64,000 nucleotides of DNA from positions 1-64,000 of the IMG/VR virus record IMGVR_UViG_3300044940_000489. The stretch is one strand, 5' to 3'. This document shows, piece by piece, positions 1 through 64,000 of this stretch. A program made the position numbers and the translations under genes. The DNA comes from a virus. Under the pieces are notes generated by a model. That model made no database searches and had not been told where the DNA came from. It saw nothing but the letters and a program-made list of their open reading frames with translations. Positions within the stretch are counted from its first letter, which is position 1. Every line of letters starts with the position of its first letter.

Positions 1-1481
1 ATCTCAAAGGTGCCGTTTAGGATAGTTGTTGTCAGACCAGACAAGCTGATCGTCTGGCCTACAGAAAAACTGTGTGGGGCAGAAGTTGTGATTGTAACTA
101 GATCGGAGGTTCTTTGAATATTAGTTACGGTAGCCGAGGCAAGTGCGTTGTCGTCACGTTTTGCTATCCAATAAACGTCTGCGTTAGAAGGCACGCTCTC
201 TGGAGCGGCCTTTGCAATTGTACCTTCGCCAGGGCCCGGAGTCAAGGAATAGACGCCTACACACTTCGACGCCTTAGCGGATGCGGAAGTTGTAGGATAT
301 GCGGTTGAAAGAGTAATGGTTGTTCCAGATACTGTGGCTACTCTGCGCCATGCAGTATCACTATGGGTCTCGGATTTAATCCAGTCGCCAGCCTGAATAC
401 CAGTAATTGTAAGAGCAGCAGTTACAGTGGTTGAGCCTGAAGTAAAAGTAAATGTATTGGCCGGTTGAAAATCTAAATTCCTTTGAAGGTTTAGGTAAAG
501 TACTTCTCCATTGGCTAGAGTCGTAGAGCCCTGCTTGATGGTATAGGCTCGCGGGCCAACTATTGATCTAATGTATAGATCGGTAGTCCAATCTAAAAGA
601 CCTGGTGTTGTGGCACTGTGTTTAAATATTCCCGATCCAGTTAATAGAGATCCTAGCGCATCGTTCCAGGTGTCTGTAAGGTTGACTCCGGTCAGGGAGC
701 TTGAGCCGTTTGAATACCAGAAGGAAGATCCGGTAATCCTCTTAATCTGGCTCATGACAAAATCCATCCAGTCCTTGAAGGTATCAAGTTCCCAGTCGCC
801 ACCAGCAAATGGATCTGGGTCGGACGGTGATGTAGCCGTTAGATTATTTTCAGTGGCAGGTGTGACATTCAATTCATTAGATGGGGAAGGACTTGCTCCG
901 CCCGATCCAAGCCTAAAAAGTCCGCGTTTAGCGTTTTTAATGCTCGTTACGTTATTAGATAAATTAGTCTGAATAACGGCAATTGGAGCCGTGTCGCCGA
1001 AGTCTGTGGTAGATATTACAAATTCATAATTAAGTACCAAGCCACGGGGAACAGTTTTAGTGAACTCCACCTGTGCGTCAACATCCCAGAAGCTGACTAG
1101 GTCAGATGTATTGGGATCAGAAGCTCTCTTGAATCGAACGCCCAAATAATTCGCTTGGTTTGGCGCAAACGCTCCAACAACCTTGGAATTGCTAGTAGAC
1201 AGAGTCTCGTTGGCAGTGCCTGGATCTACTCTCAGAAAGGAGCCGTCTTTATTTGCTGGCACCCACACAACCGCCGAATCTACGACTACTTGAAGGGCAG
1301 TAGCTGGGCCGTTGATTCCGGTCACTGGGATATTGAAGCCCCTAAGAATATAAGGCTCATTGTTTACAAAGCCCCTTACGAGCATTTGGAAGTCGTAGAT
1401 AATAGACGAGTCCAATGCCTTAAGATCGGGCTGGTCCACGCGCTGCTGCTGCAGCCAATTTCTTGACTCTTTTAACGACAT
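1..1481 (-). CDS. baseplate/tail-fibre structural protein (runs off window start; absent from ORF track)
   Basis: ATG at 1481 with GGTGA RBS; reads MSLKESRNWLQQQRVDQPDLKALDSSIIYDFQ...; near position 1 reads VTITTSAPHSFSVGQTISLSG..NGTF, the beta-repeat found in neighbouring baseplate proteins. Confidence 0.8.
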   Translation of the reverse strand, partial: MSLKESRNWLQQQRVDQPDLKALDSSIIYDFQMLVRGFVNNEPYILRGFNIPVTGINGPATALQVVVDSAVVWVPANKDGSFLRVDPGTANETLSTSNSKVVGAFAPNQANYLGVRFKRASDPNTSDLVSFWDVDAQVEFTKTVPRGLVLNYEFVISTTDFGDTAPIAVIQTNLSNNVTSIKNAKRGLFRLGSGGASPSPSNELNVTPATENNLTATSPSDPDPFAGGDWELDTFKDWMDFVMSQIKRITGSSFWYSNGSSSLTGVNLTDTWNDALGSLLTGSGIFKHSATTPGLLDWTTDLYIRSIVGPRAYTIKQGSTTLANGEVLYLNLQRNLDFQPANTFTFTSGSTTVTAALTITGIQAGDWIKSETHSDTAWRRVATVSGTTITLSTAYPTTSASAKASKCVGVYSLTPGPGEGTIAKAAPESVPSNADVYWIAKRDDNALASATVTNIQRTSDLVTITTSAPHSFSVGQTISLSGLTTTILNGTFE

Positions 1482-1534
1482 CTAATCACCATTTTTGGGG
1501 ATTTTAGGAGGGCATTCCGGGAATAATACCGAAT

Positions 1535-1567
1535 ATTAAGTTTTTGACTTAAACTCTTGATATCATT
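1535..1567 (-). promoter_or_regulatory. putative late promoter (IHF-like site + 7 nt + AACTTAAT)
   Basis: minus strand TATCAAGAGTTTA-N7-AACTTAAT upstream of ATG 1481; same architecture at 7 other sites. Confidence 0.65.
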
Positions 1568-1572
1568 CATGT

Positions 1573-2007
1573 TTATGACCCATCCCCAACCTCATTTGAT
1601 ATGAAAATTCCTCTAAAATTAGCCGAGAACGTAATTATGCCTCTGGCTTGGACGGTCCAGCTATCATTTTCAAATAGAACTTTCTGAATAGTATACATAA
1701 CTTTATTGCTGAGTCTATCCACTACTTCTATTACTGCATACTTCTGATAAAAAAATGATTGTATAGTAGATATATCCATGATGCCAGGGCCATCAAGTCC
1801 GCCCTGGTCCCTTACTCTAAGGCCTCCGAGGCTTCCTGATACACTGTAAGTGGTCGGGGCAAGTTCCCTTGCAAACGGATTATCTATCTCATGAATAACT
1901 TTTATATTTTGGCTTCTTGCGAATGACAGTGCGGTAGCGAATCCTACCACAGATCCGTTTATTCTAAGTATTACGCCAGCTCCTGGCTGTAGCTGTTGCT
2001 GTGCCAT
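1573..2007 (-). CDS. tail-tube-like protein (probable tube initiator / baseplate tube paralog)
   Basis: N-terminus GAGVILRINGSVVGFATALSF parallels tube protein 39390..39857 (GARAQLIVNGKIVGLFTSCSW); located in the baseplate cluster. Confidence 0.65.
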   Translation of the reverse strand: MAQQQLQPGAGVILRINGSVVGFATALSFARSQNIKVIHEIDNPFARELAPTTYSVSGSLGGLRVRDQGGLDGPGIMDISTIQSFFYQKYAVIEVVDRLSNKVMYTIQKVLFENDSWTVQARGIITFSANFRGIFISNEVGDGS

Positions 2008-4058
2008 TATTCTGGATCTCCTGCGTATACGTATCCTGAAATATCGTGCAGACCAGGATTACTTGGATACGTGACGATAACAGACAAGAAAATGCCTGAT
2101 GCTACAAGCTTCTCTATTAATTTCTGTGCCTCAATCCTTCCGGCAATAGTTCCGGTTAAATAAGCTCCATAGTCTGTGCCGTCCTGCTTAGGCTTGTACG
2201 CTTTTATATTAGTAAGTAGGGCTATGTCTTCTCCAGGCACGTGAGACTTTTTAAATTTATAAGACGGGTCTATAAGCAGGCTGTTGCTTGATGGTCTGCC
2301 GTAGTAGCGTATTGGCCCCTCTTCTGAACTAGTCCCGAATCCAATAATTAAAAACCCCTCTTTGTCAGGGAATTTTGAAGTGTCGGCGCCTACCATTACA
2401 GTTTTAAGCTCGCCAGCACCGATAGTTTCTTGAAGCGTAGTGGAAGTTTTAGCAATGGGGAGCCCGCTTGTTGGATTAAACAGGTATGACCCCAAATACT
2501 GGCTATTAGTATTTGTTTCGTGAATGTGCCAGCTTCCGATAAGTTCCCGCTTCACAATTTTAGTTGTTGCCGGCAGAAACACCACGATTTCATATGGATT
2601 AACTTCGTATACAGTAGCATATCTGTTGAGCTTTAGTAGATCGGTTCTCTGCGGCTTATAAAAGACAACATCGTTTGAAAAATCTTGTGTGTATGTAAAC
2701 GTATTAGCTGTCGTGCCAGTAATAGTAAATTGGCCGTTGAAGCTTGAGTCCTCGACACCAAAAATATTAACAACCTGTCCGGTAGTGTACCCATGATTAG
2801 CAGTAGTGGTAATGGTGGATGTACCCGAAGAGCGGACAGCTCCTGACGATGGAGCAGCTATCGTCGCCTCATGAAGTACAGTGCCACCTCCAGATGACGC
2901 ATTGGGACCTGCCTGTGCATATGTAAAAGTGGTTGGTCCTGCAGTAGCCACAGTGAAGGTGCCATTAAACGAGGCATTGGCCACATCTACTATTCTGATT
3001 TTTTGACCAACGCTAAGGCCATGGGCTACAGTAGTTGTAATTGTTACAATATTTGACGCCCGAACTGCCCCGGTAGGTGCATCGGCCATGGTTATTGAGC
3101 GCCTTACTGTGCCTAACCCTGAATTTGCACTGGCGCCAGATAAAGTTACTGGAGCCTGCGGCTTAAAGAGCGGATTTATTATCTCAAAAAAAGCTGCACC
3201 GACTGAGCCGCCCTGAACATTTTCAATGGTAAAATATCCACGGTTTGCGTCAAGATACGCAGATCCGTATATATTGACATAATCGCCAACATCGACAAAA
3301 TTAAGTCCCGGATCTGGCCCCGAAGTCCAGGTAAATCTTACATACGGCCCATTGAAACTAGTTGTAAATTGAGTATTGATTTTAGGCGAAGCCTGCTTAT
3401 CGGCGGGGAATCTTAGAGAATTCTGGGCCTCGCCGCCTATTACAGTAATGGAGGATTTTGGGCCTTTTGTTCCAGACAATAGCTGAACATATTTTTCGCC
3501 GGTATCGTTGTCTAGAGCGACCGAAGCGGTGAGCGTATATCCCTGATTAAATGCTGCATTAGATATTGCATTGGCGACTTCTTCAGCAGTGGCAAGACCT
3601 ATATTAGAGAAATCTGATTCTTTAAAAGTAACAGTAAGTGGCCTATCGTTAGTATCTACTTTAATAACTAAAGTCATGCCATCATCGAGAATGTACTTTT
3701 CAGGTTTTCCAGAAAGGACATTCGCTCTGGTGGCATCTTCGCCATAGAAAATTTCAAGTACATCTAGGAAGATATTATTAACAAGCTTGGAATTCGTCTG
3801 CTTAATGGCAATTTCTCTAAGCAGTGCGTCGTCAATGCCGACTCCAGGGGGCCGAGTAATGCCTATGCCAGCCAGTAGCTTATCTAGAAAAACTCCTGAG
3901 GCAGTCGCCAGAAATAGCTGCTCTTTAACTGCAATAATATTATTGCGATTAATATCGTCCCCAACAGCAATCGCCTCAAGCAGGCCGTTTGTGTACAGCC
4001 CCTTGATTCTGCTATTTAGAAACTTTCTTAAATCTTTAAAAGAGCCCTGATCTGACAT
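2007..4058 (-). CDS. baseplate wedge protein with beta-repeat (E1 FCCH-like) domains
   Basis: N-terminal LATASGVFLDKL..GITRPPG...DDALLR typical of wedge proteins downstream of baseplate J; two TITTT.AHG..VG....FNG.F repeats. Confidence 0.65.
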   Translation of the reverse strand: MSDQGSFKDLRKFLNSRIKGLYTNGLLEAIAVGDDINRNNIIAVKEQLFLATASGVFLDKLLAGIGITRPPGVGIDDALLREIAIKQTNSKLVNNIFLDVLEIFYGEDATRANVLSGKPEKYILDDGMTLVIKVDTNDRPLTVTFKESDFSNIGLATAEEVANAISNAAFNQGYTLTASVALDNDTGEKYVQLLSGTKGPKSSITVIGGEAQNSLRFPADKQASPKINTQFTTSFNGPYVRFTWTSGPDPGLNFVDVGDYVNIYGSAYLDANRGYFTIENVQGGSVGAAFFEIINPLFKPQAPVTLSGASANSGLGTVRRSITMADAPTGAVRASNIVTITTTVAHGLSVGQKIRIVDVANASFNGTFTVATAGPTTFTYAQAGPNASSGGGTVLHEATIAAPSSGAVRSSGTSTITTTANHGYTTGQVVNIFGVEDSSFNGQFTITGTTANTFTYTQDFSNDVVFYKPQRTDLLKLNRYATVYEVNPYEIVVFLPATTKIVKRELIGSWHIHETNTNSQYLGSYLFNPTSGLPIAKTSTTLQETIGAGELKTVMVGADTSKFPDKEGFLIIGFGTSSEEGPIRYYGRPSSNSLLIDPSYKFKKSHVPGEDIALLTNIKAYKPKQDGTDYGAYLTGTIAGRIEAQKLIEKLVASGIFLSVIVTYPSNPGLHDISGYVYAGDPE

Positions 4059-4059
4059 A

Positions 4060-7000
4060 TTATGTTGACAATGATACTGTAATATTATTGATATTAGTAA
4101 CCACTGCCTTCTCGTCCTCGTTAATGACTATTTGAAGGTTAGTCTGGTCGTAAACAGGTGCTGAGATCGCCATTGCCTGGACCCCGTTAAGTTCCTGTAC
4201 GACAGAGATTACTCTAGAGAAAATAACTGCTTCCCCGGTACCCAGGCTGTTAATATAGGCAGCTACCGCAGACTGAACTCTTGATTTAATTGTAGAGAAG
4301 GGGATGCCTGACAGGTTCTTTACTACGATGGACATAGTAATTTCGCGTGGAAGCGGTGATGTGATCTCGATGTAAGATCCTGCTGCCGCAACGCCTGGGA
4401 ACCCAACTGGGTCTTCTGCTTGGCCGCGAATCTTCTTCCCTACTGCGCTGATTAGTCCTCCGTAATATTTGTAGGAATCTTCGCCAGTTTGAACTGTAGT
4501 TTTGAACGCAAGCTTGCTTATGGCAGATACGGAGCCTCCTACTGAAGGCGCGACCTTGTTTGCGACTCTGTCAGTGTCCAGAATCAGTGTTACAGCATTT
4601 GCATCCGTAGGATCTTGTGCCATATTAATAATCTTGCGAACGCTTTTAAATGTAGATTTCTCTGACACAGTAACATTATTAAAATTAGTTCCTAGTGCCA
4701 CAGGACCTGCGACTGCAGGGAAATTCACAGTTACGTCGAACTGCGTTGCAGTCGGGAATGGGGTGTCTTTAACCGTATAAGTGCCAATATTTAGGGCGCC
4801 CAGAACATCGGAGGCGATAATAAATTTATCGCCAGGCATCACGGAATCATAGCTATAAAGTGCGATATTGGAGTTTGCCGATAGAACCACTTCCTCTTCT
4901 ATAGCGGAAGCATTCTCTATATACAGACTATTTGATCCGAATACTCTTAGTACCTGGAATATGCCCTGATTAGCTACACTGAAAGCGCCTGTAATCCTTA
5001 ACCAATCGCCCTCTTGAACCCCTCCACCGGTAAAGTTAGGAGCCGTGCCAGTTCCTGTGTGCGACAGGCAAACATATTGGCCCTGTTTTGAGATTTTAAT
5101 CTGAGTCGTGTTGTTGCCAGAATGTGTCCTTGCAGTTTGGAATGTTCCGCTAACTGATCTTGTGACGCGACCAAACGCACCTGGGTTAGAAAGCTGAATC
5201 TGAGTAGTTCCATCGAAATCCAGATCTTTTGCCTGTACCGCTGTATTTGATAATTCAATATACTGACCAGTCTGGAAGCCCGACTGGTTAGCCTTAGCAA
5301 TGTTGATCTTCGCAAAAGGAATCGCGACAGTTCCGCCACCAGAGAAGATTGAGGTGATCGAGCCAGACCCAGTAGAAACTGAAGTGACGGTGCCGCCGCC
5401 AGAAGTAGCGTTGGGGCCTGCATTGGAGTAGTCAAAGGTAGTAGCAGTAGCGGCAGTTACGGTAAACGTGCCGTTGAAGCTTGTGTCAGCCACGCCAGAG
5501 ACTACTACTTGATCTCCCACAACAATATTATGTGCCGCAGTAGTTGTGATCGTAGCCACACCGGATGACCTGGACGCACCAATTGGTGACGCAGATATAA
5601 CTGGATTTCCAATTGATGTATTTACTGTAAACTGAGTTGAAGTCGGAGTTGAAACAACTAAATAGTTTCCGTTAAAGCTGCTGTTAGCGATACTTCCGAC
5701 AGTAACTCTATCTCCAACTATTAATTTATGTGGCGTTGTTGTATTAAACGTAATGACACCGGCAGACCTCGTAGCTCCAGATGGAGAAGCTGCAATGGAA
5801 GCGTATGTATACGTTTCGGAGTACTGGAAGGTCTTAGCTGTAATGGAGGTTATGACAAATCTTCCGTCAAAATTTGAATTCTCGCATCCGCTAATAATGA
5901 CAGTGTCGCCTACAGCAAGGTCATGCCTGTCTGTGCATGTTACAGTTACGGTTGATCCGGTCCTGCTTATGCCGTTGGGCTGATCTTCAATATTGGCTTG
6001 ACCCGTAGCCGATCCAGCAGTGGTAACCGCACCTGAGGCTTCGTTAGCGGCTCCGCCAGATACCTGTACTGCACCAGAGGTACCGAATAGGTTACTGTAT
6101 ATCTGGATTTTGCCTGCATCAGTAGAGGCGTTGATGTTAGCCAAAGACGAAAGCCCAGTAACGGCAAACTTATTAAGGAAGCGCACGATTGCGCCGGAGC
6201 GCACTGGGATTAAATAAAAATATTCGCCAACTAATGTATAATCTGGATCTGACTCTGGAAGTGCGAGGTTTTCTTTCAAAGTGAAGCTGTTAACTGGTAC
6301 TGATGTGGTGCCGATATTAGAAGTTAATACCCAGTTTTCGCCGTCATCAAGCTGGTAGAAAGAGTTCGCCCCGCTAGTGTCGTCCCAAGTAGATGTCTCA
6401 ACAACTCCGGCGCCCGACTGAAGCTGCTGCACGCTAATATAATCAGCGAGATTATTATTGACATAAGTTCCTATTAAATTCGCAGTATTAGCTGCGGCAA
6501 CAAGAGGATAGAATCTTAGCTCTGATGCAGAATTTAGTTGAATATTATTTTCTAATACTCCATCAAAATTCGAGATTTCAAACCAGTTGGCCGTAACAGC
6601 AGTAACTTTATAGAGTCCCGTGTTGTCTTGGTTGAAGTCAGAGGAGACAGAAATATTAACGATATCTCCAACTAAGATGCCAGCACCCGTAAAGTTAGGG
6701 GCTGTGCCAGTGCCATTCCAAGTATAACGATAGGTATTGGCTATTGGATTTGTTACGTCAAACTGAGTAGTATTGTCCCAGGCTCCTCCCAGCCGTTCTG
6801 CGCCTGAGGACAGGAAGACTTTGATGTCCGTATGTTTTTTAACTTGAACAGTGTGGGTCAGAGCGGCAGATGGGGATGCTGGGTAGTCGATACCAAATCG
6901 GATCTTTTCTCCGATGGGGCCGTACTTAGCGGCCCGGATGAGCATTTTATTGTTAGGGCCCGTCGGGTCCACAATCTGTCGTGCACGCAAATGTACCTTA

Positions 7001-10000
7001 AAATCATTAAAGTCAAAGTTGTCGCCGAACTGATCTGGGAAGTTGGCGGTCGGACCTGCATCTGCATCGTAGGCATTAAACTGATTCGCAGAGACCGCAA
7101 CGGAGACTTGGCCCTTGCGACCCATTGGGATATTAAACGCCTTATTGACGCCGTCCCTATCTATAATAGCAACAAGGCTATCTAGTGCCGCAAAATTAAA
7201 GGGCTCTGCTACAAAATATCTATCGCCCGCCAGAAGTTCCTTAAGGCGACTTTCTGCCCTAAGAGTTACGTTAGTGCCTGAGATATTAGCAATCTGAGCT
7301 TCGACATTTTTATTATTAGACTCATCTCCGTATCTGTCTAGGAAGGACACAAGAGCATTTCTGCTTGCGCCATTTGTCAATAGGTTGATGCCAGAAGTGA
7401 AGTTAAGGGGCGGAATTGCAGTTGTGCCAGTAGCAATGGCGTCGTGTATGAAGGAGGGAGTAGTCAGCTCTGATCTTCCAGATTCGGAGAAGGCCGTGTG
7501 AGTTATTGTTGCATCATCTTTATCGCCAGGCAAGAAGCCAAGTCCATCTGCGTTTGCAGAGACTCCGGCTATCATTATAGAGCCGTTCAGGCCATATGTA
7601 TTAGAGGATATGTTTATAAATTTCCCATTAGAGACTGATGCGCTGCCGCCCTGAAGCTGAGTATTTATATTATTTGTTATGGCAGTTAAGGTATTTAGTC
7701 CAGTCAAAAGATTGATTGGCTGAATAGTTCCAGTTGATCTCACAAATGTAATCTTCTCAGTTCCCAATAGCGTAAGGGCGCCTGATGCCGATACAAGAGA
7801 ATCAGTAATCCTGATCTCGAACCAAGAATTCGATTTATTAATTACTCTAAAGTGGCCGATGAAATCGATATCGTGTGTTCTGATTGCGTTGTCGGCTATT
7901 ACCACCCAGTCGCCTGGCAAAACGTCTACAAAAGCACTGGTATTTGATGAAGTAAATCTCCAGATGTTAGTAGATGGGGACGTTATTGTGATCGTACTGC
8001 CTACCGTTGCTCCATTGGGGATATATTCTGCTTCTGTATCGTCAAGAATTACCCACATTTTGGGAGCTACTGTAGTTCCCGATCCGGCTGGCAAAGTAAT
8101 TGAGCCTGCAGATATTTCTGCTGAAGTAACAAAAGCTTTTGTGTTCTTAGAGCCTGCCGTAATATTGTCGCCTGCGGACAGTGGAGTTGCTAGCTGTATC
8201 TGGCCAGTAGACCTGTTAAGGGAGTAATCTGATGCTCTGCCGAGGTCTTCTATGGTTCCGGTGCCGGGGAATATTAAAGTACGAAGTGTGCCGCCCTGAA
8301 TAGAAATTTTTGCATTATTGGAGGCCCCCTTATTGGAAACAAGCTTAATCTGATTGCCCTGGACAGTCGCGGTTATGCCAGGAATAATAGCATTGAACAC
8401 GTTTGCCCAAACTGAAAGCGGGACAGTTTCCGACATTACTGCATATCCAAAGGGGACGAAATCGGCGTCTTGGAATGTGTAAGTGACTGGGCTAGACTGT
8501 TGGTCTAATTGCACGATAAGCGTTTTAGAGCCAGATATAATGCTCCACAAGCTTTGTGGTTTTGTAAAGATCGTGGGCACTTCCCCGTCTTTAAGAAGAA
8601 GTACGTCATTTTTGTACAGCCTAAGGGAGTACGTGAGATTTTCTGCAAAGCCCATATAGTCGTTCGCGTTAATGGCATTACTATTTGCAGGGCTTACGAC
8701 TTTTATGTCTTCATTTTCAAATGACTTGGCGAACAGAATAATATTCTTGCTGTTCTTAGATGCTCTGGCGCTGAAAAGTAGTGAGGTATTGGAGTTAATA
8801 GAATTAACGACTTCAAATGTATCTGCTGCATTTTGAGTAGCAAAATCTGAATTCTGGAACGTGTGCTCGGACCGTACTCCGCCAACCTCTACTGCCAGTA
8901 CATAGCTGCCAGTAATGGCAAATGGTGCCGTGAACGATGTCTCCACAAGGGCCTTGGTAATGTCTTCACGCTGAAGCTGGAGAAATTTTTCGCCGCCATT
9001 TGCATTTTCGATTACTTGCTCAAAACCACGGCCACTGAAAATGGGCTGGTACGCGGTTCCATCGTCGATGAAGAGAATGGCGGGCTCATTGCGCTGAGCT
9101 GGTTTTCTGAGCTGAGCTGAGGCCACTGACTTATTATCATCAGTAGACTGTGTTCCAACCGCTGCGGACCTAATAGCAAGATCAGTACCCTTGGTCTTAT
9201 TCTGCTCAAAGTTCTTAATTAGTAGGCGATAGTCGATGTCGGACATCTTGTCGCGACCGGTTACGTAGGCAGTCGGGTTAGTGACGCCAGCACCTGGGAA
9301 TGGGTCTGTTGCAAATTCTGATATGGCACCGGCTGCGACGTTTCCTATTGTTCCGATCTCTGTGCACGAAACGGCAATATCAGATAGTGAATCTTCGCCA
9401 TCAGGCAAGGTCACAGTATTAACTACTAGGAAGGTGACTGAAGGGGAGGTAGCATTTTGCTTTGTTTGAACAATAGTCCCTGCAGATACGACCTGATCGC
9501 CACCCTGCGCCAGCACTACTGACTCATTCAAGTTGTGATTTTTTGTAGTTGGAGCAGTAAGGGTCATTTGGAAATAGCTTCCAACTGGAGTGATCGCAGA
9601 ATAGTTAATAGGCCCTTCGACGTTATTAGAGCCGCGACCAATGTATACGGCCCCAGAGTTCGGGAAGCCGTCTTTAGCCGAGATGTTGATAGTTAAAGAT
9701 CCGATTGGCGGAGCTGCAGCACCAGCATAAATCTTAGTGGCTACTTTAGTTGTGTTTAATCTTTTGATAGTTACAAAACCAGTCGCGGCCAGGGCCTGAG
9801 GTCGGGTTACGCCCTTTGCAATACCAATATTATCCAGATCGGCCCCTTCGGCCCTATCAATATCAATTGAATTAAGGGCGGCGATTATATTAGCCTGATT
9901 CTTAAAATCTACAAGGGCTGCAGATTCCAGAATAGATCGGATAACGGAACCTGGGGTCAGATCGTTGACGCCTGTCTTTGCGACAAACGTCTGAATCATA

Positions 10001-10047
10001 CCTTTTTCTATTTCTTGATAGCTTTTAGGCTGTGGCGTATTAGGCAC
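4060..10047 (-). CDS. baseplate J / T4 gp6-like wedge protein with large insertions (1995 aa)
   Basis: N-terminal PGSVIRSILE..AEGADLDNIG...GVTR..A, GTIGNV.AG.I, GRD..SD..YR; C-terminal YINSLGTGEAVIFSRVISVVQ..NGV. Confidence 0.85.
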   Translation of the reverse strand: MPNTPQPKSYQEIEKGMIQTFVAKTGVNDLTPGSVIRSILESAALVDFKNQANIIAALNSIDIDRAEGADLDNIGIAKGVTRPQALAATGFVTIKRLNTTKVATKIYAGAAAPPIGSLTINISAKDGFPNSGAVYIGRGSNNVEGPINYSAITPVGSYFQMTLTAPTTKNHNLNESVVLAQGGDQVVSAGTIVQTKQNATSPSVTFLVVNTVTLPDGEDSLSDIAVSCTEIGTIGNVAAGAISEFATDPFPGAGVTNPTAYVTGRDKMSDIDYRLLIKNFEQNKTKGTDLAIRSAAVGTQSTDDNKSVASAQLRKPAQRNEPAILFIDDGTAYQPIFSGRGFEQVIENANGGEKFLQLQREDITKALVETSFTAPFAITGSYVLAVEVGGVRSEHTFQNSDFATQNAADTFEVVNSINSNTSLLFSARASKNSKNIILFAKSFENEDIKVVSPANSNAINANDYMGFAENLTYSLRLYKNDVLLLKDGEVPTIFTKPQSLWSIISGSKTLIVQLDQQSSPVTYTFQDADFVPFGYAVMSETVPLSVWANVFNAIIPGITATVQGNQIKLVSNKGASNNAKISIQGGTLRTLIFPGTGTIEDLGRASDYSLNRSTGQIQLATPLSAGDNITAGSKNTKAFVTSAEISAGSITLPAGSGTTVAPKMWVILDDTEAEYIPNGATVGSTITITSPSTNIWRFTSSNTSAFVDVLPGDWVVIADNAIRTHDIDFIGHFRVINKSNSWFEIRITDSLVSASGALTLLGTEKITFVRSTGTIQPINLLTGLNTLTAITNNINTQLQGGSASVSNGKFINISSNTYGLNGSIMIAGVSANADGLGFLPGDKDDATITHTAFSESGRSELTTPSFIHDAIATGTTAIPPLNFTSGINLLTNGASRNALVSFLDRYGDESNNKNVEAQIANISGTNVTLRAESRLKELLAGDRYFVAEPFNFAALDSLVAIIDRDGVNKAFNIPMGRKGQVSVAVSANQFNAYDADAGPTANFPDQFGDNFDFNDFKVHLRARQIVDPTGPNNKMLIRAAKYGPIGEKIRFGIDYPASPSAALTHTVQVKKHTDIKVFLSSGAERLGGAWDNTTQFDVTNPIANTYRYTWNGTGTAPNFTGAGILVGDIVNISVSSDFNQDNTGLYKVTAVTANWFEISNFDGVLENNIQLNSASELRFYPLVAAANTANLIGTYVNNNLADYISVQQLQSGAGVVETSTWDDTSGANSFYQLDDGENWVLTSNIGTTSVPVNSFTLKENLALPESDPDYTLVGEYFYLIPVRSGAIVRFLNKFAVTGLSSLANINASTDAGKIQIYSNLFGTSGAVQVSGGAANEASGAVTTAGSATGQANIEDQPNGISRTGSTVTVTCTDRHDLAVGDTVIISGCENSNFDGRFVITSITAKTFQYSETYTYASIAASPSGATRSAGVITFNTTTPHKLIVGDRVTVGSIANSSFNGNYLVVSTPTSTQFTVNTSIGNPVISASPIGASRSSGVATITTTAAHNIVVGDQVVVSGVADTSFNGTFTVTAATATTFDYSNAGPNATSGGGTVTSVSTGSGSITSIFSGGGTVAIPFAKINIAKANQSGFQTGQYIELSNTAVQAKDLDFDGTTQIQLSNPGAFGRVTRSVSGTFQTARTHSGNNTTQIKISKQGQYVCLSHTGTGTAPNFTGGGVQEGDWLRITGAFSVANQGIFQVLRVFGSNSLYIENASAIEEEVVLSANSNIALYSYDSVMPGDKFIIASDVLGALNIGTYTVKDTPFPTATQFDVTVNFPAVAGPVALGTNFNNVTVSEKSTFKSVRKIINMAQDPTDANAVTLILDTDRVANKVAPSVGGSVSAISKLAFKTTVQTGEDSYKYYGGLISAVGKKIRGQAEDPVGFPGVAAAGSYIEITSPLPREITMSIVVKNLSGIPFSTIKSRVQSAVAAYINSLGTGEAVIFSRVISVVQELNGVQAMAISAPVYDQTNLQIVINEDEKAVVTNINNITVSLST

Positions 10048-10115
10048 TGTCTAAACCTTCGATAATATTAAGTTTTATGGGGTTTTTTAAGACAAAAGAG
10101 GGGTGTACTCAAAAT

Positions 10116-10148
10116 ATTAAGTTTCCACTCTAAGTTATTGTTTTTATT
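10116..10148 (-). promoter_or_regulatory. putative late promoter (IHF-like site + AACTTAAT); second AACTTAAT box at 10067-10074
   Basis: minus strand AAACAATAACTTA-N7-AACTTAAT upstream of gene start 10047. Confidence 0.65.
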
Positions 10149-10154
10149 CATAAA

Positions 10155-12680
10155 TTATTCTGTGAGCGGTATCGTGATTGGCAATATCCCGTTCCCTCTT
10201 CGCACAGAAGCCGCAATGGTCATGACAACAGAATCCCCGTTAGGCACAATGTCAATAGCAGATGGGGCGTTAAATCTGGGGTCTGACGCAAAGGATGTGT
10301 TTATTCTGTTAATGATCCCGTCAATATCTAGCTCGGCCATGCTTGATCCTACTTCGACGCCGCCGCCGTATTCTGGATGAAGCAGATTTGTTCCGGCTAT
10401 TGTTGCCATCTTAAGTTTAGCGGCTTGCAGCAGGTTTGTTTTGCCAAATGCCAAATTAGCAAAGCCGTCTGATGTAATGGCAAGATCAAAATTTGAGTCT
10501 AGTAGTAGGTCGATTTTTGAGAACTTTACCATTTCTGGATCATCGTCAATAAATGTAATGGGCCGCGTTTCCAGATTGCTTGCGTCTGGGGAGCCATCCG
10601 CTGGTATGTATACTTGCCGCATGCTATTTATAGTATTTGGCAAATATGCTCGTATTTTTGCATTATCGGCGGTTGTCCAGTTTGCCAGATCAGGTTCGCC
10701 GTCAACTACAATCTGATAATTAGTGGCCGTAATTTTATTAATAGCTTGAATTTTTCTACGAGACGATTTTTGAGTATCGCTCAATAGAAAAATAGTTTGA
10801 TTGATCTGTAGATTGGCATTTGTTGCGATATTAAAAGAATTATTCGATCCGTTAGCGATAAAGTTGTAAGTAAATCCGTCTTCATCAACATAAGGATATT
10901 GCAGGCCGTTTAAGGCGGCGATTTCTTGCCATCTTAATGGTGTACCGAGATAGGCTGCGGAAAGCTCCTCTAGCGTTGACCTGAAGGGGAAGGGCACAGC
11001 AAACTTGCTAACTGGCTTAGTAAAATCTATGCCTGCTGCCTGCGTGCTCCCTTCCCAATAGTCTAGGGCGTTGAGGGCCCTAGATGGATTGCCATTGGCA
11101 TTTTCGTTTGATGACAAGCTGTTTCTCTTACTGCCGTCTGCAATAGATGCCAGTAATTCTGCAATCGCGTCCTGAATGGCATAAAGAATGTCCCACTCTT
11201 CATCGGTCGCGGCCTTAAGAGATATGTCGATTGACAAGGAGTTAGACAGGGCTTGAAGCTCTTCCGCCAAGGCGATATAGTCGCTCTCATCGAGGAGGAG
11301 GGCCGATTCGATAGCTTCCTGCAAAGCATTAATTTGAGAATCGGTGAGAGGGAGTGAATCTATTTCTATTGCATCAGTAAGATCTATGCTGTCTAGCGAA
11401 GAAGACTTCAAAAGCTGCTGCGTGCCTGTACCTGCAAAAGGCAGAGCTGAACCAGATCCGTTAACTGATAGGGCAATGGCCCGCATTTTGCCATCAAATA
11501 GTTTCCTTAGCTCTTCATTTGTTCTGGACAGGGAGTCCCAGTTAGCGGCCACAGAGGTCTGGAAAGAATCTCTAAGGCTTTTAGGGAAATCGGCTATTGT
11601 TTTTGGAATAGAAAGGACTTCCTTTGTTCCAATTATAATATTATTTATGGGACCGTAAATATTGGATTCGACATCCGCACGCGCATTTGAGATAATATTT
11701 TTAAATTTAGACGCGGTTTTCCTGAAGCTTCTAAGTGCATTGAAAAGTCTTCTAGTCGCTCCGATATCTGATCTGATGGCGCCGACGCCCGGATCTACCG
11801 GCGAAACCCCGGATCTTCCTGATATATCGACCGCTGACCATGCGATCATGTTGAGGCTGTACTGGTACTCCATGGGGCTACTAGCGCTTTTTCTGGTTGT
11901 AAATGCTTGGGGAGTAACAAGATAAGTCTGCTTATCTTTCACCATTTCAAATGCCAGCCTGTAGGCCTTGCCTGCAGGACTCTTTTTGAGTTCGGCATAG
12001 CTTTCCAAAAACATTCTGAGCATATGATATTGGAAGTAACCAGTTTGTCTCAGGTCTCCTGATTGCGCAGGGTCTACACTGTTTCTGCCCTGACTTCCTG
12101 AACCTATTTGCCCAAATGCGGAAACCGTATTTTTAACGCTGCTTACGAATGACTGTGCTGCAGAAATAGTGCCAGCAAAAAGAGTCCCGATGATGCTAGT
12201 ATTAGGGTTTTTGGCATCATTTTGCAATCTTCCAAGAAAAATTCCAGTAGTGGCGTTAATATTGATCTGCTTAAGAGGGATTCCATTGTGCTCTTCAAGA
12301 ATCCCAAGGCTAGTTACTGTTACCTTGGAAGCGAACTGTGAATTAATAACTAAATCCTGTGGATTGATTGGAAGCCTAAAGCTTGCTACGGATGCATAGC
12401 CACTGCCAATAACCTGCAGGACATGGAGCACATAAGGAAAATTTTGATTCCAATCTAATCTAGATGTTTCGTTAAACTTTTCTATATTAATGGCCCGGCC
12501 CATAAGGCTTGAAGATATGAAAGTCTGCTGCCCCTCAAGAGACTGTATTTTCCTTATTTGAGAGAGATCATCTCCTTCCAATTTGTTGCCGATACCGACT
12601 CCGCTGGCGAGATCCCTCAGCTGTCTGGGGAGTTGCTCAGTACTAAAAATTTGCTTACTATTAATATTTCCAAAAGGCAT
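10155..12680 (-). CDS. baseplate protein: LysM-like segment plus C-terminal gp25-like domain
   Basis: TLEELSAAYLGTPLRWQEIAALNGL (LysM/gp53-like) and NLLQAAKLKMAT..G..LLHPEYG...DPR (gp25-like). Confidence 0.7.
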   Translation of the reverse strand: MPFGNINSKQIFSTEQLPRQLRDLASGVGIGNKLEGDDLSQIRKIQSLEGQQTFISSSLMGRAINIEKFNETSRLDWNQNFPYVLHVLQVIGSGYASVASFRLPINPQDLVINSQFASKVTVTSLGILEEHNGIPLKQININATTGIFLGRLQNDAKNPNTSIIGTLFAGTISAAQSFVSSVKNTVSAFGQIGSGSQGRNSVDPAQSGDLRQTGYFQYHMLRMFLESYAELKKSPAGKAYRLAFEMVKDKQTYLVTPQAFTTRKSASSPMEYQYSLNMIAWSAVDISGRSGVSPVDPGVGAIRSDIGATRRLFNALRSFRKTASKFKNIISNARADVESNIYGPINNIIIGTKEVLSIPKTIADFPKSLRDSFQTSVAANWDSLSRTNEELRKLFDGKMRAIALSVNGSGSALPFAGTGTQQLLKSSSLDSIDLTDAIEIDSLPLTDSQINALQEAIESALLLDESDYIALAEELQALSNSLSIDISLKAATDEEWDILYAIQDAIAELLASIADGSKRNSLSSNENANGNPSRALNALDYWEGSTQAAGIDFTKPVSKFAVPFPFRSTLEELSAAYLGTPLRWQEIAALNGLQYPYVDEDGFTYNFIANGSNNSFNIATNANLQINQTIFLLSDTQKSSRRKIQAINKITATNYQIVVDGEPDLANWTTADNAKIRAYLPNTINSMRQVYIPADGSPDASNLETRPITFIDDDPEMVKFSKIDLLLDSNFDLAITSDGFANLAFGKTNLLQAAKLKMATIAGTNLLHPEYGGGVEVGSSMAELDIDGIINRINTSFASDPRFNAPSAIDIVPNGDSVVMTIAASVRRGNGILPITIPLTE

Positions 12681-12689
12681 GTTGACCTC

Positions 12690-14201
12690 TTACAGTTCCT
12701 TGTAAAGTCTTGCCAAGTCGCCAACTTGGTAAGTATTGGGAATAGGGCTATCCAGTTTTACCTGATTGGTACCCATAATTTGAATAATAACTCTTTTAAT
12801 GATCGGCTGTGTTTCTGACACAATAAATACTTGGTCACCAGCTAATAGGCCAGTGTTTGACTTAAGTTGAAGTATTGGAGTATCATCAACCGCCGTTATC
12901 TGTCTTGTTAAAAAATATTGGTCATATTCACCAGAAAGCGCAGTATTACTATTTTTTAATTCCGAAAGTGCACCGCTTGACTGTTCTGCAGCATAATATC
13001 TTCTAAGGCTACCTGTTGCGCGGTTAATTCTAAAATTTAGCCATTTATACCTTAAGTAGTACCTGTTTGTTTGATCTGTAGCCGTGAATTCATTTCCAGT
13101 CTGGGACAGTGAGGCTCCTGAGCTAGTGCCGAGAGCCGCTTCGATCTGGGTAATTCTTGTAGGAATAAAAGCAAGTCTAGCTGATACCTCTGCCATTAGA
13201 GGAGCCATGCCTGTAGGGGTATATTTAGCTCCAACGCCAGTATTGGGAAGGGCCTGCCATGTGTCTATTATTGCCTTGGCGTTCTGTACACCGAGCAGTG
13301 CCGTAGCGTTCTGGTTTTTAAACAAAGTTCTCTCTTCTTCATGTCCAGTCAAAGCGGTTATTTGGGCATCTATTTTGCCCTCCCACTCAGTTACCAGAGA
13401 GTTGATAGTATTTGTTATAGTGGTTAGCAGCTCTTGAAATAATGAAGAAGTTAAGTTTTCTCGCTCAGTGGTAGTAAAGGCTGCGACCGTGTTATCTAGG
13501 GTCGGTGAGGATATACCCAAAGCCGAAGGGATGACGCTTGCCACGGTGACTGAGACGGATGGCACGATAGCGGTAACTTGATATAGGCCGCTTGCGGCTC
13601 CGGCATAGGCATAGACCAATTCGCCCACAGCCAATCCAGTAGTAGTAGCAGCTGGGAGTACGGTTCCAGTAGTGGGCCCAGCAGGAAGGGTTCCCGTTGT
13701 TGTAATTAGAGCGGGAGTTCCGCCGGTAATGCCGTTAGATAGCCTAAACTCCATCTGCTGCAATCCTTCAGACACTACGGTATTATTCAGAATATTAAGC
13801 TCTCTGCGTGAGTCGGTTGATGTTGGATGAAATCTGCCCCTTACTCGGTTATTAGTAAAAGGACCGCTTTGAATGAGTGGAATATTATATAAATAAGCGG
13901 GCGTGGGGCTAGTAGGGAAAAAGAAATGCGAGGTTGGAGTTTGAGCAGCGGCTGTGACATCTGTATTAGTGTAGGTGTCGGCCACTTGCCCGTCCATCTG
14001 CCTAGCTTCAGATTCGTACTTATTTACTTGGGTTGAATAGAAGGTATAGAAAATATTATTAGAATTGTCAACCTTCTGAAGCTTCTGCTTCTGCTCGTTA
14101 AAAGAATCCTCTGACTTTGTAAAAGCCTCGTTTTCCGTGGCAATATTGACTTGCCTACGAGTAATGGTCTTTTTATCTTCATCAGAGAATGCTATCGGCA
14201 T
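12690..14201 (-). CDS. virion structural protein (baseplate region), unknown function
   Basis: 503-aa ORF co-oriented and abutting baseplate genes. Confidence 0.6.
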   Translation of the reverse strand: MPIAFSDEDKKTITRRQVNIATENEAFTKSEDSFNEQKQKLQKVDNSNNIFYTFYSTQVNKYESEARQMDGQVADTYTNTDVTAAAQTPTSHFFFPTSPTPAYLYNIPLIQSGPFTNNRVRGRFHPTSTDSRRELNILNNTVVSEGLQQMEFRLSNGITGGTPALITTTGTLPAGPTTGTVLPAATTTGLAVGELVYAYAGAASGLYQVTAIVPSVSVTVASVIPSALGISSPTLDNTVAAFTTTERENLTSSLFQELLTTITNTINSLVTEWEGKIDAQITALTGHEEERTLFKNQNATALLGVQNAKAIIDTWQALPNTGVGAKYTPTGMAPLMAEVSARLAFIPTRITQIEAALGTSSGASLSQTGNEFTATDQTNRYYLRYKWLNFRINRATGSLRRYYAAEQSSGALSELKNSNTALSGEYDQYFLTRQITAVDDTPILQLKSNTGLLAGDQVFIVSETQPIIKRVIIQIMGTNQVKLDSPIPNTYQVGDLARLYKEL

Positions 14202-14204
14202 TTT

Positions 14205-15311
14205 CTATGTACCTACCAAAACAGTGGATGAGCCTGTTACAATATTAGAGACTACTGGAGCGCCGAGATTACCAACGCCTATACAAATACTGACTCCAGC
14301 CACGGCCACTGGAAGTGCGCCGTTTCCTATAAGATTAAGATTGCCCTTAAGCTGCGCTATTCCGTTTGACTCAATAATTGCATTAGTGCCAGCCTTAATC
14401 ATGGCGTTTCCTTGAATCTGTACGTTCCAATTACCGCCTGACTTAACATTCATGTTACCAGTAGACTCTTGTTTTAAGTTGGCCTGTGATGAAAGCTCTA
14501 AGTCGGACTTAGACTTAAAGGACCCCTTGCCGCCAGCATCGATAGCAGTGTCCTTAGCTGAGGATTCTTTGATGTTCCCAGAGGAATTCATGCTGATACT
14601 TTTGGCAGCCTTATCTATTGTAATAGATTCTGCGCCGTTAGTCCACACCGACTTCTTATCTTTTCGGCTGATTTCCCAGCTTTGGTTTTCATTGTCTGAA
14701 ATTTTAATCCCGCCGTCCTTATCAATTTTAATTTTAGTACCGGCGGCTGCGGAATTAGTTTTATTGCCGTCTGCATCGAGTAGGCTATTAAACTCTAAAG
14801 TATATTCGCCGTCTTTATTAATATTAATATTTATTCCATTAAAGTTAAAGTCGTAAAACTGGCCATCGTCTTTTGAGTATTTTTTCTTAAATTGTGGACT
14901 AGTAAGTCCTCCAACAATTACGGCGTTTCCTGCATCTGGCTTCCCATCTATACAAAGCAGTAGTACTTGGGAGCCCTTTACGTAAGTGCCCTTAGCGTCC
15001 TCAGCCGGAACTCCTGGGGCCATAGTTACAGTAAGCGAATTATTTTGAGAGCCAAAAAGATTATGCGCTTTACAGCTTTTATAGACAGAAATATTAATGC
15101 CGACTTTCTGATCTCCGTGGGCAACAAGCACATCGTACTCGATCTGAGTTTTAGTGACTGACCCAGGTTCGTCTGGATACGTAATTCCGATAACATGACC
15201 AATCCTAAGGGCGTAGTTTGATTGCCTAAGGTTAGTTATGTCTATTCCACCTCCAACTTTTAAGTTGGAGGGCACCATTGTTCCGTCATCTAATTCGTTT
15301 GGATTAAACAT
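14205..15311 (-). CDS. baseplate central spike (gp5/gpV-like)
   Basis: OB-fold-like N-terminus (GSQVLLLCIDG....AVIVGGL) followed by a periodic beta-helix-like C-terminus; follows hub gene. Confidence 0.7.
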   Translation of the reverse strand: MFNPNELDDGTMVPSNLKVGGGIDITNLRQSNYALRIGHVIGITYPDEPGSVTKTQIEYDVLVAHGDQKVGINISVYKSCKAHNLFGSQNNSLTVTMAPGVPAEDAKGTYVKGSQVLLLCIDGKPDAGNAVIVGGLTSPQFKKKYSKDDGQFYDFNFNGINININKDGEYTLEFNSLLDADGNKTNSAAAGTKIKIDKDGGIKISDNENQSWEISRKDKKSVWTNGAESITIDKAAKSISMNSSGNIKESSAKDTAIDAGGKGSFKSKSDLELSSQANLKQESTGNMNVKSGGNWNVQIQGNAMIKAGTNAIIESNGIAQLKGNLNLIGNGALPVAVAGVSICIGVGNLGAPVVSNIVTGSSTVLVGT

Positions 15312-17134
15312 TATTTATTACCTGAATTGTCTGTTGCTTTGTTTTTAGATACTAAAGGTTGGCCATTTTCAAGAACGGCTGTATCTGTAAATCCTGGAGC
15401 TATCTGGTCCGGCATATCATCTCGTCTATTGGGCTGCGTTATATTGTAGCTGTCTTTTCCGTCTGCAAGTACTCCATTTGAGAGCTGTATAGTAGTATAG
15501 AAGCCCTTTTGGCCAGTATTTTCTTCTACATTATACACATGGGAAACGCCTTCGATATGAAAAAGCCTGCCGTCAAATTCTAGATTATCGCCGATACAGA
15601 TCGGAAGCTGTATGCCTGGGGTTGTAATGGACCCATTAAGTTTAAGGTGGCCGTTATGGTAGAAGTCCCCTATTAATGCGGTCCAGTCCCTTATGGAGAG
15701 AAGAGTGCTCCCCTTAACGAGGTCCAAATTAGTATTTAGAACTTGCATTTTTACGCCATGACGTGCGATATCTATTCTGTCGTCCGAATAATTCCCATTA
15801 GCTATTTGTGCTTGCATGCTTCTAGCCGGATCAGCGCCAGGATATTCCAGAAGTGCTCCGTATACCTGTACAAAGTTGAATCTCAAGGAATCTGATGTTC
15901 CTATGTTAAATGAGCTAATCGGATAGTCCTCTGCAAGTACCCATCTTGGAAGCTCGGCAAAGGCGGTGTGCTGCTTAATTTTATTTTTAAACTTTTTAAT
16001 AAGCTGCTGGCTTGTAAACGGAATCTGTCTGGCGACTAGCGTCGGAAACAAATCGCCGTTTGCATTAGGCTTGATGGCCACATACATTTCGTTAAGATAG
16101 CTGTTCAAATGTGATTGTATAATTTGCCATATACTCTGACCGCTAAAGCTTTCTGGAAGCGCCAAGTATGCGCCCTTTATAGGTGCCTTACAAAGTGATT
16201 CCCCCTGATTTACAGCAAAAGTGGCATTGGAGGGGAGATACGAATTTTGGTATTTCTGAATACCTATAATGCGCCTTAAAATTTGTGCATATTGAACAGT
16301 AGCTCTGGTTACGGACAACCCGAGCATCTTGGCTACAGATGCAGGAATTATGAAAGCCTCAGATGGGCTTTCTTGTGGACTGGATTTGCCTGGACCGAAG
16401 CCGAGGAAAAGGTTCACAAAAAAGGGCACCAGTTTTTGGGGGCTCAGGATGAGTTCGCCCTTACTCGGTATAAGAGATTTCCATGCGTTAGAAATCCTAG
16501 CTATAAACGCCAAGCCAGATATTTGTTTTTGCAATTCCGAACTTGGTGCATTCGCTCCGTCTGCTGCACCGCCCCTTTCGTTGGGCTGATAAAGTAGCGG
16601 GTTGTAGTATATCTGAGACTGAAATTCAGAAAAGCCCTTAAGTGTGATTAGAAATCTAATCGTCTTAACGCCACTTGGCATCATTCCATAAACTGCTCTA
16701 ACAGAATTGACCCTTCCGACAAACTTAAGGCCTGAGTCGTACTCGTTGGCTTTTTTATTTTCTCTTATCCTGATGCTTAAATCATTCATCTTTTGTCTGT
16801 CATTCAGTAGCCAAATCAGGCAGTGATCGCCTGGCGAAAGAATAGACATATAATTAAGATCTCCGGATGCCAAGGTCATTTCTGCGGATATAATCGGGGA
16901 TGTCTTTGAGGACGCTACGGTAATATTTAATATATCATTAGTCACGACATATTCTACGGAGGCAGTCTTGGACACTGATCTCTTGGCATTAGTCTTTGAA
17001 TCTATGGTGTCACTACCGTATTTAGTATCCTGGTCCCTATAAACTATGAATTTAACAATAGCATTTGGCTGGGATTGATGACTATCCTGATGACTCTGCC
17101 CAATCAATTGTCGCTGCTCATTCTTAAATATCAT
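15311..17134 (-). CDS. baseplate hub (gp27-like)
   Basis: directly downstream of tape measure; KFVGRVNSVR, C-terminal NGSIT.PG....CIGD.L......FHIEGVSH pattern. Confidence 0.65.
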   Translation of the reverse strand: MIFKNEQRQLIGQSHQDSHQSQPNAIVKFIVYRDQDTKYGSDTIDSKTNAKRSVSKTASVEYVVTNDILNITVASSKTSPIISAEMTLASGDLNYMSILSPGDHCLIWLLNDRQKMNDLSIRIRENKKANEYDSGLKFVGRVNSVRAVYGMMPSGVKTIRFLITLKGFSEFQSQIYYNPLLYQPNERGGAADGANAPSSELQKQISGLAFIARISNAWKSLIPSKGELILSPQKLVPFFVNLFLGFGPGKSSPQESPSEAFIIPASVAKMLGLSVTRATVQYAQILRRIIGIQKYQNSYLPSNATFAVNQGESLCKAPIKGAYLALPESFSGQSIWQIIQSHLNSYLNEMYVAIKPNANGDLFPTLVARQIPFTSQQLIKKFKNKIKQHTAFAELPRWVLAEDYPISSFNIGTSDSLRFNFVQVYGALLEYPGADPARSMQAQIANGNYSDDRIDIARHGVKMQVLNTNLDLVKGSTLLSIRDWTALIGDFYHNGHLKLNGSITTPGIQLPICIGDNLEFDGRLFHIEGVSHVYNVEENTGQKGFYTTIQLSNGVLADGKDSYNITQPNRRDDMPDQIAPGFTDTAVLENGQPLVSKNKATDNSGNK

Positions 17135-17143
17135 ATATTATTA

Positions 17144-19459
17144 TTACTCATTTGTTGCCGGTAAAGTGGCAGAAGCTCTGGCTCCGAACGCGCCTCTTGG
17201 TCCGATAGGCTGTGCATTGATTTGTTCAATTTTCTTAGTTAATTTATCAAGAGCGTCTGATAGCTTTTTGACCCCGTCAACTGTAAGATCAACGGCTTGT
17301 CCAAAATCTTTCGTAGCTTCCATTTGTTTATTAAATTCCTCAATATAGGAATCCATGTTAGTCCTAAGGCCCTGGATATCTTTTTCTGTTGCCCCCATGC
17401 CACGGAATCTTGCAGACTCTGCCTTTGCCTCTGCCGTACCGCCTCTTGCTGCAGCTTCCTGTTGAGACTTGAACGCATCTAAATCGGCTCCTGTTGGCTG
17501 ATCCAGTATACCTTCTCTAGTTAGAGCCATTCTGGCAGCTGATGCTGCTTGATCTGGGCTCATTTTATCTTGAGCTACCATGGTCATGGCAACGCCCATA
17601 ATATCCTGCTCTGTTATAGGCTGCCCTCTCTGCTTTTTCTTGCGGAGCGCCTCTATTTTCCCGCGCCCCTCTCTTGAGGTGACCGTTATGCTCTTGCCTG
17701 TCTCCTCAAGCATGGAGCGAAATTGCTCCTGGGCGCCGGGATCGGTAATGCCCAATACTTGCATGCCCTGCTCAGATAGCAGCTCTTCTCTCGACATTCC
17801 ACTAGCAGCAAGCAAAAAGTCTGTGCTATTGATACCCTGTTTCGCCATGAAGCCTTGAATGCCGCGCATTTTCTCAAAGCCTCTGTAGCCGCCCTGATTA
17901 AACATATTGGACAATGCCTGCTGTGCGCTTGCTGCTGCTTCTATAGTTCTGGCGTTAACGTCAGGTCCTACTCCCGACAACATTTCCTGTGCTATTCTGC
18001 CGGATTGGGTGGCAACGCTCTGGCTTTCTTGGTAGGCGGTTACAAGCTCAGTTACGCGCTCAAGAAGTCCTGAGTCTTCAATCCCCTTAGCTAGGCCGGC
18101 TGACATAATTTTTTCTAGATTATCACGCGCTTGCTGGGTGCCGCCTTGGCCTGCAAAGCCCAAGCGTCCGATAGCCTGCTGGGCCCCCTGTTGAGAAAGT
18201 CCTAGCTGAATAGCCGCAAAGGAAGACTGTGTGGCCATGTCGGCTGCGGCCATATTTCCGAATCGGCCTCTAAAACCGAGTGCCATCTGCTGAATCTGCT
18301 GAGGGTCCATCATATTGTTAATCGCAGACATGCGCATGGCAAATCCTGAAGAATCTCCCATTTGCAGCAAGCGATTAGTTTGATATGTTTGCCCCTGCTG
18401 AGCCCTAAACTGATTATAAATATACGGGTCGATCGACTGGGCTTGCGCAATCTGAACGCCCTCTTGAAATTTTGCTAATCTAAAGGATTCCCTGTCTCCA
18501 GGGTTAAGGAAATATTTTGCTGTATTAAGTGCAGAGCTTCCGGCCAGCGCCGCTCCACCAATGCCTATGGCACTGCCTACTATTCCACCGGCTAGTGTTC
18601 CTAATCCGGGAAAAACTGATCCTATAGCTGCACCTACCTTTGCTCCAGTAGCGCCTGCTCCAAGCATTGCTGCAACTCCTCCGGCCAGTCCAGCTACTCC
18701 GGTAAGTGCCCTTGCTGCGTCCTCTTTTGCAAGTTGAGATTTTGCATAGGACATCGCCTTTTCGTCCTGGCGATTTTTTACATTCATTATTGAAGTAAGT
18801 AAGTTCCCCTCGCGTGCTTCTATTTTACGGCCAACTAGCAGGGAGCCCGCTGATCCCGTATACTGTGCGTTAGTGGCCTGCGCTTGCTGAAATGCCCTAA
18901 CGACAGCAGATCCTCCTCCGGCAACTGCAGCTACTAACTGAGCTATGCCCATAGGCCCGCCCAGGGCCGATGAAATGCCTCCGCCTCCGCCTGATCCTAC
19001 CAGCTGCGATAGGCCGCGCACTTCAGACAGTTTCTCCTGTCCCATGCCAACTGCTTGGCTGATGCGAGACTCTTGCTTTTTGATTACGTCCTCTGAAGCA
19101 CCCATTCTTTTTAGGCGATCTAGGGCGCGAATTTTAAGCTCGACTTTTCTTGAGATAGCATCTAGCTGCTTCTCTGACTCTTTTAGATAATCTTTAGCAA
19201 TGTTCTTGGCGGCCTGACTGACTTTATCCCAAGACTTAGATGTTTTAACGCCTATTCGGTCAAGCTCTCGCGACATTTCAAGGATCTTTTTGACTGTATC
19301 ATTGATGCCGCCTGGTGCATTTGGCGAAGAAGCACCTGAACCGCTACTGCCGGTAGCGACTCCACCAGTTTTTTTGGTTAAAGCGTCCTGCATCCTCTTA
19401 ACGTCTTTATCGTCAACTTTAAGCCTAATTAATATATTCTTTACTATATCGTCGGTCAT
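17144..19459 (-). CDS. tail tape measure protein
   Basis: 771 aa, Ala/Gly/Gln-rich helical, glycine-zipper hydrophobic segment; lies between chaperones and hub. Confidence 0.8.
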   Translation of the reverse strand: MTDDIVKNILIRLKVDDKDVKRMQDALTKKTGGVATGSSGSGASSPNAPGGINDTVKKILEMSRELDRIGVKTSKSWDKVSQAAKNIAKDYLKESEKQLDAISRKVELKIRALDRLKRMGASEDVIKKQESRISQAVGMGQEKLSEVRGLSQLVGSGGGGGISSALGGPMGIAQLVAAVAGGGSAVVRAFQQAQATNAQYTGSAGSLLVGRKIEAREGNLLTSIMNVKNRQDEKAMSYAKSQLAKEDAARALTGVAGLAGGVAAMLGAGATGAKVGAAIGSVFPGLGTLAGGIVGSAIGIGGAALAGSSALNTAKYFLNPGDRESFRLAKFQEGVQIAQAQSIDPYIYNQFRAQQGQTYQTNRLLQMGDSSGFAMRMSAINNMMDPQQIQQMALGFRGRFGNMAAADMATQSSFAAIQLGLSQQGAQQAIGRLGFAGQGGTQQARDNLEKIMSAGLAKGIEDSGLLERVTELVTAYQESQSVATQSGRIAQEMLSGVGPDVNARTIEAAASAQQALSNMFNQGGYRGFEKMRGIQGFMAKQGINSTDFLLAASGMSREELLSEQGMQVLGITDPGAQEQFRSMLEETGKSITVTSREGRGKIEALRKKKQRGQPITEQDIMGVAMTMVAQDKMSPDQAASAARMALTREGILDQPTGADLDAFKSQQEAAARGGTAEAKAESARFRGMGATEKDIQGLRTNMDSYIEEFNKQMEATKDFGQAVDLTVDGVKKLSDALDKLTKKIEQINAQPIGPRGAFGARASATLPATNE

Positions 19460-19932
19460 TCTTCGCTCTTCTTATCTTCCTGATTTATTATTTCGCCGAT
19501 CTTATTAAGCTTATCACTGAAGTTCTTTACAAACTCATCAGTTTTGGCGACTAGCTCTGCCTCCGCTTTAGCCTTCTTAGCGGCTTCCTGCTTCCTAAGC
19601 ATTTCGTTCTGCATAGCTATCCATGACTCATCGTCAAGTGCTTCCTGCTCCGACTTAAGCTTTTTAATGTCTCCTGAAAGTACGGGCAGCCATTTATTAT
19701 AAAGCTCTTCTTGGTGCTCCTGTAACTGCTCAGGCGATAGCCCTTCCATCATGTCTTCAAAATAATAAAGGGCCACCTCTTGCGGCGTCAACTCTTCATA
19801 AACTTTTTTTAGAGGAGTATGGTAGGTCCTTGAGTAGTAGCGATAGCAGGTCTCAATGAACCTGGCAACGGTTTCGCTCTTTACATTATGTAGAGCTATT
19901 TTTTTAAGATTTTGAAGGTCCTTCAACAACAT
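19456..19932 (-). CDS. tail assembly chaperone (second ORF)
   Basis: immediately upstream of tape measure; acidic/helical. Confidence 0.55.
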   Translation of the reverse strand: MLLKDLQNLKKIALHNVKSETVARFIETCYRYYSRTYHTPLKKVYEELTPQEVALYYFEDMMEGLSPEQLQEHQEELYNKWLPVLSGDIKKLKSEQEALDDESWIAMQNEMLRKQEAAKKAKAEAELVAKTDEFVKNFSDKLNKIGEIINQEDKKSEE

Positions 19933-20311
19933 TTTCTGCGTCTACCTGATTTGCCTGTTCTTCTAGCCTTTTTGACCAGTCCTGCTCGGCCTCGTTACAT
20001 TTAATTAATAGCTGATAGAGAGGTTCACGGTCGATAAGGAGCTGACCGTATCTTGTGCCATTCCACCACTCTGGGCCATCAACAATACGAACAGAAAGCT
20101 CTGCAATCGTAGAGGCCCTGAGCTTGGCATCTTCAGATGTGTCACTTGTAGTTCTTGGGAGAAGTTGGGAGTACATTCGCTCAATAGCAATCACGTCTGC
20201 GTGAGTAAGCACCGCCTTAATCCTAAAGGTCCCCATAAACCTAGATTTAGTTTTTTCACCAATAACATCCAATACAATGGACATTATTGTGTCAGGAATT
20301 TTACCTATCAT
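19904..20311 (-). CDS. tail assembly chaperone
   Basis: GGAG RBS; IAELSVRIVDGPEWW motif typical of myovirus tail chaperones; position. Confidence 0.65.
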   Translation of the reverse strand: MIGKIPDTIMSIVLDVIGEKTKSRFMGTFRIKAVLTHADVIAIERMYSQLLPRTTSDTSEDAKLRASTIAELSVRIVDGPEWWNGTRYGQLLIDREPLYQLLIKCNEAEQDWSKRLEEQANQVDAENVVEGPSKS

Positions 20312-20377
20312 TTTCTCCTCAATTTTAAGGGTTTTATAGAGGGGCTCAGGGCCAAGGAAGTGTGGGGGTATATTTAT

Positions 20378-20410
20378 ATTAAGTTTTAGGCTTAACTATT
20401 TGATTTTATT
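20378..20410 (-). promoter_or_regulatory. putative late promoter (IHF consensus + AACTTAAT)
   Basis: minus strand AATCAAATAGTTA-N7-AACTTAAT upstream of 20311. Confidence 0.7.
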
Positions 20411-20446
20411 AATATTTTATATGTTTTATTTTAATAAAAATAATAG

Positions 20447-20476
20447 TTGGCAAACAATAAAAATAGATGGTATTAT
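20447..20476 (+). promoter_or_regulatory. sigma70-type early promoter
   Basis: TTGGCA-N18-TATTAT at the head of the plus-strand island. Confidence 0.5.
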
Positions 20477-20762
20477 TATAAGGTCAAAAGAAAACTCATG
20501 CCTTTAGGCGTGGGATGGATTTTGAAACAAGGTAATATATAATAAGTTTCTTCAAAGTGATGCATAAATTAGTGACAGAGAAACAAATCACTAATTTATG
20601 CATTGAAGACAAAAGTCTTCAATATAATGAAGAATGTTGTATTAAAACAACAACTTGGTGGAGAGGGCAGCCTATCAAGTATAAATAAAGCCTGTGGAGC
20701 GATCAACGGTAGTTGGAGCAATGAAGCAGGAACCCCATGACTTTAGTCGTGGGAGCTGTCAG
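20477..20762 (+). mobile_element. non-autonomous IS200/IS605 (IS1341-type) miniature element with omegaRNA-type 3' end
   Basis: preceded by TTAT; left and right subterminal hairpins (CATG.CTTTAG.CGTGGG); 3' ~110 nt nearly identical to the end of tnpB element 36371-37639; ends GCTGTCAG. Confidence 0.9.
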
Positions 20763-20798
20763 ATTGATTGATATTCATAATAGGGTCAGGGGGCCTGC

Positions 20799-21080
20799 TT
20801 GTTAGAGGCGATTGTTATAGGAATGTGCCTAAATGGGATAGCGTGTACGACTGTGAGCCAGGCATACTATGCCCAGAATAAGCCGCTTCAGGAATTTGTA
20901 CAGGATATGGGGAGGCGAGCGGAAAAGCGTTTGGGCCCAAATACAATGCAGGTGCTGGTCTATACCTTACCGGCAGCCATGCTGGCTTCCGGACAAACTG
21001 GGGTGGCCAGAGTTGGGAAGCATTTTGCAATTGAAGCCAGTAGGGATGTCAGTAAGCTATTATTTGAGGTGGCATTTTGA
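20799..21080 (+). CDS. hypothetical protein, possible N-terminal signal/TM
   Basis: 93-aa ORF, first of plus-strand island. Confidence 0.55.
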   Translation: MLEAIVIGMCLNGIACTTVSQAYYAQNKPLQEFVQDMGRRAEKRLGPNTMQVLVYTLPAAMLASGQTGVARVGKHFAIEASRDVSKLLFEVAF

Positions 21081-21307
21081 AGAAGAGACGTAGCCTATCC
21101 TCAAAATTCTATCCACAATTACATGAAGCGTGGCCGGCGCCGCACGATAATTGGGCTAGAAATGTGCTGTATCGCCATTTTTATAAGTCCAATCTTAAGC
21201 ACAGGCAATTGATTAATTATATTTGGGAATCTCTTGCGCTAAAGCCAGACCCTAGGTCCATGGTCATTGAAACACTATCTAAATCGATGCATGAAGAAAC
21301 GAAATAA
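21077..21307 (+). CDS. small hypothetical protein (MKKRR-start family)
   Basis: GAGG RBS; overlaps previous stop. Confidence 0.55.
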   Translation: MKKRRSLSSKFYPQLHEAWPAPHDNWARNVLYRHFYKSNLKHRQLINYIWESLALKPDPRSMVIETLSKSMHEETK

Positions 21308-21521
21308 TCTACTCGAATACTTTGAGAATAGAGCGGGGGTCGCCATGAGCTTGCAAAGCGGGAGCGATTCTGTTGATGCAGACGGCTATAGAACCAGAAT
21401 ATTCACATACTGGAGCCTTGATACTAAACCCGCGTTAATTACAGCTAGTGTACTAAAGAATACTCCACAATATGTGGGAGTAAGACTTCTAATAAAGCGG
21501 GCCATATTGCAATGCGAATAA
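21291..21521 (+). CDS. small hypothetical protein, paralog of 22585-22892
   Basis: MKKRNNLLEYFENRAGVAMSLQSGSDSVDADGYRTRI nearly identical to the paralog. Confidence 0.65.
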   Translation: MKKRNNLLEYFENRAGVAMSLQSGSDSVDADGYRTRIFTYWSLDTKPALITASVLKNTPQYVGVRLLIKRAILQCE

Positions 21522-21730
21522 GACGGAAGCTAAGCATGAATCACTATAAAGACTTTACTATGAGTTTATGTCGCATTATACAGTCGCAGATAACTCGCCA
21601 TACAAGAATTAAGACACGGTTTCAGGTTAGGCGTGAGCTTATTGAGCTTATTGAGCTTATTGCGCTTAATCACATATATAAAGTTAAGTTATTTATTAAT
21701 AATATGCTAGCATTTAATAATATTAAATAA
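21512..21730 (+). CDS. small hypothetical protein
   Basis: 72-aa ORF overlapping previous gene end; basic N-terminus. Confidence 0.5.
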   Translation: MRIRRKLSMNHYKDFTMSLCRIIQSQITRHTRIKTRFQVRRELIELIELIALNHIYKVKLFINNMLAFNNIK

Positions 21731-21775
21731 GATAATAGGGCGCCAATATAAGCTCCCTAATAATTTATTAATAGA

Positions 21776-22129
21776 ATGGAGGGAACAAAAATGAGTAGAC
21801 CTAAAGATAAACCGGAACAAGTTGAACAAAAACAGAGCCTTAGCTATGAAGAGAATGCAAGACTATCTGCTATATCTTCATTAAGCTATGCCAACACCAG
21901 GGAAGCTTTAGCCATAATGGACATTAGCAAAGATTCGGAGTTTTGGAGTCCTGCGTTTGAAGACGTTAAGAATGCTATTAAAAGAGAAGTATTATTAAGA
22001 GAAAAGCTGACAAAGTTAAAGCGGTTATTGTTGCTAGTAGACCCAGCGGTTGATAACGAGCCAATGAATGAGCTAACTAAGCGCCAATGGGCTGAGTTTG
22101 TAAAAGCTTTTCCTGATGAAGATTTGTGA
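21776..22129 (+). CDS. hypothetical protein
   Basis: GGAGGG RBS before MSRPK; helical ORF. Confidence 0.65.
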   Translation: MEGTKMSRPKDKPEQVEQKQSLSYEENARLSAISSLSYANTREALAIMDISKDSEFWSPAFEDVKNAIKREVLLREKLTKLKRLLLLVDPAVDNEPMNELTKRQWAEFVKAFPDEDL

Positions 22130-22209
22130 GGTTGATGTCACGAGTATGTTCAAAAAGTTTCTAGGTATTTTTGAGCTTTTATGGTAGTCTTAAAAGGACC
22201 GGAGGATTT

Positions 22210-22572
22210 ATGGATTAAAAAACTGTTTTAGATGCTCATAAGTTGTGGCTAGAGACTAATGGTGCAAACGGCGAAAGAGCAATTCTTAGGGGCGCAAATC
22301 TTGAGGGCGCAAATCTTAGGGGTGCAAATTTAGCATTTACAATAATAAAAGCATTTTATATTAGCAAATACTTTGGATTTGCATGGATAAAAGACAAAAA
22401 AGAGATTATAGTTAAAATAGGATGTTTAGAGCATAATATTGATTATTGGTTAAAAAATGTAAAATCAATTGGGCAGAAGTACGAATATTCAAAATCAGAA
22501 ATTGACGACGTAAGAATCATACTAACTGCGATCAAAAAAATAATGGAAAAATCACTAAAAAGAAAAAAATAA
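22210..22572 (+). pseudogene. pentapeptide-repeat protein with nonsense codon at codon 3
   Basis: GGAGG RBS then ATG GAT TAA AAA ACT GTT TTA GAT GCT CAT AAG TTG TGG, in frame with A(I/N)L(R/E)G pentapeptide repeats. Confidence 0.65.
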
Positions 22573-22584
22573 TATTAAATAATG

Positions 22585-22892
22585 ATGAAAAAAAACGCAA
22601 TAAACTACTCGAATATTTTAAGAATAAAGCAGGAGCAGCCATGAGCTTGCGAAGTGGCTGCGATTCTGTTGATGCAGACAACTACAGGACCAGAATATTA
22701 GCAGTGCCCAAAAAGCGAATTAAACCTACTATTTTATGGACACGTTTAATTGATATAACACATGATGCCCTTAGCAAAAAGACCATGCTTGCTAGTGTGG
22801 ATTTTATATTAAGCAAAGAGATGAGTTTTGTATATGGCATTAAGGGCACAATTCAAGAGTCTATTAAAATTCGGACGCACTCAAAATACTAA
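22585..22892 (+). pseudogene. paralog of 21291-21521, frameshifted in an A8 run
   Basis: ATG followed by A8 (22588-22595), then out-of-frame RNKLLEYFKNKAGAAMSLRSGCDSVDADNYRTRI. Confidence 0.6.
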
Positions 22893-22895
22893 AAA

Positions 22896-22928
22896 TACTA
22901 AAGTCAGGGACTTTCTTTTGGTATTATC
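22896..22928 (-). mobile_element. isolated left-end fragment of the IS200/IS605 element
   Basis: minus strand TTAT|GATAATACCAAAAGAAAGTCCCTGACTTTAGTA matches the left end at 30531. Confidence 0.7.
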
Positions 22929-22932
22929 ATAA

Positions 22933-23290
22933 AGGCCCACGCCCACTGCGCATTCCCAGCCGTAACCCCTTTGGCTTTATCTCGAATTGGGAATTGCATT
23001 GTATCTCAGATATTGATATCAAATCAATAAGGCGGCCAACGCGGGCCAGCTCACAACTTCGTCAAAATTACCACTCAGTATGTACGAGTATTTGACTTTA
23101 GGCTTAGCACCAGAGGGCTGTTAGCGGCAGTGCTCCCCTGAAGTGACATACTAATCAATCGCGCTAATCGATGGGGCATGTGACTCCCCCGCTTCTTATT
23201 ATTTAAAGTCTGTAGAAGCCACAGACTTTTTGCTGGAATGTTTAGGACTCCGGTCTGGTTTTTAGCCAGGTATCGCTTAGGAAGACGATA
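22933..23290 (+). ncRNA. candidate structured non-coding RNA
   Basis: ~360 nt with no ORF >=60 aa and at least 7 stems; G-U pairs favour the + strand. Confidence 0.35.
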
Positions 23291-23608
23291 TCAAGACTCT
23301 TTCTTTGAGTCAACCTTCTCGTCGAGTTCTGATTGACCGTTAGCATTTCTGCCAATACGGCGGCCCCAATAGAGACCTGCACACGCGATAAAAAGATTGA
23401 ATGCGCTGTTCACATCAACGCCACCCAAAGATCCAGACCATTTCCCAATGATTCCAGCCACACAAAGATTGAATGAAATAAAAACAAGAGTAAGAGATAC
23501 GGAGCCCTTTTGTGATTCAGGGTCTTTCAGCACGGGAATCGGAATTCCTAGACGATTGCATTCGGAAACTAAGTTCCGCCACTTTGCTGTTATTTCTCTT
23601 AGATTCAT
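23291..23608 (-). CDS. putative holin
   Basis: 105 aa, two hydrophobic helices, charged C-terminus, end of late operon. Confidence 0.55.
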   Translation of the reverse strand: MNLREITAKWRNLVSECNRLGIPIPVLKDPESQKGSVSLTLVFISFNLCVAGIIGKWSGSLGGVDVNSAFNLFIACAGLYWGRRIGRNANGQSELDEKVDSKKES

Positions 23609-24120
23609 CCGATCCTCTCTCTTTTATGGAAGAGCTCCAGCAGTCCATCCTCGATGTCGCTTGGTTTTATTAAATGTCTTGGCTTGTCTATTTTAATTCC
23701 TAGGTCTTCTTCCAAAAACTCAGCGACAAGTTCTGAGCATACGTATCCTGGACCGTCATGCGTTTTGGGGACATTAGCGCCCCACCTCTCAGCTATGTCG
23801 CACAATAATATTTTTAGTAGATTCAGGTAATCATATCTTACATTAGATAGCGACATGCATCTGTTTATCATTTTTAGTCGAGTGGCCCGGTCTATTGGTA
23901 TTTCGTACTCTATCAAGACCTTGTTCTTTTTTAGAAAGTTTTCCTCAGACATAAAATGAACAGTGCCGCCTGCTGCATGGTAGATGCTAGTGATTATATT
24001 TTGGCTTTCAAATTTAATATAGACATGAGAATACGGCCTGTTCTGCCACTCTCTGATAGCATATGCCGCTATATTAAATTTAATCGGCGTAGAAAAACCT
24101 ATTAAAAACTTTGATTCCAT
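23605..24120 (-). CDS. permuted papain-like (NlpC/P60, YiiX/YebB-type) amidase
   Basis: YSHVYI...YD...CSELVAE, with His before Cys. Confidence 0.75.
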   Translation of the reverse strand: MESKFLIGFSTPIKFNIAAYAIREWQNRPYSHVYIKFESQNIITSIYHAAGGTVHFMSEENFLKKNKVLIEYEIPIDRATRLKMINRCMSLSNVRYDYLNLLKILLCDIAERWGANVPKTHDGPGYVCSELVAEFLEEDLGIKIDKPRHLIKPSDIEDGLLELFHKRERIG

Positions 24121-24121
24121 A

Positions 24122-24586
24122 TTAAATTAGCTTGCTATGAATAAGCTGATACCATGAATCAATCATGGACTGAGTGACAAAACCGCTAGGAGTTTTCTGC
24201 GAAAGCCTGTATAGTGCGGTTGGCCACGCACCTTCTCTAATTCTAATTAAAACATCTTGGTATTCAGAAAACATCTCATCTGACTGTTGAGCCGTAATTC
24301 CGAGCAGAGTGTTTTGGGTATACAGGTCCCTAAGAAGGGCTGGGGCCATTTCTTGATAATGTTGAATTTTAGCTCTAATTATTGACTCTAGGCTAACCGT
24401 CTGGCCAGGAGGAGGCTGGAGCATATTATTTTTAAGCTTCCATCCTACTTGAGGTTTTATTAAAAGATCTTCTACGTTCAGAATTAGAGTATAATCTCTT
24501 ATTTTATTCTGGTACTGTTCTTCAGTCAGAGTCATTACTGCGACTACTTCATCGCCCACTAGGGCAGCGTGTAACCTTGCGCTCAT
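24122..24586 (-). CDS. hypothetical protein (tail-fibre assembly-like)
   Basis: PQVGWK..N..L.PP motif as in fibre chaperones; fibre operon. Confidence 0.45.
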   Translation of the reverse strand: MSARLHAALVGDEVVAVMTLTEEQYQNKIRDYTLILNVEDLLIKPQVGWKLKNNMLQPPPGQTVSLESIIRAKIQHYQEMAPALLRDLYTQNTLLGITAQQSDEMFSEYQDVLIRIREGAWPTALYRLSQKTPSGFVTQSMIDSWYQLIHSKLI

Positions 24587-24587
24587 A

Positions 24588-25139
24588 TTATATATCCTGT
24601 TTTGTTATATCAAGGAATTCCACATCGTTTCTTAATCTAATAATACTGTCGTAAACACCCAAATGATTAACGTAAATTCTATCACGATATGTCGTGCTAG
24701 ATCTTATAGCAGTGGCCTCAATCATTAGGGTAGTGTCGCCGTCAAGATTAGTGCCAGTCAATAGACTTACGCTTATATCAACAAAATAATAGCCATTCGG
24801 CTGCAAAACTCCAGTTAGTGTCGTTATTAACTGGTCATCCCACTTGGGGCTAGTTATATCGGCTACTTTGTATACTTTAAAGTTTATTGATGAGGCGCTA
24901 TCAATAGATCCACTGGATGAATTATACAAATAGCCTATTATTCTGATCTTATCTAAGGTTGACGTATCGAGCTGTGCTGCTATTTTTAATACCTGGGCAC
25001 TGTTTGTTAGGGCAGAATTGGGCCCAAACAGAAACTGCCAGTCCTCCATGTCGTTAACAATATAACGAGAAGAGTGGTCTACCTTCAGCCACTGGTTATC
25101 GTCATTATCATCTTGTGCGACTAATCTTCTTACTGGCAT
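24588..25139 (-). CDS. virion structural protein
   Basis: beta-rich 183-aa ORF in fibre operon. Confidence 0.55.
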   Translation of the reverse strand: MPVRRLVAQDDNDDNQWLKVDHSSRYIVNDMEDWQFLFGPNSALTNSAQVLKIAAQLDTSTLDKIRIIGYLYNSSSGSIDSASSINFKVYKVADITSPKWDDQLITTLTGVLQPNGYYFVDISVSLLTGTNLDGDTTLMIEATAIRSSTTYRDRIYVNHLGVYDSIIRLRNDVEFLDITKQDI

Positions 25140-26497
25140 TAATTACCTAAAAGTGTAAAGCCCTTAACGGCTACGATATTTTTTCCTGCCACTGATATAG
25201 TTACTGTTACGGTATAATGGGTCAGGTCAGTCAACAGGATCGCGCTAACTGGGGTTGTGTGGAACAAGCCGTTTGCATCGGCGGCTATTCCCGATTGTGT
25301 GAGTCCAGCCACAGCTACGCCGTCTTTATCATATACGGTATAGCTAGCAGTACCGAGTATTGAAGTGGGCGCGATCTGGTCGTTCTTAGTAGCCCAGAAG
25401 GTAGCTTTAAGCTGGTTACTAGCGTTAATCGAGAATACAGCCCTGCAGGTATACTCGGCCAAATCACCATTAAGAATAATATTTTTTGATCTGAGAATTC
25501 CGTTTACTGTAATATTGGCTCGAATAATAAAATTCTTGGACAGATCTATCGATTGAGGAAGAGCAAACGGGGTGATTATAAAATATCCATTGGAGTCTGC
25601 CGATATGCCAGATTCAGTTACACCAGCTATAATAGAACCGTCTGCGTTGTAAAACTGATAGGAGGCAGTGCCGAGGTTTGTAGTTAATATTTTCTCGTTC
25701 TTTTCTGCCCAAAGGCTTCCGATTATATTATTAGAATTATTGAGGCTGAAGACTCCGTTGATTTTAATATTTTCAACTTCATCATTTAGTGGTATAAAAT
25801 TGACTCTGTCTTCGCCGTCAACGTCAATGGTGACCCGGACGGTATAGTGATCGTTAATACGGTCAGGATCTATTGTATTGGCTATAGGAGTAGCGATATA
25901 GAGCCCCTGAGTATTGGGAGTCGCCACCGACCCAGACATTCCAGTGACAGGGAGTCCTGCCTTGTCGAATACCTGAAAGCTTGCAGTTCCCATAACTGCA
26001 CCTGGCGCAATAGCAAGACTCTCGTTTTTGTCAGCCCACATAGTGATATGAAAAAGATTATTGGAGCTTATTGAGAAGGCGCATTTTGACTCATATACAT
26101 CAATAGAAGTTAGAACACCGGTAGAGATCACGTTTAGGGATACGGTATTGGTATCCCTATTGCTTAATGCATCAACAGCTCGTACTCCCACATAATAAGT
26201 GGTACCATTTACCAGGAAAGAGCCGTCTGGCAATGTGAATATGTCATACTGTAGCTTATCTGTAATAGCAATTATATTAGCCGTATTAAATAGGTTGGTT
26301 GGAGTAGTGGCCTTAATATAGACCTCATACCTTATTGGAGTGTTTGGGTCCGAAGCGGCTGGCCATCCGGCCCGAATTTGACCCCTAGATTCTACATCTA
26401 GAAAGTTGATGCCCGCAAAAGTTGGCGGCGTCAGATCGGCAACGCATGCGTCTGAAGTGGGCATATAAAAATTATCGGCTATAAAAATGTCTGGCAT
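25139..26497 (-). CDS. virion protein with N-terminal FN3-like domain and three Ig-like repeats
   Basis: D.TPPTF.G...W.AASD....Y.VY...TTYYVGVRAVD..N; three GTAS(F/Y)..(F/Y)...G repeats. Confidence 0.65.
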   Translation of the reverse strand: MPDIFIADNFYMPTSDACVADLTPPTFAGINFLDVESRGQIRAGWPAASDPNTPIRYEVYIKATTPTNLFNTANIIAITDKLQYDIFTLPDGSFLVNGTTYYVGVRAVDALSNRDTNTVSLNVISTGVLTSIDVYESKCAFSISSNNLFHITMWADKNESLAIAPGAVMGTASFQVFDKAGLPVTGMSGSVATPNTQGLYIATPIANTIDPDRINDHYTVRVTIDVDGEDRVNFIPLNDEVENIKINGVFSLNNSNNIIGSLWAEKNEKILTTNLGTASYQFYNADGSIIAGVTESGISADSNGYFIITPFALPQSIDLSKNFIIRANITVNGILRSKNIILNGDLAEYTCRAVFSINASNQLKATFWATKNDQIAPTSILGTASYTVYDKDGVAVAGLTQSGIAADANGLFHTTPVSAILLTDLTHYTVTVTISVAGKNIVAVKGFTLLGN

Positions 26498-26593
26498 TTA
26501 ATCTCCAACATAAAACATTATTTTTGTCCAGTGCCTAGGCGCTTCTTCTAGGCATCTGGACAAGGTGCAATATCGCCTACTTTTTCTCATGCG

Positions 26594-29215
26594 CTAGTCA
26601 TTTCTAATAGACGGTCTAATGTCTACCCCAGGAGGGCTTGTAAATGTATATCTAACTAGCGTTCCAACAGTGTTCGGTATGGTTCCAAGTGGTAGCCATG
26701 TGGTTCCATTATCTGTTGAATACTGGAAATTAGACGCATTGGCTGTAGTATTGTGATTCACTAAAAGCACGTTGGACAGGTCTCTTGCCCTAAAAAACAA
26801 TTGGGGCACAACTGTTGGGTATGCCTCTTTTAATCTGAAGGCCACTCTGGACGGAGTGTTATTATCTGACCACTCATCAGAAATTTCCCAATTGTCCACA
26901 TTTTCATTGTCTGGCTGAACAATAACCCTTATTTCTGATACCTGCGCGCCGCGTGCGTGTGATGACTCAAAAAGAGGGAACAGGCACTTAAATTGTATTT
27001 GCGTGGCGGAAGGCACAGAACTCATGTCATTATCGGTCGGCAAATCTGTCCAGCCGCCTGTGGGAGTGGCAAATCCGGAAGTCCGGTACTGTATTTTAGG
27101 TCTACATGTTTCTCCAGGAAGCTGGCGCTGAACATGTGCCGCTATAAACGATCCCGCAGGCACGTTGATTACTCTAGTAATAAAACCGTCAGATGGTGTA
27201 GACGCGGTATCGATGGCATCAAAAAATGCATCAGCTTTGAGGTCTGCTACCAGCGCGCCTCTTTGGTTAATACTAGTAAGTGGCAAGATAAGCCAGCCGT
27301 TACGAACTTCTGGATTAGAAGTCGCTACGCCGCCCACTTCTTGTCCGTCTAGTGGGCTTGCGGCTACTCCCGCCTCTAGGGCGCGGTTATTTGCTACGCC
27401 AAAAACGAAATCGGCCTCAGTATTAACCACTCTTTTAATAATAAACCTAGATGGACCAGATGCTACTGTTGTTGTGGATACCACTCTGTCTAAGTATTGT
27501 GACCAGTTTGCAAATAATGTTACAGGAGCAACAGTATTGTTGGCCGTGTTTGGAAGATTATTTTGAACTAGAAGGCTGGGCCAAGTCGAAGCACCTGATG
27601 TCAATTCACTGATCCTGCCCAAGAAATGTGATGTGGACGAGCAGAAATACACGCAAGGGAAGCCGGCATTGGAAGTATGATTAGGGGTAGCAAAATCTGC
27701 AGCATTGGCTATTGTTGCTCCGGTGAATCCAGAAATAGCGTTGGTACTGTAGTCAAATAGCTCAGCTGTTTGGCCTAGGGCGTTATAGGCATAAAAGTTC
27801 CCGGTCGCAGTCAATCCAATTGTCAGAGTTCCAGTAAACGAGCCAGGCGATATAGCTGTTCCATTCGGAGTGGCAGAAACCTGAACGGTTGACCCAGACT
27901 GTGCAACGACCCAATAATCTGTGTCTGCCGATATGCCAGATGGGAATGTGCCAGTTGACCAGAATCTTACTCTTGATCCAACAACTAATGCCGTTGTTAC
28001 TGCGCTACACGTAATTGTAGTGCCAGAAATAGTCGTAACAGTATTATTTACCGCAGATATACCTGGGGAAGACAGTGCTGACGCATACTGAAAGGTGTTC
28101 GCGGCTAAGTTGGCATTTGAGACGAAGAACTGGTTTGATGCGGCTGTGTGCCCTACTGGGAATAGCCCCACAAAGGCCTGCCCTGTAAAAGATCCTGATG
28201 TAGAGATAGAGGGTCCTCCAACTGTAGTTGACAGCTCAAAAGTAGTCGAAGTTAAGCCAGACGACCTGACATAATAGTTTGTTGCCACTGCCACTCCAGT
28301 GGGCAGTATGGCCGCTCCAGCTGTATGGAACACCTGGACCCGCTCGTCTGCTTGAAAACCATGAGCATTTGCCGTTGTAAAGGTTGTGGTGGTTCCCGTT
28401 GCTATGCTGGTTATTCTGGGAGGAAGTGCAGTTACGTGGTCGTTAACTAGCCATCCGTGTGCAGTAGCATTAACAATATATCCGGTAGCTCCGCGATTCT
28501 GCCAGTTAGTTATTAAAATGGGATCTTGTGTCTGGGTATTAGTATAATCAAAGCGGTACCATCTGGTTGTTGTTGCAGTGGGAACTGTCATGCCCCACAA
28601 TTTATTACCATCAACAAAAGATCCAAAATTTGTAGTAAGGGTATGCAGGGAGGAGTTTCTGGTCTCAACTATATGTTGCACTGCAAAATTCTGATTCGGT
28701 CCTGCCGCAAAGGGAACTACCCGACCTCCGGAAGGCTGAAAGTCGGCCAAATCGCAAGTCACCAAATATAATCCGCCAAAAGTTACGTTTGAAGAGTTGA
28801 CGATGCCAATTGAAATTTTAAAGTTTGTGGTCCCCGCGTCGTTAAGGGCTTCTAATGACCTTAATGTATTGGTCCCTACTGCAGATATTGAGGCCTGCAG
28901 CCGCCCCACATAAGTTGTGGCCCCAGTATTGAGGTTGAAATTGTACAGCACGATGTTAACGAGGCCCGCTCCAGCAATATTTACAAAATACAGTCTACCG
29001 TTTGGTGAACAAAAAGTAAGTGGCGCTGAAGCGCTAAAGGACACTGCGCCGCTCGTATCAGTAAAAACGTCAACAAATTTTGGCAAGTATGGCCCGATTG
29101 CATCCTTGCCATTTAATAGAGTCTTTACGTGAGCTCTACCCAAAATTGTGGTATGGTTCTGGTTGTATGTACCTGATACGGTATCCAATAATTTTGCCGA
29201 ATATGCCTTTGGCAT
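26594..29215 (-). CDS. tail fibre / receptor-binding-like protein
   Basis: 873 aa, Thr/Ser/Gly-rich, ATAHGW/TANAHGF repeats, LPTG.....YYV...FELSTT.GG modules. Confidence 0.65.
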   Translation of the reverse strand: MPKAYSAKLLDTVSGTYNQNHTTILGRAHVKTLLNGKDAIGPYLPKFVDVFTDTSGAVSFSASAPLTFCSPNGRLYFVNIAGAGLVNIVLYNFNLNTGATTYVGRLQASISAVGTNTLRSLEALNDAGTTNFKISIGIVNSSNVTFGGLYLVTCDLADFQPSGGRVVPFAAGPNQNFAVQHIVETRNSSLHTLTTNFGSFVDGNKLWGMTVPTATTTRWYRFDYTNTQTQDPILITNWQNRGATGYIVNATAHGWLVNDHVTALPPRITSIATGTTTTFTTANAHGFQADERVQVFHTAGAAILPTGVAVATNYYVRSSGLTSTTFELSTTVGGPSISTSGSFTGQAFVGLFPVGHTAASNQFFVSNANLAANTFQYASALSSPGISAVNNTVTTISGTTITCSAVTTALVVGSRVRFWSTGTFPSGISADTDYWVVAQSGSTVQVSATPNGTAISPGSFTGTLTIGLTATGNFYAYNALGQTAELFDYSTNAISGFTGATIANAADFATPNHTSNAGFPCVYFCSSTSHFLGRISELTSGASTWPSLLVQNNLPNTANNTVAPVTLFANWSQYLDRVVSTTTVASGPSRFIIKRVVNTEADFVFGVANNRALEAGVAASPLDGQEVGGVATSNPEVRNGWLILPLTSINQRGALVADLKADAFFDAIDTASTPSDGFITRVINVPAGSFIAAHVQRQLPGETCRPKIQYRTSGFATPTGGWTDLPTDNDMSSVPSATQIQFKCLFPLFESSHARGAQVSEIRVIVQPDNENVDNWEISDEWSDNNTPSRVAFRLKEAYPTVVPQLFFRARDLSNVLLVNHNTTANASNFQYSTDNGTTWLPLGTIPNTVGTLVRYTFTSPPGVDIRPSIRND

Positions 29216-29224
29216 GTTAGCTCC

Positions 29225-29995
29225 TTAAATGATGCTCCAAGTAAGAGAATCTCTTCTATATCTATTTCCAACTAAAGTATATGATAGGGTAAGCCTTGCC
29301 GTATATCCTGGCCCAGAACCAACGCTTGGCGAAGTATAATCTATCTGCGTAACTCTCTGATCTTTAGTGCCAAAATCAGCGTATGTTATATTAGCCGTTC
29401 GATCTTTTCCAGCAAGTATCTGCAGGCGCCTGTTATTTACAAAGGCAAACTTTGGCCCATTGCGTGTACCGTCCTCTGAGCCTGCGGTAAGTACGTTGTC
29501 GGGGTTTGCTTGGTTAGCCGGCAGCAGCGCGTCCAGATCAACAGAAAGTCCCGAAACGGATACCGCTGCGTCAACCGCAAGCCTGGTCTTGCCGTCATTG
29601 CCCGTTACAGTGTCAATGGCCTGGCCAAACTTATTAACTTGTAAGGTTCTCAAGGCCACTGCCGGGTCTCTGGCATAAACGGCCTGTATTATTTCGTCAG
29701 GCTTTAATACGGGCTTTACTTGCTCGGATGCAGTTATTTTGGCCGCATCTGCGACTGTGTATGCAGACACATCCTCATATGGGCCGTTGAACGGCGTTCC
29801 TGGGCGTCCTACTTGAATTGTTGTAGGAGTAACTCTGCGGACCTCGAGCTGAAGTGCGGGCTGGGTATTTGAAGTTAAAGTGACCTTTTGCTTTGCGTAA
29901 AATCCAGAAGCGTCGGCTACGGTGATAATTCCCTGAACTGTACCGTTAGCCGTAAAAAGCTGAGATACCGCATCGAATGATTTTTCGATAGCCAT
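29225..29995 (-). CDS. virion structural protein (fibre operon)
   Basis: 256-aa ORF, first gene downstream of the late-promoter motif at 30114. Confidence 0.6.
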   Translation of the reverse strand: MAIEKSFDAVSQLFTANGTVQGIITVADASGFYAKQKVTLTSNTQPALQLEVRRVTPTTIQVGRPGTPFNGPYEDVSAYTVADAAKITASEQVKPVLKPDEIIQAVYARDPAVALRTLQVNKFGQAIDTVTGNDGKTRLAVDAAVSVSGLSVDLDALLPANQANPDNVLTAGSEDGTRNGPKFAFVNNRRLQILAGKDRTANITYADFGTKDQRVTQIDYTSPSVGSGPGYTARLTLSYTLVGNRYRRDSLTWSII

Positions 29996-30061
29996 AGCAA
30001 AATGTCCTAACCTGTATACCTACTTACTGGCCCGTGCCAGCAAGATCCGCCATTAGATTGA

Positions 30062-30107
30062 CTGACAGCTCCCACGCCTAAAGGCATGGGGTTCTTTTGG
30101 CTTTATC
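30062..30107 (-). mobile_element. 46-bp minimal IS200/IS605 remnant (single hairpin)
   Basis: minus strand TTAT|GATAAAGCCAAAAGAACCCCATGCCTTTAGGCGTGGGAGCTGTCAG. Confidence 0.8.
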
Positions 30108-30221
30108 ATAAAAATTAGGTTTTTAAGCTAAGTGCTTGTTTTTATTAAGATTTTATATGGTTATTTATGATACTATTTATTTTTAGAGCTTGTAATTTGC
30201 ATTAAATTTAGGTACTATTTA
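30108..30221. repeat. ~114-bp direct repeat (copy 1) holding divergent late and sigma70 promoter motifs
   Basis: near-identical to 37640-37754; late motif at 30114-30146 (-), TTGTAA-N17-TACTAT at 30190-30218 (+). Confidence 0.9.
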
Positions 30222-30531
30222 CTGACAGCTCCCACGACTAAAGGCATGGGGTTCCTGCTTCATAGCTCCAACTACCGTTGATCGCTCCACAGGCTTTATT
30301 TATCCTTGGAGGGCTGCCCTCTCCTCCAAGTGTTCGCGTTAATGCGAATTGTTTTATATTATTTGCTGCTAGTATATCCCTATCATGGGTAGTACCACAT
30401 TATATATTATATATTATATATTATATATTATATATTATACTACACCAAACTTATTAACGCCACTAACATATTATTAAGTTTTTAAAAATTCATCCCACTA
30501 CTAAAGTCGTGGACTTTCTTTTGGTTCTATC
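30222..30531 (-). mobile_element. non-autonomous IS200/IS605 element retaining the tnpB 3' end/omegaRNA
   Basis: both ends present; internal deletion leaves CGTTHDRDILAANNIKQFAL-coding sequence; (TATAATA)n run at the deletion junction. Confidence 0.9.
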
Positions 30532-30711
30532 ATAAATTAGTCAATAGAGCGTCAAAGATGCATTATAATTGCCGGAATAACATTAAGGAAGTAGTGACTT
30601 GGTTTAATATTTTAAAGGGATCTGGTTTTAGCGGCGAAGATGTATTATACGTACTTGAGTTTGATTTGGATCAGCGCTCCAATATGTAAGTATTAGGACA
30701 GAATAGGGGGA

Positions 30712-30906
30712 TTGTTTATGAAGAAGCGTAAGCAGTTGTGGGATAAGTTGCGGTCTCAGTTGGAGGATAAGTTGCAGTCTCAGTTGGCGTATCAGTTGGA
30801 GTATCAGTTGGGGTATCAGTTGGGGGATCAGTTGGGGGATCAGTTGGGGTATCAGTTGGGGGAGCAGCTTTATAAAGGCATGAAGCATTATTATGAAGAA
30901 GCGTAG
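30712..30906 (+). CDS. small protein with QLxx tetrad repeats (12-bp tandem repeat)
   Basis: (CAGTTGnnnnAT)n-type repeat encoding QLED/QLAY/QLGY/QLGD. Confidence 0.6.
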   Translation: MFMKKRKQLWDKLRSQLEDKLQSQLAYQLEYQLGYQLGDQLGDQLGYQLGEQLYKGMKHYYEEA

Positions 30907-31039
30907 AATATTAATTAATTTCTTGGGCGCAGTATTATTTAATAGGTTTTATTAAAAATTGGGAAGTCCGTGCCGTTTATAATTTTTCTTATTATATATT
31001 AAATGGCAATATTTATGAAGCAATAGGAAAAAGCAATTC

Positions 31040-31237
31040 GTGGCCATAGCGAAGAGGAGTAAACAATCTCATAAACCTCATTTAGAGGTATGCCATGATC
31101 TGCTTTGGCAGTATATGATGAATCTAAAAATACCTATTGACGTTAAAACGCTTATATGGTCTAAGAGCGTTTTTTATGAAAACACTCAATTAAAAAAGAT
31201 GCTTCGTAATAAAATTAGTGATATTATTAATTATTAG
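31040..31237 (+). CDS. small hypothetical protein
   Basis: 65-aa ORF in early island. Confidence 0.45.
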   Translation: MAIAKRSKQSHKPHLEVCHDLLWQYMMNLKIPIDVKTLIWSKSVFYENTQLKKMLRNKISDIINY

Positions 31238-31367
31238 GAGACTCTAATGGCAAGAGACATTAAGTATATCCGGCTTTTAATAAAGCAGACGAATAAATAT
31301 ATTAATAACCAAACAAAACCTCTTTTTGTGGATCAAATAGCCCGTCTGGAGGCTCAGGAGAAGGCCC

Positions 31368-31994
31368 TTGCAAAAAAACCAAAGCACAAGCCTAAGAAAA
31401 ATAATAACTAAGCTGGGGCTACTGTCTTTATTGGCTAGCATTGTTATTCATGCATGTTCGATCTTTATTATGCCGTCAATTATGCCCGCTCCACAAAATA
31501 TGCAGCATGAATCTAGTAAGCAAGGCGGGAACAGCAAGCAGGGGTCTCAAGAGGGCAAGGGCAATTCTAATGCTGTAGAGGTTCGGATTTTGCCGCCAAG
31601 TGGCGCAAAAAGCAATAATAAAGATGTGGCAAAGAATAATAAAAGCGATGTAACGGTTACCGAAAATAAAAATAATAAAAACAAGTCGTCTACCGGATAT
31701 TATGGAATTGGCGTATATGTCATGTATTCGCATGGCCCATTCGTATCTGAAAAATATGGATCATATAGTATGGGCAATAAAATTTGGGATGTCGTGCCAG
31801 GATACCCCGCTGAACAAAACGGTTTGAAAAAGGGAGATATTATTCTGGAAGCCGATGGCGGAAGACTTGATAATGGTGATGACTGGGTTACCAGTAGTTC
31901 TCCATCTGAGATTCATCTGCTAATTTATAGGGATGGAAAATTCCTAGAATTTCGATTTATGCGAGCTTTTATTGAGACAAGCCGTGGCCCCTAA
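31368..31994 (+). CDS. membrane-anchored PDZ-domain protein
   Basis: N-terminal TM, low-complexity linker, YGIGV...VVPGYPAEQNGLKKGDIILEADG. Confidence 0.8.
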   Translation: MQKNQSTSLRKIITKLGLLSLLASIVIHACSIFIMPSIMPAPQNMQHESSKQGGNSKQGSQEGKGNSNAVEVRILPPSGAKSNNKDVAKNNKSDVTVTENKNNKNKSSTGYYGIGVYVMYSHGPFVSEKYGSYSMGNKIWDVVPGYPAEQNGLKKGDIILEADGGRLDNGDDWVTSSSPSEIHLLIYRDGKFLEFRFMRAFIETSRGP

Positions 31995-32190
31995 GAAAAT
32001 ATTAAGAAAAGCCAATATATTAAATGGGCTTGGCATACGGTATTTTTCAGCTCAATGGCAGCGGCTCCCGCCCAATATTAGGTCGCAAATAATGCAGATG
32101 AAATGCAAGGTAACTGAGTCGGCCCTGGCAACACTTTATGGGGGGATTAGATTGGGTTATGGGTATCCTAATAAAAATGAAAAACAATAA
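31972..32190 (+). CDS. small hypothetical protein
   Basis: 72-aa ORF overlapping neighbours. Confidence 0.45.
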   Translation: MRQAVAPKKILRKANILNGLGIRYFSAQWQRLPPNIRSQIMQMKCKVTESALATLYGGIRLGYGYPNKNEKQ

Positions 32191-32255
32191 ACATCCCAAA
32201 AATAAACGTATTATTTTGTTGCTAATATTATTATTTGTGTTACTATTACAGGTAT

Positions 32256-32849
32256 ATGTTGGAAAAGGCATTTGACATAGAACTAAACGAACTTGAGCTA
32301 AAATATCGCGCTGACGATATTAGCCTTACCGACTTCATCAGTCTAATGGAAACTATGGCCCCAGAGCGCAAGCTGGAAGTATCCTCGTGGGACGTATATT
32401 ACGCAGGGAACAAATACGGCCTCCCATTTGACTTCATTCGCCATCGCAAGGGAGACGTGCCTGAGCTTACTATAAAAATAAGGAACAGCGAGAAGAACAA
32501 CCAAGATAGGTTTGAGCTTGACCTTAAAATTCACAATAGCATGTCCAGTCGTATTGTGGCCAAATTTGCAAATATGATTGGCTTTGAGGAGAACTTTAGG
32601 ATATACAAAGATTGCACTATTTACTGGCTACAAAAAGTAGATTTAGTGTATTACATTGTGTATGATAAGGACAAAAAAGAAAAGGCCCGCTTTATTGAGA
32701 TAGAGGCCCGAAAAGATGTAACATTCAACAGCCCCGAAGAGGCATGGGGTCTACTTAAAGAAACTGAGGCCAAGCTTGCCGTTCTTGGGATTACGCCACA
32801 ATCGCGCATGAAGAAGTCTTTGTGGGATATGTTTAAGAAGGATACATAA
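32256..32849 (+). CDS. CYTH (triphosphate tunnel metalloenzyme) family protein
   Basis: ExExK motif ELELKY, D.YY, IR.R, LT.K, RFE, FIEIE. Confidence 0.8.
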   Translation: MLEKAFDIELNELELKYRADDISLTDFISLMETMAPERKLEVSSWDVYYAGNKYGLPFDFIRHRKGDVPELTIKIRNSEKNNQDRFELDLKIHNSMSSRIVAKFANMIGFEENFRIYKDCTIYWLQKVDLVYYIVYDKDKKEKARFIEIEARKDVTFNSPEEAWGLLKETEAKLAVLGITPQSRMKKSLWDMFKKDT

Positions 32850-32851
32850 AA

Positions 32852-33043
32852 ATGATGATCGAGCTGATAGGGTACTTTTTTGCTGGGGTTGCTGCTACTA
32901 TAATGTTGTCATTATTTATGCTTTTTATTATGGCAGTCCGGGCTGCGGGTGAATTGTTTAAAATCGCGGTTTATGGTGTTATTTTAGTATTTATGATAAC
33001 TACTTTGGGGCATTCTGTATTCAAAGCACTGGGGGGATTTTAA
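32852..33043 (+). CDS. small two-TM membrane protein
   Basis: 63 aa, almost entirely hydrophobic. Confidence 0.6.
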   Translation: MMIELIGYFFAGVAATIMLSLFMLFIMAVRAAGELFKIAVYGVILVFMITTLGHSVFKALGGF

Positions 33044-33690
33044 TGGCGGCGACTCTTGTGGATATTGAGGGGCTAGATGGATCTGGCAAAACTACTGCGA
33101 TCAAAACCTTGTGTTCTGCATTGCTAGAGATGGGCTTTAGGGTACTTGAGACTCGTGAAGTTGGATCGCAACATGTTCCTTTTGCTTCCAAGCTGAGAGA
33201 AATAGTTTTGGACCCAGCCAATAAGCTGGATGGAACTACAATGGAGCTTTTGTTTGCGGCAATGCGCATTGAAAGCCAAAAAGAGTACCGTAGAGTTTCC
33301 GAGGATTATGATTTTATTGTGTCAGACAGGGGATACTTGTCTCACCTGGCATATACGGATCATAACGTAAACGAAGATTTTACAAAAGATTTTTATCTAA
33401 CTCTACTAAACAAGTACCTGCCTGCAAAGCCGGATCACGTTTTATATTTATCAGTAGATCCGGAAGTAGCCCTTAGGCGCCGCATGAGACGAGGAGAAGT
33501 GCCGGATGCGATTGAGATTAAGGGCGTCCAATTCCAAACGATGGTTGGGAAAAGTTTTAAAAAGTACTTACGTCAGGAAATGGGAAATATTGATGTATCA
33601 ATTATTGATGCGAATAAAACGGCGGAAGAAGTTCGCTCAATGATTTTAGAATATGCCAGCTTTTTAGCTCGCGGGAAGGCAATGTCATGA
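33043..33690 (+). CDS. tmk: thymidylate kinase
   Basis: IEGLDGSGKTT P-loop, TRE, LLFAA.R, SDR..S..AY, PD..LYL.V.PEVA..R. Confidence 0.92.
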   Translation: MAATLVDIEGLDGSGKTTAIKTLCSALLEMGFRVLETREVGSQHVPFASKLREIVLDPANKLDGTTMELLFAAMRIESQKEYRRVSEDYDFIVSDRGYLSHLAYTDHNVNEDFTKDFYLTLLNKYLPAKPDHVLYLSVDPEVALRRRMRRGEVPDAIEIKGVQFQTMVGKSFKKYLRQEMGNIDVSIIDANKTAEEVRSMILEYASFLARGKAMS

Positions 33691-34433
33691 TTTTAAATTT
33701 TTTAGTAAATGCGCTTAAGCTTGTTTCGCGCCCAATCTCGCTGTTTCTCGCAGTAACAGCTTTGACCATGGCTATCGCGGCGTCAATTCAAGTTGTATTA
33801 TGGATAAACCAAACATTTTTTTCTGTTAGCGATCTGCAATACCGCGACAATCTACCGGCTTTTGAGTCATCAGACGCACAAGGTCCTCAAGCGGGGCGCG
33901 AAGCGCTGATTAGGCTTACGAACTCCAAAGGTCAGCACATTTGCTCCGCTTTCGTAGTCAGCAACAGATATGCCATTACAGCTGCACATTGCTTAGACGA
34001 AGCGAGTGGGATCTTGACTAGAAAAAAGTTTAAGGTTTTTGATATCGAAAGAAAAGATACAGGAATTGAGGTAGAGGCGGTCGGTCTCGTTAATAGAATG
34101 GATATGGGTTTGGTAATGGGAGACTTCTCTGGCTTTAAAAAGCTCTCTCTTGATAGCCCCCCTAAGGGCTTTTTAGGGCGAGAAAGCTCCGTCTTTGCTG
34201 CATGCGGATTTCCTATGGGCGACAAAGAGCTATGCATACCTCAATTAGTAGGTCCAAATATTTATTTCATGGTGCAAGTTGATAGGCCAGTATACCCAGG
34301 AATGAGTGGCGGGCCCGTAATTGACTTGAAAGATGGAACTGTAGTCGGAATTATAAGCAGCACGGAAAGGGGCGGGTCATTAATGGCTCCGATTGTGTCC
34401 ATCTGGAGCGCTTTTGGAATTGAACAAAAATAA
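33687..34433 (+). CDS. membrane-anchored trypsin-like serine protease
   Basis: TAAHC (His), DMGL (Asp), GMSGGP (Ser); N-terminal TM. Confidence 0.88.
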   Translation: MILNFLVNALKLVSRPISLFLAVTALTMAIAASIQVVLWINQTFFSVSDLQYRDNLPAFESSDAQGPQAGREALIRLTNSKGQHICSAFVVSNRYAITAAHCLDEASGILTRKKFKVFDIERKDTGIEVEAVGLVNRMDMGLVMGDFSGFKKLSLDSPPKGFLGRESSVFAACGFPMGDKELCIPQLVGPNIYFMVQVDRPVYPGMSGGPVIDLKDGTVVGIISSTERGGSLMAPIVSIWSAFGIEQK

Positions 34434-34450
34434 AAATAGGAGGAGATAAA

Positions 34451-34816
34451 ATGAAGAGAGTAAAATTTTCGACTAACACTGAGACAGGCATTAAGTATAC
34501 AAAAACGGTGGACTCATCAAGCGGTCCGGTCTATGCGGAATACAACCCATCTACAAATTTAGTTAGAGTTGTATCGGCAGCTAGCGGAAGCACAGTATTT
34601 GCTCCGGGTACTGATGTGGGCCTGGCGCTTCAGATTATTGAAGGCGGGGGACAGACTCCATCTGTTGTCGCTCGTGCGCTACTTGTTAAGGCTGGGGTTT
34701 CATTTGACCGCGAAACTAGAATTCGTAGATCAGTTGATAATTTTGGAGCAAGTGCAGTATTGCCAGGCACGGCGGCCTCACTAGTTACAGGGAGCCTGCT
34801 GGAAACCTTGGATTAA
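34451..34816 (+). CDS. hypothetical protein
   Basis: strong GGAGGAG RBS; 121 aa. Confidence 0.7.
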   Translation: MKRVKFSTNTETGIKYTKTVDSSSGPVYAEYNPSTNLVRVVSAASGSTVFAPGTDVGLALQIIEGGGQTPSVVARALLVKAGVSFDRETRIRRSVDNFGASAVLPGTAASLVTGSLLETLD

Positions 34817-34836
34817 AATTGTTGCTTGGTAGATTT

Positions 34837-34866
34837 AAAAGCGGCTCTCTAAGGGGTGCCGCTTTT
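34837..34866 (+). terminator. rho-independent terminator
   Basis: AAAAGCGGC-TCTCTAAGGGGT-GCCGCTTTT hairpin after stop at 34816. Confidence 0.55.
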
Positions 34867-35119
34867 GAATTTAATGGGACACATGAAAAAACGTATTATT
34901 ATTGATTCCTTCTATCTTTCAAGCGATGAGGGGCTTGAGCGCGGCCAGCAAATTACTGGTTTACCGAAATCAGAGCTGATTGAGCTGGTTGGCATATTTG
35001 GACGCCAAAGCTCTCGAGCTGGATTAGTGCGCGGTGAAATCGTAGTGTACGATGACGGCAGTGGTGTTCTGAGGCATCACTTTAATAAGAAGACAATACT
35101 TAAGTTTAATCATGAATAG
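34856..35119 (+). CDS. hypothetical protein (probable start MKKRII)
   Basis: ORF track; in-frame MKKR start. Confidence 0.55.
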   Translation: MPLLNLMGHMKKRIIIDSFYLSSDEGLERGQQITGLPKSELIELVGIFGRQSSRAGLVRGEIVVYDDGSGVLRHHFNKKTILKFNHE

Positions 35120-35247
35120 CCGAAGAAGAATAGACCACTTCAATACTTGTCTGACGATTCTTAGTGAGGGGGAGAATTTTAATCATTTAGTGCGCAACAC
35201 AAACTTCACAACAGTATCCTCAAGGGAGCACAATCTAGCGATCCCGA

Positions 35248-35277
35248 TTGACTTTTAAACCTATGTCGGGTTAGAAT
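35248..35277 (+). promoter_or_regulatory. sigma70-type promoter
   Basis: TTGACT-N18-TAGAAT immediately before the IS miniature. Confidence 0.55.
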
Positions 35278-35281
35278 TTAT

Positions 35282-35567
35282 TATAAGGTCAAAAGAAAAC
35301 CCATGACTTTAGTCGTGGGATGAATTTTGAAACAAGGTAATATATAATAAGTTTCTTCAAAGTGATGCATAAAATAGTGACAGAGAACCAAATCACTAAT
35401 TTATGCATTGAAGACAAAAGTCTTCAATATAATGAAGAATGTTGTATTAAAACAGCAACTTGGAGGAGAGGGCAGCCCTCCAAGGATAAATAAAGCCTGT
35501 GGAGCGATCAACGGTAGTTGGAGCTATGAAGCAGGAACCCCATGCCTTTAGTCGTGGGAGCTGTCAG
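35282..35567 (+). mobile_element. non-autonomous IS200/IS605 miniature, near-identical to 20477-20762
   Basis: same 286-bp length, TTAT target, TCAG end, few substitutions. Confidence 0.9.
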
Positions 35568-35585
35568 AAAGCTATACGTGATTAA

Positions 35586-35825
35586 ATGGATAGAAGCAGA
35601 GGCCAACGCGTGAAGACCGGATATCTTGTTGTATATTTGGACCAAGAGTTCGACGAGGCGCTATTGGCTGGGCAAATTTACCCAACGCGACAAACCGCAA
35701 TAGATTTTCTTCAGAGGCGGGCCAACCTGCTAAACTCTATGCAGCACGCCGAGATATATTGCATTGTATTAGAGGACAAAACTGACGCTAAAATAATGCC
35801 AATTACAAAAAGGAGCCACAATTGA
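35586..35825 (+). CDS. hypothetical protein
   Basis: 79-aa ORF. Confidence 0.5.
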   Translation: MDRSRGQRVKTGYLVVYLDQEFDEALLAGQIYPTRQTAIDFLQRRANLLNSMQHAEIYCIVLEDKTDAKIMPITKRSHN

Positions 35826-36061
35826 GCTACAAGTTAATGTGCGATTGCAAAAAAGCATTTGCCGCTGCAGGAAACCTATCGGGCGACAAGTACAGAAGAA
35901 CGACTATGGTCGTAACTAAGAGCAAGGATGGCGAGACTTGCGATTATTGCGGGTACTATGTTTTTAAAGACTACGGGAATCCAAGAGAGACGATTATTAG
36001 GCCGCTAGACTTCAAAAGAAAAAAAGCCGCCATAACTGACTGGCACCGACAAGACGAATAG
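35822..36061 (+). CDS. small putative Zn-binding protein
   Basis: CDC ... CDYC; AGGAG RBS. Confidence 0.6.
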   Translation: MSYKLMCDCKKAFAAAGNLSGDKYRRTTMVVTKSKDGETCDYCGYYVFKDYGNPRETIIRPLDFKRKKAAITDWHRQDE

Positions 36062-36122
36062 AAGGCATAGTGAGATTAGAAATCATCAAAAACTTTTGTG
36101 ACGCATACAGCGATTAAGTATC

Positions 36123-36374
36123 ATGAATAAACGTAAGCAGATAAGGGATATCCTAAATCTCACTGAGGTACGTACTAGTTACGGAGAATCTCTTTTTGCA
36201 AGCTCCGGCTTTTCTAAAAATACAAACGCCACTAAACTTAAGAGATATGTCATATACGGTAACACGAAAGTCAGTAAATCTATTTTAGAATATATTCAAT
36301 TTGAAGTACTGCCATATCCAGTGCAGCGCTGCATAGATTTAATATATCAAACAATACAAGAGTATGACGACTGA
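36123..36374 (+). CDS. small hypothetical protein (stop codon supplied by IS right end)
   Basis: MNKRKQ start; ends GAC TGA across the IS junction. Confidence 0.6.
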   Translation: MNKRKQIRDILNLTEVRTSYGESLFASSGFSKNTNATKLKRYVIYGNTKVSKSILEYIQFEVLPYPVQRCIDLIYQTIQEYDD

Positions 36375-37639
36375 CAGCTCCCACGACTAAAGTCATGGGG
36401 TTCCTGCTTCATAGCTCCAACTACCGTTGATCGCTCCACAGGCTTTATTTATGCTTGGAGGGCTGACCTCTCCTCCAAGTGTTCGCATTAATGCGAAACG
36501 TTTTATATTTTTTGCTGCTAATATATCCCTATCATGGGTAGTACCACATGACGAGCATGTCCAAAACCTGTCTTTCAGGGCTAAACTATCATTCTTAGCT
36601 CCGCAAGTACAGGTTTTTGAACTAGCATCAAACCTACCAATCTGTATGACATTTTTGCCATACCAATCGGCCTTATACTTAACCATACTGACGAATTTTG
36701 ACCAACTAACCGAGCTAATTGACTTGGCTAAACGGCTATTTTTCATCATCCCAGAGATGTTTAAATCTTCAAAGCATAAAGCGGCAATTTGGTTCTCTGT
36801 CACCAATTTATGCGATAATTTATGAAGAAAATCATCTCTCTGGTTGGTTATTTTTTCATATGTTTTTGCTAACTTAATTCTTGCTTTTTCTCTGTTTTGA
36901 GATCCTTTTTGTTTTTTTGATAATTCCTTATGCCTTTTGACAATTTTCTTTTCTGCTTTTTCTAAAAACTTAGGGTTAGGAATTTTTGTACCGTTAGATA
37001 AAACTAAGAAATCTTTAATTCCTAAATCAATACCTAAAGTATTGTTTTCATTGATTTTTTGTTTGTTAGGCAATTCTAAGCCATCTTCAACTAAAATTGA
37101 AATATAGCATTTATTAGTTTTTGATTTAGAAACTGTACAGGTTTTAATGGCGCCTTGAAACTTGCGATCTTTAGCAAACTTAACATATTTCAATTTTGGG
37201 ATGAATACTTGGTACTCTTCAAAATCTACTTTAACTCCTTGTGGAAAATGACAAGATGCCTTACTTCTTCTCTTTGCCTTAAACTTTGGGGAGTCTGAAT
37301 TTTTTCTAAAAAAGTTAATAAATGCTTTATCTAGATTTTTTAAAGATGCTTGCAAACTTTGCGAATAAACATCATTTAACCATCCAAATTCTTCTTGTTT
37401 TTTAAGTTTTGTTAATTTTTTAATTAAATCAAAACAAGATAGATTTGTTTTATCTTGTTGATATTGTTTAGTTTTTTGTTCTAGCCCCCAATTATAAATA
37501 AAACGTGCAGCCCCAAAAAACTGCTCTAGTTTTTTGGCTTGCTCTACAGTTGGGTATATTCTATATTTATAAGATCTAATCATATATATTATGCTGCACC
37601 AAACTTATTAACACCACTATTATATCATTTGGTATTTTC
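36371..37639 (-). mobile_element. IS200/IS605 (IS1341-type, tnpB-only) element lacking the left-end hairpin
   Basis: right end ...CCCATGACTTTAGTCGTGGGAGCTGTCAG; left junction TTAT|GAAAATACCAAA without subterminal hairpin; no tnpA. Confidence 0.85.
36393..37583 (-). CDS. tnpB: RNA-guided nuclease TnpB
   Basis: YKYRIYPT N-terminus, RuvC-I GIDLG, RuvC-II FEDL, Zn ribbon SSKTCTC..CSSC, RuvC-III HDRD.AA.NI; all catalytic residues present. Confidence 0.95.
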   Translation of the reverse strand: MIRSYKYRIYPTVEQAKKLEQFFGAARFIYNWGLEQKTKQYQQDKTNLSCFDLIKKLTKLKKQEEFGWLNDVYSQSLQASLKNLDKAFINFFRKNSDSPKFKAKRRSKASCHFPQGVKVDFEEYQVFIPKLKYVKFAKDRKFQGAIKTCTVSKSKTNKCYISILVEDGLELPNKQKINENNTLGIDLGIKDFLVLSNGTKIPNPKFLEKAEKKIVKRHKELSKKQKGSQNREKARIKLAKTYEKITNQRDDFLHKLSHKLVTENQIAALCFEDLNISGMMKNSRLAKSISSVSWSKFVSMVKYKADWYGKNVIQIGRFDASSKTCTCGAKNDSLALKDRFWTCSSCGTTHDRDILAAKNIKRFALMRTLGGEVSPPSINKACGAINGSWSYEAGTP

Positions 37640-37754
37640 ATAAAAATTAGGTTTTTAAGCTAAGTGCTTGTTTTTATTAAGATTTTATATGGTTATTTAT
37701 TGTACTATTTATTTTTTAGGGCCTGTAATTTGCATTAAATTTAGGTATTATTTA
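37640..37754. repeat. ~115-bp direct repeat (copy 2) with late-promoter motif facing tnpB
   Basis: near-identical to 30108-30221. Confidence 0.9.
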
Positions 37755-37793
37755 CTGACAGCTCCCATGCCTTTAGGCGTGGGAGCATGTCAG
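37755..37793. mobile_element. 39-bp REP-like palindrome made of two IS right-end tips
   Basis: CTGACAGCTCCCATGCC-TTTA-GGCGTGGGAGCATGTCAG. Confidence 0.75.
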
Positions 37794-37813
37794 TCAAAAA
37801 ATGGCATTCAATT

Positions 37814-39298
37814 CTAGGTTAGTGCCAAAGACCAACGCTTCTTGCCGCAATTCCATATTCTAAAATAGCCCTGCTCTAGCCTTAGCTGATGCTCAGTCTT
37901 TCCTGTTGTACGCTCTTGAGCCGTCTTTTTAAGAGATTGCTTGGAGTATCTATTGGGCCCCTTAATGTAGCTATAATCTGGCTTCATGTCTTCTTCCATA
38001 GTGAAGCCGCAAGCCTCGTAGACAGCGCCGTCGCTTATAGAGTTATCGGACCAAGTTATAATGGTCTTGTAGCGCATACGGATCAGACTTGGCACCGAAT
38101 GAGAGATTAATTTCTTGGCACCGCCAACAATACTTATTCCTGATTTAAAGCAGAGGCGATTCAGTACTATTTGGCCCGATCCTGATCCCCTGTGGTGTTT
38201 GCCGTAGGTGACTACGCCGACAATCTCTTCTTTATGTAATAGACCTACGGCATATTGAATTGAATTCGGGGCACCCTGAATATGATACTTGTTGAGAAAG
38301 GCTTTGGCCTCCGGAGCCACTATCTCGCGTGCATCACAATCTCTTGCGTATATTTTTTTATTTATTCCTAGCTTAGAAGACAAGTAGCCCTTTACTTGGT
38401 CTTTTCTGTCTCGCCACTGGTCTTCAAAAATGTGTATAACCTGCTTAATACCATTAGCCTTAGCTAGCTTGTTCTTATTAATGTGATAGTTTGGCCCCTT
38501 TCCCGTAGCTTCCGAATGCCAGTAAAGGCCGTTATACTCGATTCCGATATTGAGATCCGGAATATAAATATCAATTTCTAATTCGCGACCAAACTTTTTG
38601 CGATTTAGTGCATTAATGCCCAAAGAGCGTACCCATTCAAATAGCTCTACCTCACACTCTGATGTGCCAGTCATGTATCCAATGTTTGCGGCGCTAAATG
38701 CCTGGTCCACCATTCCAAGATCTGAAAGATATTTGGCTGCTCCGGAATATTTTTTATTAAACTCATTTCGAGTCTTGCACTCGGCCATCTTGTCTACACA
38801 GACATCGAACGTCCATTTTTTGTTGACAGGCTTGCGCGGAGCTTTCGGGATAATCGCTTGAACTTCAGACAGCATGCCAGCTTTTGAGGCGTACATATAC
38901 GCTTGCCTGTATGTTTGCCTAAAGGCTGTATAGCTCTCACATTGCCTAGCAATATCTAATACAGATTCTTTGGTCCACTTTTTATTGTGTGGTATTTTAG
39001 GGCTGGAGCGGAAGACCGATTTTAATTCTTTTAAATATCCGTTCGCAACAGCATGCTTGTAGGCGCCTGAGTATTTCTGTATAAAATCTGATATATTGGC
39101 GGACTCTTCTGTCTTGGATAGTACTAGGTCTTTTGTCCAATTAGTGACCGCCTGATCCATATGCTGGCACACTTGATTGAGCCACCCATTTCTATGCGCA
39201 GCGGCATAGTATGGCCGAGCACGCTTTTCAAACTCTTTGCGAAAAGAATATTTCTTGGCTTCGATTGCGATAGATTCAAGTGTATATTTTTTAGTCAC
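37814..39298 (-). CDS. putative homing endonuclease (PD-(D/E)xK, Hef-like) with N-terminal DNA-binding repeats
   Basis: repeated (K/N)WT...Y..A...G.L modules, EIDIYIPDLNIGIEYNGLYWHS, KIYAR.C, WSD, GYFRIWNCG. Confidence 0.75.
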   Translation of the reverse strand: MTKKYTLESIAIEAKKYSFRKEFEKRARPYYAAAHRNGWLNQVCQHMDQAVTNWTKDLVLSKTEESANISDFIQKYSGAYKHAVANGYLKELKSVFRSSPKIPHNKKWTKESVLDIARQCESYTAFRQTYRQAYMYASKAGMLSEVQAIIPKAPRKPVNKKWTFDVCVDKMAECKTRNEFNKKYSGAAKYLSDLGMVDQAFSAANIGYMTGTSECEVELFEWVRSLGINALNRKKFGRELEIDIYIPDLNIGIEYNGLYWHSEATGKGPNYHINKNKLAKANGIKQVIHIFEDQWRDRKDQVKGYLSSKLGINKKIYARDCDAREIVAPEAKAFLNKYHIQGAPNSIQYAVGLLHKEEIVGVVTYGKHHRGSGSGQIVLNRLCFKSGISIVGGAKKLISHSVPSLIRMRYKTIITWSDNSISDGAVYEACGFTMEEDMKPDYSYIKGPNRYSKQSLKKTAQERTTGKTEHQLRLEQGYFRIWNCGKKRWSLALT

Positions 39299-39334
39299 AC
39301 TAATATTGTATTATATAATATTTAATTGAGCAAC

Positions 39335-39366
39335 AAAAAAGGCAGCCCAGAGGCTGCCTGTTTTTG
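39335..39366 (-). terminator. rho-independent terminator after tail tube gene (potentially bidirectional)
   Basis: AAAAAA-GGCAGCC-CAGA-GGCTGCC-TG-TTTTTT. Confidence 0.8.
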
Positions 39367-39389
39367 TGTTTATCATGTATTTAGAATAA

Positions 39390-39857
39390 TTATGTTCCGC
39401 TGTTCAGATCTGAAGCTCCAGAAGACTCGCCCTGAGATCCTGATTCATCCTCGCTTCGGAGTCCTAGGAACGAAACTTGGAAGGCGGATATTGACCGAGC
39501 GCTTACGTCAGTTGAGTAGCCTACTGGGCGCACACCAACTACAGTCATGATCTGCTTATTGGTTTGACGATCCAAGATCGACAAGCTGATATCTTCATGA
39601 TTCAACAAGTCTTGTAGCTTAGGCAAGGCGGCTGCTACATATGCCCCGTTATCTATGATACGGAATCCAGTAGCCTGGACACTGATGGCTTCTTGGCCTG
39701 CATAAGTAATCTCTGCAGGTGAGAACCGGCCAAGGATGTAGCTTGGGATTGCATCGTAGGCAACGCCCCAGCTGCAGCTTGTGAAGAGGCCCACAATTTT
39801 ACCATTAACGATTAGCTGGGCTCTTGCACCACTAAGAATTTTTTGAGTAGCACCCAT
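39390..39857 (-). CDS. tail tube protein
   Basis: directly follows sheath; AAGGAG RBS; 155 aa, LIVNGKIVG, LGRFSP.E pattern. Confidence 0.85.
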   Translation of the reverse strand: MGATQKILSGARAQLIVNGKIVGLFTSCSWGVAYDAIPSYILGRFSPAEITYAGQEAISVQATGFRIIDNGAYVAAALPKLQDLLNHEDISLSILDRQTNKQIMTVVGVRPVGYSTDVSARSISAFQVSFLGLRSEDESGSQGESSGASDLNSGT

Positions 39858-39882
39858 TGTAATGACTCCTTATCAATCTCTA

Positions 39883-42702
39883 TTACGCTGCGCTTGAAGA
39901 CTTGATGCCTTCGATGCTGAGAGTAATTGGAATAAACTTGATCGCGTTAGCGAGTACGGCCACAACTGAAACTTCTAGCACGTTACCGTTAATGTTAACA
40001 TTGATAGATTTCCAGCCGCCTGGGGCATCTTTGGTGCCTACAGTAAACTTAAGCGACAAGAACTCAGCCATTTTTGACTTAACAAATGATACGGCGACTT
40101 GGTCAGTCACGTCAGCCACTGATTCGCCAACGAAAGCATTCTTAAGGCTTTGAGCCAGGCTTAGGGCCATTAGGTCGGCTACGTATACCGCTTGAATGCT
40201 ATTGTATACGATGTTATTGTCCAGGCCGTAAGTGGTTTGGTCCGTAAGGAAAACATACCCGCCAGCTTCTTGGCGCTGGATTGGGATCAATCCTGCCAAA
40301 ATTGCATCTTCACAATCTGTTATGTTTTCATCGTCGAAGTCTCCAGCAGCCTGAATAGCCTTAACGATATTAACCGTCTTGTTGAAGATTGCTTTGTAAG
40401 CACCAGCCGCTTGCATGCCTGCAGCTTTTACTGCGCCCATCCAAGGCTGGAACTGCTCAATATCTCCTTGAGAATTGACATCCGAAACGTCTTGGAAGAA
40501 ATGAGCAATACGGAAGTTGGCCATGCTGGCTGCAGAAGCCTTGGCTACTGCAAATGTACCGCGCTTAGAAACAAAACCCATTCTATGGCGCTTTACTTTA
40601 GGAGTAGACATTGCAATACAGTGAGCCTTAACGGCTGCGTTACAGGCATCTACTGTGTAAGTAGATCCAGCTTCTGTGTCGCCGCTAGCGATGTCTTGAG
40701 CTGCGTCTCTTGAAATAAGGGGCACAACAAAATTGCAGCGGACGCCCTGAAGAGCATCGATAGCTTCTGTAAGCTGAAGCCCAGAGGTAGTGCCCTTGGC
40801 TCCGCCTGACAAGAACGCAAAGTCATTATCTTCAGGAAGGCCAGCCGTAGCGATTTCTTCATACTCAGCTAGTGCAGATGCCTTTGAAGGCGATGCGCTG
40901 GCGCCATTAAGATCCCAAAGGTCGCGCTTTACACGGCCTGGGCGTGCACCCAAATCAGAGCAGATAGTAATCGTCATTTCATCAAGAACAGACGGGCTTC
41001 TAGAAGCCTCAAGAGCGTTGGTCGCTGCTGCAGAATATCCTGGTAGAGCGTTAATTTTGGTGACCAGGTCACTGATTGAAGCAATTTCATCCAAGTTAAT
41101 GTCTTGGTTGGCACCAGCTCCGCCGGTTACAGTAGTTTGAAGGCGCTTGACTCCAGAAACTTTCTGGATTGTCATGGAGGCAGTAGTCCCGTTGTACCCA
41201 ATGCTCAGCACTACGTTTCCGCCGACATTATTGAAGGTCTCTTCCTGGGCTGTAGAGGTACGCTTAAGAACTAGCTTAATACGTCGCTCCGCAGATGAAG
41301 TAAGCAAAGCGCCAATAAATGATGCAGCGCTGTCTACTCCTAATGACTTAAATAGAGTGTTAATGTTAACTGATCCAGCGTTATCCTGAATCTCTAGAGC
41401 TTTGCCCGCACCCTTGATTTGTTTATCATAAATAGAAAGGTCTGTAGCTGCAGCGATAGGCGCTGCGGCCACTGCCACTGGGCTTCCATTGGATAGCCGC
41501 GCAGCCTTAACATAAGCAGACAATGTGGTGTTAGACACTTCTACAATAGAATACCAGCCGACGTTAGCAGATCCAGCGCCCTGGTATGGGGAGCCGGAGG
41601 GGATATACATAATATCGCCAACTCTTGGCTTCTGAGCCCAAAGCGAGCCGCCAGCAAGAGTAGCCGTAAGCTGTGAGCCAGATACGGTAACCGTTAGGTT
41701 TATACCTGTTAGGCCGGTCAATACGTTACGGTTTGTACCGGACATATTGTCGATTCGGATTGATGAATAGCCTACAATATCGTTAGCTGGTGTGCCAGAA
41801 AAAGCAGTAGGGGCTACGTTGGCAGGTGCACCAGAAGTAATTTTCTTTGCAGAAATTTCTGCCAGAGTGGCTGTGTTAGAGACAGCCGTAACCAAGTACC
41901 AGCCGACGTTTTCGTTAGAGCCGCCAGCTACTACTGAGCCAGATGGCACTCTAATGGTATCTCCCACTGCAGGAGAGTTAGCCCAAACGTCTGGGGCAGC
42001 AAGCTTAAACTTTACGTTTTGGCCAGATACTACTGCTACTTCTAACGTGTCTGAAACAGTTAGACCGGCAGTAATGTTGCGGTTAACTCCGCCAACAGCA
42101 TTCAAATTTGACAGACCCACAACCGCAGAAGCAAAAGCTGATGGGGCGGTATCTGCTGAAATGGCAAGCGTTTGCTTAGATCCGCCATTTACGCGCACAG
42201 CCATGGAAGCAGCCGATGCAGATGGCACGTAAGAGAATGTTCCAGTAGTCGGAGCAGCTTCAGCCTGTGAGCTTGTAATCTCCTGCTGAATCTCGTTTCC
42301 GAGCTTGCCGCCTCGCTTAGCGATGAAGGTACCGTGTCCGTCTGCTGTATCTCTCTCGGCCTTGGCTGAGCTGTTGGTTTTTACCAAGATGACTCGCTGA
42401 GCCGATCCCTGAATTCTTGGGGAGGCCGATGGGGCAGACAGGCCTCTAAAGGCATCTACCAATCTTCCTGAACCATATTTTGCTACTACGCGGTTGATAT
42501 CAGTAGGTGAAAATGCGTTATCTGAAAGCTTTTTCCCGTCTGTTTTATCTTGACTCCAAGAAGGCCCCTCGTCAGCCTCACCGACCAGAGCCACTACACC
42601 AGAAGTAGCTAGACCAGCGGGGTTGGTTTCAACAATAATATCAACACTGCTGTCAGGGATAATAAGCTGTGTCCCTGAAGAAGTAACGAATACTGATGCC
42701 AT
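39883..42702 (-). CDS. contractile tail sheath protein
   Basis: VVALVGEADEGP..YGSG.LVDA N-terminus, LSGG..G, DQTT, C-terminal IKFIPIT; duplicated inserted domain (NVGWY x2). Confidence 0.9.
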   Translation of the reverse strand: MASVFVTSSGTQLIIPDSSVDIIVETNPAGLATSGVVALVGEADEGPSWSQDKTDGKKLSDNAFSPTDINRVVAKYGSGRLVDAFRGLSAPSASPRIQGSAQRVILVKTNSSAKAERDTADGHGTFIAKRGGKLGNEIQQEITSSQAEAAPTTGTFSYVPSASAASMAVRVNGGSKQTLAISADTAPSAFASAVVGLSNLNAVGGVNRNITAGLTVSDTLEVAVVSGQNVKFKLAAPDVWANSPAVGDTIRVPSGSVVAGGSNENVGWYLVTAVSNTATLAEISAKKITSGAPANVAPTAFSGTPANDIVGYSSIRIDNMSGTNRNVLTGLTGINLTVTVSGSQLTATLAGGSLWAQKPRVGDIMYIPSGSPYQGAGSANVGWYSIVEVSNTTLSAYVKAARLSNGSPVAVAAAPIAAATDLSIYDKQIKGAGKALEIQDNAGSVNINTLFKSLGVDSAASFIGALLTSSAERRIKLVLKRTSTAQEETFNNVGGNVVLSIGYNGTTASMTIQKVSGVKRLQTTVTGGAGANQDINLDEIASISDLVTKINALPGYSAAATNALEASRSPSVLDEMTITICSDLGARPGRVKRDLWDLNGASASPSKASALAEYEEIATAGLPEDNDFAFLSGGAKGTTSGLQLTEAIDALQGVRCNFVVPLISRDAAQDIASGDTEAGSTYTVDACNAAVKAHCIAMSTPKVKRHRMGFVSKRGTFAVAKASAASMANFRIAHFFQDVSDVNSQGDIEQFQPWMGAVKAAGMQAAGAYKAIFNKTVNIVKAIQAAGDFDDENITDCEDAILAGLIPIQRQEAGGYVFLTDQTTYGLDNNIVYNSIQAVYVADLMALSLAQSLKNAFVGESVADVTDQVAVSFVKSKMAEFLSLKFTVGTKDAPGGWKSINVNINGNVLEVSVVAVLANAIKFIPITLSIEGIKSSSAA

Positions 42703-42728
42703 TATGCGCTCCTATAAACTAAAAAAAC

Positions 42729-42761
42729 ATTAAGTTAATACTGTAACTATTTGAAAACACT
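42729..42761 (-). promoter_or_regulatory. putative late promoter of the sheath operon
   Basis: minus strand TTTCAAATAGTTA-N7-AACTTAAT, ~27 nt upstream of the sheath ATG. Confidence 0.6.
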
Positions 42762-42764
42762 CAA

Positions 42765-43031
42765 TTAATCTTCGACCGGTATGCCAAAATTTTTAATTCC
42801 GTGAATCCACATCTCAGGCTGATCCAGCCATCCATTTGCCTGCAAATGCGCTTTGCATGCAATTAGATGAATGTCACGACCGTTTTTTACTACCGCAGAC
42901 CAGCAAGCTTCAAAATTAGGCCACTGCTGAACAGGGGCTCGATTTTGAACTTCAATAGGAGACGTAGGAATCACTTCCTTTTCGAGTGGGGTACTGATCT
43001 GAATACTATCTCGTCTCTTTTTCCTGCTCAT
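42765..43031 (-). CDS. hypothetical protein
   Basis: 88 aa, AAGGA RBS. Confidence 0.65.
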   Translation of the reverse strand: MSRKKRRDSIQISTPLEKEVIPTSPIEVQNRAPVQQWPNFEACWSAVVKNGRDIHLIACKAHLQANGWLDQPEMWIHGIKNFGIPVED

Positions 43032-43041
43032 ATTATTATCC

Positions 43042-43566
43042 TTACTTTTTATTATGAGGGCTTCTGCGCTGAGACGGGTCCTTAAGGGTTCTTAGGTGTT
43101 CCATCATTTCTTTGGCTTCTTTGGCTGGCATTTTTTGGGCGTGCTCTCTAATAGAGTCCCCGTGCTCGGCTATTTCATGAGCTGCATGCTCAGGTGTGCC
43201 CGGCTTATGAGGCTTGTCGTCCTTTTTAAGGCCCCAAGATTTCTTCATAGCACAGCTCTTAACATATTTAAGAAACTTAGTGCCTGTTTCCGATTTCCAG
43301 CATTTTCCCATCTCTTCCGACAATTTAAGGTTCGGTGACTTAGGGGCCTCCGGTGCCTTAATTTTGGGCGCTCTTTTGGGGGGTGCGGCAGGAGCAATAC
43401 TCAGCCCCTTATCATGGGCCTTATCTAGCAGTGTCCCGGGGAGCTTAGTCTTGGGATCGGCTTTTTTAAGGACATCAATCGCCGCATCGATCTTTTCTGA
43501 AAGCTCTTTCTTCTTAAGCGCCACTATTGCGCCACTAACTTTTTGATAGAAACTCATTTTTTTCAT
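43042..43566 (-). CDS. basic putative inner-head protein
   Basis: Lys-rich; LKKAD, CWKSE, MKKSW motifs. Confidence 0.6.
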   Translation of the reverse strand: MKKMSFYQKVSGAIVALKKKELSEKIDAAIDVLKKADPKTKLPGTLLDKAHDKGLSIAPAAPPKRAPKIKAPEAPKSPNLKLSEEMGKCWKSETGTKFLKYVKSCAMKKSWGLKKDDKPHKPGTPEHAAHEIAEHGDSIREHAQKMPAKEAKEMMEHLRTLKDPSQRRSPHNKK

Positions 43567-46500
43567 TATGCCCTCTTAATCTGCTTTAATTTACTCATTA
43601 GATTGCCTAGTACTTTTTTATTAGAGTCATCTGAATTCAAAATAGTAGGACCACTGATTTTCATTGGCTCACTAATGGTAGTTCTATTAACCTCAACTGG
43701 GCCAGAAACTATCCTGGGGCCAATAGCCGCTTTCTGTACTTTAGGTGCAGACTGTTTGGACTGAAAAGGGGTCTGCATTTTGCCGCTCAGATCTGGGTCA
43801 AAAAGCTTTTGCTGACCTGGCTGCGGACTTACAGGCCCGGACGGAGCTGCCGTTGATACTGGTGGCTTGGGTGCGAATTGCTTCTTGGCATGAAATTCCT
43901 TAAGAGCTGCATCCTTTTTAGCCTGCTTCTCAGCTCGCATCTGATGCATCATTTCCTTAAGATATTTATTTTTATTAAGATCTTCACTTTTTTGTGCCTT
44001 TGTCTTCTTGTTTAAAAAACTAAGGATCTTGGCAGCCCTCTTCTTCTGTTGATCTTGTGAAATAGCAATTGGGCCTTTTTTATCATAATTTAAAATTGGA
44101 TCTTTGGTTTTAATATCATCACCGACAGGGTGTCCAAAATGGTCATAGGAGGGGTCGTGATGAACAGAGGAATCCGTACCGCTATCGTGAATAACGACTT
44201 TAGCAAGGGTTTTGTTTTTTATAAAGTTTTTTAAAATTTGAGATTTTTTCAAATTTTCCCCAATCTTCTCGCTTGATGCGAGCTTTTTCGATTGCTCTTG
44301 TTTATATTTAATATAACTTGGGTTTGCTGCTATAGCTGAACGAACGAGCGAATAATCATCATTTACAAGTCTTTCGTAGTGCCTTGGATCTAGATTTGGA
44401 TTTTCTGCTATAGCTGAACGGACGGACCAATCCTCATCATTTACAAGTCTTTCGTGGTGCCTTGGATCTAGATTTGGGTTTTTTGCTATAGCGAAACGAA
44501 CGGACCGCTTCTCATCATTTACAAGTCTTTCGTAGTGCCTTGGATCTAGATTTGGATTTTTTGCTATAGCTCTACGAACATCCCCATCCTCATCATTTAC
44601 AAGTTTTTCGTGGTGCCTTAGATCTAGATTTGGGTTTTCTGCTATAGCTCTACGAACCTCCCTATCCTCATCATTTACAAGTTTTTCGTAGTGCCTTGGA
44701 TCTAGATTTGGATTTTCTGCTATCGCTGAACGGACGGACCAATGCTCATCATTTACAAGTCTTTCGTAGTGCCTTGGATCTAGGTTTGGGTTTGCTGCTA
44801 TAGCTCTACGAACATCCCCATCCTCATCATTTACAAGTTTTTCGTGGTGACTTGGATCTAGGTTTGGGTTTGCTGCTATGGTTCTACGGACGAGCGAATT
44901 ATCATCATTTACAAGTCTTTCGTAGTGCCTTGGATCTAGATTTGGATTTTTTGCTATAGCTGAACGGACGTACCAATCCTCATCATTTACAAGTCTTTCG
45001 TAATGTCTTGGATCTAGATTTGGGTTTTTTGCTATAGCTCTACGGACGTACGAAACATCATCATTTACAAGTCTTTCGTGATGTCTTGGATCTAGATTTG
45101 GTTTTTCTGCTATAGCTGAACGAACGAGCGTATCATAATCATTTGCAAGTCTTTCGTAGTGCCTTGGATCTAGGTTTGGTTTTTCTGCTATAGCTGAACG
45201 AACGAGCGTATCATAATCATTTGCAAGTCTTTCGTAGTGCCTTGGATCTAGGTTTGGGTTTGCTGCTATAGCTCTACGAACTTCCATATCCTCATCATTT
45301 ACAAGTCTTTCGTGATGTCTTGGATCTAGGTTTGGATTTTTTGCTATAGCTAAACGAACATCTTTATGCTTTTCAGGCAATTTAACGCTTCCAGACAAGA
45401 TTTTTTCTATTCCCTCATTGTCCAAAACAACTAAACCAGGATTGGCCAGCTTGACCTCTTTTTGCAATTTTGGCGATAAATCGTTAAAATCAAAGTTCTT
45501 TTCAGATTCGTAGCCCCCGCCAATAACGCCTTTAATCCTTTTATCTTTTAGTAGATTGGCGATATCCTGGTGATATTCTTTTGCTGGCTTGTCGTTTCCT
45601 CTGCCCTTCATTTCTCCTAAAAAACCATTATTTGAAATAAAAGTCAAATGCGGTTCATGGTAGATTTTATCCCCAACCTTGTGCTCTGTTCTTAAAGATA
45701 GGATTTTATCCCCTTTGGTCTTAGATGGAACATTTCCGCAATGTCCCATTGCTTTGCCTTCATTCTCGCAAGCACCAACACCTAATCCAAACCAGTGTCT
45801 GTTGGGTTTAGTGCCTTGAACCACTTTTTGGGTTTTTGATGAGGGGCTGACAAGGTTTTTATTTTGTTTAATCCTTTCGTTATACGTGCTGTATGCATCT
45901 TGAAAGATTTTTCTTCCAGAATTCAAATCATGCTCTTTATCAAATCTGACTTTAGCCACCTCTGGGATATGAGTAGAACCCCCAAAGTGCTCCAATTCTT
46001 GCTTCACTTCTTTAGTAAAATCGCCGGGATTATTTCTATAATGCCTAGCGGCCCAAATCTGCCAGTTTTGATTTGGTAGGGCTTTTGAAGCCCAATCCGC
46101 GAATTCATGATGATGGGGTTCTGGCTGAGTACCCATCATTTGAAGAATATCTTTTTTACCCTTCTCTAATGGTTCAAAATTTGTTTTTAAGTTTTTTTCA
46201 ATCTTTTCAGGCAAATTCTTGCCCTTAGACTCTTTGTTCCAATGCTCTACAGCTTTTTTGCCGCCCAAAGCCTTCGTCCCGGCAGATGTATTTGCCCATC
46301 TTCTTTGTGCTTCCGAAGAATAAGGCTTCATTAGTGGCTTGTGCTTTTCGCCAGAAATATCCGATTCAGGAAGTCTTGGTTTTGACCCTAGAGATTTTAG
46401 AATTTTACTGGCACTTACTTTTGCGCACGACCCCTTTGAGTACGGCTTTTTGCCTGGAACTGGCGCATAACCCTCCCAGCATCTTTTGTTAAGTCCCTCT

Positions 46501-47255
46501 GACTTACTGCATTTCCAGCGCTTTAGGGCTGCACCTTTTGGGGTAAGCTTGCCATCTTTTGAAGTTGGCCCCTTTACTCCTGACATTCTTGCACAGAAGC
46601 TCTTTCTTCTTTTTGCTGCCTTGCTTCCCGGTTTTACTTTGCCAGTTACTGGACGCTTGAGATTAGAGCCTGTTTCGCGATTATATTTTTTTCTATAGGA
46701 ATCCTTCAGGCCGCCAGACTTAGAGTGCTTATTCTCGTTGTATCCGTGGAATGGCTTTTCTTCTTTTGCAAGGTCAGACTCTTCAAAGTCTGCCATTTCA
46801 ACTTTAATAAACTCTTCGATAGTGTCATTGGATATATCTGATCCCCACAGAAGATCTGCGGTGCCATCTGCGTGCTTTACTAAGACAATCTCATCTGACT
46901 GCGGCATCTCGCTTTTAGGCAGCGGCAGGGGTCTCTGCCTCTTAAGAGCCTCTAAAACCTTTCTAGCTTTTACTTTTGCTATCTCAGCATGTTGCTTGGG
47001 CTCAAGTACTCTGGCATACCCATGTGATATAACGCCAGTCTGGCTGGGGTCAGCTCTTCTGGCTTCTATTCCGATGTCTGAAACACCTGGCCTAACTGTG
47101 CTGACCATTCGCGAGACGGGATCTGGTTGAGAAAACTTTTCTCGCTCTGATCTCAGCTGCCTTTTTGATTGTGGCGACAGCCCCTCATCCTCTCTGGCCT
47201 TAGAGAGTGCTTCAAGTAAGTGCTTTAATTTGTTATTAAAGTCTTTTAATTTCAT
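43566..47255 (-). CDS. multidomain putative inner-head protein (DUF6321-like, CWxGY, PcfJ-like, LRV/HEAT repeats)
   Basis: RRKSFCARM..RWKC; CWEGY..KGSC; EGKAMGHCG..ILSLR..PHLT..EMKGRGN; 26-aa repeats. Confidence 0.75.
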   Translation of the reverse strand: MKLKDFNNKLKHLLEALSKAREDEGLSPQSKRQLRSEREKFSQPDPVSRMVSTVRPGVSDIGIEARRADPSQTGVISHGYARVLEPKQHAEIAKVKARKVLEALKRQRPLPLPKSEMPQSDEIVLVKHADGTADLLWGSDISNDTIEEFIKVEMADFEESDLAKEEKPFHGYNENKHSKSGGLKDSYRKKYNRETGSNLKRPVTGKVKPGSKAAKRRKSFCARMSGVKGPTSKDGKLTPKGAALKRWKCSKSEGLNKRCWEGYAPVPGKKPYSKGSCAKVSASKILKSLGSKPRLPESDISGEKHKPLMKPYSSEAQRRWANTSAGTKALGGKKAVEHWNKESKGKNLPEKIEKNLKTNFEPLEKGKKDILQMMGTQPEPHHHEFADWASKALPNQNWQIWAARHYRNNPGDFTKEVKQELEHFGGSTHIPEVAKVRFDKEHDLNSGRKIFQDAYSTYNERIKQNKNLVSPSSKTQKVVQGTKPNRHWFGLGVGACENEGKAMGHCGNVPSKTKGDKILSLRTEHKVGDKIYHEPHLTFISNNGFLGEMKGRGNDKPAKEYHQDIANLLKDKRIKGVIGGGYESEKNFDFNDLSPKLQKEVKLANPGLVVLDNEGIEKILSGSVKLPEKHKDVRLAIAKNPNLDPRHHERLVNDEDMEVRRAIAANPNLDPRHYERLANDYDTLVRSAIAEKPNLDPRHYERLANDYDTLVRSAIAEKPNLDPRHHERLVNDDVSYVRRAIAKNPNLDPRHYERLVNDEDWYVRSAIAKNPNLDPRHYERLVNDDNSLVRRTIAANPNLDPSHHEKLVNDEDGDVRRAIAANPNLDPRHYERLVNDEHWSVRSAIAENPNLDPRHYEKLVNDEDREVRRAIAENPNLDLRHHEKLVNDEDGDVRRAIAKNPNLDPRHYERLVNDEKRSVRFAIAKNPNLDPRHHERLVNDEDWSVRSAIAENPNLDPRHYERLVNDDYSLVRSAIAANPSYIKYKQEQSKKLASSEKIGENLKKSQILKNFIKNKTLAKVVIHDSGTDSSVHHDPSYDHFGHPVGDDIKTKDPILNYDKKGPIAISQDQQKKRAAKILSFLNKKTKAQKSEDLNKNKYLKEMMHQMRAEKQAKKDAALKEFHAKKQFAPKPPVSTAAPSGPVSPQPGQQKLFDPDLSGKMQTPFQSKQSAPKVQKAAIGPRIVSGPVEVNRTTISEPMKISGPTILNSDDSNKKVLGNLMSKLKQIKRA
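44318..45360 (-). repeat. 78-bp coding tandem repeat, ~13.5 copies (26-aa LRV/HEAT-like)
   Basis: unit xxxxVRxAIAxNPNLDPRH(Y/H)E(R/K)L(V/A)ND; CTTGGATCTA recurs at 44383 and 44461. Confidence 0.95.
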
Positions 47256-47650
47256 TTTTCCCAGTCGCCATTATGGAAATGATTCAAAATATCTCGAACC
47301 GCTTCTCTAATATTTGCGTACAGCTTATGTGACTTGCCTTTATGGCTTCCGTCGTGCCCATGCACAGCAACAGTGATGTGCGGTTCGCCTTGGGCCAGTC
47401 TTTGCATATTAACACACATTTTATAGTGAGGCTGCCCTTCTTTGCCAGTTCCAATTACATGAGTAATATAGCCCGGCGCCCCGAGGTATTGCCCCACATG
47501 CTTAAGAGAGTCCTGCTCTTGTGGGGCAAGCGGCTCGGCCTTGGTAACTTTTGCCTTCGGCTTGTTCATCTGCCTAACCAAAAGGATGGCCTGCGTCAAG
47601 TCCTTGACTTTTCTTAGCTTTTCCATGATTTGGGTTTTGAGATCAGACAT
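47252..47650 (-). CDS. hypothetical protein
   Basis: 132 aa directly downstream of late-promoter motif; VTKAE motif. Confidence 0.65.
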   Translation of the reverse strand: MSDLKTQIMEKLRKVKDLTQAILLVRQMNKPKAKVTKAEPLAPQEQDSLKHVGQYLGAPGYITHVIGTGKEGQPHYKMCVNMQRLAQGEPHITVAVHGHDGSHKGKSHKLYANIREAVRDILNHFHNGDWEK

Positions 47651-47660
47651 ACATTCTTAT

Positions 47661-47693
47661 ATTAAGTTAGCGACTTAAAGTACTGTTTTTACT
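47661..47693 (-). promoter_or_regulatory. putative late promoter
   Basis: minus strand AAACAGTACTTTA-N7-AACTTAAT, 11 nt before ATG 47650. Confidence 0.55.
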
Positions 47694-48729
47694 CATTATT
47701 TTCGTCGTCTTCAGTGTCGTATTCTTTGTCGGCTTCCATCTTCCAGCCCTGCTTTTTTACCTGATCGTAATAAGCTCCGGGCGGAGTCTTTGTGGCGGCA
47801 ATTACGGATGAGCTAGTAACAGATTGATCTACATTAGCATCGATCAGTAGTTCTGGGGATATGCCTTCAATTGCCGCGCTAGTTGACTCAATAAATGTAT
47901 GCTGCACTCGACCTCTTACGTTTAGGTCGCGGGCAAATAATAAGTTTGTGTCGTCTGATGGGTTCGGAATATATACTGGAGAATACGAATAGGTCCCGAT
48001 CTCGAAGTTTCTGGCTTCAAATAGGGTTTTCTTATACCTTCCAAAAATATAAAGGCATAGGGAGTAAAGGAACATAAGCTCGTTTGGTTCAGTGCTGATG
48101 CATGTAATTGTGTAATCTTCGTAAAACCATATGGATTTTTTATTATGCCTTACTATGTCTCTAGTCGGCCTAATAGTCATATTAGTAAAATCCGCTTTAA
48201 GATCCGTGTCTATTAGTAGTGTATGCTTATTTAGGACTATTTGAATTTCGTATGCCTGTTTATTAACTTCATCGTAAACGAACTGCCCCTCAAAAACTTT
48301 ATCAAGGGATACGTCATCTGGAAAAACTAGTTCGCCCGTTGCTGGATCGTAAGATTCTGGTGTCACTGGACCCAGAATAATATTAGGGCTAGGATATGCA
48401 CCGCCCAAAGTAGCTGGATCTACGGATTCAAAGTGGTCTGAATCACCTAGCCCCTGCTTCTGGGGGTCCTCGCTGCCTCCGCCAATTTTAATAACGATAG
48501 CGGGAAGCTTCGAGAGATCTGGCAGCCTAGTTTCCATTACTATATTGATTTGTTTTTTGGCAAGAAAATCTTTGAATCTATCAATCTGCTGCTTACCCCA
48601 GCTATCTTTTAAGTACCTATCTTCCATAAATTGGCACATGATATCATCAATAAGATATGGATTGCGGCGAATATCGGCCAGGCCAATTCTAATGGCAGTC
48701 AAAATGATGGTATCTGTTGCGGCTATCAT
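47689..48729 (-). CDS. neck / tail terminator-like protein
   Basis: LPAIVIK.....E....LG, YTITC...P.....LY pattern of tail-completion proteins; upstream of sheath. Confidence 0.55.
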   Translation of the reverse strand: MIAATDTIILTAIRIGLADIRRNPYLIDDIMCQFMEDRYLKDSWGKQQIDRFKDFLAKKQINIVMETRLPDLSKLPAIVIKIGGGSEDPQKQGLGDSDHFESVDPATLGGAYPSPNIILGPVTPESYDPATGELVFPDDVSLDKVFEGQFVYDEVNKQAYEIQIVLNKHTLLIDTDLKADFTNMTIRPTRDIVRHNKKSIWFYEDYTITCISTEPNELMFLYSLCLYIFGRYKKTLFEARNFEIGTYSYSPVYIPNPSDDTNLLFARDLNVRGRVQHTFIESTSAAIEGISPELLIDANVDQSVTSSSVIAATKTPPGAYYDQVKKQGWKMEADKEYDTEDDENNE

Positions 48730-49496
48730 TTCAAAATATCCTTAATCATTTCGGACCACATTTTATCGACTTCATCGGAAACTTCATCGAAAATTTTAGC
48801 GCCATCATAGCCCTTGGTTTCCCAAAGCCCTGATCCCTTGTGCTTGGAAGAGATTGTTCTGAATGTAAAAATATCCCTCTTAATCTTAGTCTTGCCAGAT
48901 GCCGTTTTGACTTCGCGCTGGTATATAGTTAAGCCTGCCAATAGTGGCTTGTTGAACTTGCTGATAGGCTGGTTTTTATCGTCTATCTTCACTGTAGCAA
49001 CTTTTCCAAGCTTTGGTTTTCCAGCTCCGTCTGTAATAATCTTATCGAGACCCTGCTTTTTGATTTGAGATTTTGCGTAATTTGCAATCCTAACTTGGAC
49101 AGCAGACATATCTGACTTGGGCTTGCTATGTTCAAATGGAATGGTCTTGTATTCAGAGCCGTCCTTTGCTTTTTTGGGGGGCTTACCATTGTTTAGAATT
49201 CGTTCTACCATACTGCCAGCAGGGTAGCCCTCTTCAATCCAGCCTGCGTCTTTTTTTAAGGACACTGACCATATTTCTTGGTCCTCGCCGCTATATATCT
49301 TATCGACGCTTAGGTTTTCAAGGTATTTTTTGCGAGTGGCGTTTAGCTTAGATTGGGCCTTCTGAAGTATTAGCGCGTGCGTTTGAATCGCGAGAAGCTG
49401 CACACCCTCTCGAGCACGCTTAACGGCCTCATCTGTCAGTTTTTTGACATCCTGGCCGATTTCTGCTAAAGCTTCTTCAACGGAATAGGATTTCAT
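48726..49496 (-). CDS. neck / tail completion protein
   Basis: AQSKL..T...Y, WIEEG, IPF.H, FTFRTIS....W..G pattern; position. Confidence 0.55.
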   Translation of the reverse strand: MKSYSVEEALAEIGQDVKKLTDEAVKRAREGVQLLAIQTHALILQKAQSKLNATRKKYLENLSVDKIYSGEDQEIWSVSLKKDAGWIEEGYPAGSMVERILNNGKPPKKAKDGSEYKTIPFEHSKPKSDMSAVQVRIANYAKSQIKKQGLDKIITDGAGKPKLGKVATVKIDDKNQPISKFNKPLLAGLTIYQREVKTASGKTKIKRDIFTFRTISSKHKGSGLWETKGYDGAKIFDEVSDEVDKMWSEMIKDILK

Positions 49497-49502
49497 GATG
49501 TC

Positions 49503-50684
49503 CTACTCCTGGACTTTAGGTTGTCCTGAAAAGGTTCGCCATTGGCCTTCTTCGGTCTTCTGCCTGGCTTTTCCAGGTGCATACTGCCTGATAGAGCCGG
49601 GTGCATAGTGGGGGAGCGGATGAGTGACGCGCTTATCCTGATGCGTTCTTACTGGATGCACCTTCTCATTTTGAAGATGGTGCTCAATCTCCGCTTGACC
49701 CATATGCGATTCTACGTTTTCGCCAGTCTGCTTTTGCAGCATGCCGGAAAGTATTTTAACTAGCGCGGCAAGTGCCGGGCCCACATTGGGATTCTTAAGG
49801 TGCATGTCCTTAAATTTATCCTTGTTCATATGAACAAGCTTCAGCGCCTCTATTGCTTTCTGCTGTAATCCCTGAGGCACTTTAGCTTTTTGCAAAGCTG
49901 AAGCTTCCTCATCTGGATTGCCAGTACTAGACCGGTCATAGCTAGATTTAGCAATGACATCATTATTATCAGACTGGATTCCTTCATGGCTGTCCTCTTT
50001 ATTTTGCCGTATAGCTCTTAAAATGGCTTTTTCTTTTTCATTAATATATTTTTTCTTATGATCTTCTAAAGTTTTGTTAATATCTGATACAACTCTATCG
50101 GACGCTTTTTCTTCGCTGGCCTTGCTAGCTTCGATCATTTCTGCGATAGAAGATATAATCCCAGCTATACCGGCGTAGGCCTCTGGAGAAGTTTCTTTAA
50201 TCTCTTCAATTGCGTCTTTGTTCTGCTGAATAGAGGAAAGGATTTCCGCAATCTGAGCTTTTTCTTGAGCGCTAAGGTTCATGTCCTCTGACTTAAGCAT
50301 CTCATCTTCTTCTGAAACTGCTACGGTCTGCTCGCCAGTTCGGATATCCGGAGTGTACACTTTTATGGCTTTTTTCTGATCTACTGCTACGGATAAAGCT
50401 TTGGAAGCCTCTAGCGTATCTTCGCCAACGCCAATATGAGCTATTAGCCTATATTTATCTGTTAAGATATCAGATATATCTCGCAAGACCTCAGCCTTAT
50501 CGTATGGAAGCTCAGCAGCAACGTCGCCCTTAATAGTAGTGACAATTTGTCCGCCAGCTTGTGAGATGAGGGCGTGAATAGTTCTGGCTGCCGACTCATG
50601 AACTTTAGCTACTTCTTTTAGGTCTTCGGCGTCGTGGTAAAGTTTACCATCGTCAAATCTAATTAGGGCTATAATGTTACTCAT
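49503..50684 (-). CDS. putative inner-head protein with N-terminal degenerate mCpol/GGDEF-like domain
   Basis: GGQIV...GD...IGVG....EASKAL pattern; MLKSE, IAKSS, LQKAK motifs. Confidence 0.55.
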   Translation of the reverse strand: MSNIIALIRFDDGKLYHDAEDLKEVAKVHESAARTIHALISQAGGQIVTTIKGDVAAELPYDKAEVLRDISDILTDKYRLIAHIGVGEDTLEASKALSVAVDQKKAIKVYTPDIRTGEQTVAVSEEDEMLKSEDMNLSAQEKAQIAEILSSIQQNKDAIEEIKETSPEAYAGIAGIISSIAEMIEASKASEEKASDRVVSDINKTLEDHKKKYINEKEKAILRAIRQNKEDSHEGIQSDNNDVIAKSSYDRSSTGNPDEEASALQKAKVPQGLQQKAIEALKLVHMNKDKFKDMHLKNPNVGPALAALVKILSGMLQKQTGENVESHMGQAEIEHHLQNEKVHPVRTHQDKRVTHPLPHYAPGSIRQYAPGKARQKTEEGQWRTFSGQPKVQE

Positions 50685-51780
50685 GGCCCCTCGCTTTTTT
50701 TAGTGACTGGTAGAAGGCGAGGATTGTAGCCTTGTCCCAGTCAGATTCAAAATGAATTTGATAGCTTCCGTCTTCGGACTTAGATACTTTTGGTTTTGAT
50801 AGTGCCTTAAAACACAAGCAATGCGACACTGCATGGCCGCAATCTGAGCACGAACCATTCATTTCGCTCTTACTGACTTTAAGGTAAGGATTTTTTACTG
50901 ACGTTACTGGTTTTTTATTGAGATCGCTATGGGCAGTTTTATCCCCATGAATTCCGGCTCTTGTGATTCCTTGACTGCCGCCCACTTTAGTTCCCGCTCC
51001 AGGAGGAGACGGCATCTTGGGCATTTGACCGGCTTTTTTAAGGACCTTCTTTACTGTTTCAGGAAGTCCTTTGTCTTTAGACGCTTTGTCTTTAGACGCT
51101 TTGTCTTTAGACGCCTTGTCCCATTCGACCACTGCATCTTTGCTGACAAGAGATTGTTTTCGTGCCGAAGTACGGGTCCATGTTTTTTTCTCTTTGGATT
51201 TGTGGGATTTTTTAAGCTCTTGTTGTGGTGCCGTTTGTACAATCACTTGGGGCTTGCTATTGGCAGCCAGTAAGAATAGCTGGTCGATTTTTTTATTAAG
51301 TTCATCTATCTGAGCTTGCAAATCTTTTGGCAAATCCGACTTAACCTTGGATTGCTCTTTGGGCTGCTCTATTTTTGATGCTTCTTCCGAATCTGCTGAT
51401 AGGGGCGATTCGTCATAAAGCTCAAAAGTACTTAGCAAGTGGGCTGACAATTGTGGTATTGAGCACTGAGAAAACTCGTGAACAATCTTGCCATCTCGAA
51501 CGATATGACCTTTGTATTGATCGGCCTCAAGTTTATTGACAAGGATCATGGCGCCTTCATCAAAAGGCAGCTTTATTTCCTTGGGCTCGCCAACTTTCAT
51601 GTCTCGCACTTCCTTCATTAGAAATGCAACGACAGACTTTGGGGCCATCTGGAGAGCATCGTGGGCTTCAGTAATGTCTACTACTGTTTTGGAATTTAGT
51701 TTTTGAATGGCCTTGCGAAGAGCCTGGTAGGCCTCTTCGCCCAAAACGGCTTTAATGAGTTTTGCCTGCTTGGGTGCCAT
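50677..51780 (-). CDS. putative inner-head protein with C-terminal Zn finger
   Basis: CSDC....CLC; (DKASK)x3 15-bp repeat; several LKKS/LKKA/VSKSE motifs. Confidence 0.65.
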   Translation of the reverse strand: MAPKQAKLIKAVLGEEAYQALRKAIQKLNSKTVVDITEAHDALQMAPKSVVAFLMKEVRDMKVGEPKEIKLPFDEGAMILVNKLEADQYKGHIVRDGKIVHEFSQCSIPQLSAHLLSTFELYDESPLSADSEEASKIEQPKEQSKVKSDLPKDLQAQIDELNKKIDQLFLLAANSKPQVIVQTAPQQELKKSHKSKEKKTWTRTSARKQSLVSKDAVVEWDKASKDKASKDKASKDKGLPETVKKVLKKAGQMPKMPSPPGAGTKVGGSQGITRAGIHGDKTAHSDLNKKPVTSVKNPYLKVSKSEMNGSCSDCGHAVSHCLCFKALSKPKVSKSEDGSYQIHFESDWDKATILAFYQSLKKARGHE

Positions 51781-51789
51781 ATTGGAATA

Positions 51790-52185
51790 TTAACCTTGGT
51801 TGTCGTCGATATTAAGTCGCGTATCGTCTTGAACTAGATAGCATGCCAGAGTCGCTGCATTCCCAATGATGTTCATCTTGGTGCCAGTATTCAAGTATAT
51901 GTACGAATTTGGCGGAACCGCAATGCCATCACTAATGCCGGTAGGGGCAGATTGGGATTCGCCTGGGGCGAATGTACGAACAAATCCAACTGTACCTGAG
52001 TTGTTATAGATCCAAAGAGAGGCTCCGATGCCTACTGACCTGACCACGTTTAGGGCTCCGATAATGGTCAGTGCGGGGCCAACCGGAATATGCTTTTTGC
52101 CGCCTGCCAAAACATTATGCTCAACGGAAGTGATCGCACCTTGATCTAGAGCGCTTCTGTTGATATTACTTCTTTTTACTGCCAT
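51790..52185 (-). CDS. small beta-rich virion protein
   Basis: 131 aa with GAGGG RBS and its own late-promoter motif. Confidence 0.6.
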   Translation of the reverse strand: MAVKRSNINRSALDQGAITSVEHNVLAGGKKHIPVGPALTIIGALNVVRSVGIGASLWIYNNSGTVGFVRTFAPGESQSAPTGISDGIAVPPNSYIYLNTGTKMNIIGNAATLACYLVQDDTRLNIDDNQG

Positions 52186-52214
52186 TTGCTAACCCTCTTA
52201 AATTACTATCTAAA

Positions 52215-52247
52215 ATTAAGTTTTAGACTTAACTATTTGATTTTATT
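52215..52247 (-). promoter_or_regulatory. putative late promoter (IHF consensus + AACTTAAT)
   Basis: minus strand AATCAAATAGTTA-N7-AACTTAAT. Confidence 0.7.
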
Positions 52248-52251
52248 AGAT

Positions 52252-53184
52252 TTATCTGGGCCCTACGTTGCCGCCATCATCCTCTGTATCTAGCTGTGCA
52301 TCTATCTCATTGGATTCAGGGGTCCTTCTGTCCAGGAATACAAAATCTGCCACGATTGCCACTGAGGTAGGGCCTGGGGTGTACTTTATCTCTCCGTCCG
52401 GCTTAACTTCTAGGCCGTTGACTAGATCGCCTTGCTCATTAAACGTAGGGGTGATTCTTATGTCATGCGCGAGTTGTCGTACATAGAATGTCGGCTTGTA
52501 CTTGTAGCGAACTGCGATTACCCTGCTCTTGCCTGTCGCGGGGTCTATGCCTGGGCGGTTTGCCGTGCCGGTATCTATCCAGCGTAGGTAGCCTTTTTCT
52601 AGCTTGTAATCTTTGCCCTGAACATATTCCTGGCCCCTACTATCTACTACATGTTCAATTTCGCATGCTGGGAATTGTAGCCTATTAATCCCGGTGGGGT
52701 TAGCTAAAGTCTTTTCCCAGTTGACGCTAAAGAATTCGGAGCCCGATATGCATGGTATAAGTTTATCGAATTCTGCGAATGATGCATACTTATTGGTGCC
52801 CCGGTAGTACCGGTTAAACGTAACAAAAGCGCCAGACTCAGAATATAGGCCGGAAGCAATTTCCCTGAAACTTTTATTATTTCCCTGAAAAATGCCCCAT
52901 ACTTGACCTGCGTACTTATACAGAAAACCATTCTCAATGAAATCAAAATTCTTTGAGTTCACAAATTCGTTAGAATCTTCCTCATGGAAAGTTCTTCTAA
53001 GGTCGCCAATATTGGCTTCATGTATGACATTGGGAATGGCGACATAGTGATTAAAAACTATGCCTAACCCAGATATAAAGTTATTGGTAGCGTCATTATT
53101 AGGTATAACCGCATCCCATGGACTATTATAGTCCATAAGAATATTAACGTGGGTATCTGGTTTTCTATCAGAAGTTTTTGACAT
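52252..53184 (-). CDS. neck / head-closure-like protein
   Basis: NGFLY, RLQFP...I..V.D..G..Y..G.DY.L..G.L.W, VRY...P.FYV..L.H..R pattern. Confidence 0.55.
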   Translation of the reverse strand: MSKTSDRKPDTHVNILMDYNSPWDAVIPNNDATNNFISGLGIVFNHYVAIPNVIHEANIGDLRRTFHEEDSNEFVNSKNFDFIENGFLYKYAGQVWGIFQGNNKSFREIASGLYSESGAFVTFNRYYRGTNKYASFAEFDKLIPCISGSEFFSVNWEKTLANPTGINRLQFPACEIEHVVDSRGQEYVQGKDYKLEKGYLRWIDTGTANRPGIDPATGKSRVIAVRYKYKPTFYVRQLAHDIRITPTFNEQGDLVNGLEVKPDGEIKYTPGPTSVAIVADFVFLDRRTPESNEIDAQLDTEDDGGNVGPR

Positions 53185-53189
53185 ATGAC

Positions 53190-53837
53190 CTACTTAGTCC
53201 AGGCTTCTCCGATTCCAGAGATATTTGGAACTCTTTCATTGGGATTGTTTTTGGCGTAATTGCGTCTCCATGCTAGCTCTAAATTATATGAATCAATAGG
53301 TTTATAGGAAACATCCAGATCTTTGTGCTGGGCCATATTCTTAGAATGATGCTCCAGAGCTGACTTGTGATCCATTCCGGACATTTTATAATGTTTTAGT
53401 GCCTCATCCGCATGGTACAAAATCTTCATATTCTGGTTATGACGCTCTGCAAAATCATCAGGCGTTGGTTTTTGGGCTTCAATGCCAGCATGATGAGAAT
53501 GCCATTGTGCAAGCTTATAGTGATTTTCTGGAGTAGATAGGGACTCCCAATGCGCCATATGATCTTGACCGGAAGCTTTTTTAATCTTTTCGTACTCGGA
53601 CTGCGATTCCGATTTAAAAAGATTGCTGTGCCAGTTGATATTTTTTTCTACTTGCTCTGCCCTGAATCTTGCAATGCCGGGATGTGGCCCAGTACCCAAA
53701 ATCTTCAGATCCCCGCCGCGAGTTTTAGCGACAATCATTGACAGGCCACCCTTGGTGAGTACGTGCATGATCTCGCCTTTATCGCAATCGCCAATCTTTT
53801 CCATTTTTTCAATATCTTCTTTAGATAGTTTATACAT
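53190..53837 (-). CDS. putative inner-head protein
   Basis: AGAGGT RBS before ATG 53837 (MYKLSKEDIEK); LFKSE motif splits two segments. Confidence 0.65.
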   Translation of the reverse strand: MYKLSKEDIEKMEKIGDCDKGEIMHVLTKGGLSMIVAKTRGGDLKILGTGPHPGIARFRAEQVEKNINWHSNLFKSESQSEYEKIKKASGQDHMAHWESLSTPENHYKLAQWHSHHAGIEAQKPTPDDFAERHNQNMKILYHADEALKHYKMSGMDHKSALEHHSKNMAQHKDLDVSYKPIDSYNLELAWRRNYAKNNPNERVPNISGIGEAWTK

Positions 53838-56409
53838 CTGATACCTCTTTTGCCAAATTAGGCCCCTCAGTCCACAACATATCAATTATGTCGTCTGGAT
53901 TTGGAGAAACATTGATTAACTTTGTAACTAATAGCCATCTCGCTATTACTGGTTTTGGATCTAAATTATATTTTTCTAGTATAGTGGCCAATTGCTTCGG
54001 ATCTACGTTATTTAAAAAAGCTCTAATATTGTCCTTGGCCTTTTGTGATGTGGTCCTTGGCATTCTATCATATTTCTGTTCGGTACTCATCTTGTCTTTT
54101 ATTCTGCCGACCCTGAGGAAGTACGGAATAAATATATTTTCGTCTTCCTTGGGATTAAAATCCATTCCGGCAAATGCCGAACCATGATCTATAAGCTTGA
54201 TGGTTTTGCCATCGGTTAATATATTTTGTCCATGAGCATCGGCTTCACCAAGTATATACAAAACTCCGGCAAGTTTATGGATATATCCAGACTCTAACAT
54301 TGGAGCCAGAGTTCTCAGGAGCTTGTGCTTATCTTGAGAGTATACTTCCGAAGCTGGCTTAAATTGCTCGGGATACATTTTAATAGCTACAGCTGGAACT
54401 TCTTGTTTATTTTCTGTTAAAAGTTTTCCATAAACTGCTTTTGGGGTATAATTCTCAAGCCCAAAAATATCTTTGGCGACTTCATAGAATGCGGCCTCTT
54501 TTGCCACTTGGCTTCCAGAAAGAGATTCTACGGCAGGTCTATTCGGAACATCTACCTTTACAAGCCAAGAATTTTCTGGATCATATCCAACCACAAAAGA
54601 CTGATGTGTAAAATGACCCAGATTTTTTAGGCTATGGGTATGGCCGGCGCGCATTAATTCACTTATTTGTTTGGATATGTCAGAGTCTTTTTCAAAAGTT
54701 GATCTGAATTCTTCAAATTTTTGCCCGTTTTCTGACTTATTAAGTTTAGTATCTGAAGCCGTGCTTCTTGGATTTTCCAAAGCCAGCATTTTTCGATATT
54801 TATTAAACTTCTGGACATAAGGATGTGCCGCTATATCTTCCGGATGTTTTCCAAGAGTACCCGTAATTCCATTCAACCAAGCATGAGCCATGGCATTCTT
54901 GTCGCCATCAAATCTTCTCTCTAGCCTGTTCCAATGGGTGTTGGCTAATTCTCTTTCTAGATTGGGATTTGAAAGAACCAATTTATGTATTTTATCATGG
55001 TCATTAACATGATGCAGATTTTTAAACTCAGGATATTTTTCTCTTAGGGCAGGGCTTTTATTAATAATCTCAAGAGCCTGTAAAGGCATTATTCCAAATC
55101 GCCCAATAGCCTTAGTGCCGCGATTCAGGCCCGATGTAACAAGCGGGTGCTCTAATTTTTTGCCGCCCGAGCTTTCAATTTGCTTGATGGCATAAAGATC
55201 AGGGTGTAAGCTTACTTGCTCAACTGGCTTAATAATCTTGATACTATCTTTGGGGTTAATTGCGACTGTGGGTGCGGGAGCCATCGACTGCAGTGGGACG
55301 CCTAAATTGGCAGCGACGGCGCCTGCGGTAATCCATTTTTTAATGGCGCCCTTCTGCAGTTCTTCGTACGGTATGTCGTACTCATTTGCAGCAAGCTTCT
55401 TGCTTACCCCCCTAATATTCCCGGGTTTAGCTGGTGCCGCCATATTAGAGGGATCTTTAAATGAAATGTGCTGTGGTTTAACAGAGATTTTAGGATCTTT
55501 ATGTGCAAAAACGAGCTCTTTTTCTTCTGGGTGTGCACTTTTTTGGCCGTGAACAACAGAGTGCGTTCCAGAGTGCAAGATGTCTTTGACTGGCATCCAT
55601 CTACTAATTACTATGCCATGCCCTGCTTCTTGACCGGGAATCTTGTCTCCCCTCTCATGAGCAAACCGATTGGCCATATCCCAATCGCTTGTCCAGGACG
55701 ATAGCGGCGCTACAGGAATCTTGAGATGCTTATTATCGACTTCATTAGAAATATGATCGTGAGCCAAAGCATTTTTTATGTGTTTTGCATAATTGCCGCC
55801 AACCCCACGATGAACTAGTACATGAGGCTCTCCACCGATATTCTTTTTTTTCAGAAAATCGTCATTCATTACGTGGCGCTGGACTTCTTGGGCATAAGCT
55901 TTTAAATGCGGCAGAATATGGGACTCAGATTCTCCTGTATTGCCGCGATGATCTTTAATAGATTCATGGGCTCCTGTCAGCATTGACTTAACAGTGGCGA
56001 AATGCTTGGGGTCTACGGCCTTTTCATATCCATTCCACCAATCTGCGGCCTGCTTAAGTGGCTCATACTGCTCTGTATATTTAAAGTTGGGATGCCCCAT
56101 AAACTTTTCTTGCTCATAATGAGAATCTCTAGATGCATACGCCAATCTATTTAAGGTTTCTGCACTTAGATTTTCAGGCAAATTACTAGCAAGCTCAAAA
56201 AGAAACCCGGTTCCCAAATCTGGCTTACGCTCAATCCTATTTAATACCATGTTAATTGCGTATTCAGGCATTTCTCCCGAGGACGGCAGCCTTTGAAGGG
56301 CATCCCAGTTAGTTGGCAGGCGTAATGCAGTGTTTATGGCACTATCCCAATCGCCGTTTTCAATATGCTGATACATTTGTTTTTCTAAGTCTCTATACAT
56401 TAGGCCCAC
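53830..56409 (-). CDS. polyvalent protein: ADP-ribosyltransferase-like + lytic transglycosylase + PI3/4-kinase-like
   Basis: VHRG..SSWT..EKE; QIESSGG..AIG.FGIMP..AW..G; KE.A.Y..D.H.QN.L..LIDHG.AF. Confidence 0.75.
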   Translation of the reverse strand: MGLMYRDLEKQMYQHIENGDWDSAINTALRLPTNWDALQRLPSSGEMPEYAINMVLNRIERKPDLGTGFLFELASNLPENLSAETLNRLAYASRDSHYEQEKFMGHPNFKYTEQYEPLKQAADWWNGYEKAVDPKHFATVKSMLTGAHESIKDHRGNTGESESHILPHLKAYAQEVQRHVMNDDFLKKKNIGGEPHVLVHRGVGGNYAKHIKNALAHDHISNEVDNKHLKIPVAPLSSWTSDWDMANRFAHERGDKIPGQEAGHGIVISRWMPVKDILHSGTHSVVHGQKSAHPEEKELVFAHKDPKISVKPQHISFKDPSNMAAPAKPGNIRGVSKKLAANEYDIPYEELQKGAIKKWITAGAVAANLGVPLQSMAPAPTVAINPKDSIKIIKPVEQVSLHPDLYAIKQIESSGGKKLEHPLVTSGLNRGTKAIGRFGIMPLQALEIINKSPALREKYPEFKNLHHVNDHDKIHKLVLSNPNLERELANTHWNRLERRFDGDKNAMAHAWLNGITGTLGKHPEDIAAHPYVQKFNKYRKMLALENPRSTASDTKLNKSENGQKFEEFRSTFEKDSDISKQISELMRAGHTHSLKNLGHFTHQSFVVGYDPENSWLVKVDVPNRPAVESLSGSQVAKEAAFYEVAKDIFGLENYTPKAVYGKLLTENKQEVPAVAIKMYPEQFKPASEVYSQDKHKLLRTLAPMLESGYIHKLAGVLYILGEADAHGQNILTDGKTIKLIDHGSAFAGMDFNPKEDENIFIPYFLRVGRIKDKMSTEQKYDRMPRTTSQKAKDNIRAFLNNVDPKQLATILEKYNLDPKPVIARWLLVTKLINVSPNPDDIIDMLWTEGPNLAKEVSDV

Positions 56410-59400
56410 CTGTGGGTAGAGTACTTAATTATATCATTCCATGGCATATCTATGTCAACATTTTCTACATTTTCTAGTAGATTTTTAAGCTTTTCAATTT
56501 GATCTGGGTCCAATTTTTCTTTCTTTTTGAGAGTATCTGACCAAGTTGATTTGCCCTTAAGATATGGGTTGTGCTGCGTTTCAAGTTCGCCGTATTTAGA
56601 GGGCTTATAGCCCATCTTTTTAGGGTGCTGATTATAAGTAAATTGCATATGGGCTGGCACTGGCATAGGGAAGGATATTGGGTAAGATTCAATTTCAGAT
56701 TCACTCAGTAGGGGCCGCTGCTGTCTTATAATTTCTTTTGACTTGGCTTCCCAGTTTTCTGGAGTCATGCCCTGCTGCTTAATCCAGTTTTTGGCGTGGT
56801 TGACCGTTGCCGGGGGAAGTCTATCGCCAACAGATAGATCATTATTGATTATTTTTCCAATGTCCTGTAAATTGATGTACCCGGAACTTGACATTCCTGA
56901 CAGATCAGCTTTTTCTTTACTGTCCCAAATGTGAACCTTACTGCCAACTCGATTATTGTCTCTTAAGTGCTGCAGGAACGCCTCATGGAGTATTTCATTT
57001 GGATGCTTGTTATTAAAAAGTATCTCATTTATTTTATTATAATGCTCTTCTGGCCACTTGGCATGCGCGTTTGCGTAAGCTTGCTCGGCCTGCTGTTGGT
57101 TAATTTGGCCTGAGCTTAATGCGTCCTTTATCTGCTTTTGTGCCTGCTTGATAAATGACTGACCAAAATCAGACTGAATTTCATCTATATGTGTATTGCC
57201 TTGTTGATCTTGAGTATAGCGAACCCATCCAATAGTATTATCAAGAACTGGATGTTTTGAGCGCTTCGATGCCTCTTGCATGTTCTTAAAAGTTCCCCAA
57301 ACTCCCGACTCTTTCATCTTGTCTGCATGTTCTTTTGTGAAGTTTAACTGAAATACCTCAGATGGCTCATATGTATGGCGCTGCTCTTCCAGGGCATTCT
57401 CATATGCCTGCTCGTGCGTTACACCGTAATCGCCAGAATCGAAGTTGTCCATATGGCGATCTTTGGCCGATTGAACTTCGCGCTCATAAGAATCTTTATC
57501 TAGATACTTGTCGTCCTTCTCTGCCAAATAATCGTAATCATCTAAATTGAAGCCGTCTTCCCAGTCTCGTCTGGCATCGTCTAGCGCCTGTTCATATTCT
57601 TCATGAGAGTCGAAGTCAGTCTCGTCAAAATCCGGCTTAAATTGTTTATTATGATATTTTTTGATTTTACCATAATCAAGAAAATCACTCTTGTGTACGC
57701 CATAATCTTCTGGATTAAAAGCTTCTAAGTGATCTGACAGCATATCCTCAAGGTATCGAGGGCTATCTTCTGAGCCATAGCTCGTTTTACTAAAACCAAA
57801 TTTCATCTTGGGCTGAGCGTCTATGTGCCTCTGAATGTCTTCGTGATGAATATGTCCGGTGCCATCCAATAGATGCGATATTCCTAGGGCTTGCGGGGAG
57901 TGTCCGGCCAGCTCCAGATCTTTTTTGTGCATTTTCCCCTCGGAACCATTATTTATAATGTGGTCTCTTGCTGACCTAAGTTTATTAGTTCCTAAGGCAA
58001 ATTCAACTTGGTTTGGATCTGTATATATTCCTCTTTCTCTTAGTTTCTTGGACAAGTGCGTCCTATAATGTGGGCTTACTTGGCGATGAGCAAGCATCAG
58101 CTGATCCTCAGTTGTTTTGGGATTGTTGCCAAGCTTAAGCCAAAACGAATCGTCTTTATAGGGATGTTTTCGGGCCAAAACAGTATTAATTGCCTTTTCA
58201 ATATGTCTAGGCTCGGCATTAGGGTGATTAATAGCGTAATTGTTTGCTCTAGTGTCGCCGTGCGAAGCCAGCCAGTTGAGCTGCCAATCATCAAGATTTG
58301 CATCCTCATGCACGGGAACGCTTGAGGGTAGGGCTCCAGAGCTGGAGCTGAGTGCCTTCTGTACTTTGGCTATCCATGCAGCACGGTCCCTATCGATCGC
58401 TGGCTTTATGTGCCTGCTATGTTCTGCATTGGGGTGTATATGTATGCTTTTTCTAATATCTTCATCTGAGTGAGAAGCAATGACATCTAGTACTTCTGGA
58501 GAATACTTGCCTCGATACGTTGGATTGTCTAGAAGATCATGTAGCCTTGCTTGAGCCTCATCTTTTTCCCAGGAAAATTCTAAATTTTTAAGCGGCTCTA
58601 ATTTTTGATAAAGATCATTTAATTTACTCTCAAATAATTCTGGATCTTGAAATGTTCTGGCTGAGTGCTCTGGCATCGGCCATCCGTTACGGACCCTTGT
58701 TGCGGCTTCGTCTTTTATTAAGTCCTCAGTCTTATAGAGGTACGCCCTTAGCTTTTTAACATCTGAAGCCATAGCCCTATTGGGATCTGGGCTACCCATA
58801 GGTTTAATAGACAGATTAACCGACGGTAATCCATTTAAGTTTTGCCAAGCCTTATGGGCGTTCTGAGATACCGCGTAGTCGCTTTCTAGTCTGCCGTGAT
58901 GCGCCAAAGCAGCTGCGTATGCGAGCTTACCGTGACCGTGCCCAGCATGTTGTGGATTTACGTGAGACTCTGTGACTATTGGTTCATTTGTGTATGGCTC
59001 GATACTAACTTGGACTCTCGCCATATGAGTATCGTGTGGATGCTTAGAATCCGAAACAGCGTGATAAAAAATAGGAGATTTTTCTGGGCCATAATGTCCA
59101 GCAAAAGTATGATGATACAATCCGTTTTTAAGCTGCTTTGAGGACACGTGTTTATACGATTTAGGTATATCGTGCCAGCCGTCAAAGGACTCTAAGTTAG
59201 TGTTCTCAACCGGTGCCTTTTGTAGCTTCTCAAACTCCATATCAAAGTCTGCATCGTCAATTGACTTTTTAAGCTTAGGGGGGCTTAGGTCAATCTGATG
59301 TCCGTGATTCTCAGATGCAGGGGCCTCTTTTAGCGCAGAATCGTGGCCATAAACGGGCATGCCATAGCCTTCGTTCATAATTTCCTTGGCAGACATGCGA

Positions 59401-62246
59401 GCGGCCACAAGATTAGCATTATGCTTCTGCTCTTTCTCTTCTGGATTCATTCTTTTAAACCCAGAACTTGATCCCTCAATGTAACTAGATACTGAAGGAT
59501 AGTTCCTTAGGGCATGTGTGGGGTCTAAATTAGAAAGCCGCTGATGGTGCTCACGAAACTTTGTCGTATGGTGATCTGCTAGTTTTTGGTGCAAATCAAT
59601 GGTATCTGCGTCCATCGGAACGCGCCGATCGGATATTCCAGCCATAGGCGGATAGACTTTGGCTGCAGCTAAATTTTTATGAGCCTGAGCCAGCCAAGCG
59701 TGCGTATCCATTCCTGCTGCATGATCCTCAAGGAGTGCACCGACTGGAGTTCCAGTTGTTTTTCTTCCAATCTTTTTACGGCCCCCTTCAGTAAGGGGAA
59801 GCTCTTTATTATGGACTGGCTTAAAGCCCATAGATCTAGGCACTTTCTGGTAGCTCTCTTTATACACCGTATGCACTTTGTCAGCATTTGTGTGAGATGC
59901 CTTAGATTCTGGCGAGTGAGTGGATATTATGTTCACTCCGTTATCTTTGGCCATCGAAATTACTTTGTTGATAAGAGCTTCTCGCCAGTTCTTATGGTAA
60001 TTAATAATCTTGTTGACGTGCTCGGCCTCTTCAGACTTATCATTTTGATCCAAATAATCTCTGGCTGCAGATCCGAAATCTGACTGAACTTCATCAATCA
60101 TCCAGTGTCCTGGCTCATGAGTATCTACTCGTGCCCAAGCAATCGTATTAAGATTAGTGGGATGACCGGATCTTTGCGATACTTCTTGAATTTTTTGAAA
60201 TATTTTGTACGTGTTTGGATCTGCCTTAATTGGAGCAATAGACTCATTTGAGTGGTCTAGGCGAACGACAACCTGATCTCGATTGTTAATATTCTGCATC
60301 TTACTGCCATCCCATACTCCGTAAGAAATATTATAGTTGGTTTTAGGAATGGAGTCGCGAATCTTCTGCAATTCTTGTGAGGATAGTTTTCCTTTTTCTC
60401 CAAAGATCTTTTTCCAATTATCTTTAATATTTGGATGTATTTTATTTAAATGTCCAATATCAATAGAGCCGCCATTAGCGTCCGCATAATGCTGTGCCAA
60501 TTCTAAATGATGCTGTAGATCACCGTAAGCGTGCGTATTATTGCGATTTGGTATCAGCTCATCAAGTTTAGGTTTTAATGCAGCTTCTTTTTTAGCGGCC
60601 TCTAGGCGGGCCCTCTCTTCGGCAGTCCGTTTTTTATTTTCAATGTGCTCATTAACAGCCGGGAGCTTATCTTTCAGATGTTCAGGGAGAAAATCATAGT
60701 CTAGGTGCGCATTCTCCATTCTTTCGTCATGCATTCTTCTGGCTATTCTAGACACATCATCGGATATTGATTCTGAATGGCCTTCATAAATTCTATCCAT
60801 AGTCCGATCATCTAGGTGATCTTGTGGATTGGCACGCCTGGCCTCTAAAGCAGAATTATAGGCTTCCTGGGCCTCATCTCTTCGGGCATCATAATCGGGA
60901 TGGTCTTCAATGGAGTACGTGAAATCGTCGTCATCTGTTTGCCAATTATAATTTTCAGCAAGATGATTGTTGATCCATTCGTCTTGTTCCATTCCATCCA
61001 TTAGATCTGAGTCTTCTACGTTGTCTCTTATGTATTCACTTAATGGGTACTCTTCTTCTGCCTGATCTCTGGCATCTTCATAATAGTAATCATAGCTATT
61101 CTGAAAATCGTTTTGATTTTGAATCTTTGTTTTAAGCTGTTCTAAATCGTATCCGTGCTCATGGTTATCGTTTGCCCATTTATTGTGCATTTCAATTTGA
61201 TGTTGTGGGTCTATATGCTTATTATGAAATAATGCCCATTTTTGCTCAAAATTGCCATGACGTTTAATATAATCAATATGTTCTGGCGTTAAATGTGGCG
61301 AATTCCTAAGTATTTCCTTAGAAATGTCCGTTTTATATCCAAAGCCCGGGCTCATTAAATTATAATTTGTATCCGGCGAAGAGGCCATCTCTTCCGCATC
61401 ATCTATATCATATAGCTTAGCACCTTCATGCCCTATATATTTAGATATTATAGAATTTCTGTATGAGTGATCTTCTTCTCCAAGTAAATTTTTTGATGGT
61501 TTAATGGATGACAGTAGTTGTGGGAAAGCAGTAGCTCCTGCTTTGTTGTTATCTAGTATGTGCTTAATGTGCCTATTTTCGAGCAGATTTTTGGATGGGT
61601 CATTATGTTTTGAGTATTTATTAAGTGCTGCAACATCATTAGATTTTAATTTGTAATTAGTATTATATATAAGATGGTCGGCCAAGTCTTTATCGAAGAG
61701 CTTATGATTAATAAATTGGGATAAATCAATGTCCTTATCGGCACCGGTCTTAAAAATTTTAATTACATGATCTTTATTTAAGTTTTTTTGATCCGCTAGT
61801 GGAGTCAGATGCTCTCGGTAGGTTGAAATTGGAAATGAATCATGATTATCAATTATATGATGAATTGCCTCTGAAGATATTGGATAATCATTAATAATGT
61901 GCCGCAATCTGCCTTCATCAATATCCACATGTTTTGAGGTGGGTTTAACGCCGCCTTGCGACTGCGCAATGTGCGACAAAACTTTAGCCAGAGCCAAATC
62001 ATTATTTTTCTCGTTATTGTGTCTAGACTCATTTAGGTATTTTTTTAGTTGTGATATATCAAAATCGCTATGTCCGTAAGCGCCGGCCAATAAGTTGATA
62101 TATTCTTTATCGGTCATTTTGTGTCGGAAATACGCCGGGATGGCAGTATCGTCTGGTTTCCAAATAGCTTCGCCACTCTTGTCTTGTAGTGTGGGGTGCT
62201 TCAATTTGGCAATATATTTTGGTTCTGGAACTTTAAATTTAGCCAT
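56400..62246 (-). CDS. large polyvalent protein (1948 aa): two helical-repeat/E(I/V)QSD modules flanking a GNAT domain
   Basis: IAWAR..IDEVQSDFG and IGWVR..IDEIQSDFG; VNPQHAGHGHGKLAY. Confidence 0.7.
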   Translation of the reverse strand: MAKFKVPEPKYIAKLKHPTLQDKSGEAIWKPDDTAIPAYFRHKMTDKEYINLLAGAYGHSDFDISQLKKYLNESRHNNEKNNDLALAKVLSHIAQSQGGVKPTSKHVDIDEGRLRHIINDYPISSEAIHHIIDNHDSFPISTYREHLTPLADQKNLNKDHVIKIFKTGADKDIDLSQFINHKLFDKDLADHLIYNTNYKLKSNDVAALNKYSKHNDPSKNLLENRHIKHILDNNKAGATAFPQLLSSIKPSKNLLGEEDHSYRNSIISKYIGHEGAKLYDIDDAEEMASSPDTNYNLMSPGFGYKTDISKEILRNSPHLTPEHIDYIKRHGNFEQKWALFHNKHIDPQHQIEMHNKWANDNHEHGYDLEQLKTKIQNQNDFQNSYDYYYEDARDQAEEEYPLSEYIRDNVEDSDLMDGMEQDEWINNHLAENYNWQTDDDDFTYSIEDHPDYDARRDEAQEAYNSALEARRANPQDHLDDRTMDRIYEGHSESISDDVSRIARRMHDERMENAHLDYDFLPEHLKDKLPAVNEHIENKKRTAEERARLEAAKKEAALKPKLDELIPNRNNTHAYGDLQHHLELAQHYADANGGSIDIGHLNKIHPNIKDNWKKIFGEKGKLSSQELQKIRDSIPKTNYNISYGVWDGSKMQNINNRDQVVVRLDHSNESIAPIKADPNTYKIFQKIQEVSQRSGHPTNLNTIAWARVDTHEPGHWMIDEVQSDFGSAARDYLDQNDKSEEAEHVNKIINYHKNWREALINKVISMAKDNGVNIISTHSPESKASHTNADKVHTVYKESYQKVPRSMGFKPVHNKELPLTEGGRKKIGRKTTGTPVGALLEDHAAGMDTHAWLAQAHKNLAAAKVYPPMAGISDRRVPMDADTIDLHQKLADHHTTKFREHHQRLSNLDPTHALRNYPSVSSYIEGSSSGFKRMNPEEKEQKHNANLVAARMSAKEIMNEGYGMPVYGHDSALKEAPASENHGHQIDLSPPKLKKSIDDADFDMEFEKLQKAPVENTNLESFDGWHDIPKSYKHVSSKQLKNGLYHHTFAGHYGPEKSPIFYHAVSDSKHPHDTHMARVQVSIEPYTNEPIVTESHVNPQHAGHGHGKLAYAAALAHHGRLESDYAVSQNAHKAWQNLNGLPSVNLSIKPMGSPDPNRAMASDVKKLRAYLYKTEDLIKDEAATRVRNGWPMPEHSARTFQDPELFESKLNDLYQKLEPLKNLEFSWEKDEAQARLHDLLDNPTYRGKYSPEVLDVIASHSDEDIRKSIHIHPNAEHSRHIKPAIDRDRAAWIAKVQKALSSSSGALPSSVPVHEDANLDDWQLNWLASHGDTRANNYAINHPNAEPRHIEKAINTVLARKHPYKDDSFWLKLGNNPKTTEDQLMLAHRQVSPHYRTHLSKKLRERGIYTDPNQVEFALGTNKLRSARDHIINNGSEGKMHKKDLELAGHSPQALGISHLLDGTGHIHHEDIQRHIDAQPKMKFGFSKTSYGSEDSPRYLEDMLSDHLEAFNPEDYGVHKSDFLDYGKIKKYHNKQFKPDFDETDFDSHEEYEQALDDARRDWEDGFNLDDYDYLAEKDDKYLDKDSYEREVQSAKDRHMDNFDSGDYGVTHEQAYENALEEQRHTYEPSEVFQLNFTKEHADKMKESGVWGTFKNMQEASKRSKHPVLDNTIGWVRYTQDQQGNTHIDEIQSDFGQSFIKQAQKQIKDALSSGQINQQQAEQAYANAHAKWPEEHYNKINEILFNNKHPNEILHEAFLQHLRDNNRVGSKVHIWDSKEKADLSGMSSSGYINLQDIGKIINNDLSVGDRLPPATVNHAKNWIKQQGMTPENWEAKSKEIIRQQRPLLSESEIESYPISFPMPVPAHMQFTYNQHPKKMGYKPSKYGELETQHNPYLKGKSTWSDTLKKKEKLDPDQIEKLKNLLENVENVDIDMPWNDIIKYSTHRWA

Positions 62247-62857
62247 TATTCTTTACCAAAAGCTCTACCTAAATGATATAAAAACATGTGATCGTGGTGC
62301 CCAATTTTTTGGGCATGATCTTTAGCCTCTTGTATGGCTATTGATCTATTGTGTCTGTGCGCTTCCTGAAGTCGCCTAATTTCATCAGAGACGATTCCTA
62401 GTTCTTTATCCCACTCGCTCTTTTTAAGTTTATTAGATTGATCTCCAAAATTAAAGTTTAACTTAAAGTGAACTGGACCTTCGTCCGTGTGCATGACAGA
62501 GTGGTCTCCATCTGGTTTTTCTTTATAAAACTGCACTCCACTTCCATGCACAGAAGTACCAGCTTGAGGTCCATTCAAATATTTAAGTTCGTGTTTATTG
62601 TCCATTGAATGTATGACTGACTCCTGCCCTAGTTGTCTAGCCATTTCAGTCAGTCCTTTTACATTCTTTGGGTGCCTGACAAGAATAGAGCGCTCGTGCT
62701 TCCCATCATAATGACCATGCAAATCTAGTGCATCCTCTCCTGATTGCCTTAGAAACTTTACGGCCTCTTCAGTGCTGGGTACGCCGGAAGCGGTCACCTG
62801 ATGCTTCGGATTTTCTACAGAGAAAATAAAATAATGTCCAGGCAATACATGCTTCAT
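62246..62857 (-). CDS. SAM-lyase-like / DUF3293-like protein
   Basis: S.ENP, GHY....ERSILV, ARQLGQESVI. Confidence 0.5.
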   Translation of the reverse strand: MKHVLPGHYFIFSVENPKHQVTASGVPSTEEAVKFLRQSGEDALDLHGHYDGKHERSILVRHPKNVKGLTEMARQLGQESVIHSMDNKHELKYLNGPQAGTSVHGSGVQFYKEKPDGDHSVMHTDEGPVHFKLNFNFGDQSNKLKKSEWDKELGIVSDEIRRLQEAHRHNRSIAIQEAKDHAQKIGHHDHMFLYHLGRAFGKE

Positions 62858-63999
62858 GGCATTTCCTCTCTGTGTACTGGAATGCTATGGAACAATGCGA
62901 CCACATTAGGAAGTGTACTTTTAGAGTTGTAAAACCCGTGATAGCCTGCGTCTCTTATTTTGCCTAAAACCATGTCTGAATTGTAAGCCCCATTATTTGC
63001 GTCAACAGCCGCCTTAATGTGTCCCTCATGGTCATTTGCAAGATCATAGAGCTTATGCGTTTCAGGCAAAGTTACATGATATTTGCTTACTGCACCTTGA
63101 GTTACCAAATGCTCTGGCTCAGAATCGGCCCTATAGAAATAGCTTCTGCGTACTTCTGGAACTCCGTGCCTCGTTTCTTGGGACGGAGCGCCTGTTCCCA
63201 TGTAATTGGGGTCAATCTGTTTGAGGCCCTTAACTCTTGAGAAATGTATTAAATTTACTGGAGCGGATTCGCTTCTCTGGAGCTGTTCTGTGGCCGGCCT
63301 AAAATTATTAAGCAAGAATCCAGCTTTAGGGTGATACCTAAGCAGTCCTTCCTCAAGCATTTTAATGACCAATTGCCCCTCCGGAGAATTCCTATTATTT
63401 AAGGATTCGTGCCCATGACTGCCGCTATGCCTAACCATTATATCGCTAATTGGCTTATTTTTCAAATATTTAGATTGATCTTCTTTAACGTATGGCGTAA
63501 CTAGATGTTTGTGATCGTGATAGGCTTTAGACCAATGTGGACGACTATCTTCTAGTAAATGTTGGACAAGATTTAGCTCTGCGTTTCCTCGCCCTGGATA
63601 GCCACTTTGTCCTGCAGGATTGCCATTGCCGCTTCGATCTCTTCCTCGCTCCAAATCATATTCAAGTCCTGGCCGTAAGCCTCTACTACGGATCGGATCT
63701 CTTCCTTGGTCATCTCTGATACTTTTTTGGACATTTGGTGACTCCTTTATATTAAAAATGAAGTCTGTTGGTCCTGTAGCAAGTCCGTGCCGCTGCTTAG
63801 CCGTAATCTTCAGTTGATTGGGCTTGCTTGTATCTATATTAAAGTTATCATCGTTTAAAAGCAAGCTTTTTAGGTGTCTGGCTCTCAAAACGTGACGGTT
63901 CTTTTCGCGGTCATGGGTCGGTATAACGTGCCTATTGGGGTCTTTTTGTATTCTTTGAATTACTGCTTCCATAGCTTTTTTATGCTGCGGAGTAGGCAT
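62854..63999 (-). CDS. multidomain protein with C-terminal ART-PolyVal-like domain
   Basis: after LQRSE: LIHFS, DP...GTG, SYFY, LYDL, AGYHG, VVALF; start lies at the window edge. Confidence 0.6.
   Translation of the reverse strand: MPTPQHKKAMEAVIQRIQKDPNRHVIPTHDREKNRHVLRARHLKSLLLNDDNFNIDTSKPNQLKITAKQRHGLATGPTDFIFNIKESPNVQKSIRDDQGRDPIRSRGLRPGLEYDLERGRDRSGNGNPAGQSGYPGRGNAELNLVQHLLEDSRPHWSKAYHDHKHLVTPYVKEDQSKYLKNKPISDIMVRHSGSHGHESLNNRNSPEGQLVIKMLEEGLLRYHPKAGFLLNNFRPATEQLQRSESAPVNLIHFSRVKGLKQIDPNYMGTGAPSQETRHGVPEVRRSYFYRADSEPEHLVTQGAVSKYHVTLPETHKLYDLANDHEGHIKAAVDANNGAYNSDMVLGKIRDAGYHGFYNSKSTLPNVVALFHSIPVHREEMP
63573..63734 (-). CDS. nested 53-aa acidic protein (overlapping frame)
   Basis: AAGGAG-7nt-ATG; MSKKVSEMTKEEIRSVVEAYGQDLNMIWSEEEIEAAMAILQDKVAIQGEETQS*. 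Confidence 0.65.
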   Translation of the reverse strand: MSKKVSEMTKEEIRSVVEAYGQDLNMIWSEEEIEAAMAILQDKVAIQGEETQS

Positions 64000-64000
64000 T

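Follow-up and report, generated by a model that had tools for sequence, protein, structure and literature searches.

The genes for TnpB, the ancestor of Cas12, are among the most abundant in prokaryotes, and in bacterial chromosomes the natural role of the protein has been shown, namely the retention of its transposon by homing. Mixed infections are a known setting for the spread of protein homing endonucleases, and the T4-type homing endonuclease genes of large virulent phages cut the element-free allele in a co-infecting genome, into which they are then copied by repair. The flanking motif of ISDra2, the TnpB-bearing element of Deinococcus radiodurans, is TTGAT. According to the accessible part of one report, the functional scaffold of ISDra2 comprises 116 nt followed by a 16-nt guide, and a UUUA tetraloop lies at -20 to -17 (PMC10097598). 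In Geobacillus stearothermophilus PATEs (palindrome-associated transposable elements) often encode omegaRNAs that need the TnpB of other copies in trans, and the text available to us describes both TnpB-driven retention by cutting of the empty donor joint and homing (Meers et al. 2023, PMC10055086). A phage-borne tnpB, that of cyanophage A-1(L), is transcribed during infection, with homing given as one possible role in the accessible portion of the preprint (bioRxiv 10.64898/2026.02.14.705889).

The record considered here belongs to a hot-spring phage, myovirus-like and of virulent type; it spans 119.5 kb (119536 bases; 74% complete by CheckV), the window being its first 64 kb, and contains 11 footprints of one IS200/IS605-family element. 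These comprise two tnpB copies (F1 and F2), five PATE-like minis of 281-310 bp (A1-A3, 286 bp each; B1, 310 bp; B2, 281 bp) and four short remnants (m1-m4). An earlier note on the window had described one tnpB and three minis; the repeats are real, and its mini coordinates and four differing 3' flanks proved exact, with every copy having its own flank usable as a guide, but the set was undercounted, as m1, m2 and m4 also lie in the window and m3, B2, A3 and F2 outside it in the same record.

On the plus strand, A1 (20477..20762, type A) contains a left-end hairpin, an internal tnpB relic, a full RNA scaffold and a right-end hairpin ending ...GCTGTCAG; its 3' flank ATTGATTGATATTCAT (20763..20778, plus strand), a would-be 16-nt guide, occurs nowhere else in the record, even with 2 mismatches allowed. 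A2 (35282..35567, plus strand, also type A), recovered by repeat search and alignment, adjoins the guide flank AAAGCTATACGTGATT (35568-35583, plus strand), the segments 20473-20763 and 35278-35568 being 95% identical. B1 (30222..30531, minus strand, type B) combines a left-end hairpin and an AT repeat with a terminal 179 nt that are 96% identical to F1 (30221-30400 versus 36370-36549 in the repeat search, also 96%), and its right end adjoins the guide flank TAAATAGTACCTAAAT (30206-30221, minus strand). F1 itself (36371..37639, minus strand; 1269 bp) is complete except for the absent left-end hairpin, about 40 nt being missing relative to F2, and is followed at its right end by the guide flank TCGTCATACTCTTGTA (36355-36370, minus strand), while F2 is truncated by the contig end. 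An HNH/homing-endonuclease-like ORF adjoins F1. In the repeat search the plus-strand minis and the minus-strand copies appear as inverted repeats of 85-97% identity. Among the remnants, m1 (30062..30107, minus strand) is a 46-nt single-hairpin piece, with the left-end start, one hairpin and the right-end tail, lying directly after the TTAT that ends a D4 phage promoter-like motif; m2 (37755..37793, without assignable strand) is a palindrome in which both strands carry the right-end tail about a single hairpin, with no TTAT on either side; and m4 (22896..22932, minus strand), a 37-nt left-end-only remnant, is 89% identical to the left end of B1 including TTAT and is not promoter-adjacent. Two paralogous minus-strand spacers with the D4 motif, one at 30108..30221 (repeat families D4, D8 and D10) and one upstream of F1 that includes its TTAT (37640..37754), are 93% identical.

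The minis A1-A3, B1 and B2 are short and gene-less, with no ORF of their own beyond tnpB relics, and possess subterminal imperfect hairpins at both ends and no terminal inverted repeats, as in PATEs of the IS200/IS605 family; the left-end hairpin is also present in F2 and absent from F1. Right flanks are unrelated to left flanks, insertion having occurred without target duplication. The public contigs break inside every long copy, so that the pairing of left with right flanks rests on the original assembly. The check for tnpA elsewhere that the earlier note had proposed was run as a PF01797 profile search for a TnpA (Y1/HUH) protein, which recovered no match in the 119.5-kb record at a threshold of E <= 1, while its control was positive in 10 of 14 genomes; as the record is incomplete, a TnpA might act in trans.

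The tnpB gene of F1 (36393..37583, minus strand) encodes a 396-aa protein with OrfB_IS605 (PF01385, 1.4e-28), Cas12f1-like TNB (PF07282, 2.9e-21) and HTH_OrfB (PF12323, 3.3e-19) domains, all above cut-offs. Domain search and structure-sequence alignment agree with the earlier note that the D-E-D triad and the zinc ribbon are kept: D186, E272 and D353, together with C325, C327, C343 and C346, are invariant in 9 of 9 aligned sequences. We take the three acidic residues to align with the RuvC triad D191/E278/D361 of ISDra2 TnpB (ISDra2 numbering), to which the protein is related over residues 4-367 (8bf8, E 6e-66); among named bacteria the closest relatives reach no more than 45-54% identity. In its first cysteine pair the protein has CxC instead of CxxC, a feature common to 8 of the 9 aligned relatives and therefore a clade trait rather than damage. 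Judged from its sequence, this TnpB looks catalytically whole and under constraint. An assignment as TldR, a nuclease-dead TnpB-derived repressor, was rejected because the RuvC triad is intact.

At the right end of F1 lies an omegaRNA-like scaffold (36371..36520, minus strand) that overlaps the last codons of tnpB and is predicted to form six helices with 37 pairs. Pairwise comparison of the six long copies (15 pairs) gives 103-110 identical positions of 110 (94-100%) over the last 110 nt; over the first 50 nt, with F1 left out, it gives 36-46 of 50. The right-end variants cross element types, B1 being the same as A2 and A1 nearly the same as B2; gene conversion, a recent spread or the collapse of repeats in the assembly might account for part of this high right-end identity. 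Four of the 37 predicted pairs vary on both sides among the phage copies yet remain paired, and several one-sided changes turn G-C into G-U, by which the RNA helix is kept and the DNA helix is not. A covariance model of the module matched 11 of 31 loci of tnpB homologues, distant ones included, each time on the tnpB strand at the 3' end of the gene (11/11). Across these matches covariation is seen at 31 of the 37 pairs, and pairing holds in 89% of cells as against 32-41% with the partners slid, in an alignment that was itself fitted to the model. Rfam yielded 0 matches at the gathering score in the 64-kb window. The model places all six helices in the short plus-strand type A copies too, indicating a full conserved module and no stub. 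Sequence and model together thus suggest an omegaRNA, namely a conserved structured RNA that overlaps the tnpB 3' end, terminates at the right end and is continued by a flank-derived guide, and the six-helix RNA matches the part of the ISDra2 omegaRNA, 116 nt long, that forms its functional core. None of the guides has a second TTAT-adjacent match at <=2 mismatches in the record.

It might be argued that the footprints are decaying non-autonomous transposons, inactive in the phage, a view that we regard as unlikely. Remnants indeed make up 4 of the 11 footprints, and F1 is without its left-end hairpin; against this, TnpB is intact and constrained, and the 110-nt core is far better preserved than the left ends, though transposition requires hairpins only. 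This view would ascribe the placement of the copies to tolerance of insertion in the gap between promoter and first gene alone.

In 10 of the 11 footprints, all but m2, the left end is immediately preceded by TTAT, the insertion motif proposed in the earlier note. All ten orientable footprints run in the direction of the local transcription unit, and the six copies that sit between two same-direction genes are co-oriented with them in every case (6/6). Five footprints lie 0-4 nt downstream of a sigma70-like -35/-10 pair: the record has 1516 TTAT sites, nine of which have such a pair ending 0-4 nt upstream, and five of these nine are occupied. Two further footprints, m1 and F1, come after the D4 motif, present in nine copies upstream of minus-strand operons. 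The promoter before A1 (TTGGCA-18-TATTAT with TG; 20447..20476, plus strand) ends 1 nt before the mini, the last four bases being the TTAT target itself, while that of A2 (TTGACT-18-TAGAAT; 35248..35277, plus strand) is followed by TTAT and then by the mini; both match at 10 of 12 positions and are among eight such matches in 19800-38200. No convincing promoter was found upstream of B1, F2 or m4, the promoter scorer giving no acceptable -35/-10 pair that ends within 6 nt of the B1 insertion point. Hence the statement that all three minis first described sit at sigma70 -10 boxes, two of them in sense, stands for A1 and A2, but B1 lacks an acceptable pair and is itself sense-oriented relative to its minus-strand neighbours. 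The promoter association as a whole is statistically strong and wider than first claimed.

Could mere tolerance account for it? With about 95% of the genome coding, and only 5345 of 119536 bases outside elements and ORFs of 60 aa or more, insertion would be tolerated only between promoter and first gene, and AT-rich -10 boxes often contain TTAT. The element's antisense strand has a strong hairpin of terminator type (9 pairs, then a T-run, 35484-35459), so that antisense insertions would be selected against with no need for guide expression. Moreover, two other left flanks of the same element in the community contigs (loose ends at 35289 and 20473) have no -10 box in the 30 nt seen. However, a count restricted to the 141 intergenic TTAT sites gives only 7 next to a promoter, of which 4 are occupied (P 3e-5), and tolerance would equally permit insertion upstream of a -35 box or in a terminator gap.

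The pattern is left with two live explanations, selection for expressed and tolerated insertions, and targeting of single-stranded DNA in open complexes. In the latter, to which we assign a somewhat low probability, a TnpA, not seen in the record, would favour the non-template strand of a melted promoter (the open complex or a supercoil-melted -10), and promoter position and sense orientation would be by-products of an exposed single-stranded TTAT. Each of the seven promoter-linked insertion points follows the -10 hexamer, or its counterpart in D4, by 0-4 nt on the non-template strand, and falls inside the region, from roughly -11 to +2, that is melted in open complexes. From site to site the -35/-10 spacers bear no relation to one another, which implies that the promoters are not part of the element. 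On the other hand, sigma holds the non-template -10 strand in the open complex, making its access doubtful, and B1, F2 and m4 do not fit. As far as the accessible text goes, the family's TnpA requires single-stranded DNA, with a preference for the lagging-strand template, and transcription has been suggested to generate such DNA as a further source (PMC3333891). The lagging-strand preference alone would give sense orientation if genes are co-oriented with replication, and the literature searched, in its available portions, contains no report of promoter targeting for the IS200/IS605 family. Such targeting would explain how the pattern arose and does not conflict with homing.

The best explanation, which we hold to be moderately probable, is that an ISDra2-like TnpB element has colonised the phage and that its promoter-transcribed guides are used in trans for homing. 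The copies lie 3' of TTAT, along local transcription and mostly just behind a -10 box; being sense-oriented behind promoters, they would be read through by phage promoters and out of their right ends. The left-end hairpin, followed by ATGAATTTT, was flagged as terminator-like and could reduce read-through into the scaffold. The resulting RNA would consist of a conserved scaffold of about 110-150 nt and then the site-specific flank. TnpB, supplied by F1 under its phage promoter-like motif and perhaps also by F2, would bind the mini RNAs in trans and trim them to omegaRNAs, and each RNP, as inferred from ISDra2 and the Geobacillus elements, would recognise TTAT plus its own flank. An intact target would exist only in a genome without that insertion, i.e. 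a co-infecting relative or a TnpA-excised copy, where the RNP would cut the empty site and repair from the filled genome would restore or copy the insertion. The search for empty sites in related phages, which the earlier note had recommended, came upon no related phage able to supply one, and no element-free allele occurs among the contig joints listed (499 contig pieces and 134 loose ends being outside that list).

It is also conceivable, if very improbable, that the left-end-crippled, promoter-driven TnpB has been domesticated together with the guide-bearing leaders and works for the phage, for instance to exclude related phages without the insertions or, through TnpB bound to 5' leaders, to tune early-gene expression. 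F1 would not be mobilisable by a hairpin-dependent TnpA, yet its gene is kept intact behind the phage promoter-like motif, and phage operons have the minis as their 5' leaders; in B2 and m3 the flank at the right end leads straight into the ribosome-binding site and start codon. However, the guides are plain local flanks, as in any selfish copy, no relatives were found in which conservation of the arrangement could show, and the catalytic residues are intact, unlike those of the nuclease-dead repressors derived from TnpB, as far as that family is described in the accessible text (PMC10705468).

Homing in trans also admits a wider reading, which we consider unlikely in its full form, as a multi-locus RNA-guided homing drive. 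The melted non-template strand of promoters would be the preferred landing site of a single-strand transposase, and therefore each new copy would be born as a promoter-driven guide-RNA cassette; the immobile tnpB would serve all guides, and the 40-50-nt single-hairpin scars m1 and m3 would be drive-resistant because they part TTAT from the target at minimal cost.

The multi-guide, in-trans system envisaged by the earlier note is consistent with the full scaffolds, distinct flanks, TTAT and whole-looking TnpB, but the mechanism is that of known TnpB/omegaRNA homing, and the use of PATE guides in trans is already proposed in print, in the part of the source available (PMC10055086). The novelty seems to lie in the phage as host genome and in a coupling to promoters that is tight and sense-oriented. 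With eleven footprints of one family, a virulent-type phage would put TnpB homing where homing matters most, and the promoter arrangement may help the element to spread between co-infecting phages. The sense placement at 0-4 nt would amount, if due to targeting, to a new target-choice rule for single-strand transposases or, if due to selection, to direct evidence that guide expression decides the survival of a copy. The locus may also provide a compact natural example of one small nuclease with many separately encoded guides.

In comparison with the ISDra2 TnpB-omegaRNA complex of D. radiodurans (PDB 8bf8, 8ex9, 8h1j), the phage TnpB possesses the same D-E-D triad and zinc cysteines, and in both the RNA runs over the 3' end of tnpB and stops at the right end. 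The phage core of 110 nt is comparable to the 116-nt scaffold as given in the accessible text, with the UUUA tetraloop adjoining the guide in both (at -21 to -18 of the invariant phage core), and the loop of the first core helix, as read from the letters, appears complementary to the last bases before the guide, the site of the ISDra2 pseudoknot. The phage elements differ in using TTAT, in the CxC form of the first cysteine pair, in having a phage genome as host, and in the lack of a detected tnpA in the record and of an Rfam match in the 64-kb window. The Geobacillus system resembles them in its tnpB-only copies and gene-less PATE-like copies with shared ends; as described in the available text, it is chromosomal with tnpA identified, whereas here a 120-kb phage bears 11 footprints, mostly behind promoters and sense-oriented, a promoter association of which that text makes no mention (PMC10055086). 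Cyanophage A-1(L) has a single tnpB copy identical to host copies, and the accessible part of its description contains neither minis nor a promoter pattern, in contrast to the many copies seen here. The population behaviour proposed for the phage TnpB family is the same as that of T4-type homing endonucleases, except that an RNA guide and TTAT, not a protein, would recognise the target; unlike those enzymes, one TnpB could serve many sites through different guides.

The element family is real and well defined. An earlier note had recognized four copies, and these stand: a repeat search, together with a blastn comparison of the full copy to the entire record, upheld their coordinates, and the four 3' flanks it read proved correct to the letter. 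The family nevertheless extends further, with motif scans and sensitive blast recovering 11 footprints in the record. Among the gene-less PATE-like minis, those of type A all lie on the plus strand (A1, 20477-20762; A2, 35282-35567; A3, 113329-113614), and type B is found on both strands (B1, 30222-30531, minus; B2, 111862-112142, plus). The tnpB copies are F1 (36371-37639, minus) and F2 (plus, 119178 to the contig end at 119536), the latter matching F1 at 90.5% over 316 nt. The short remnants comprise the single-hairpin m1 (30062-30107, minus) and m3 (67662-67706, minus), the palindromic m2 (37755-37793, no strand assigned) and the left-end-only m4 (22896-22932, minus). TTAT, previously proposed as the insertion motif, is indeed found directly 5' of all 10 copies with a recognizable left end.

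In anatomy, this is a tnpB-only IS605-type element accompanied by PATE-like derivatives; the tnpA that the earlier note suggested looking for elsewhere did not emerge, as PF01797 was not found in the 119,536-bp record. F1 has lost about 40 nt of its left end, including the hairpin that is present in F2 and all minis; a transposase that depends on the hairpin should therefore be unable to move it. All 85 visible codons of F2 are open. The contig end falls inside this copy (119178-119536), the assembly having probably broken at that repeat; further element copies or a tnpA may lie in the part of the genome that is missing. Short repeat-spacer units are absent, which rules out a CRISPR array.

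Several local arrangements accompany these copies. The remnant m2 forms an almost perfect palindrome, in which a single hairpin is flanked by the right-end tail on each strand. TTAT is missing from both sides, and the remnant may be a recombination junction of two inverted right-end hairpins. Two 160-nt stretches (30093-30250 and 37625-37783) are duplicates at 93% identity, each comprising a D4 promoter-like spacer and the beginning of a right end, with element parts on either side of both. The D4 copy at 37644 could drive only tnpB, followed by a convergent gene end; this setting and the duplication suggest an element-mediated rearrangement or ectopic repair. For the plus-strand ORF 36123-36374, the stop TGA (36372-36374) is supplied by the last bases of the F1 right end; in an empty F1 allele the TTAT complement would give this ORF a TAA one codon earlier. 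A 494-aa ORF (37814-39298, minus) matching PHROG homing endonuclease/HNH families (E 2e-84) directly adjoins F1 and m2, placing two kinds of homing-type nuclease next to each other.

The settings of the insertions revealed a strong coupling to phage promoters. Between 19800 and 38200 of the window 60 promoter-like sites were found versus 45.7 expected; hence such sites are common. Only eight score 10 of 12, and two of these eight end 1 nt before A1 and 5 nt before A2. The previous claim that the minis sit at -10 boxes holds for A1 and A2, which follow 10-of-12 pairs; a convincing promoter is absent upstream of B1, F2 and m4. Every TTAT outside the elements in the whole record was scored for a -35/-10 pair of at least 10 of 12 ending 0-4 nt upstream: 9 of 1516 sites qualified, and five of the nine are occupied by an element, namely those of A1 (TTGGCA-18-TATTAT), A2 (TTGACT-18-TAGAAT, then TTAT), A3 (TTGACT-18-TATTAT), B2 (TTGACA-17-TATTAT) and m3 (TTGACC-17-TATTAT). 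Such promoter adjacency in 5/9 oriented copies has a binomial P of 9e-10 relative to all TTAT sites and 3e-5 relative to the 141 intergenic ones, in a test that omits m2, which has no TTAT; the later-found m4 makes the proportion 5/10. The -35/-10 spacers are unrelated among the sites, which rules out that the promoters are parts of the element and implies that they belong to the phage.

Similarly, m1 and F1 follow a TTAT at the end of another repeated motif (…CTTAGCTTAAAAACCTAATTT). A regular expression for this approximately 40-nt motif, D4 (…AATAAAAAYCAA…YTTAAGYC.AAAACTTAATAT), located nine copies, every one of them on the minus strand, at 1533, 10114, 20376, 30112, 37644, 47659 and 52213 of the window and at 65969 and 74731 of the record. 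Those inspected are situated a short way upstream of minus-strand gene starts, largely of structural operons, and the motif is probably a phage-specific promoter class.

All six copies located between two same-direction genes share the gene direction, and the other four oriented copies, in divergent or convergent gaps, run in the direction of the unit whose transcription would enter them. The placement at promoters might reflect selection, if only expressed copies home and only the promoter-to-gene gap tolerates an insertion; consistent with this, the genome is 95% coding, and antisense copies, with a strong terminator-like hairpin on the antisense strand, would terminate transcription. Alternatively, a single-strand transposase might land on the non-template strand of melted promoter DNA. 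Passages of PMC3333891 describe a lagging-strand preference of the family and suggest transcription as a possible source of ssDNA; our literature searches returned no report of promoter targeting for this family. The data do not separate selection from targeting.

The record, from IMG/VR, has the window as its first 64 kb, lacks end repeats and has a CheckV completeness of 74%. Its encoded products include relatives of tail-sheath and baseplate-wedge proteins and one protein resembling HNH/homing endonucleases, and most of its large proteins are without a PHROG match. The DNA runs containing the phage originate from hot-spring and microbial-mat metagenomes. Empty sites had been expected to be sought in related phages, but no related phage was recovered by DNA or by neighboring protein: megablast of window 17000-40000 against 50,697 phage records returned 0 matches, an 873-aa protein near the element has no relative in IMG/VR, and right-end DNA patterns had 0 matches in viral, metagenome and genome contigs. 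Elsewhere in the window, a 78-nt tandem unit (44240-45475, at least 13 registers, 64-88% identity) encodes a 26-residue protein repeat within the 1229-aa ORF 43566-47255 (minus).

Each long copy interrupts the public contigs from four DNA runs at its borders, and in these runs the summed depth of the element is 3-7 times the flank depth. The same element ends occur with other flanks in community contigs; thus, the family is abundant outside the phage. Independent contigs cover the junctions at 19800-20495, 20734-21383, 30817-35319 and 35539-36399, the left-to-right flank pairing of each copy being without such cover. None of the contig joints listed for the four runs is a clean TTAT-to-flank joint, which is no evidence against empty alleles. 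Right-end variants common to both types may reflect gene conversion or assembly collapse. In a low-depth variant (X10, 2.2x, 30191-30493) B1 is replaced by a short remnant, with deletion of a 30-nt flank that is the would-be target of the B1 guide. An X7 contig (depth 12.7) omits the 1296 bp between 110-nt direct repeats of 84% identity (21294-21403 and 22590-22699), marking a deletion variant in the population. The X1 and X7 contigs also differ, with loose ends, at 30709-30876 within the small ORF 30628-30888 (minus); this stretch consists of some 10 or more units of a 12-nt repeat (CAGTTGGGGKAT-like), and the copy number of the repeat is probably variable.

The TnpB protein (396 aa) contains the three expected Pfam domains and aligns with ISDra2 TnpB at E 6e-66. 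Its D-E-D triad and zinc ribbon, noted earlier as intact, are so: D186, E272 and D353 correspond in the alignment to the catalytic residues of ISDra2, and all four cysteines are kept, being invariant in 9/9 aligned sequences with the first pair as CxC in eight of the nine. The intact triad rules out a TldR. Relatives number in the thousands, the nearest (83-91% identity, as proteins) being from JGI metagenomes. Searches recovered one locus in IMG/VR (53% identity), 26 in metagenome contigs (best 53%) and four in genome contigs, the best named being Ekhidna and Flavobacterium (45-54%).

Passages of PMC10055086 describe PATE omegaRNAs that serve in trans, as well as retention driven by TnpB through cleavage of the empty donor joint, and a phage-borne tnpB is already reported in bioRxiv 10.64898/2026.02.14.705889. 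Taken with the anatomy, this published behavior makes it most likely that the element works in the known way, here in a phage. Each copy would be read through from phage promoters, TnpB would load the RNAs produced, and the target cut by each RNP would be TTAT together with the flank of that copy, a combination that exists only in genomes without that insertion. No guide (the 16-nt right-end 3' flank) has a self-target with TTAT at up to two mismatches in the record, and this absence of second TTAT-adjacent targets is as expected of homing guides. The B1 guide differs from the m2 flank by 1 mismatch, and that site is occupied.

Alignment of the six long copies revealed that their last 110 nt are near-invariant, with all upstream sequence differing between type A and B/F. 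In pairwise comparisons, identity is 103-110/110 over the last 110 nt and 36-46/50 over the first 50 nt (F1 omitted). For the last 150 nt, the structure predicted by RNAalifold has six helices with 37 pairs; four pairs have both partners changed with pairing kept, one helix retains its hairpin despite entirely different sequence in type A versus B/F, and three pairs are unpaired in one or two copies. Rfam had 0 matches in the 64-kb window. A covariance model of the module matched 11 of 31 loci encoding distant TnpB homologs, always on the tnpB strand at the gene 3' end. The 11-match alignment, fitted to the model in a way that favors the result, has compensatory change in 31/37 pairs and 89% of cells paired versus 32-41% with slid partners, a level reached by 0/500 shuffles.

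In ISDra2, according to passages of Nakagawa et al. (PMC10097598), a 116-nt scaffold beside a 16-nt guide suffices, a UUUA tetraloop occupies -20 to -17, and a pseudoknot pairs -5 to -3 with the stem 1 loop. The phage element has an invariant core of 110 nt and a UUUA loop at -21 to -18, and the GGCAGC loop of its first core helix and GCUGUC at -8 to -3 are complementary and could form a comparable pseudoknot. Given this correspondence, the type A minis keep exactly the part essential in ISDra2, and the plus-strand mini scaffolds, feared to be non-functional, appear to retain it as far as sequence can tell. Mechanistically, the system is of a known kind, and what distinguishes it is the unusually dense colonization of a phage and a strong coupling to promoter -10 boxes that is apparently unreported.

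Follow-up and report, generated by a model that had tools for sequence, protein, structure and literature searches.

The window analysed here, the whole stretch of 64,000 nucleotides, comprises positions 1 to 64,000 of the IMG/VR record IMGVR_UViG_3300044940_000489, which is 74% complete. Its MCP and that of Myxococcus phage Mx1 share 52% identity; the phage, large and uncultured, is Mx1-like and has a genome in the region of 160 kb. A single strand carries, in order, the genes for terminase, portal, a protease homologue, an ORF in the scaffold position, MCP, a 1948-aa ORF (56400..62246, minus strand), the ORF under study and a tail terminator (47689-48729); matches to phrog_772, 'tail fiber' or adaptor-like, were found for an upstream ORF at G000:64316-65197. 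The order MCP-giant ORF-kinase is identical in Mx1, where the pair lies closely downstream of MCP. A first-pass annotation of this DNA had proposed that one protein combines three unrelated enzymes, and a single ORF indeed occupies exactly 53830..56409 on the minus strand, encoding 859 aa from a GTG at 56409. The true start is probably the ATG at 56400. This codon and the TAA that ends the translationally coupled 1948-aa ORF overlap as TAATG, and the resulting 856-aa form is the one found in the protein database (P0002, 100% identical to the ORF product). Residue numbers below are those of the 859-aa form, P0001.

On its own, the protein matched no Pfam or PHROG family and no PDB sequence. Its full AlphaFold model, of high confidence (pLDDT 81.3; 92.3 for a model of the N-terminal block) has ordered blocks at residues 1-319, 398-545 and 563-859, with disordered linkers between them. 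These models support the assignment of an ADP-ribosyltransferase (ART), a lytic transglycosylase and a PI3/4K-like kinase to one polypeptide: the three folds match the predicted structures and the catalytic residues occupy conserved, aligned positions. When the protein is aligned with 23 full-length homologues, each 32-42% identical to it (n=24), W239, E412, M441, P442, A508, A510, W511 and G514 are invariant, as are K618, E638, D724, H726, G727, N729, D741, H742 and G743 in the kinase, and conservation is 90% or higher at S238, E296, E298, K353 and K558. Judged by sequence conservation, the motifs first listed for this protein are more than chance.

The first block opens with a helical-repeat domain (residues 1-112; 56074..56409, minus strand) of generic fold and without an enzymatic motif, which may be a packaging or targeting module. 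It is followed by the predicted R-S-E ART (residues 115-322; 55444..56067, minus strand). Every fold-search row that spans residues 115-323 was an ADP-ribosyltransferase, at modest Z (C3stau2 7.0, HopU1 6.8, C3bot 6.7, VIP2 6.6), and the ART fold, of the DraT-like / C2-C3-VIP2-like clade, extends over the whole catalytic domain. The R-S-E motif set consists of an aromatic or aliphatic residue followed by R-G, an S-x-[ST]-type serine motif and [EQ]-x-E. Its counterparts, placed as first annotated, are V-H-R201-G202 (around nt 55807), S237-S238-W-T240 (around nt 55698) and E295-E296-K-E298 (around nt 55520), the last in the E-x-E form that predicts arginine as the acceptor. R201 is kept in 21 of the 24 members, being K in P0021 and P0023 and H in P0025, which is also without the last E of the motif; ART activity is thus unlikely to be kept universally.

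No ART family matched the three-enzyme protein or its 23 close homologues at E <= 1. A profile of the N-terminal domain found 152 cluster representatives at E <= 1e-3, the 24 most remote of which were scanned against Pfam. DRAT (PF07357) was present in nine (best E 5.4e-18), with P0166 (26.5 bits) and P0158 (28.3 bits) over its cut-off of 25 in the very region matched by our profile; Phage_Mu_F was present in three and a portal domain in one, P0158. R-G and the last E are the sole invariant columns among these 24 relatives, and hhalign joins them to the N-domain profile at 99.5% (E 4.8e-23) with R-G, S-S-W-T and E-x-E in register. Among the BFVD matches are fusions labelled 'phage head morphogenesis domain' and, from a mycobacteriophage, a protein that bears the name ADP-ribosyltransferase.

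The middle block (residues 398-545; 54775..55218, minus strand) is a predicted GH23/SLT-type lytic transglycosylase with the lysozyme-like helical catalytic domain that the fold search finds in Slt70, MltE and phiKZ gp144. Such enzymes are defined by a catalytic Glu in an E-S motif, a G-L-M-Q-like motif and an A-Y-N-x-G-like motif, and we find, again where they had first been noticed, I-E412-S-S-G-G, A434-I-G436-R-F-G-I-M441-P442 and A508-H-A510-W511-L-N-G514. E412, the catalytic candidate, is invariant in all 24 full-length members and in 15/15 sequences of the domain, S413 is at least 90% conserved, and G-[ILF]-M-P and A-x-A-W-x-x-G are conserved; the last motif aligns with A-L-A-Y-N-Q-G of T7 gp16. 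The protein's own copy is not matched by Pfam SLT (PF01464), which matches 3/24 full-length members (up to E 7.2e-4) and two of the 15 domain sequences (at 0.0037); a search of PDB sequences with the SLT profile returned nothing relevant. Just before the domain, an Ala/Gly-rich helix (residues 355-373; 55291..55347, minus strand; helix 350-368 in the model) is reminiscent of a SAR or signal-anchor segment that might insert into the membrane, and an equivalent helix follows the linker motif in related loci. The signal-like stretch of the earlier reading is present at 355-377, and its hydrophobicity is weak: the best 19-residue Kyte-Doolittle mean is 1.03, too low to support a confident membrane anchor.

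The C-terminal block (residues 563-859; 53833..54723, minus strand) is a predicted two-lobed atypical kinase of the PI3/PI4-kinase/HipA type, closest in fold to PI4K type II, PI3K and HipA. The kinase motifs seen at first pass are in place, as K637-E638-A-A-F-Y, D724-A-H726-G-Q-N729 and I740-D741-H742-G743-S-A-F746, and the set comprises an ATP-binding Lys (K618), a helix-C Glu (E638), a D-x-H-x-x-N loop and a DFG-like metal-binding D. Across 28/28 kinase domains from all architectures K618, E638, D724, N729 and D741-H742-G743 are invariant and H726 is at least 90% conserved. By hmmsearch, the catalytic loop and DFG-like segment align with those of ATM and PI3K. The kinase of the three-enzyme protein itself is below every Pfam threshold, with no PF00454 match at E <= 0.01; PF00454 is matched by 20 of the 28 family kinase domains (best E 7.5e-11) and 14 of the 24 full-length members, the relative P0026 exceeding the cut-off (34.7 bits vs 27.1), and HipA_C matches also occur in the family. 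The likeness to PI4K type II, PI3K/PIKK and HipA/HipT/CtkA extends to the loop, the DFG-like segment and the Pfam matches of relatives, whereas D-H-G here replaces D-F-G. The family is one of phage contigs (one match in a scan of genome contigs), its annotation goes no further than 'kinase' or 'PI3K/PI4K domain', and a literature search on Mx1 and 'kinase' found nothing. Its closest fold in the models is a lipid kinase; the substrate may be a lipid, a protein or another molecule.

The first-pass annotation had singled out LQKG and LNKSE between the enzymes. These are L351-Q-K353-G354 (55348..55359, minus strand), in the disordered linker 320-397 directly ahead of the Ala/Gly-rich helix, and L556-N-K558-S-E560 (54730..54744, minus strand), in the disordered linker 546-562. 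K353 and K558 are each kept in 23/24 members amid gapped and variable flanks, and E560 in 21/24. Both conform to L-x-K-(S/G/N/A), a motif after which E or D usually stands and which is found at the borders between modules in relatives, whatever their architecture. In its strict form the motif occurs no more than 16 residues ahead of the kinase domain in 24 of 28 ORFs (2.6 expected) and, in 13 of 14 related loci (2.9 expected), ahead of the SLT helix or domain; none of 20000 simulations reached either count, a comparison that overstates independence because the sequences are kin. The motif is also enriched in the 282-aa ORF in the scaffold position (7 copies vs 0.57 expected; 0/1000 shuffles) and in its counterparts in Mx1 (4 vs 0.27; 0/1000 shuffles) and in the related locus L029 (4 vs 0.27; 0/300 shuffles), and it occurs at the N-terminus of MCP. 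The structural operon as a whole holds 15 copies against 4.9 expected, and the rest of the genome 9 against 7.7. Inside the three-enzyme protein the count is that expected by chance (2 vs 2.0), so the case for the motif rests there on position and conservation; motif 1 is without the acidic residue that comes after the motif in the scaffold copies. A candidate protease is encoded nearby: a 313-aa ORF matches phrog_1028, head maturation protease (E 3.2e-9), and shares 35% identity with the N-terminal part of the annotated Mx1 prohead protease. What is new here, at the level of sequence, is an L-x-K-small motif conserved in both linkers and common to module junctions and the scaffold-position protein.

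In relatives the same modules occur in other combinations: the SLT domain in the upstream giant ORF, the N-domain fused directly to the kinase, a GNAT-bearing segment replacing the SLT domain, or the kinase alone. The SLT domain is found mid-chain in proteins of 1500-1700 aa (L013, L019, L030), at the C-terminal end of the upstream 693-aa ORF (L007), and in Mx1 as a match that runs into the end of a 1479-aa protein annotated as a NUDIX hydrolase; L017 has a separate 165-aa SLT protein with an ordinary signal peptide besides an embedded copy. The 1948-aa ORF of our phage is itself a fusion of modules that are separate in relatives, has two more junction motifs at residues 992-1011, and probably belongs to the same cargo set. 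One BFVD row is a tape-measure protein, with a weak E of 0.015.

Polyvalent proteins, described by Iyer, Burroughs, Anand, de Souza and Aravind (2017) in phages and conjugative elements, are predicted to be packaged and injected (PMC5512222). They carry at least two unrelated effector domains encoded with virion or transfer genes, and the present protein has three enzyme domains and is encoded in a head-tail operon. Domain shuffling between relatives is a further likeness, and the catalogue includes ARTs, kinases, GNATs and lysozyme or transglycosylase domains (PMC5512222). In that article's account, the ARTs are of the H-Y-D type and the kinase family is a truncated Ser/Thr/Tyr kinase, whereas here we find a DRAT-like R-S-E ART and a PI3/4K/HipA-type kinase, and conserved L-x-K-small junction motifs in place of a metallopeptidase module; its supplementary architecture files may list related forms (PMC5512222).

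We consider it fairly probable that the protein is a head-packaged, multi-enzyme effector polyprotein of this polyvalent kind, cut by the prohead protease into three enzymes. It would be made late, together with head and tail proteins and by translational coupling to its 1948-aa neighbour. Inside the prohead, the head-maturation protease would cut the two L-x-K-(G/S/N/A) linker sites, probably after the Lys, releasing a product of about 39 kDa with the helical domain and the ART, one of about 22 kDa with the weakly hydrophobic helix and the transglycosylase, and one of about 34 kDa with the kinase. At the next infection these products would exit alongside the DNA or before it; the transglycosylase would open the peptidoglycan locally, and the ART and kinase would act on host targets in the cytoplasm, favouring takeover or countering defence. 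From the ORF, the three folds, the conservation of catalytic residues, the structural-operon context, the motif with its scaffold enrichment and the protease gene, all of which are observed, we infer packaging, cleavage and the exact bond, ejection, the compartments, the substrates and all activities. The earlier proposal of one precursor is strengthened on the side of the shared junction motif, the scaffold enrichment and the protease gene, with cleavage itself a prediction.

The protein could instead be packaged and ejected as one polypeptide, the L-x-K-small motifs acting as packaging or interaction signals, a reading that we hold to be unlikely. Its model is T7 gp16, an internal core protein that has an N-terminal lytic transglycosylase and is ejected into the cell envelope, where the transglycosylase domain works in the periplasm and the rest helps to build or pass a trans-envelope conduit. 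The annotation of gp16 gives an internal virion protein that bears an endolysin domain; gp16 resembles the present protein in carrying an SLT-type domain on a large internal virion protein used at entry, and its A-Y-N-x-G-type region aligns weakly and partially with our SLT profile (hhalign 22.7%, E 9e-4). Unlike our protein, gp16 is without ART or kinase; here the SLT domain lies within the chain, between linker motifs, and comes after the weakly hydrophobic helix. N4 vRNAP is described as packaged unprocessed (PMC5512222). An intact chain with its SLT domain in the middle would however either strand the C-terminal kinase in the periplasm, where there is no ATP, or require all of the kinase to be threaded inward. 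The motifs moreover lie in disordered linkers, exactly at the borders of exchangeable modules, and a protease site accounts better than an interaction signal for how strongly they are enriched in scaffold-position proteins from three divergent phages.

It is more doubtful still that the protein is a late enzyme of the producing cell rather than of the virion, with helix and SLT domain forming a SAR-type endolysin and ART and kinase modifying host or phage proteins late. The layout of motif, helix and muralytic domain recalls SAR endolysins. Searches of the record with PF00959, PF01510, PF01464 and the SLT profile turned up no further muralytic gene, so the SLT domain may have a role in lysis; that search covered a 74%-complete record with three families besides the profile. 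Against this reading stand the placements of the SLT domain in L013, L019, L030, L007 and Mx1, which are atypical for endolysins, the coexistence in L017 of a signal-peptide-bearing copy with the embedded one, the position of the gene between head and tail genes with a motif in common with the scaffold, and the fusion of remote ART-domain relatives to MuF and portal head proteins. Least probable of all is a tail-associated protein residing outside the head, for instance a cargo of the tail lumen or baseplate hub or a tape-measure-like one, with an SLT domain that digests the wall at the tail tip and any processing being by another protease: the gene stands just ahead of tail genes (the terminator; the phrog_772 matches), SLT and lysozyme domains are described as common in tail proteins (PMC5512222) and there is the weak tape-measure row, but the scaffold-position protein and the N-terminus of MCP carry the motif too, which points to a head protease inside proheads, the ART-domain relatives are fused to the head proteins MuF and portal, and the Mx1 pair follows closely on MCP.

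The head-packaged polyprotein also has precedents in other systems. T4 Alt, the textbook case of a protein entering with phage DNA, is processed by the prohead protease. Like the ART described here it is of the R-S-E type and made late with virion genes, and it is packaged and injected (annotation; PMC5512222); Alt is a single-enzyme protein, whereas our ART is one of three in a polyprotein. No sequence relationship between the two was detected (hhalign of the N-domain profile against Alt, 0.07%), which leaves Alt a functional analogue only. Phage effector or toxin domains fused to MuF were reportedly treated by Jamet et al. 2017. Head-packaged ARTs are described in PMC5512222 and PMC9503650, the latter (Iyer et al. 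2022) describing MuF- and portal-fused effector or toxin domains. The fusions of our remote ART relatives to Phage_Mu_F (3/24 scanned) and portal (P0158) are of that kind; the three-enzyme protein differs in having neither domain, its N-terminal partner being the 112-residue helical repeat. In SPN3US, the prohead protease gp245 is described as processing head-internal and ejected proteins at the motif A-X-E (PMC10052503). Here too a short linear motif is common to scaffold-like and internal head proteins, and we propose to read it as a head-protease site; SPN3US-type sites have Glu where L-x-K-(S/G/N/A) has Lys, and cleavage in our phage is predicted.

A broader reading, which we put forward tentatively and rate as possible rather than probable, is that Mx1-like phages use a 'cassette code' in which Lys-type head-protease sites link exchangeable ART, SLT, GNAT, NUDIX and kinase modules into polyproteins, to be cut inside proheads and then injected. 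The PI4K-type kinase, never absent from the C-terminus, would then be the first virion-delivered kinase; its closest fold makes it conceivable that its substrate at the entry site is a membrane lipid or some other molecule that is not a protein.

Phage proteins that enter with the DNA act before phage gene expression and so determine how infection goes in its first minutes, takeover and evasion of defence included. Polyvalent proteins were a prediction of comparative genomics and, to our knowledge, few of them have been examined at the bench. The present family offers a compact, testable example, with three recognisable enzymes whose catalytic residues are intact, a cultured relative, Mx1, on Myxococcus, and an uncharacterised family of phage kinases. 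The processing rule proposed here is specific and falsifiable. If the Lys-type protease motif proves true, head-internal cargo across this uncultured group of phages could become predictable directly from sequence.

The interval at window positions 53830..56409 (minus strand) is one open frame of 859 codons with a GTG start. The TAA of the upstream 1948-aa ORF, at 56402-56400, overlaps an ATG beginning at 56400 (TAATG). Because of this overlap and of the 856-aa database form of the protein (P0002), the real product is probably 856 aa long and translationally coupled to the 1948-aa ORF. The source, an IMG/VR virus record, is 119.5 kb long, with an estimated completeness of 74%, and the window is its first 64 kb. 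The first-pass annotation had listed, along the 859-residue protein whose numbering is used here, motifs of an R-S-E ADP-ribosyltransferase (ART), a lytic transglycosylase (SLT) and a PI3/4K/HipA-type kinase; all of them lie where it had placed them and coincide with conserved family positions in a 24-sequence alignment. The 23 full-length homologues found in one search are 32-42% identical and lie on contigs of up to ~160 kb. Invariant columns of the alignment include W239, E412, M441, P442, A508, A510, W511 and G514 and, in the kinase part, K618, E638, D724, H726, G727, N729, D741, H742 and G743; S238, E296, E298, K353 and K558 are conserved in at least 90% of the sequences. AlphaFold2, run on this alignment, gave a pLDDT of 81.3 for the whole protein, with ordered blocks at 1-319, 398-545 and 563-859 and low-confidence linkers at 320-397 (with a helix at 350-368 inside) and 546-562. 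In Pfam, the whole protein gave just two matches, DUF3319 (E 0.048) and DUF4135 (E 0.13), which fall short of the cut-off, and neither the protein query nor the full-length profile matched a chain among PDB sequences; PHROGs gave no match for the ORF, the 1948-aa ORF or the 231-aa ORF directly downstream.

A Foldseek search with the whole model retrieved PI4K type II, PI3K and Vps34 (best E 2.9e-5) for the C-terminal block (563-859). Across 28 kinase domains from all the IMG/VR architectures found, K618, E638, D724, N729 and D741-H742-G743 are invariant; 20 of these domains match PF00454 (best E 7.5e-11), six HipA_C and five Fam20C, and the ORF's own copy matches no Pfam family by itself. When compared with PDB sequences, the kinase profile aligned only with ATM, Tel1 and PI3K, over the catalytic loop and the DFG-like segment, and at E >= 0.012. 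Two look-alike clusters in the ESM Atlas, one with PF00454 in 38% of its members and the other with HipA_2 in 76%, are leads only. A single pattern scan of cellular genome contigs found the family at one locus, on a MAG contig, and BFVD contains PI3K/PI4K-domain proteins from other tailed viruses, including haloarchaeal ones. Nothing was found in the literature on virion-borne kinases, among the matches listed, or on a kinase in connection with Mx1, a cultured Myxococcus phage related to this virus. As far as our searches show, this phage kinase fold has been annotated, yet the literature searched held no study of it.

Since fold searches with the full model were dominated by the kinase, the N-block was folded separately (residues 1-325, pLDDT 92.3). 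Residues 1-112 form a helical repeat with generic fold matches only. A second fold search of the block returned ARTs, with Z scores of 6.8 for HopU1 and Plx2a, 6.7 for C3bot1 and C3cer, 6.4 for CDTa, 6.1 for Tre1 and 5.5 for SpvB. These scores are modest, and Foldseek gave nothing at E <= 1e-3 for the modelled block, HopU1 (0.14) and cholera A1 (0.25) appearing amid helical-repeat noise. R201 is kept in 21 of the 24 family members; it is replaced by K in relatives P0021 and P0023 and by H in P0025, which also lacks the last Glu of the ART triad. In a search of 1.84 billion representatives with a profile built from six N-blocks, 152 proteins passed E <= 1e-3; they range from 45 to 2588 aa, and their ART domain is N-terminal, in the middle or C-terminal. 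Among 24 of the most remote of these relatives only R-G and the final E are invariant, and the Ser is nearly so. Nine of the 24 match Pfam DRAT (best E 5.4e-18), in regions overlapping those matched by the N-block profile and in two cases above the curated cut-off. Alignment of the N-block profile with ten remote relatives by hhalign gave 99.5% (E 4.8e-23), with H-R-G set against Y-R-G, S-S-W-T against S-S-W-T and E-x-E against E-x-E. Phage_Mu_F is present in three of the 24 remote relatives and a portal domain in one; the fusions of the ART domain with a portal domain in P0158 (914 aa) and with Phage_Mu_F in P0163 (518 aa) tie the family to known head-delivery scaffolds. Homology to T4 Alt was rejected (hhalign 0.07%).

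In the middle block (398-545), E412 is invariant in 24/24 and 15/15 sequences, S413 is at least 90% conserved, and G-[ILF]-M-P and then A-x-A-W-x-x-G follow downstream at the usual spacing. Pfam SLT was matched by 3/24 full-length members and 2/15 domain sequences, and the SLT profile found one irrelevant match among PDB sequences (E 0.087); support for the assignment at the sequence level is weak. Membership with T7 gp16 was discarded as too weak (hhalign 22.7%, the last motif alone being aligned). The stretch 355-377 ahead of the domain, earlier described as signal-like, is weakly hydrophobic (Kyte-Doolittle 1.03), too low for a classical TM segment or signal peptide, and the pre-SLT helix is likewise too weakly hydrophobic for a membrane-anchor call. 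The SLT domain may have an endolysin role: no other muralytic gene with PF00959, PF01510 or PF01464 was found in the 74% complete record, and the SLT profile, run over the same record, found only the ORF's own copy.

The reading that we develop here is that of a head-packaged effector polyprotein cut by the prohead protease into three enzymes. Among 30 related IMG/VR loci, the kinase occurs in 28 ORFs at 28 loci, the SLT in 14 ORFs at 13 loci and the N-block in five. Four loci (L003-L006) have the three-enzyme layout of the ORF. In L007 the upstream ORF ends in the SLT, and the N-block is joined straight to the kinase; L008, L013, L019 and L030 encode proteins of 1500-1700 aa that combine an SLT with other sequence and end in the kinase; P0026 has a GNAT-bearing insert between its N-block and its kinase; and many loci encode a kinase-only protein of ~450 aa. 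The kinase is C-terminal in every architecture found. Many kinase-bearing relatives (L010-L030 and P0026) have a conserved element of ~40 residues, …E-D-G-D…A-A-L-x-A-Y-G-L-P…N-L-K-A-L…, just N-terminal to the junction motif and to the kinase domain that follows it; the ORF protein lacks it and has the SLT in its place.

The structural genes from terminase to tail terminator are on the same strand as the ORF (minus). They comprise the terminase (Terminase_6C, G000:81024-82913 in whole-record coordinates), the portal (G000:77868-79952), an adjoining 612-aa ORF with an intein (G000:C1:76020-77858; Intein_splicing, PT-HINT and a DUF559/HNH-type endonuclease), a 313-aa ORF (G000:C1:73782-74723), a very acidic, low-complexity 282-aa ORF directly upstream of the capsid gene (G000:C1:72367-73215, equal to L034:8370-9215), the major capsid protein (MCP, G000:70963-72354) and the tail terminator (window 47689-48729). 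The 313-aa ORF matches the PHROG head maturation protease (E 3.2e-9) and shares 35% identity with the beginning of the protein annotated in Mx1 as prohead protease; it had no match among PDB sequences. The 282-aa ORF is probably the scaffold. The PF05065 capsid model was unmatched in the genome, and the MCP was recognised instead by its 52% identity to that of Mx1. Several ORFs lie downstream of the MCP, followed by the 1948-aa ORF and the three-enzyme ORF. In tblastn over 50,697 cultured-phage records only Mx1 matched, over query residues 375-825, and the ART block had no match at E <= 1e-3. Mx1 has the same order: after the capsid come a 1479-aa protein, annotated as NUDIX hydrolase and matching the SLT region at its end, and a 620-aa protein annotated as kinase. 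The C-terminal part of the 313-aa protease homologue contains a segment, L-K-K-T-L-T-A-G-G-x-N-A-A-P…Q-G-S-A-L-Q, closely like the MCP N-terminus; this likeness is found in Mx1 too, and the shared segment may be a targeting or recognition element.

The linkers of the ORF protein carry L-Q-K-G (L351-K353-G354) and L-N-K-S-E (L556-K558-E560), and K353 and K558 are each kept in 23/24 sequences between gapped, variable flanks. Of the 28 kinase-bearing ORFs at the related loci, 24 have the strict motif [LIVMF]-x-K-[SGNA] no more than 16 residues ahead of the kinase domain, where random windows from these proteins would give 2.6. In 13 of the 14 SLT-bearing ORFs it stands 25-60 residues before the SLT domain (2.9 expected). 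Neither count was reached in 20000 simulations, a figure that overstates independence, the sequences being related. The one SLT ORF that departs from this encodes the SLT by itself, behind an ordinary signal peptide, and the pre-SLT copies are directly followed by an Ala/Gly-rich helix. Inside the ORF protein alone the motif count is not above chance (2 versus 2.0 expected). All seven distinct MCP sequences carry L-x-K-A near the N-terminus, at a matching position. Motif copies number 15 in the structural operon (4.9 expected) and nine in the rest of the genome (7.7 expected). Scaffolds are classical multi-site prohead-protease substrates, and the 282-aa ORF in the scaffold position has seven copies of [LIVMF]-x-K-[SGNA]-[ED] (0.57 expected; 0/1000 shuffles), its counterparts in Mx1 and L029 having four each (0.27 expected; 0/1000 and 0/300 shuffles, respectively). 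In SPN3US, proteins of the head interior have a short motif at which the head protease processes them (PMC10052503). On the strength of the scaffold enrichment and this precedent, we read L-x-K-small, by analogy, as a head-protease site of the Mx1-like clade. The order of the blocks also argues for cleavage, since a chain left whole could not put the SLT in the periplasm while keeping the enzymes on either side of it in the cytoplasm. The T4 cleavage motif is L-x-E; by analogy with it and with A-x-E, the cut would be predicted to fall after the Lys.

The 1948-aa ORF (window 56400-62246, minus) has no Pfam or PHROG match. It is a fusion protein: L003, L004 and L006 encode its first ~1016 residues as a protein of their own, and two further copies of the junction motif lie at the joint (residues 992-1011). 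A domain occurs twice in it, at residues ~593-819 and ~1622-1777, and the two copies match a single region in large proteins of L008, L015 and L018; the ESM Atlas gave nothing useful for it (best score 0.84). On the other side, the 231-aa ORF (window 53190-53885, minus) has a TTG start and a 56-nt overlap with the end of the kinase ORF, and the real start probably lies further on. One L-F-K-S-E and three more L/V/I-x-K-small motifs occur in its sequence; it has no family match and may be another processed head protein. Upstream of the 1948-aa ORF, a 203-aa ORF (window 62246-62857, minus) has a weak match to the S-adenosylmethionine lyase family that, at 19 bits (E 0.0014), stays below the cut-off of 28. 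Amid the tail genes, a 1229-aa ORF (window 43566-47255, minus) has DUF6321 and many LRV/HEAT-type repeats. Two adjoining ORFs inside the phage genome (window 36393-37583 and 37814-39298, both minus) are an IS605 OrfB/TnpB-type gene (OrfB_IS605, E 1.4e-28, with a Cas12f1-like TNB) and an ORF of 494 aa that matches a Mom-family domain (E 1.6e-8) and is possibly a DNA-modification enzyme.

Polyvalent proteins have already been described (PMC5512222), as have fusions of head-packaged ARTs with MuF or portal proteins (PMC9503650). In the catalogue of the former paper the ARTs are of the H-Y-D type and the kinase is a truncated Ser/Thr/Tyr kinase; compared with it, both enzymatic ends of the ORF protein appear to belong to other families, and the ORF family adds a putative protease-site "grammar". 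The polyvalent-effector concept is known, and the junction motif is new evidence. The ART, SLT and kinase activities are putative, as are the packaging, cleavage and ejection of the protein.

Follow-up and report, generated by a model that had tools for sequence, protein, structure and literature searches.

A probable 53-codon gene embedded in the +1 frame of a two-module phage gene

A 483-codon phage gene contains a short reading frame with its own start signal

A gene that sits between the head and tail genes of a phage genome, in the late structural module, has a linker of odd composition, which raises the question of whether this linker is the shifted-frame reading of a second, wholly nested gene and, if so, what the product of that gene might do. 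The gene lies at the end of the window, that is, the stretch of 64,000 nucleotides that was analysed (positions 1 to 64,000 of the 119,536-bp record IMGVR_UViG_3300044940_000489). In the full record the host ORF spans 62854..64305 on the minus strand and has 483 codons rather than 381, because the end of the window cuts the ORF. The host protein consists of an N-terminal module (host aa 1-190; in-window part 63736..64000, minus strand, extending to genome position 64305), a linker rich in G, R, D, N, S and P (host aa 191-245; 63571..63735, minus strand), and a C-terminal half (aa 246-483 and the stop codon; 62854..63570, minus strand) whose last ~140 aa (62857..63273) are ADP-ribosyltransferase-like (ART-like). 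The original prediction had placed the nested gene just behind a basic N-terminal toxin domain of ~85 aa. The module in front of the nested gene is indeed basic (pI 9.6), but nothing marks it as a toxin, and it is actually 190 aa long, since the ORF continues past the window.

The 53-codon ORF preceded by AAGGAG-N7-ATG that had been proposed within this linker is present as described, on the minus strand and in the +1 frame of the host ORF. It occupies 63573..63734 (53 codons and TAA; ATG at 63734..63732, TAA at 63575..63573) and is a complete ORF that lies fully within the host ORF, on the same strand, over host aa 191-245. Its Shine-Dalgarno (SD) sequence AAGGAG (63742..63747, minus strand), located 7 nt 5' of the ATG, is read as Lys-Glu in the host frame. 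The motif AAGGAG-N5-9-ATG occurs at 14 sites in the whole record, and all of the other 13 (13/13) open ORFs of 94-873 aa. When compared with shuffled sequence, the nested initiation region was not more structured (z -0.20 and +0.19), and a promoter/terminator scan found no promoter-like site 5' of the nested start. The predicted product is a protein of 6.0 kDa with a pI of 4.26 and a net charge of about -7.5, and its 53-aa sequence contains no Cys, no signal sequence and no hydrophobic N-terminus. The AF2 model of the 53-mer (mean pLDDT 76) has two helices (residues 10-27 and 30-43), in agreement with the acidic helical product that had been anticipated.

Just four +1-frame codons separate the upstream +1-frame stop from the nested ATG, and an SD-like sequence lies close upstream. 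An SD-like sequence is also found close upstream of the shift site of prfB, and both features would suit a reading in which the small ORF has no start of its own but extends the N-terminal module through a programmed +1 ribosomal frameshift. We consider this barely credible: the four-codon window contains no slippery +1 site, the dnaX-like heptamer A-AAA-AAG is in phase with the third frame, and stops close that frame, and an SD at 7 nt together with a conserved ATG is the normal start signal of this genome.

Codon usage and substitutions follow the nested frame

Codon-usage likelihoods were calculated with a model trained on 46 other long ORFs of the genome. The host frame was favoured nearly everywhere outside host aa 191 to ~245, and the +1 frame was favoured, with posteriors of 0.88-1.00, in 7/7 successive windows of 20 codons whose starts lie at host aa 191-221. 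In a ranking of 84 same-strand, alternative-frame ORFs of at least 40 aa nested in 68 host ORFs, the ORF described here was the top outlier with a dLL of +8.9, the next two having +1.6 and +0.4; no second nested coding-like ORF was found in the genome among these candidates.

Two lineages beyond our own were available for comparison, one at the DNA level (L002/L003) and one by protein alone (P0003). L002 is an 84%-identical relative, with 215 differences in an alignment of 1372 nt; L002 and L003 count as one lineage, because just 1 of 1322 positions differs between them. Against L002, the nested frame showed a dN/dS of 0.103 at a dS of 0.80 (an estimate that rests on 25 substitutions), while the host frame over the nested ORF had a dN/dS of 1.12. 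In the flanks on either side the host frame gave dN/dS values of 0.079 and 0.033, with dS values of 0.96 and 1.09. Substitutions in the overlap fell on nested position 3 in 15/25 cases and those in the flanks on host position 3 in 147/190 (57/83 and 90/107), a shift in position with a chi-square p of 1.4e-9. A six-frame check identified the nested frame as the sole open frame rich in synonymous codon changes (9 synonymous, 11 non-synonymous). Two antisense ORFs on the plus strand, 63537..63719 and 63620..63817, were rejected, their synonymous versus non-synonymous changes being 1 versus 19 and 2 versus 20, respectively.

Conservation of the ribosome-binding site and frame in homologues, by which the original prediction was to be judged, was borne out. 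The SD, its spacing, the ATG and the position of the TAA are the same in L002 and L003, and 44/53 residues of the small protein are identical in L002, the changes being mostly conservative. The linker of P0003, a host protein with 62% identity to ours, is compatible with the same frame: it allows the small protein's residue at 36/53 +1-frame positions, including a forced Trp, against a null expectation of 9.7±2.75 with a maximum of 19 (3516 offsets). Reading back from the protein, its KVKGATN could be encoded by AAGGAG-N6-ATG. These observations bear on the idea that the small gene is a relic, swallowed by a fusion and no longer translated or useful, that has had too little time to decay. Codon usage does make the nested frame look older, and the ORF is carried by a narrow lineage only. 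A decaying frame, however, should near a dN/dS of 1 and gather stops, whereas here dN/dS is 0.10 at a dS of ~0.8 with the SD, ATG and stop intact, and even the 62%-identical P0003 lineage still allows those 36 residues; a relic is thus very unlikely.

A search of metagenome contigs returned L002 and L003 alone. No further DNA relatives were obtained from viral contigs (searched with the host protein, the small protein and two degenerate DNA patterns), from genome contigs (alignment A1) or from a phage collection (blastn). Read-derived pieces from runs X9-X12 gave short, low-depth and patchy cover, with no new substitutions within the nested ORF.

The host-frame linker is kept open but not conserved

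The amino acid identity of the linker to that of L002 is 36/55, compared to 141/157 and 225/238 in the flanks. The host frame is open across the nested gene in our genome, in L002/L003 and in P0003. With the small protein and the codon usage of the genome taken as given, the probability of a stop-free host frame is 0.0074 for our sequence and 0.042 for L002, and the empirical count of stop-free windows was 19/2197. Third-base T occurs at 4/53 codons of the nested frame, versus 31% genome-wide, and at 0/19 of the codon junctions at which it would put the host frame at risk; the depletion at nested third positions is specific to T and does not extend to A. Since T is also depleted at junctions without stop risk (4/34), the stop-free state could partly reflect local composition (local GC 0.49 versus 0.425) or selection against hydrophobic residues in the linker. 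Permutation of the ORF's own codons is a poor null in this case, because T-ending codons are already almost absent. The linker is protected from stops, not as a protein sequence.

The lack of host-frame amino acid constraint over the nested stretch, together with an A6 homopolymer directly 3' of the nested ATG, could also be taken to mean that the 483-codon ORF is not one protein, but an artefact of gene calling or assembly that hides three genes (N-terminal module, small gene and C-terminal module) or compensating indels. This is highly improbable. A host frame that is stop-free in all of these sequences, against a chance of ~0.007-0.04, argues against it, as does the retention of both frames in independent assemblies (ours, L002 and L003). 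In addition, contig pieces from two further sequencing runs cross the start and the stop of the small ORF with 0 gaps, our reading of the sequence right after the small ORF found neither an SD nor a start from which the C-module could be translated as its own gene, and a search for shorter or split forms of the host protein yielded a single C-terminal fragment, P0013.

Overall, because of the codon-usage switch, the selection on the nested frame, the conserved SD, ATG and stop, the open host frame and the usage of the start signal, the nested ORF is very probably a genuine embedded overlapping gene of the Rz/Rz1 architectural type, in which an independent +1 start yields an acidic protein of 53 residues. 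We infer from these features of the DNA that the nested ORF is translated; the odd R/G/D-rich linker then results, as originally proposed, from the shifted-frame reading of a real small gene that has its own ribosome-binding site.

The host protein belongs to a family of shuffled domains

The N-terminal module is conserved in P0002 and P0003 only and had no usable match in the ESM Atlas. Homologues of the C-terminal half are more numerous (P0004-P0009 and P0013), and its ART-like domain is common to other multidomain phage proteins. Searches of the host protein against Pfam, PHROGs and NCBIfam gave sub-threshold noise alone, and a profile search with the C-terminal half against PDB sequences gave no meaningful match (E 0.48 and 0.85). 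The model of this half has a mean pLDDT of 64.5, with residues ~100-238 mostly at 76-89, and its top structural matches are nearly all of the ART fold. The scores are weak: 9k3a_B is the best (Z 6.4, rmsd 4.5, 125 aligned), and 6fkg_A (MbcT, Z 5.7), 6d0h_A (ParT, Z 5.6), CRM197 (diphtheria toxin, Z 5.5) and 9r35_D (Z 4.9) are lower, all with a Z below 8, which may mean a mere common fold. The best Foldseek E-value for the C-terminal model was 0.03. Candidates for an H-Y-D triad are the near-invariant H354 in a predicted strand, the invariant Y391 in the next strand and a strand-5 Asp among D421, D425 and D444. The ART-like core corresponds to host aa 345-483, with the nested gene ~100 codons upstream of it, and the geometry of a small gene sitting just behind its toxin domain had therefore been misread.

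Relatives carrying the C-terminal module combine it with other domains: P0002 has GNAT, DUF5661 and a Tpt1/KptA-like match (below the Pfam cutoff), P0006 and P0007 have DUF3293, and P0008 has mCpol. With conflict-type domains shuffled among its relatives, the host gene fits the description of a polyvalent-protein gene, ours having just two modules. P0009 matches, in its N-terminal part, the product of a neighbouring gene of 203 aa (39% identity, E 1e-26), and in P0009 this homologue is fused to the C-terminal module found in our host protein; P0002 has ~370 extra residues inserted after the shared leader. Genes of the host family do undergo fusion and fission.

The small protein has no recognizable relatives outside this locus

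The 53-mer matched no family at or near the cutoff in Pfam, PHROGs or NCBIfam, including the antitoxin and immunity families. A search of 5.8 billion clusters for proteins of 29-93 residues with words in common gave none, and an exhaustive profile search of 1.84 billion representative proteins gave no convincing homologue. The sole profile match, P0012, was not accepted as a homologue: it is an unrelated repeat protein of 321 aa, and what matches is a motif of 22 residues that it contains in five copies. The ESM Atlas contained no usable match to the 53-mer, Foldseek found none for its model in the PDB, and BLASTP detected no similarity between the 53-mer and P0004.

The original prediction had further suggested that such nesting could be a general design in polyvalent-protein genes. 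No such pattern emerged in the sequences examined. Besides the lack of a second case in the genome, no nested coding-like ORF was present in the 12 closed host ORFs (from 13 viral loci) that have the C-terminal module in common with ours, and tblastn of the small protein against the 13 loci gave a best E of 1.6. Since these 12 ART-like host ORFs do without a nested gene, the ART-like module needs no such gene in general.

Possible roles of the small protein and origin of the arrangement

The small protein could bind the large one while still in the producing cell, keeping the ART-like module silent or escorting it, without being packaged itself; we consider this possible but rather doubtful. 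Somewhat better placed, though still short of an even chance, is the reading that the nested gene is real and its product an independent small effector, such as an acidic protein for anti-defence or host takeover, the nesting being just a side effect of genome economy or gene fusion. Anti-defence factors are frequent among small acidic phage proteins. The occurrence of the C-terminal module without a nested gene in the 12 closed host ORFs, the lack of similarity to known antitoxin and immunity families and a host-frame linker without co-constraint all favour an independent effector. On the other side, the small gene is necessarily transcribed together with its host gene as part of the late structural module, which fits a common task, and the products of Rz and Rz1, the best-studied embedded pair, form one complex (PMC5295617), although neither of these arguments amounts to a test. 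In its broadest form, the partner reading would make the small protein a cognate inhibitor or escort of the ART-like module, the pair being a former 'antitoxin-ART toxin' bicistron captured by upstream read-through in the other frame, and small +1 linker genes in phage polyvalent and giant virion proteins a general unannotated layer of non-packaged helpers for packaged effectors. That is a speculative proposal, and an unlikely one as a whole.

With an embedded gene as the preferred reading, the locus probably works as follows. In an uncultured phage of the myovirus type, an mRNA from the late structural operon would carry the 483-codon gene, with its basic N-terminal module, its linker and its C-terminal half ending in a putative ADP-ribosyltransferase-like domain. 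Ribosomes would start on their own at AAGGAG-N7-ATG in the +1 frame and produce the acidic two-helix 53-mer, so that the small protein would be made when and where the large one is made. The amino acid information of the 162-nt stretch would be that of the small gene, and the large protein would use the stretch merely as a stop-free, flexible, hydrophobic-poor spacer that joins its two halves. Of the two readings, that of the small gene probably came first, since codon usage is typical of the genome in the nested frame but not in the host frame. The linker was probably born when read-through across the small gene fused two neighbouring genes.

ORFs that lie within longer ones are suppressed by gene callers, and the comparative signal of the present one is as clean as that of the flanking domains. 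The locus suggests that a multidomain phage effector gene can take the DNA of another gene as a linker, and that read-through fusion across a small gene, with the small gene kept, may be a route to polyvalent proteins. Should the ART-like module be under the control of the small protein, the two would form a toxin-inhibitor pair whose stoichiometry and timing are set by a common mRNA; as a separate polypeptide, the small protein need not be packaged with the large one. The nested start can be removed by one change that is silent in the host frame, which makes the proposal directly testable.

Comparison with known systems

The closest architectural parallel is Rz/Rz1 of phage lambda, where, according to PMC5295617, the +1 frame of a larger phage gene harbours an entire small gene that has a start of its own, and the constraints are complementary, with sensitive parts of one protein placed over silent, linker-like parts of the other. 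The present gene likewise lies wholly in the +1 frame of its host, over an unconstrained host linker. Unlike Rz1, the small protein is no spanin, having no Cys and hence no lipoprotein box, and no signal sequence, and the host is a soluble multidomain protein of the virion module, not a membrane protein. Complementarity is also total in our case, the host frame showing no detectable amino acid constraint across the whole nested gene.

In polyvalent proteins, the H-Y-D type ART is the commonest protein-modifying domain, and the Tox-ART-HYD2 signature has His in strand 1, Tyr in strand 2 and Asp in strand 5 (Iyer, Burroughs, Anand, de Souza, Aravind 2017, PMC5512222). In the text of that paper the words 'overlapping' and 'frameshift' are absent, and 'embedded' and 'nested' refer to peptidase domains and a hairpin fold; a second-frame gene inside polyvalent proteins is thus not described there. 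Our host protein and its relatives are, like the polyvalent proteins, mosaics of conflict-type domains, although with 483 aa ours is small for the class. At the level of search listings, the literature offered neither a toxin gene with an out-of-frame immunity gene inside it nor nested genes in polyvalent proteins.

The toxins of ART-fold pairs such as ParT-ParS, MbcT-MbcA and RES-Xre are among the best, though weak, matches of the host C-terminal domain. In ART-fold type II toxin-antitoxin pairs the inhibitor is encoded by a small gene directly upstream, and our small gene is also upstream of the ART-like module. It differs in being out of frame inside the ART-like gene rather than a separate cistron, and the 53-mer has no sequence similarity to any antitoxin family. 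Antitoxins of the ParS, MbcA and Xre type are about twice the size of the 53-aa protein.

Finally, the locus resembles overprinted genes such as those of phiX174 and other small viruses (reviewed in PMC8227390 and PMC6195259), in that one DNA is read in two frames, one genome-typical and the other biased and disordered-looking. In classic overprinting the new frame encodes a new functional protein. Here, in contrast, the atypical and probably newer frame is the spacer of the large protein, and the typical frame is that of the small gene.

Results

The window covers positions 1-64000 of an IMG/VR virus record of 119,536 bp. In the full record, the host ORF has 483 codons (62854..64305, minus strand); the 381 codons of the original prediction were too few, because the window ends at an internal Met of this ORF. 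A nested ORF of 53 codons plus TAA lies in its +1 frame, with the ATG at 63734 and the stop codon at 63575..63573, and is preceded on the same (minus) strand by the Shine-Dalgarno (SD) sequence AAGGAG (63747..63742) and a 7-nt spacer. It covers host residues 191-245 (the linker), between a basic N-terminal module of 190 residues (pI 9.6) and a C-terminal half of 238 residues. The predicted AAGGAG-N7-ATG arrangement in a shifted frame was confirmed, and both a coding signature and selection measured against a relative mark the nested frame as coding. We trained a codon-usage model on 46 further long ORFs of this genome. Along the host ORF it preferred the host frame almost everywhere, but for the seven successive windows that start at host residues 191-221 the preference moved to the +1 frame without exception (posterior 0.88-1.00). 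A scan of 68 long ORFs of the genome for ORFs of 40 codons or more lying within them in another frame of the same strand gave 84 cases. Here the nested ORF was a clear outlier, with a log-likelihood gain of +8.9, compared to +1.6 and +0.4 for the next two and negative values for all the rest; of the 12 with the best scores, no other carried an SD motif. AAGGAG-N5-9-ATG occurs at 14 sites in the record. ORFs of 94-873 codons begin at every one of the other 13, and the start signal of the nested ORF is the phage's own. The RNA around this start was no more structured than shuffled sequence. Separately, a near-consensus sigma-70-like promoter, TTGAAA-17-TATAAT (11/12), was noted inside the host ORF at 63437..63465 (minus strand), ~110 nt downstream of the nested stop; it may be a chance occurrence, since shuffles would lead one to expect 3.1 sites of this kind in the region and a single one is present.

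Protein searches found two relatives that keep the N-terminal module, linker and C-terminal half, P0002 (840 aa, 89% identical) and P0003 (560 aa, 62% identical), while six proteins (P0004-P0009) have only the C-terminal part in common with the host protein. A single scan of metagenome contigs yielded a pair of P0002-type sequences, L002 and L003, which are treated as one lineage because they differ at 1 of 1322 positions. The conservation of ribosome-binding site and frame on which the original prediction depended was borne out in both contigs: SD and ATG are unchanged and still 7 nt apart, the stop codon keeps its position, and the small protein was identical at 44 of 53 residues, with mostly conservative replacements. 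Our sequence and L002 differ at 215 of 1372 aligned bases. Upstream of the overlap, 57 of 83 differences fell on host codon position 3 (dN/dS 0.079), and downstream 90 of 107 did so (dN/dS 0.033). Within the 162-nt overlap, 15 of the 25 differences fell on nested position 3, which is host position 1, and the same 25 gave a dN/dS of 0.103 in the nested frame, 1.12 in the host frame and 1.40 in the third frame. The distribution over codon positions differed between overlap and flanks (chi-square p = 1.4e-9), and the nested-frame dS (0.80) was near those of the flanks (0.96 and 1.09). In the host frame, amino acid identity to L002 was 36/55 in the linker, compared to 141/157 and 225/238 in the flanks. 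Two antisense ORFs were rejected as the conserved frame in a six-frame count (1 synonymous versus 19 non-synonymous, and 2 versus 20, changed codons), and the antisense frame sharing the wobble position is closed by stops. Assembly error was also rejected, as the same frames were present in independent assemblies; contig pieces from two further runs spanned the nested start (63646-63836) and stop (63478-63687) without gaps.

P0003 is known as a protein only, and its host-frame sequence still fixes constraints on bases 1 and 3 of each +1 codon. Threaded gap-free from the conserved NVQKSI, it was compatible with the small protein at 36 of 53 positions, one of which is a forced Trp, compared to 9.7±2.75 such positions (maximum 19) at 3516 other offsets in seven proteins. 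By our reading of the output, the KVKGATN stretch that precedes the start in P0003 could be encoded by a sequence with AAGGAG-N6-ATG.

With the small-protein sequence and the codon usage of the genome taken as given, a stop-free host frame had an exact probability of 0.0074 for our sequence and 0.042 for L002; empirically, the same frame was open in 19 of 2197 windows of 55 codons in long genes. T ended 4 of 53 nested codons, compared to 31% in the genome's genes, whereas A was not depleted (15/53), and T was found at none of the 19 junctions where it would make TAA, TAG or TGA. T was also low at junctions carrying no stop risk, so local GC richness (0.49 versus 0.425) or avoidance of hydrophobic linker residues may contribute. 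As the host frame is open in P0003 too, we regard the 483-residue protein as real and its linker as constrained only to be open.

An alignment of just two sequences gave a model of the small protein (6.0 kDa, pI 4.26, net charge about -7.5), at a mean pLDDT of 76, in which residues 10-27 and 30-43 form helices and the tail is disordered. Family, sequence and structure searches returned no family and no convincing homologue. In the representative library, a secreted-looking repeat protein (P0012, 321 aa) has five copies of a ~45-residue unit whose opening 22 residues resemble positions 3-24 of the small protein (E 1.3e-10, summed over repeats); in Pfam it has weak summed matches only, to UBA-like and Fis-type HTH models.

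The host gene lies in a structural module, with terminase, portal, protease and major head protein upstream, a tail-fibre-like protein adjoining, and giant proteins and tail sheath downstream. Within this module, next to the tail-sheath gene, the stretch 36393..39298 (minus strand) holds a transposase gene (phrog_506, E 2e-122) along with one resembling HNH/homing endonucleases (phrog_3339, E 2e-84). The host stop overlaps by ATGA (62854..62857) with a gene for 203 aa (62246..62857, minus strand) that has a sub-threshold S-AdoMet-lyase-family match (E 0.0014, 19 bits versus a cutoff of 28). Its product matches the N-terminal part of P0009 (39% identity, E 1e-26), in which this module is fused to the same ADP-ribosyltransferase (ART)-like C-terminal module, indicating that fusion and fission are active in the family of the host gene.

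This module, the last ~140 residues of the host protein, is common to multidomain phage proteins with GNAT, DUF5661, DUF3293 or mCpol domains; a Tpt1-like match among them is below its Pfam cutoff. The C-terminal half, modelled from 10 sequences (pLDDT mostly 76-89 over model residues ~100-238), matched almost exclusively ART-fold structures in its predicted ART-like part, but weakly (best Foldseek E-value 0.03). The best structural match was a cyanophage pre-ejectosome chain (9k3a_B; Z 6.4, rmsd 4.5, 125 aligned), a hint that domains of this kind belong to virion proteins that are ejected. Further matches were MbcT (6fkg_A; Z 5.7, rmsd 4.0, 113 aligned), ParT (6d0h_A; Z 5.6, rmsd 4.4, 114 aligned), diphtheria toxin CRM197 (4ae1_A; Z 5.5, rmsd 4.2, 119 aligned) and an anti-CRISPR protein (6kyf; Z 4.9, rmsd 4.5, 114 aligned), which we take to be the ADP-ribosylating AcrIF11. 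In the module one His is almost invariant, and Tyr and Asp residues are fully so; these would suit an H-Y-D active site, although the strand assignment is not confident. Such a site has been described for ARTs of polyvalent proteins (Iyer et al., PMC5512222, section 9). At the other end, the first ~21 residues (genome 64243..64305, beyond the window; L001:2744-2806, minus strand) are nearly identical in the host protein and P0002, in which ~370 extra residues with Tpt1/KptA-like (below the Pfam cutoff), DUF5661 and GNAT parts follow before the N-terminal module resumes. A short leader conserved on proteins that differ in content could, speculatively, signal capsid targeting or processing.

Discussion

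The nested gene is real, and sequence comparison shows that this piece of DNA is maintained in two readings: the +1 frame codes for a protein and the host frame serves as an open spacer. Ribosomes would initiate internally at the SD and ATG on late mRNA, and the small protein would be made alongside the large one. Because genome-typical codon usage lies in the nested frame, the small gene is probably the older reading; the large gene probably arose later, when two neighbours fused via read-through across it.

The original prediction of a nested immunity or antitoxin gene is partly supported, in that the gene itself stands and the immunity part stays a candidate reading. Among 13 viral loci with the ART-like module, none of the 12 with a closed host ORF holds a nested ORF with a coding signature (the best candidate, at +2.4, starts with TTG and lacks an SD), and tblastn with the small protein found nothing better than E 1.6 in those loci. 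This absence argues against immunity being a role that the module needs. That the small protein acts as a partner of the large one, inhibiting or escorting the ART-like module, is put forward as a possible reading, well short of an even chance; that it is an independent small effector is a rather stronger contender, also short of an even chance, and other rivals take up the remaining probability. The proposal of a general design found no support in our tests, which gave no second case in those 12 host ORFs or among the alternative-frame ORFs scanned in this genome.

At the level of listings, the literature gave no case of an immunity gene nested within a gene for a toxin or polyvalent protein, and the words "overlapping" and "frameshift" are absent from the polyvalent-protein paper (PMC5512222). 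The importance of the finding would be greater if a partner role or generality were shown. In the lambda Rz/Rz1 pair (PMC5295617), the +1 frame of the larger gene contains the whole of the smaller one, and the constraint is complementary. The small protein here differs in having neither Cys nor a signal sequence, and spanin identity was rejected on these grounds. The architecture is the same, and in this respect the nested gene belongs to the already known Rz/Rz1 type.
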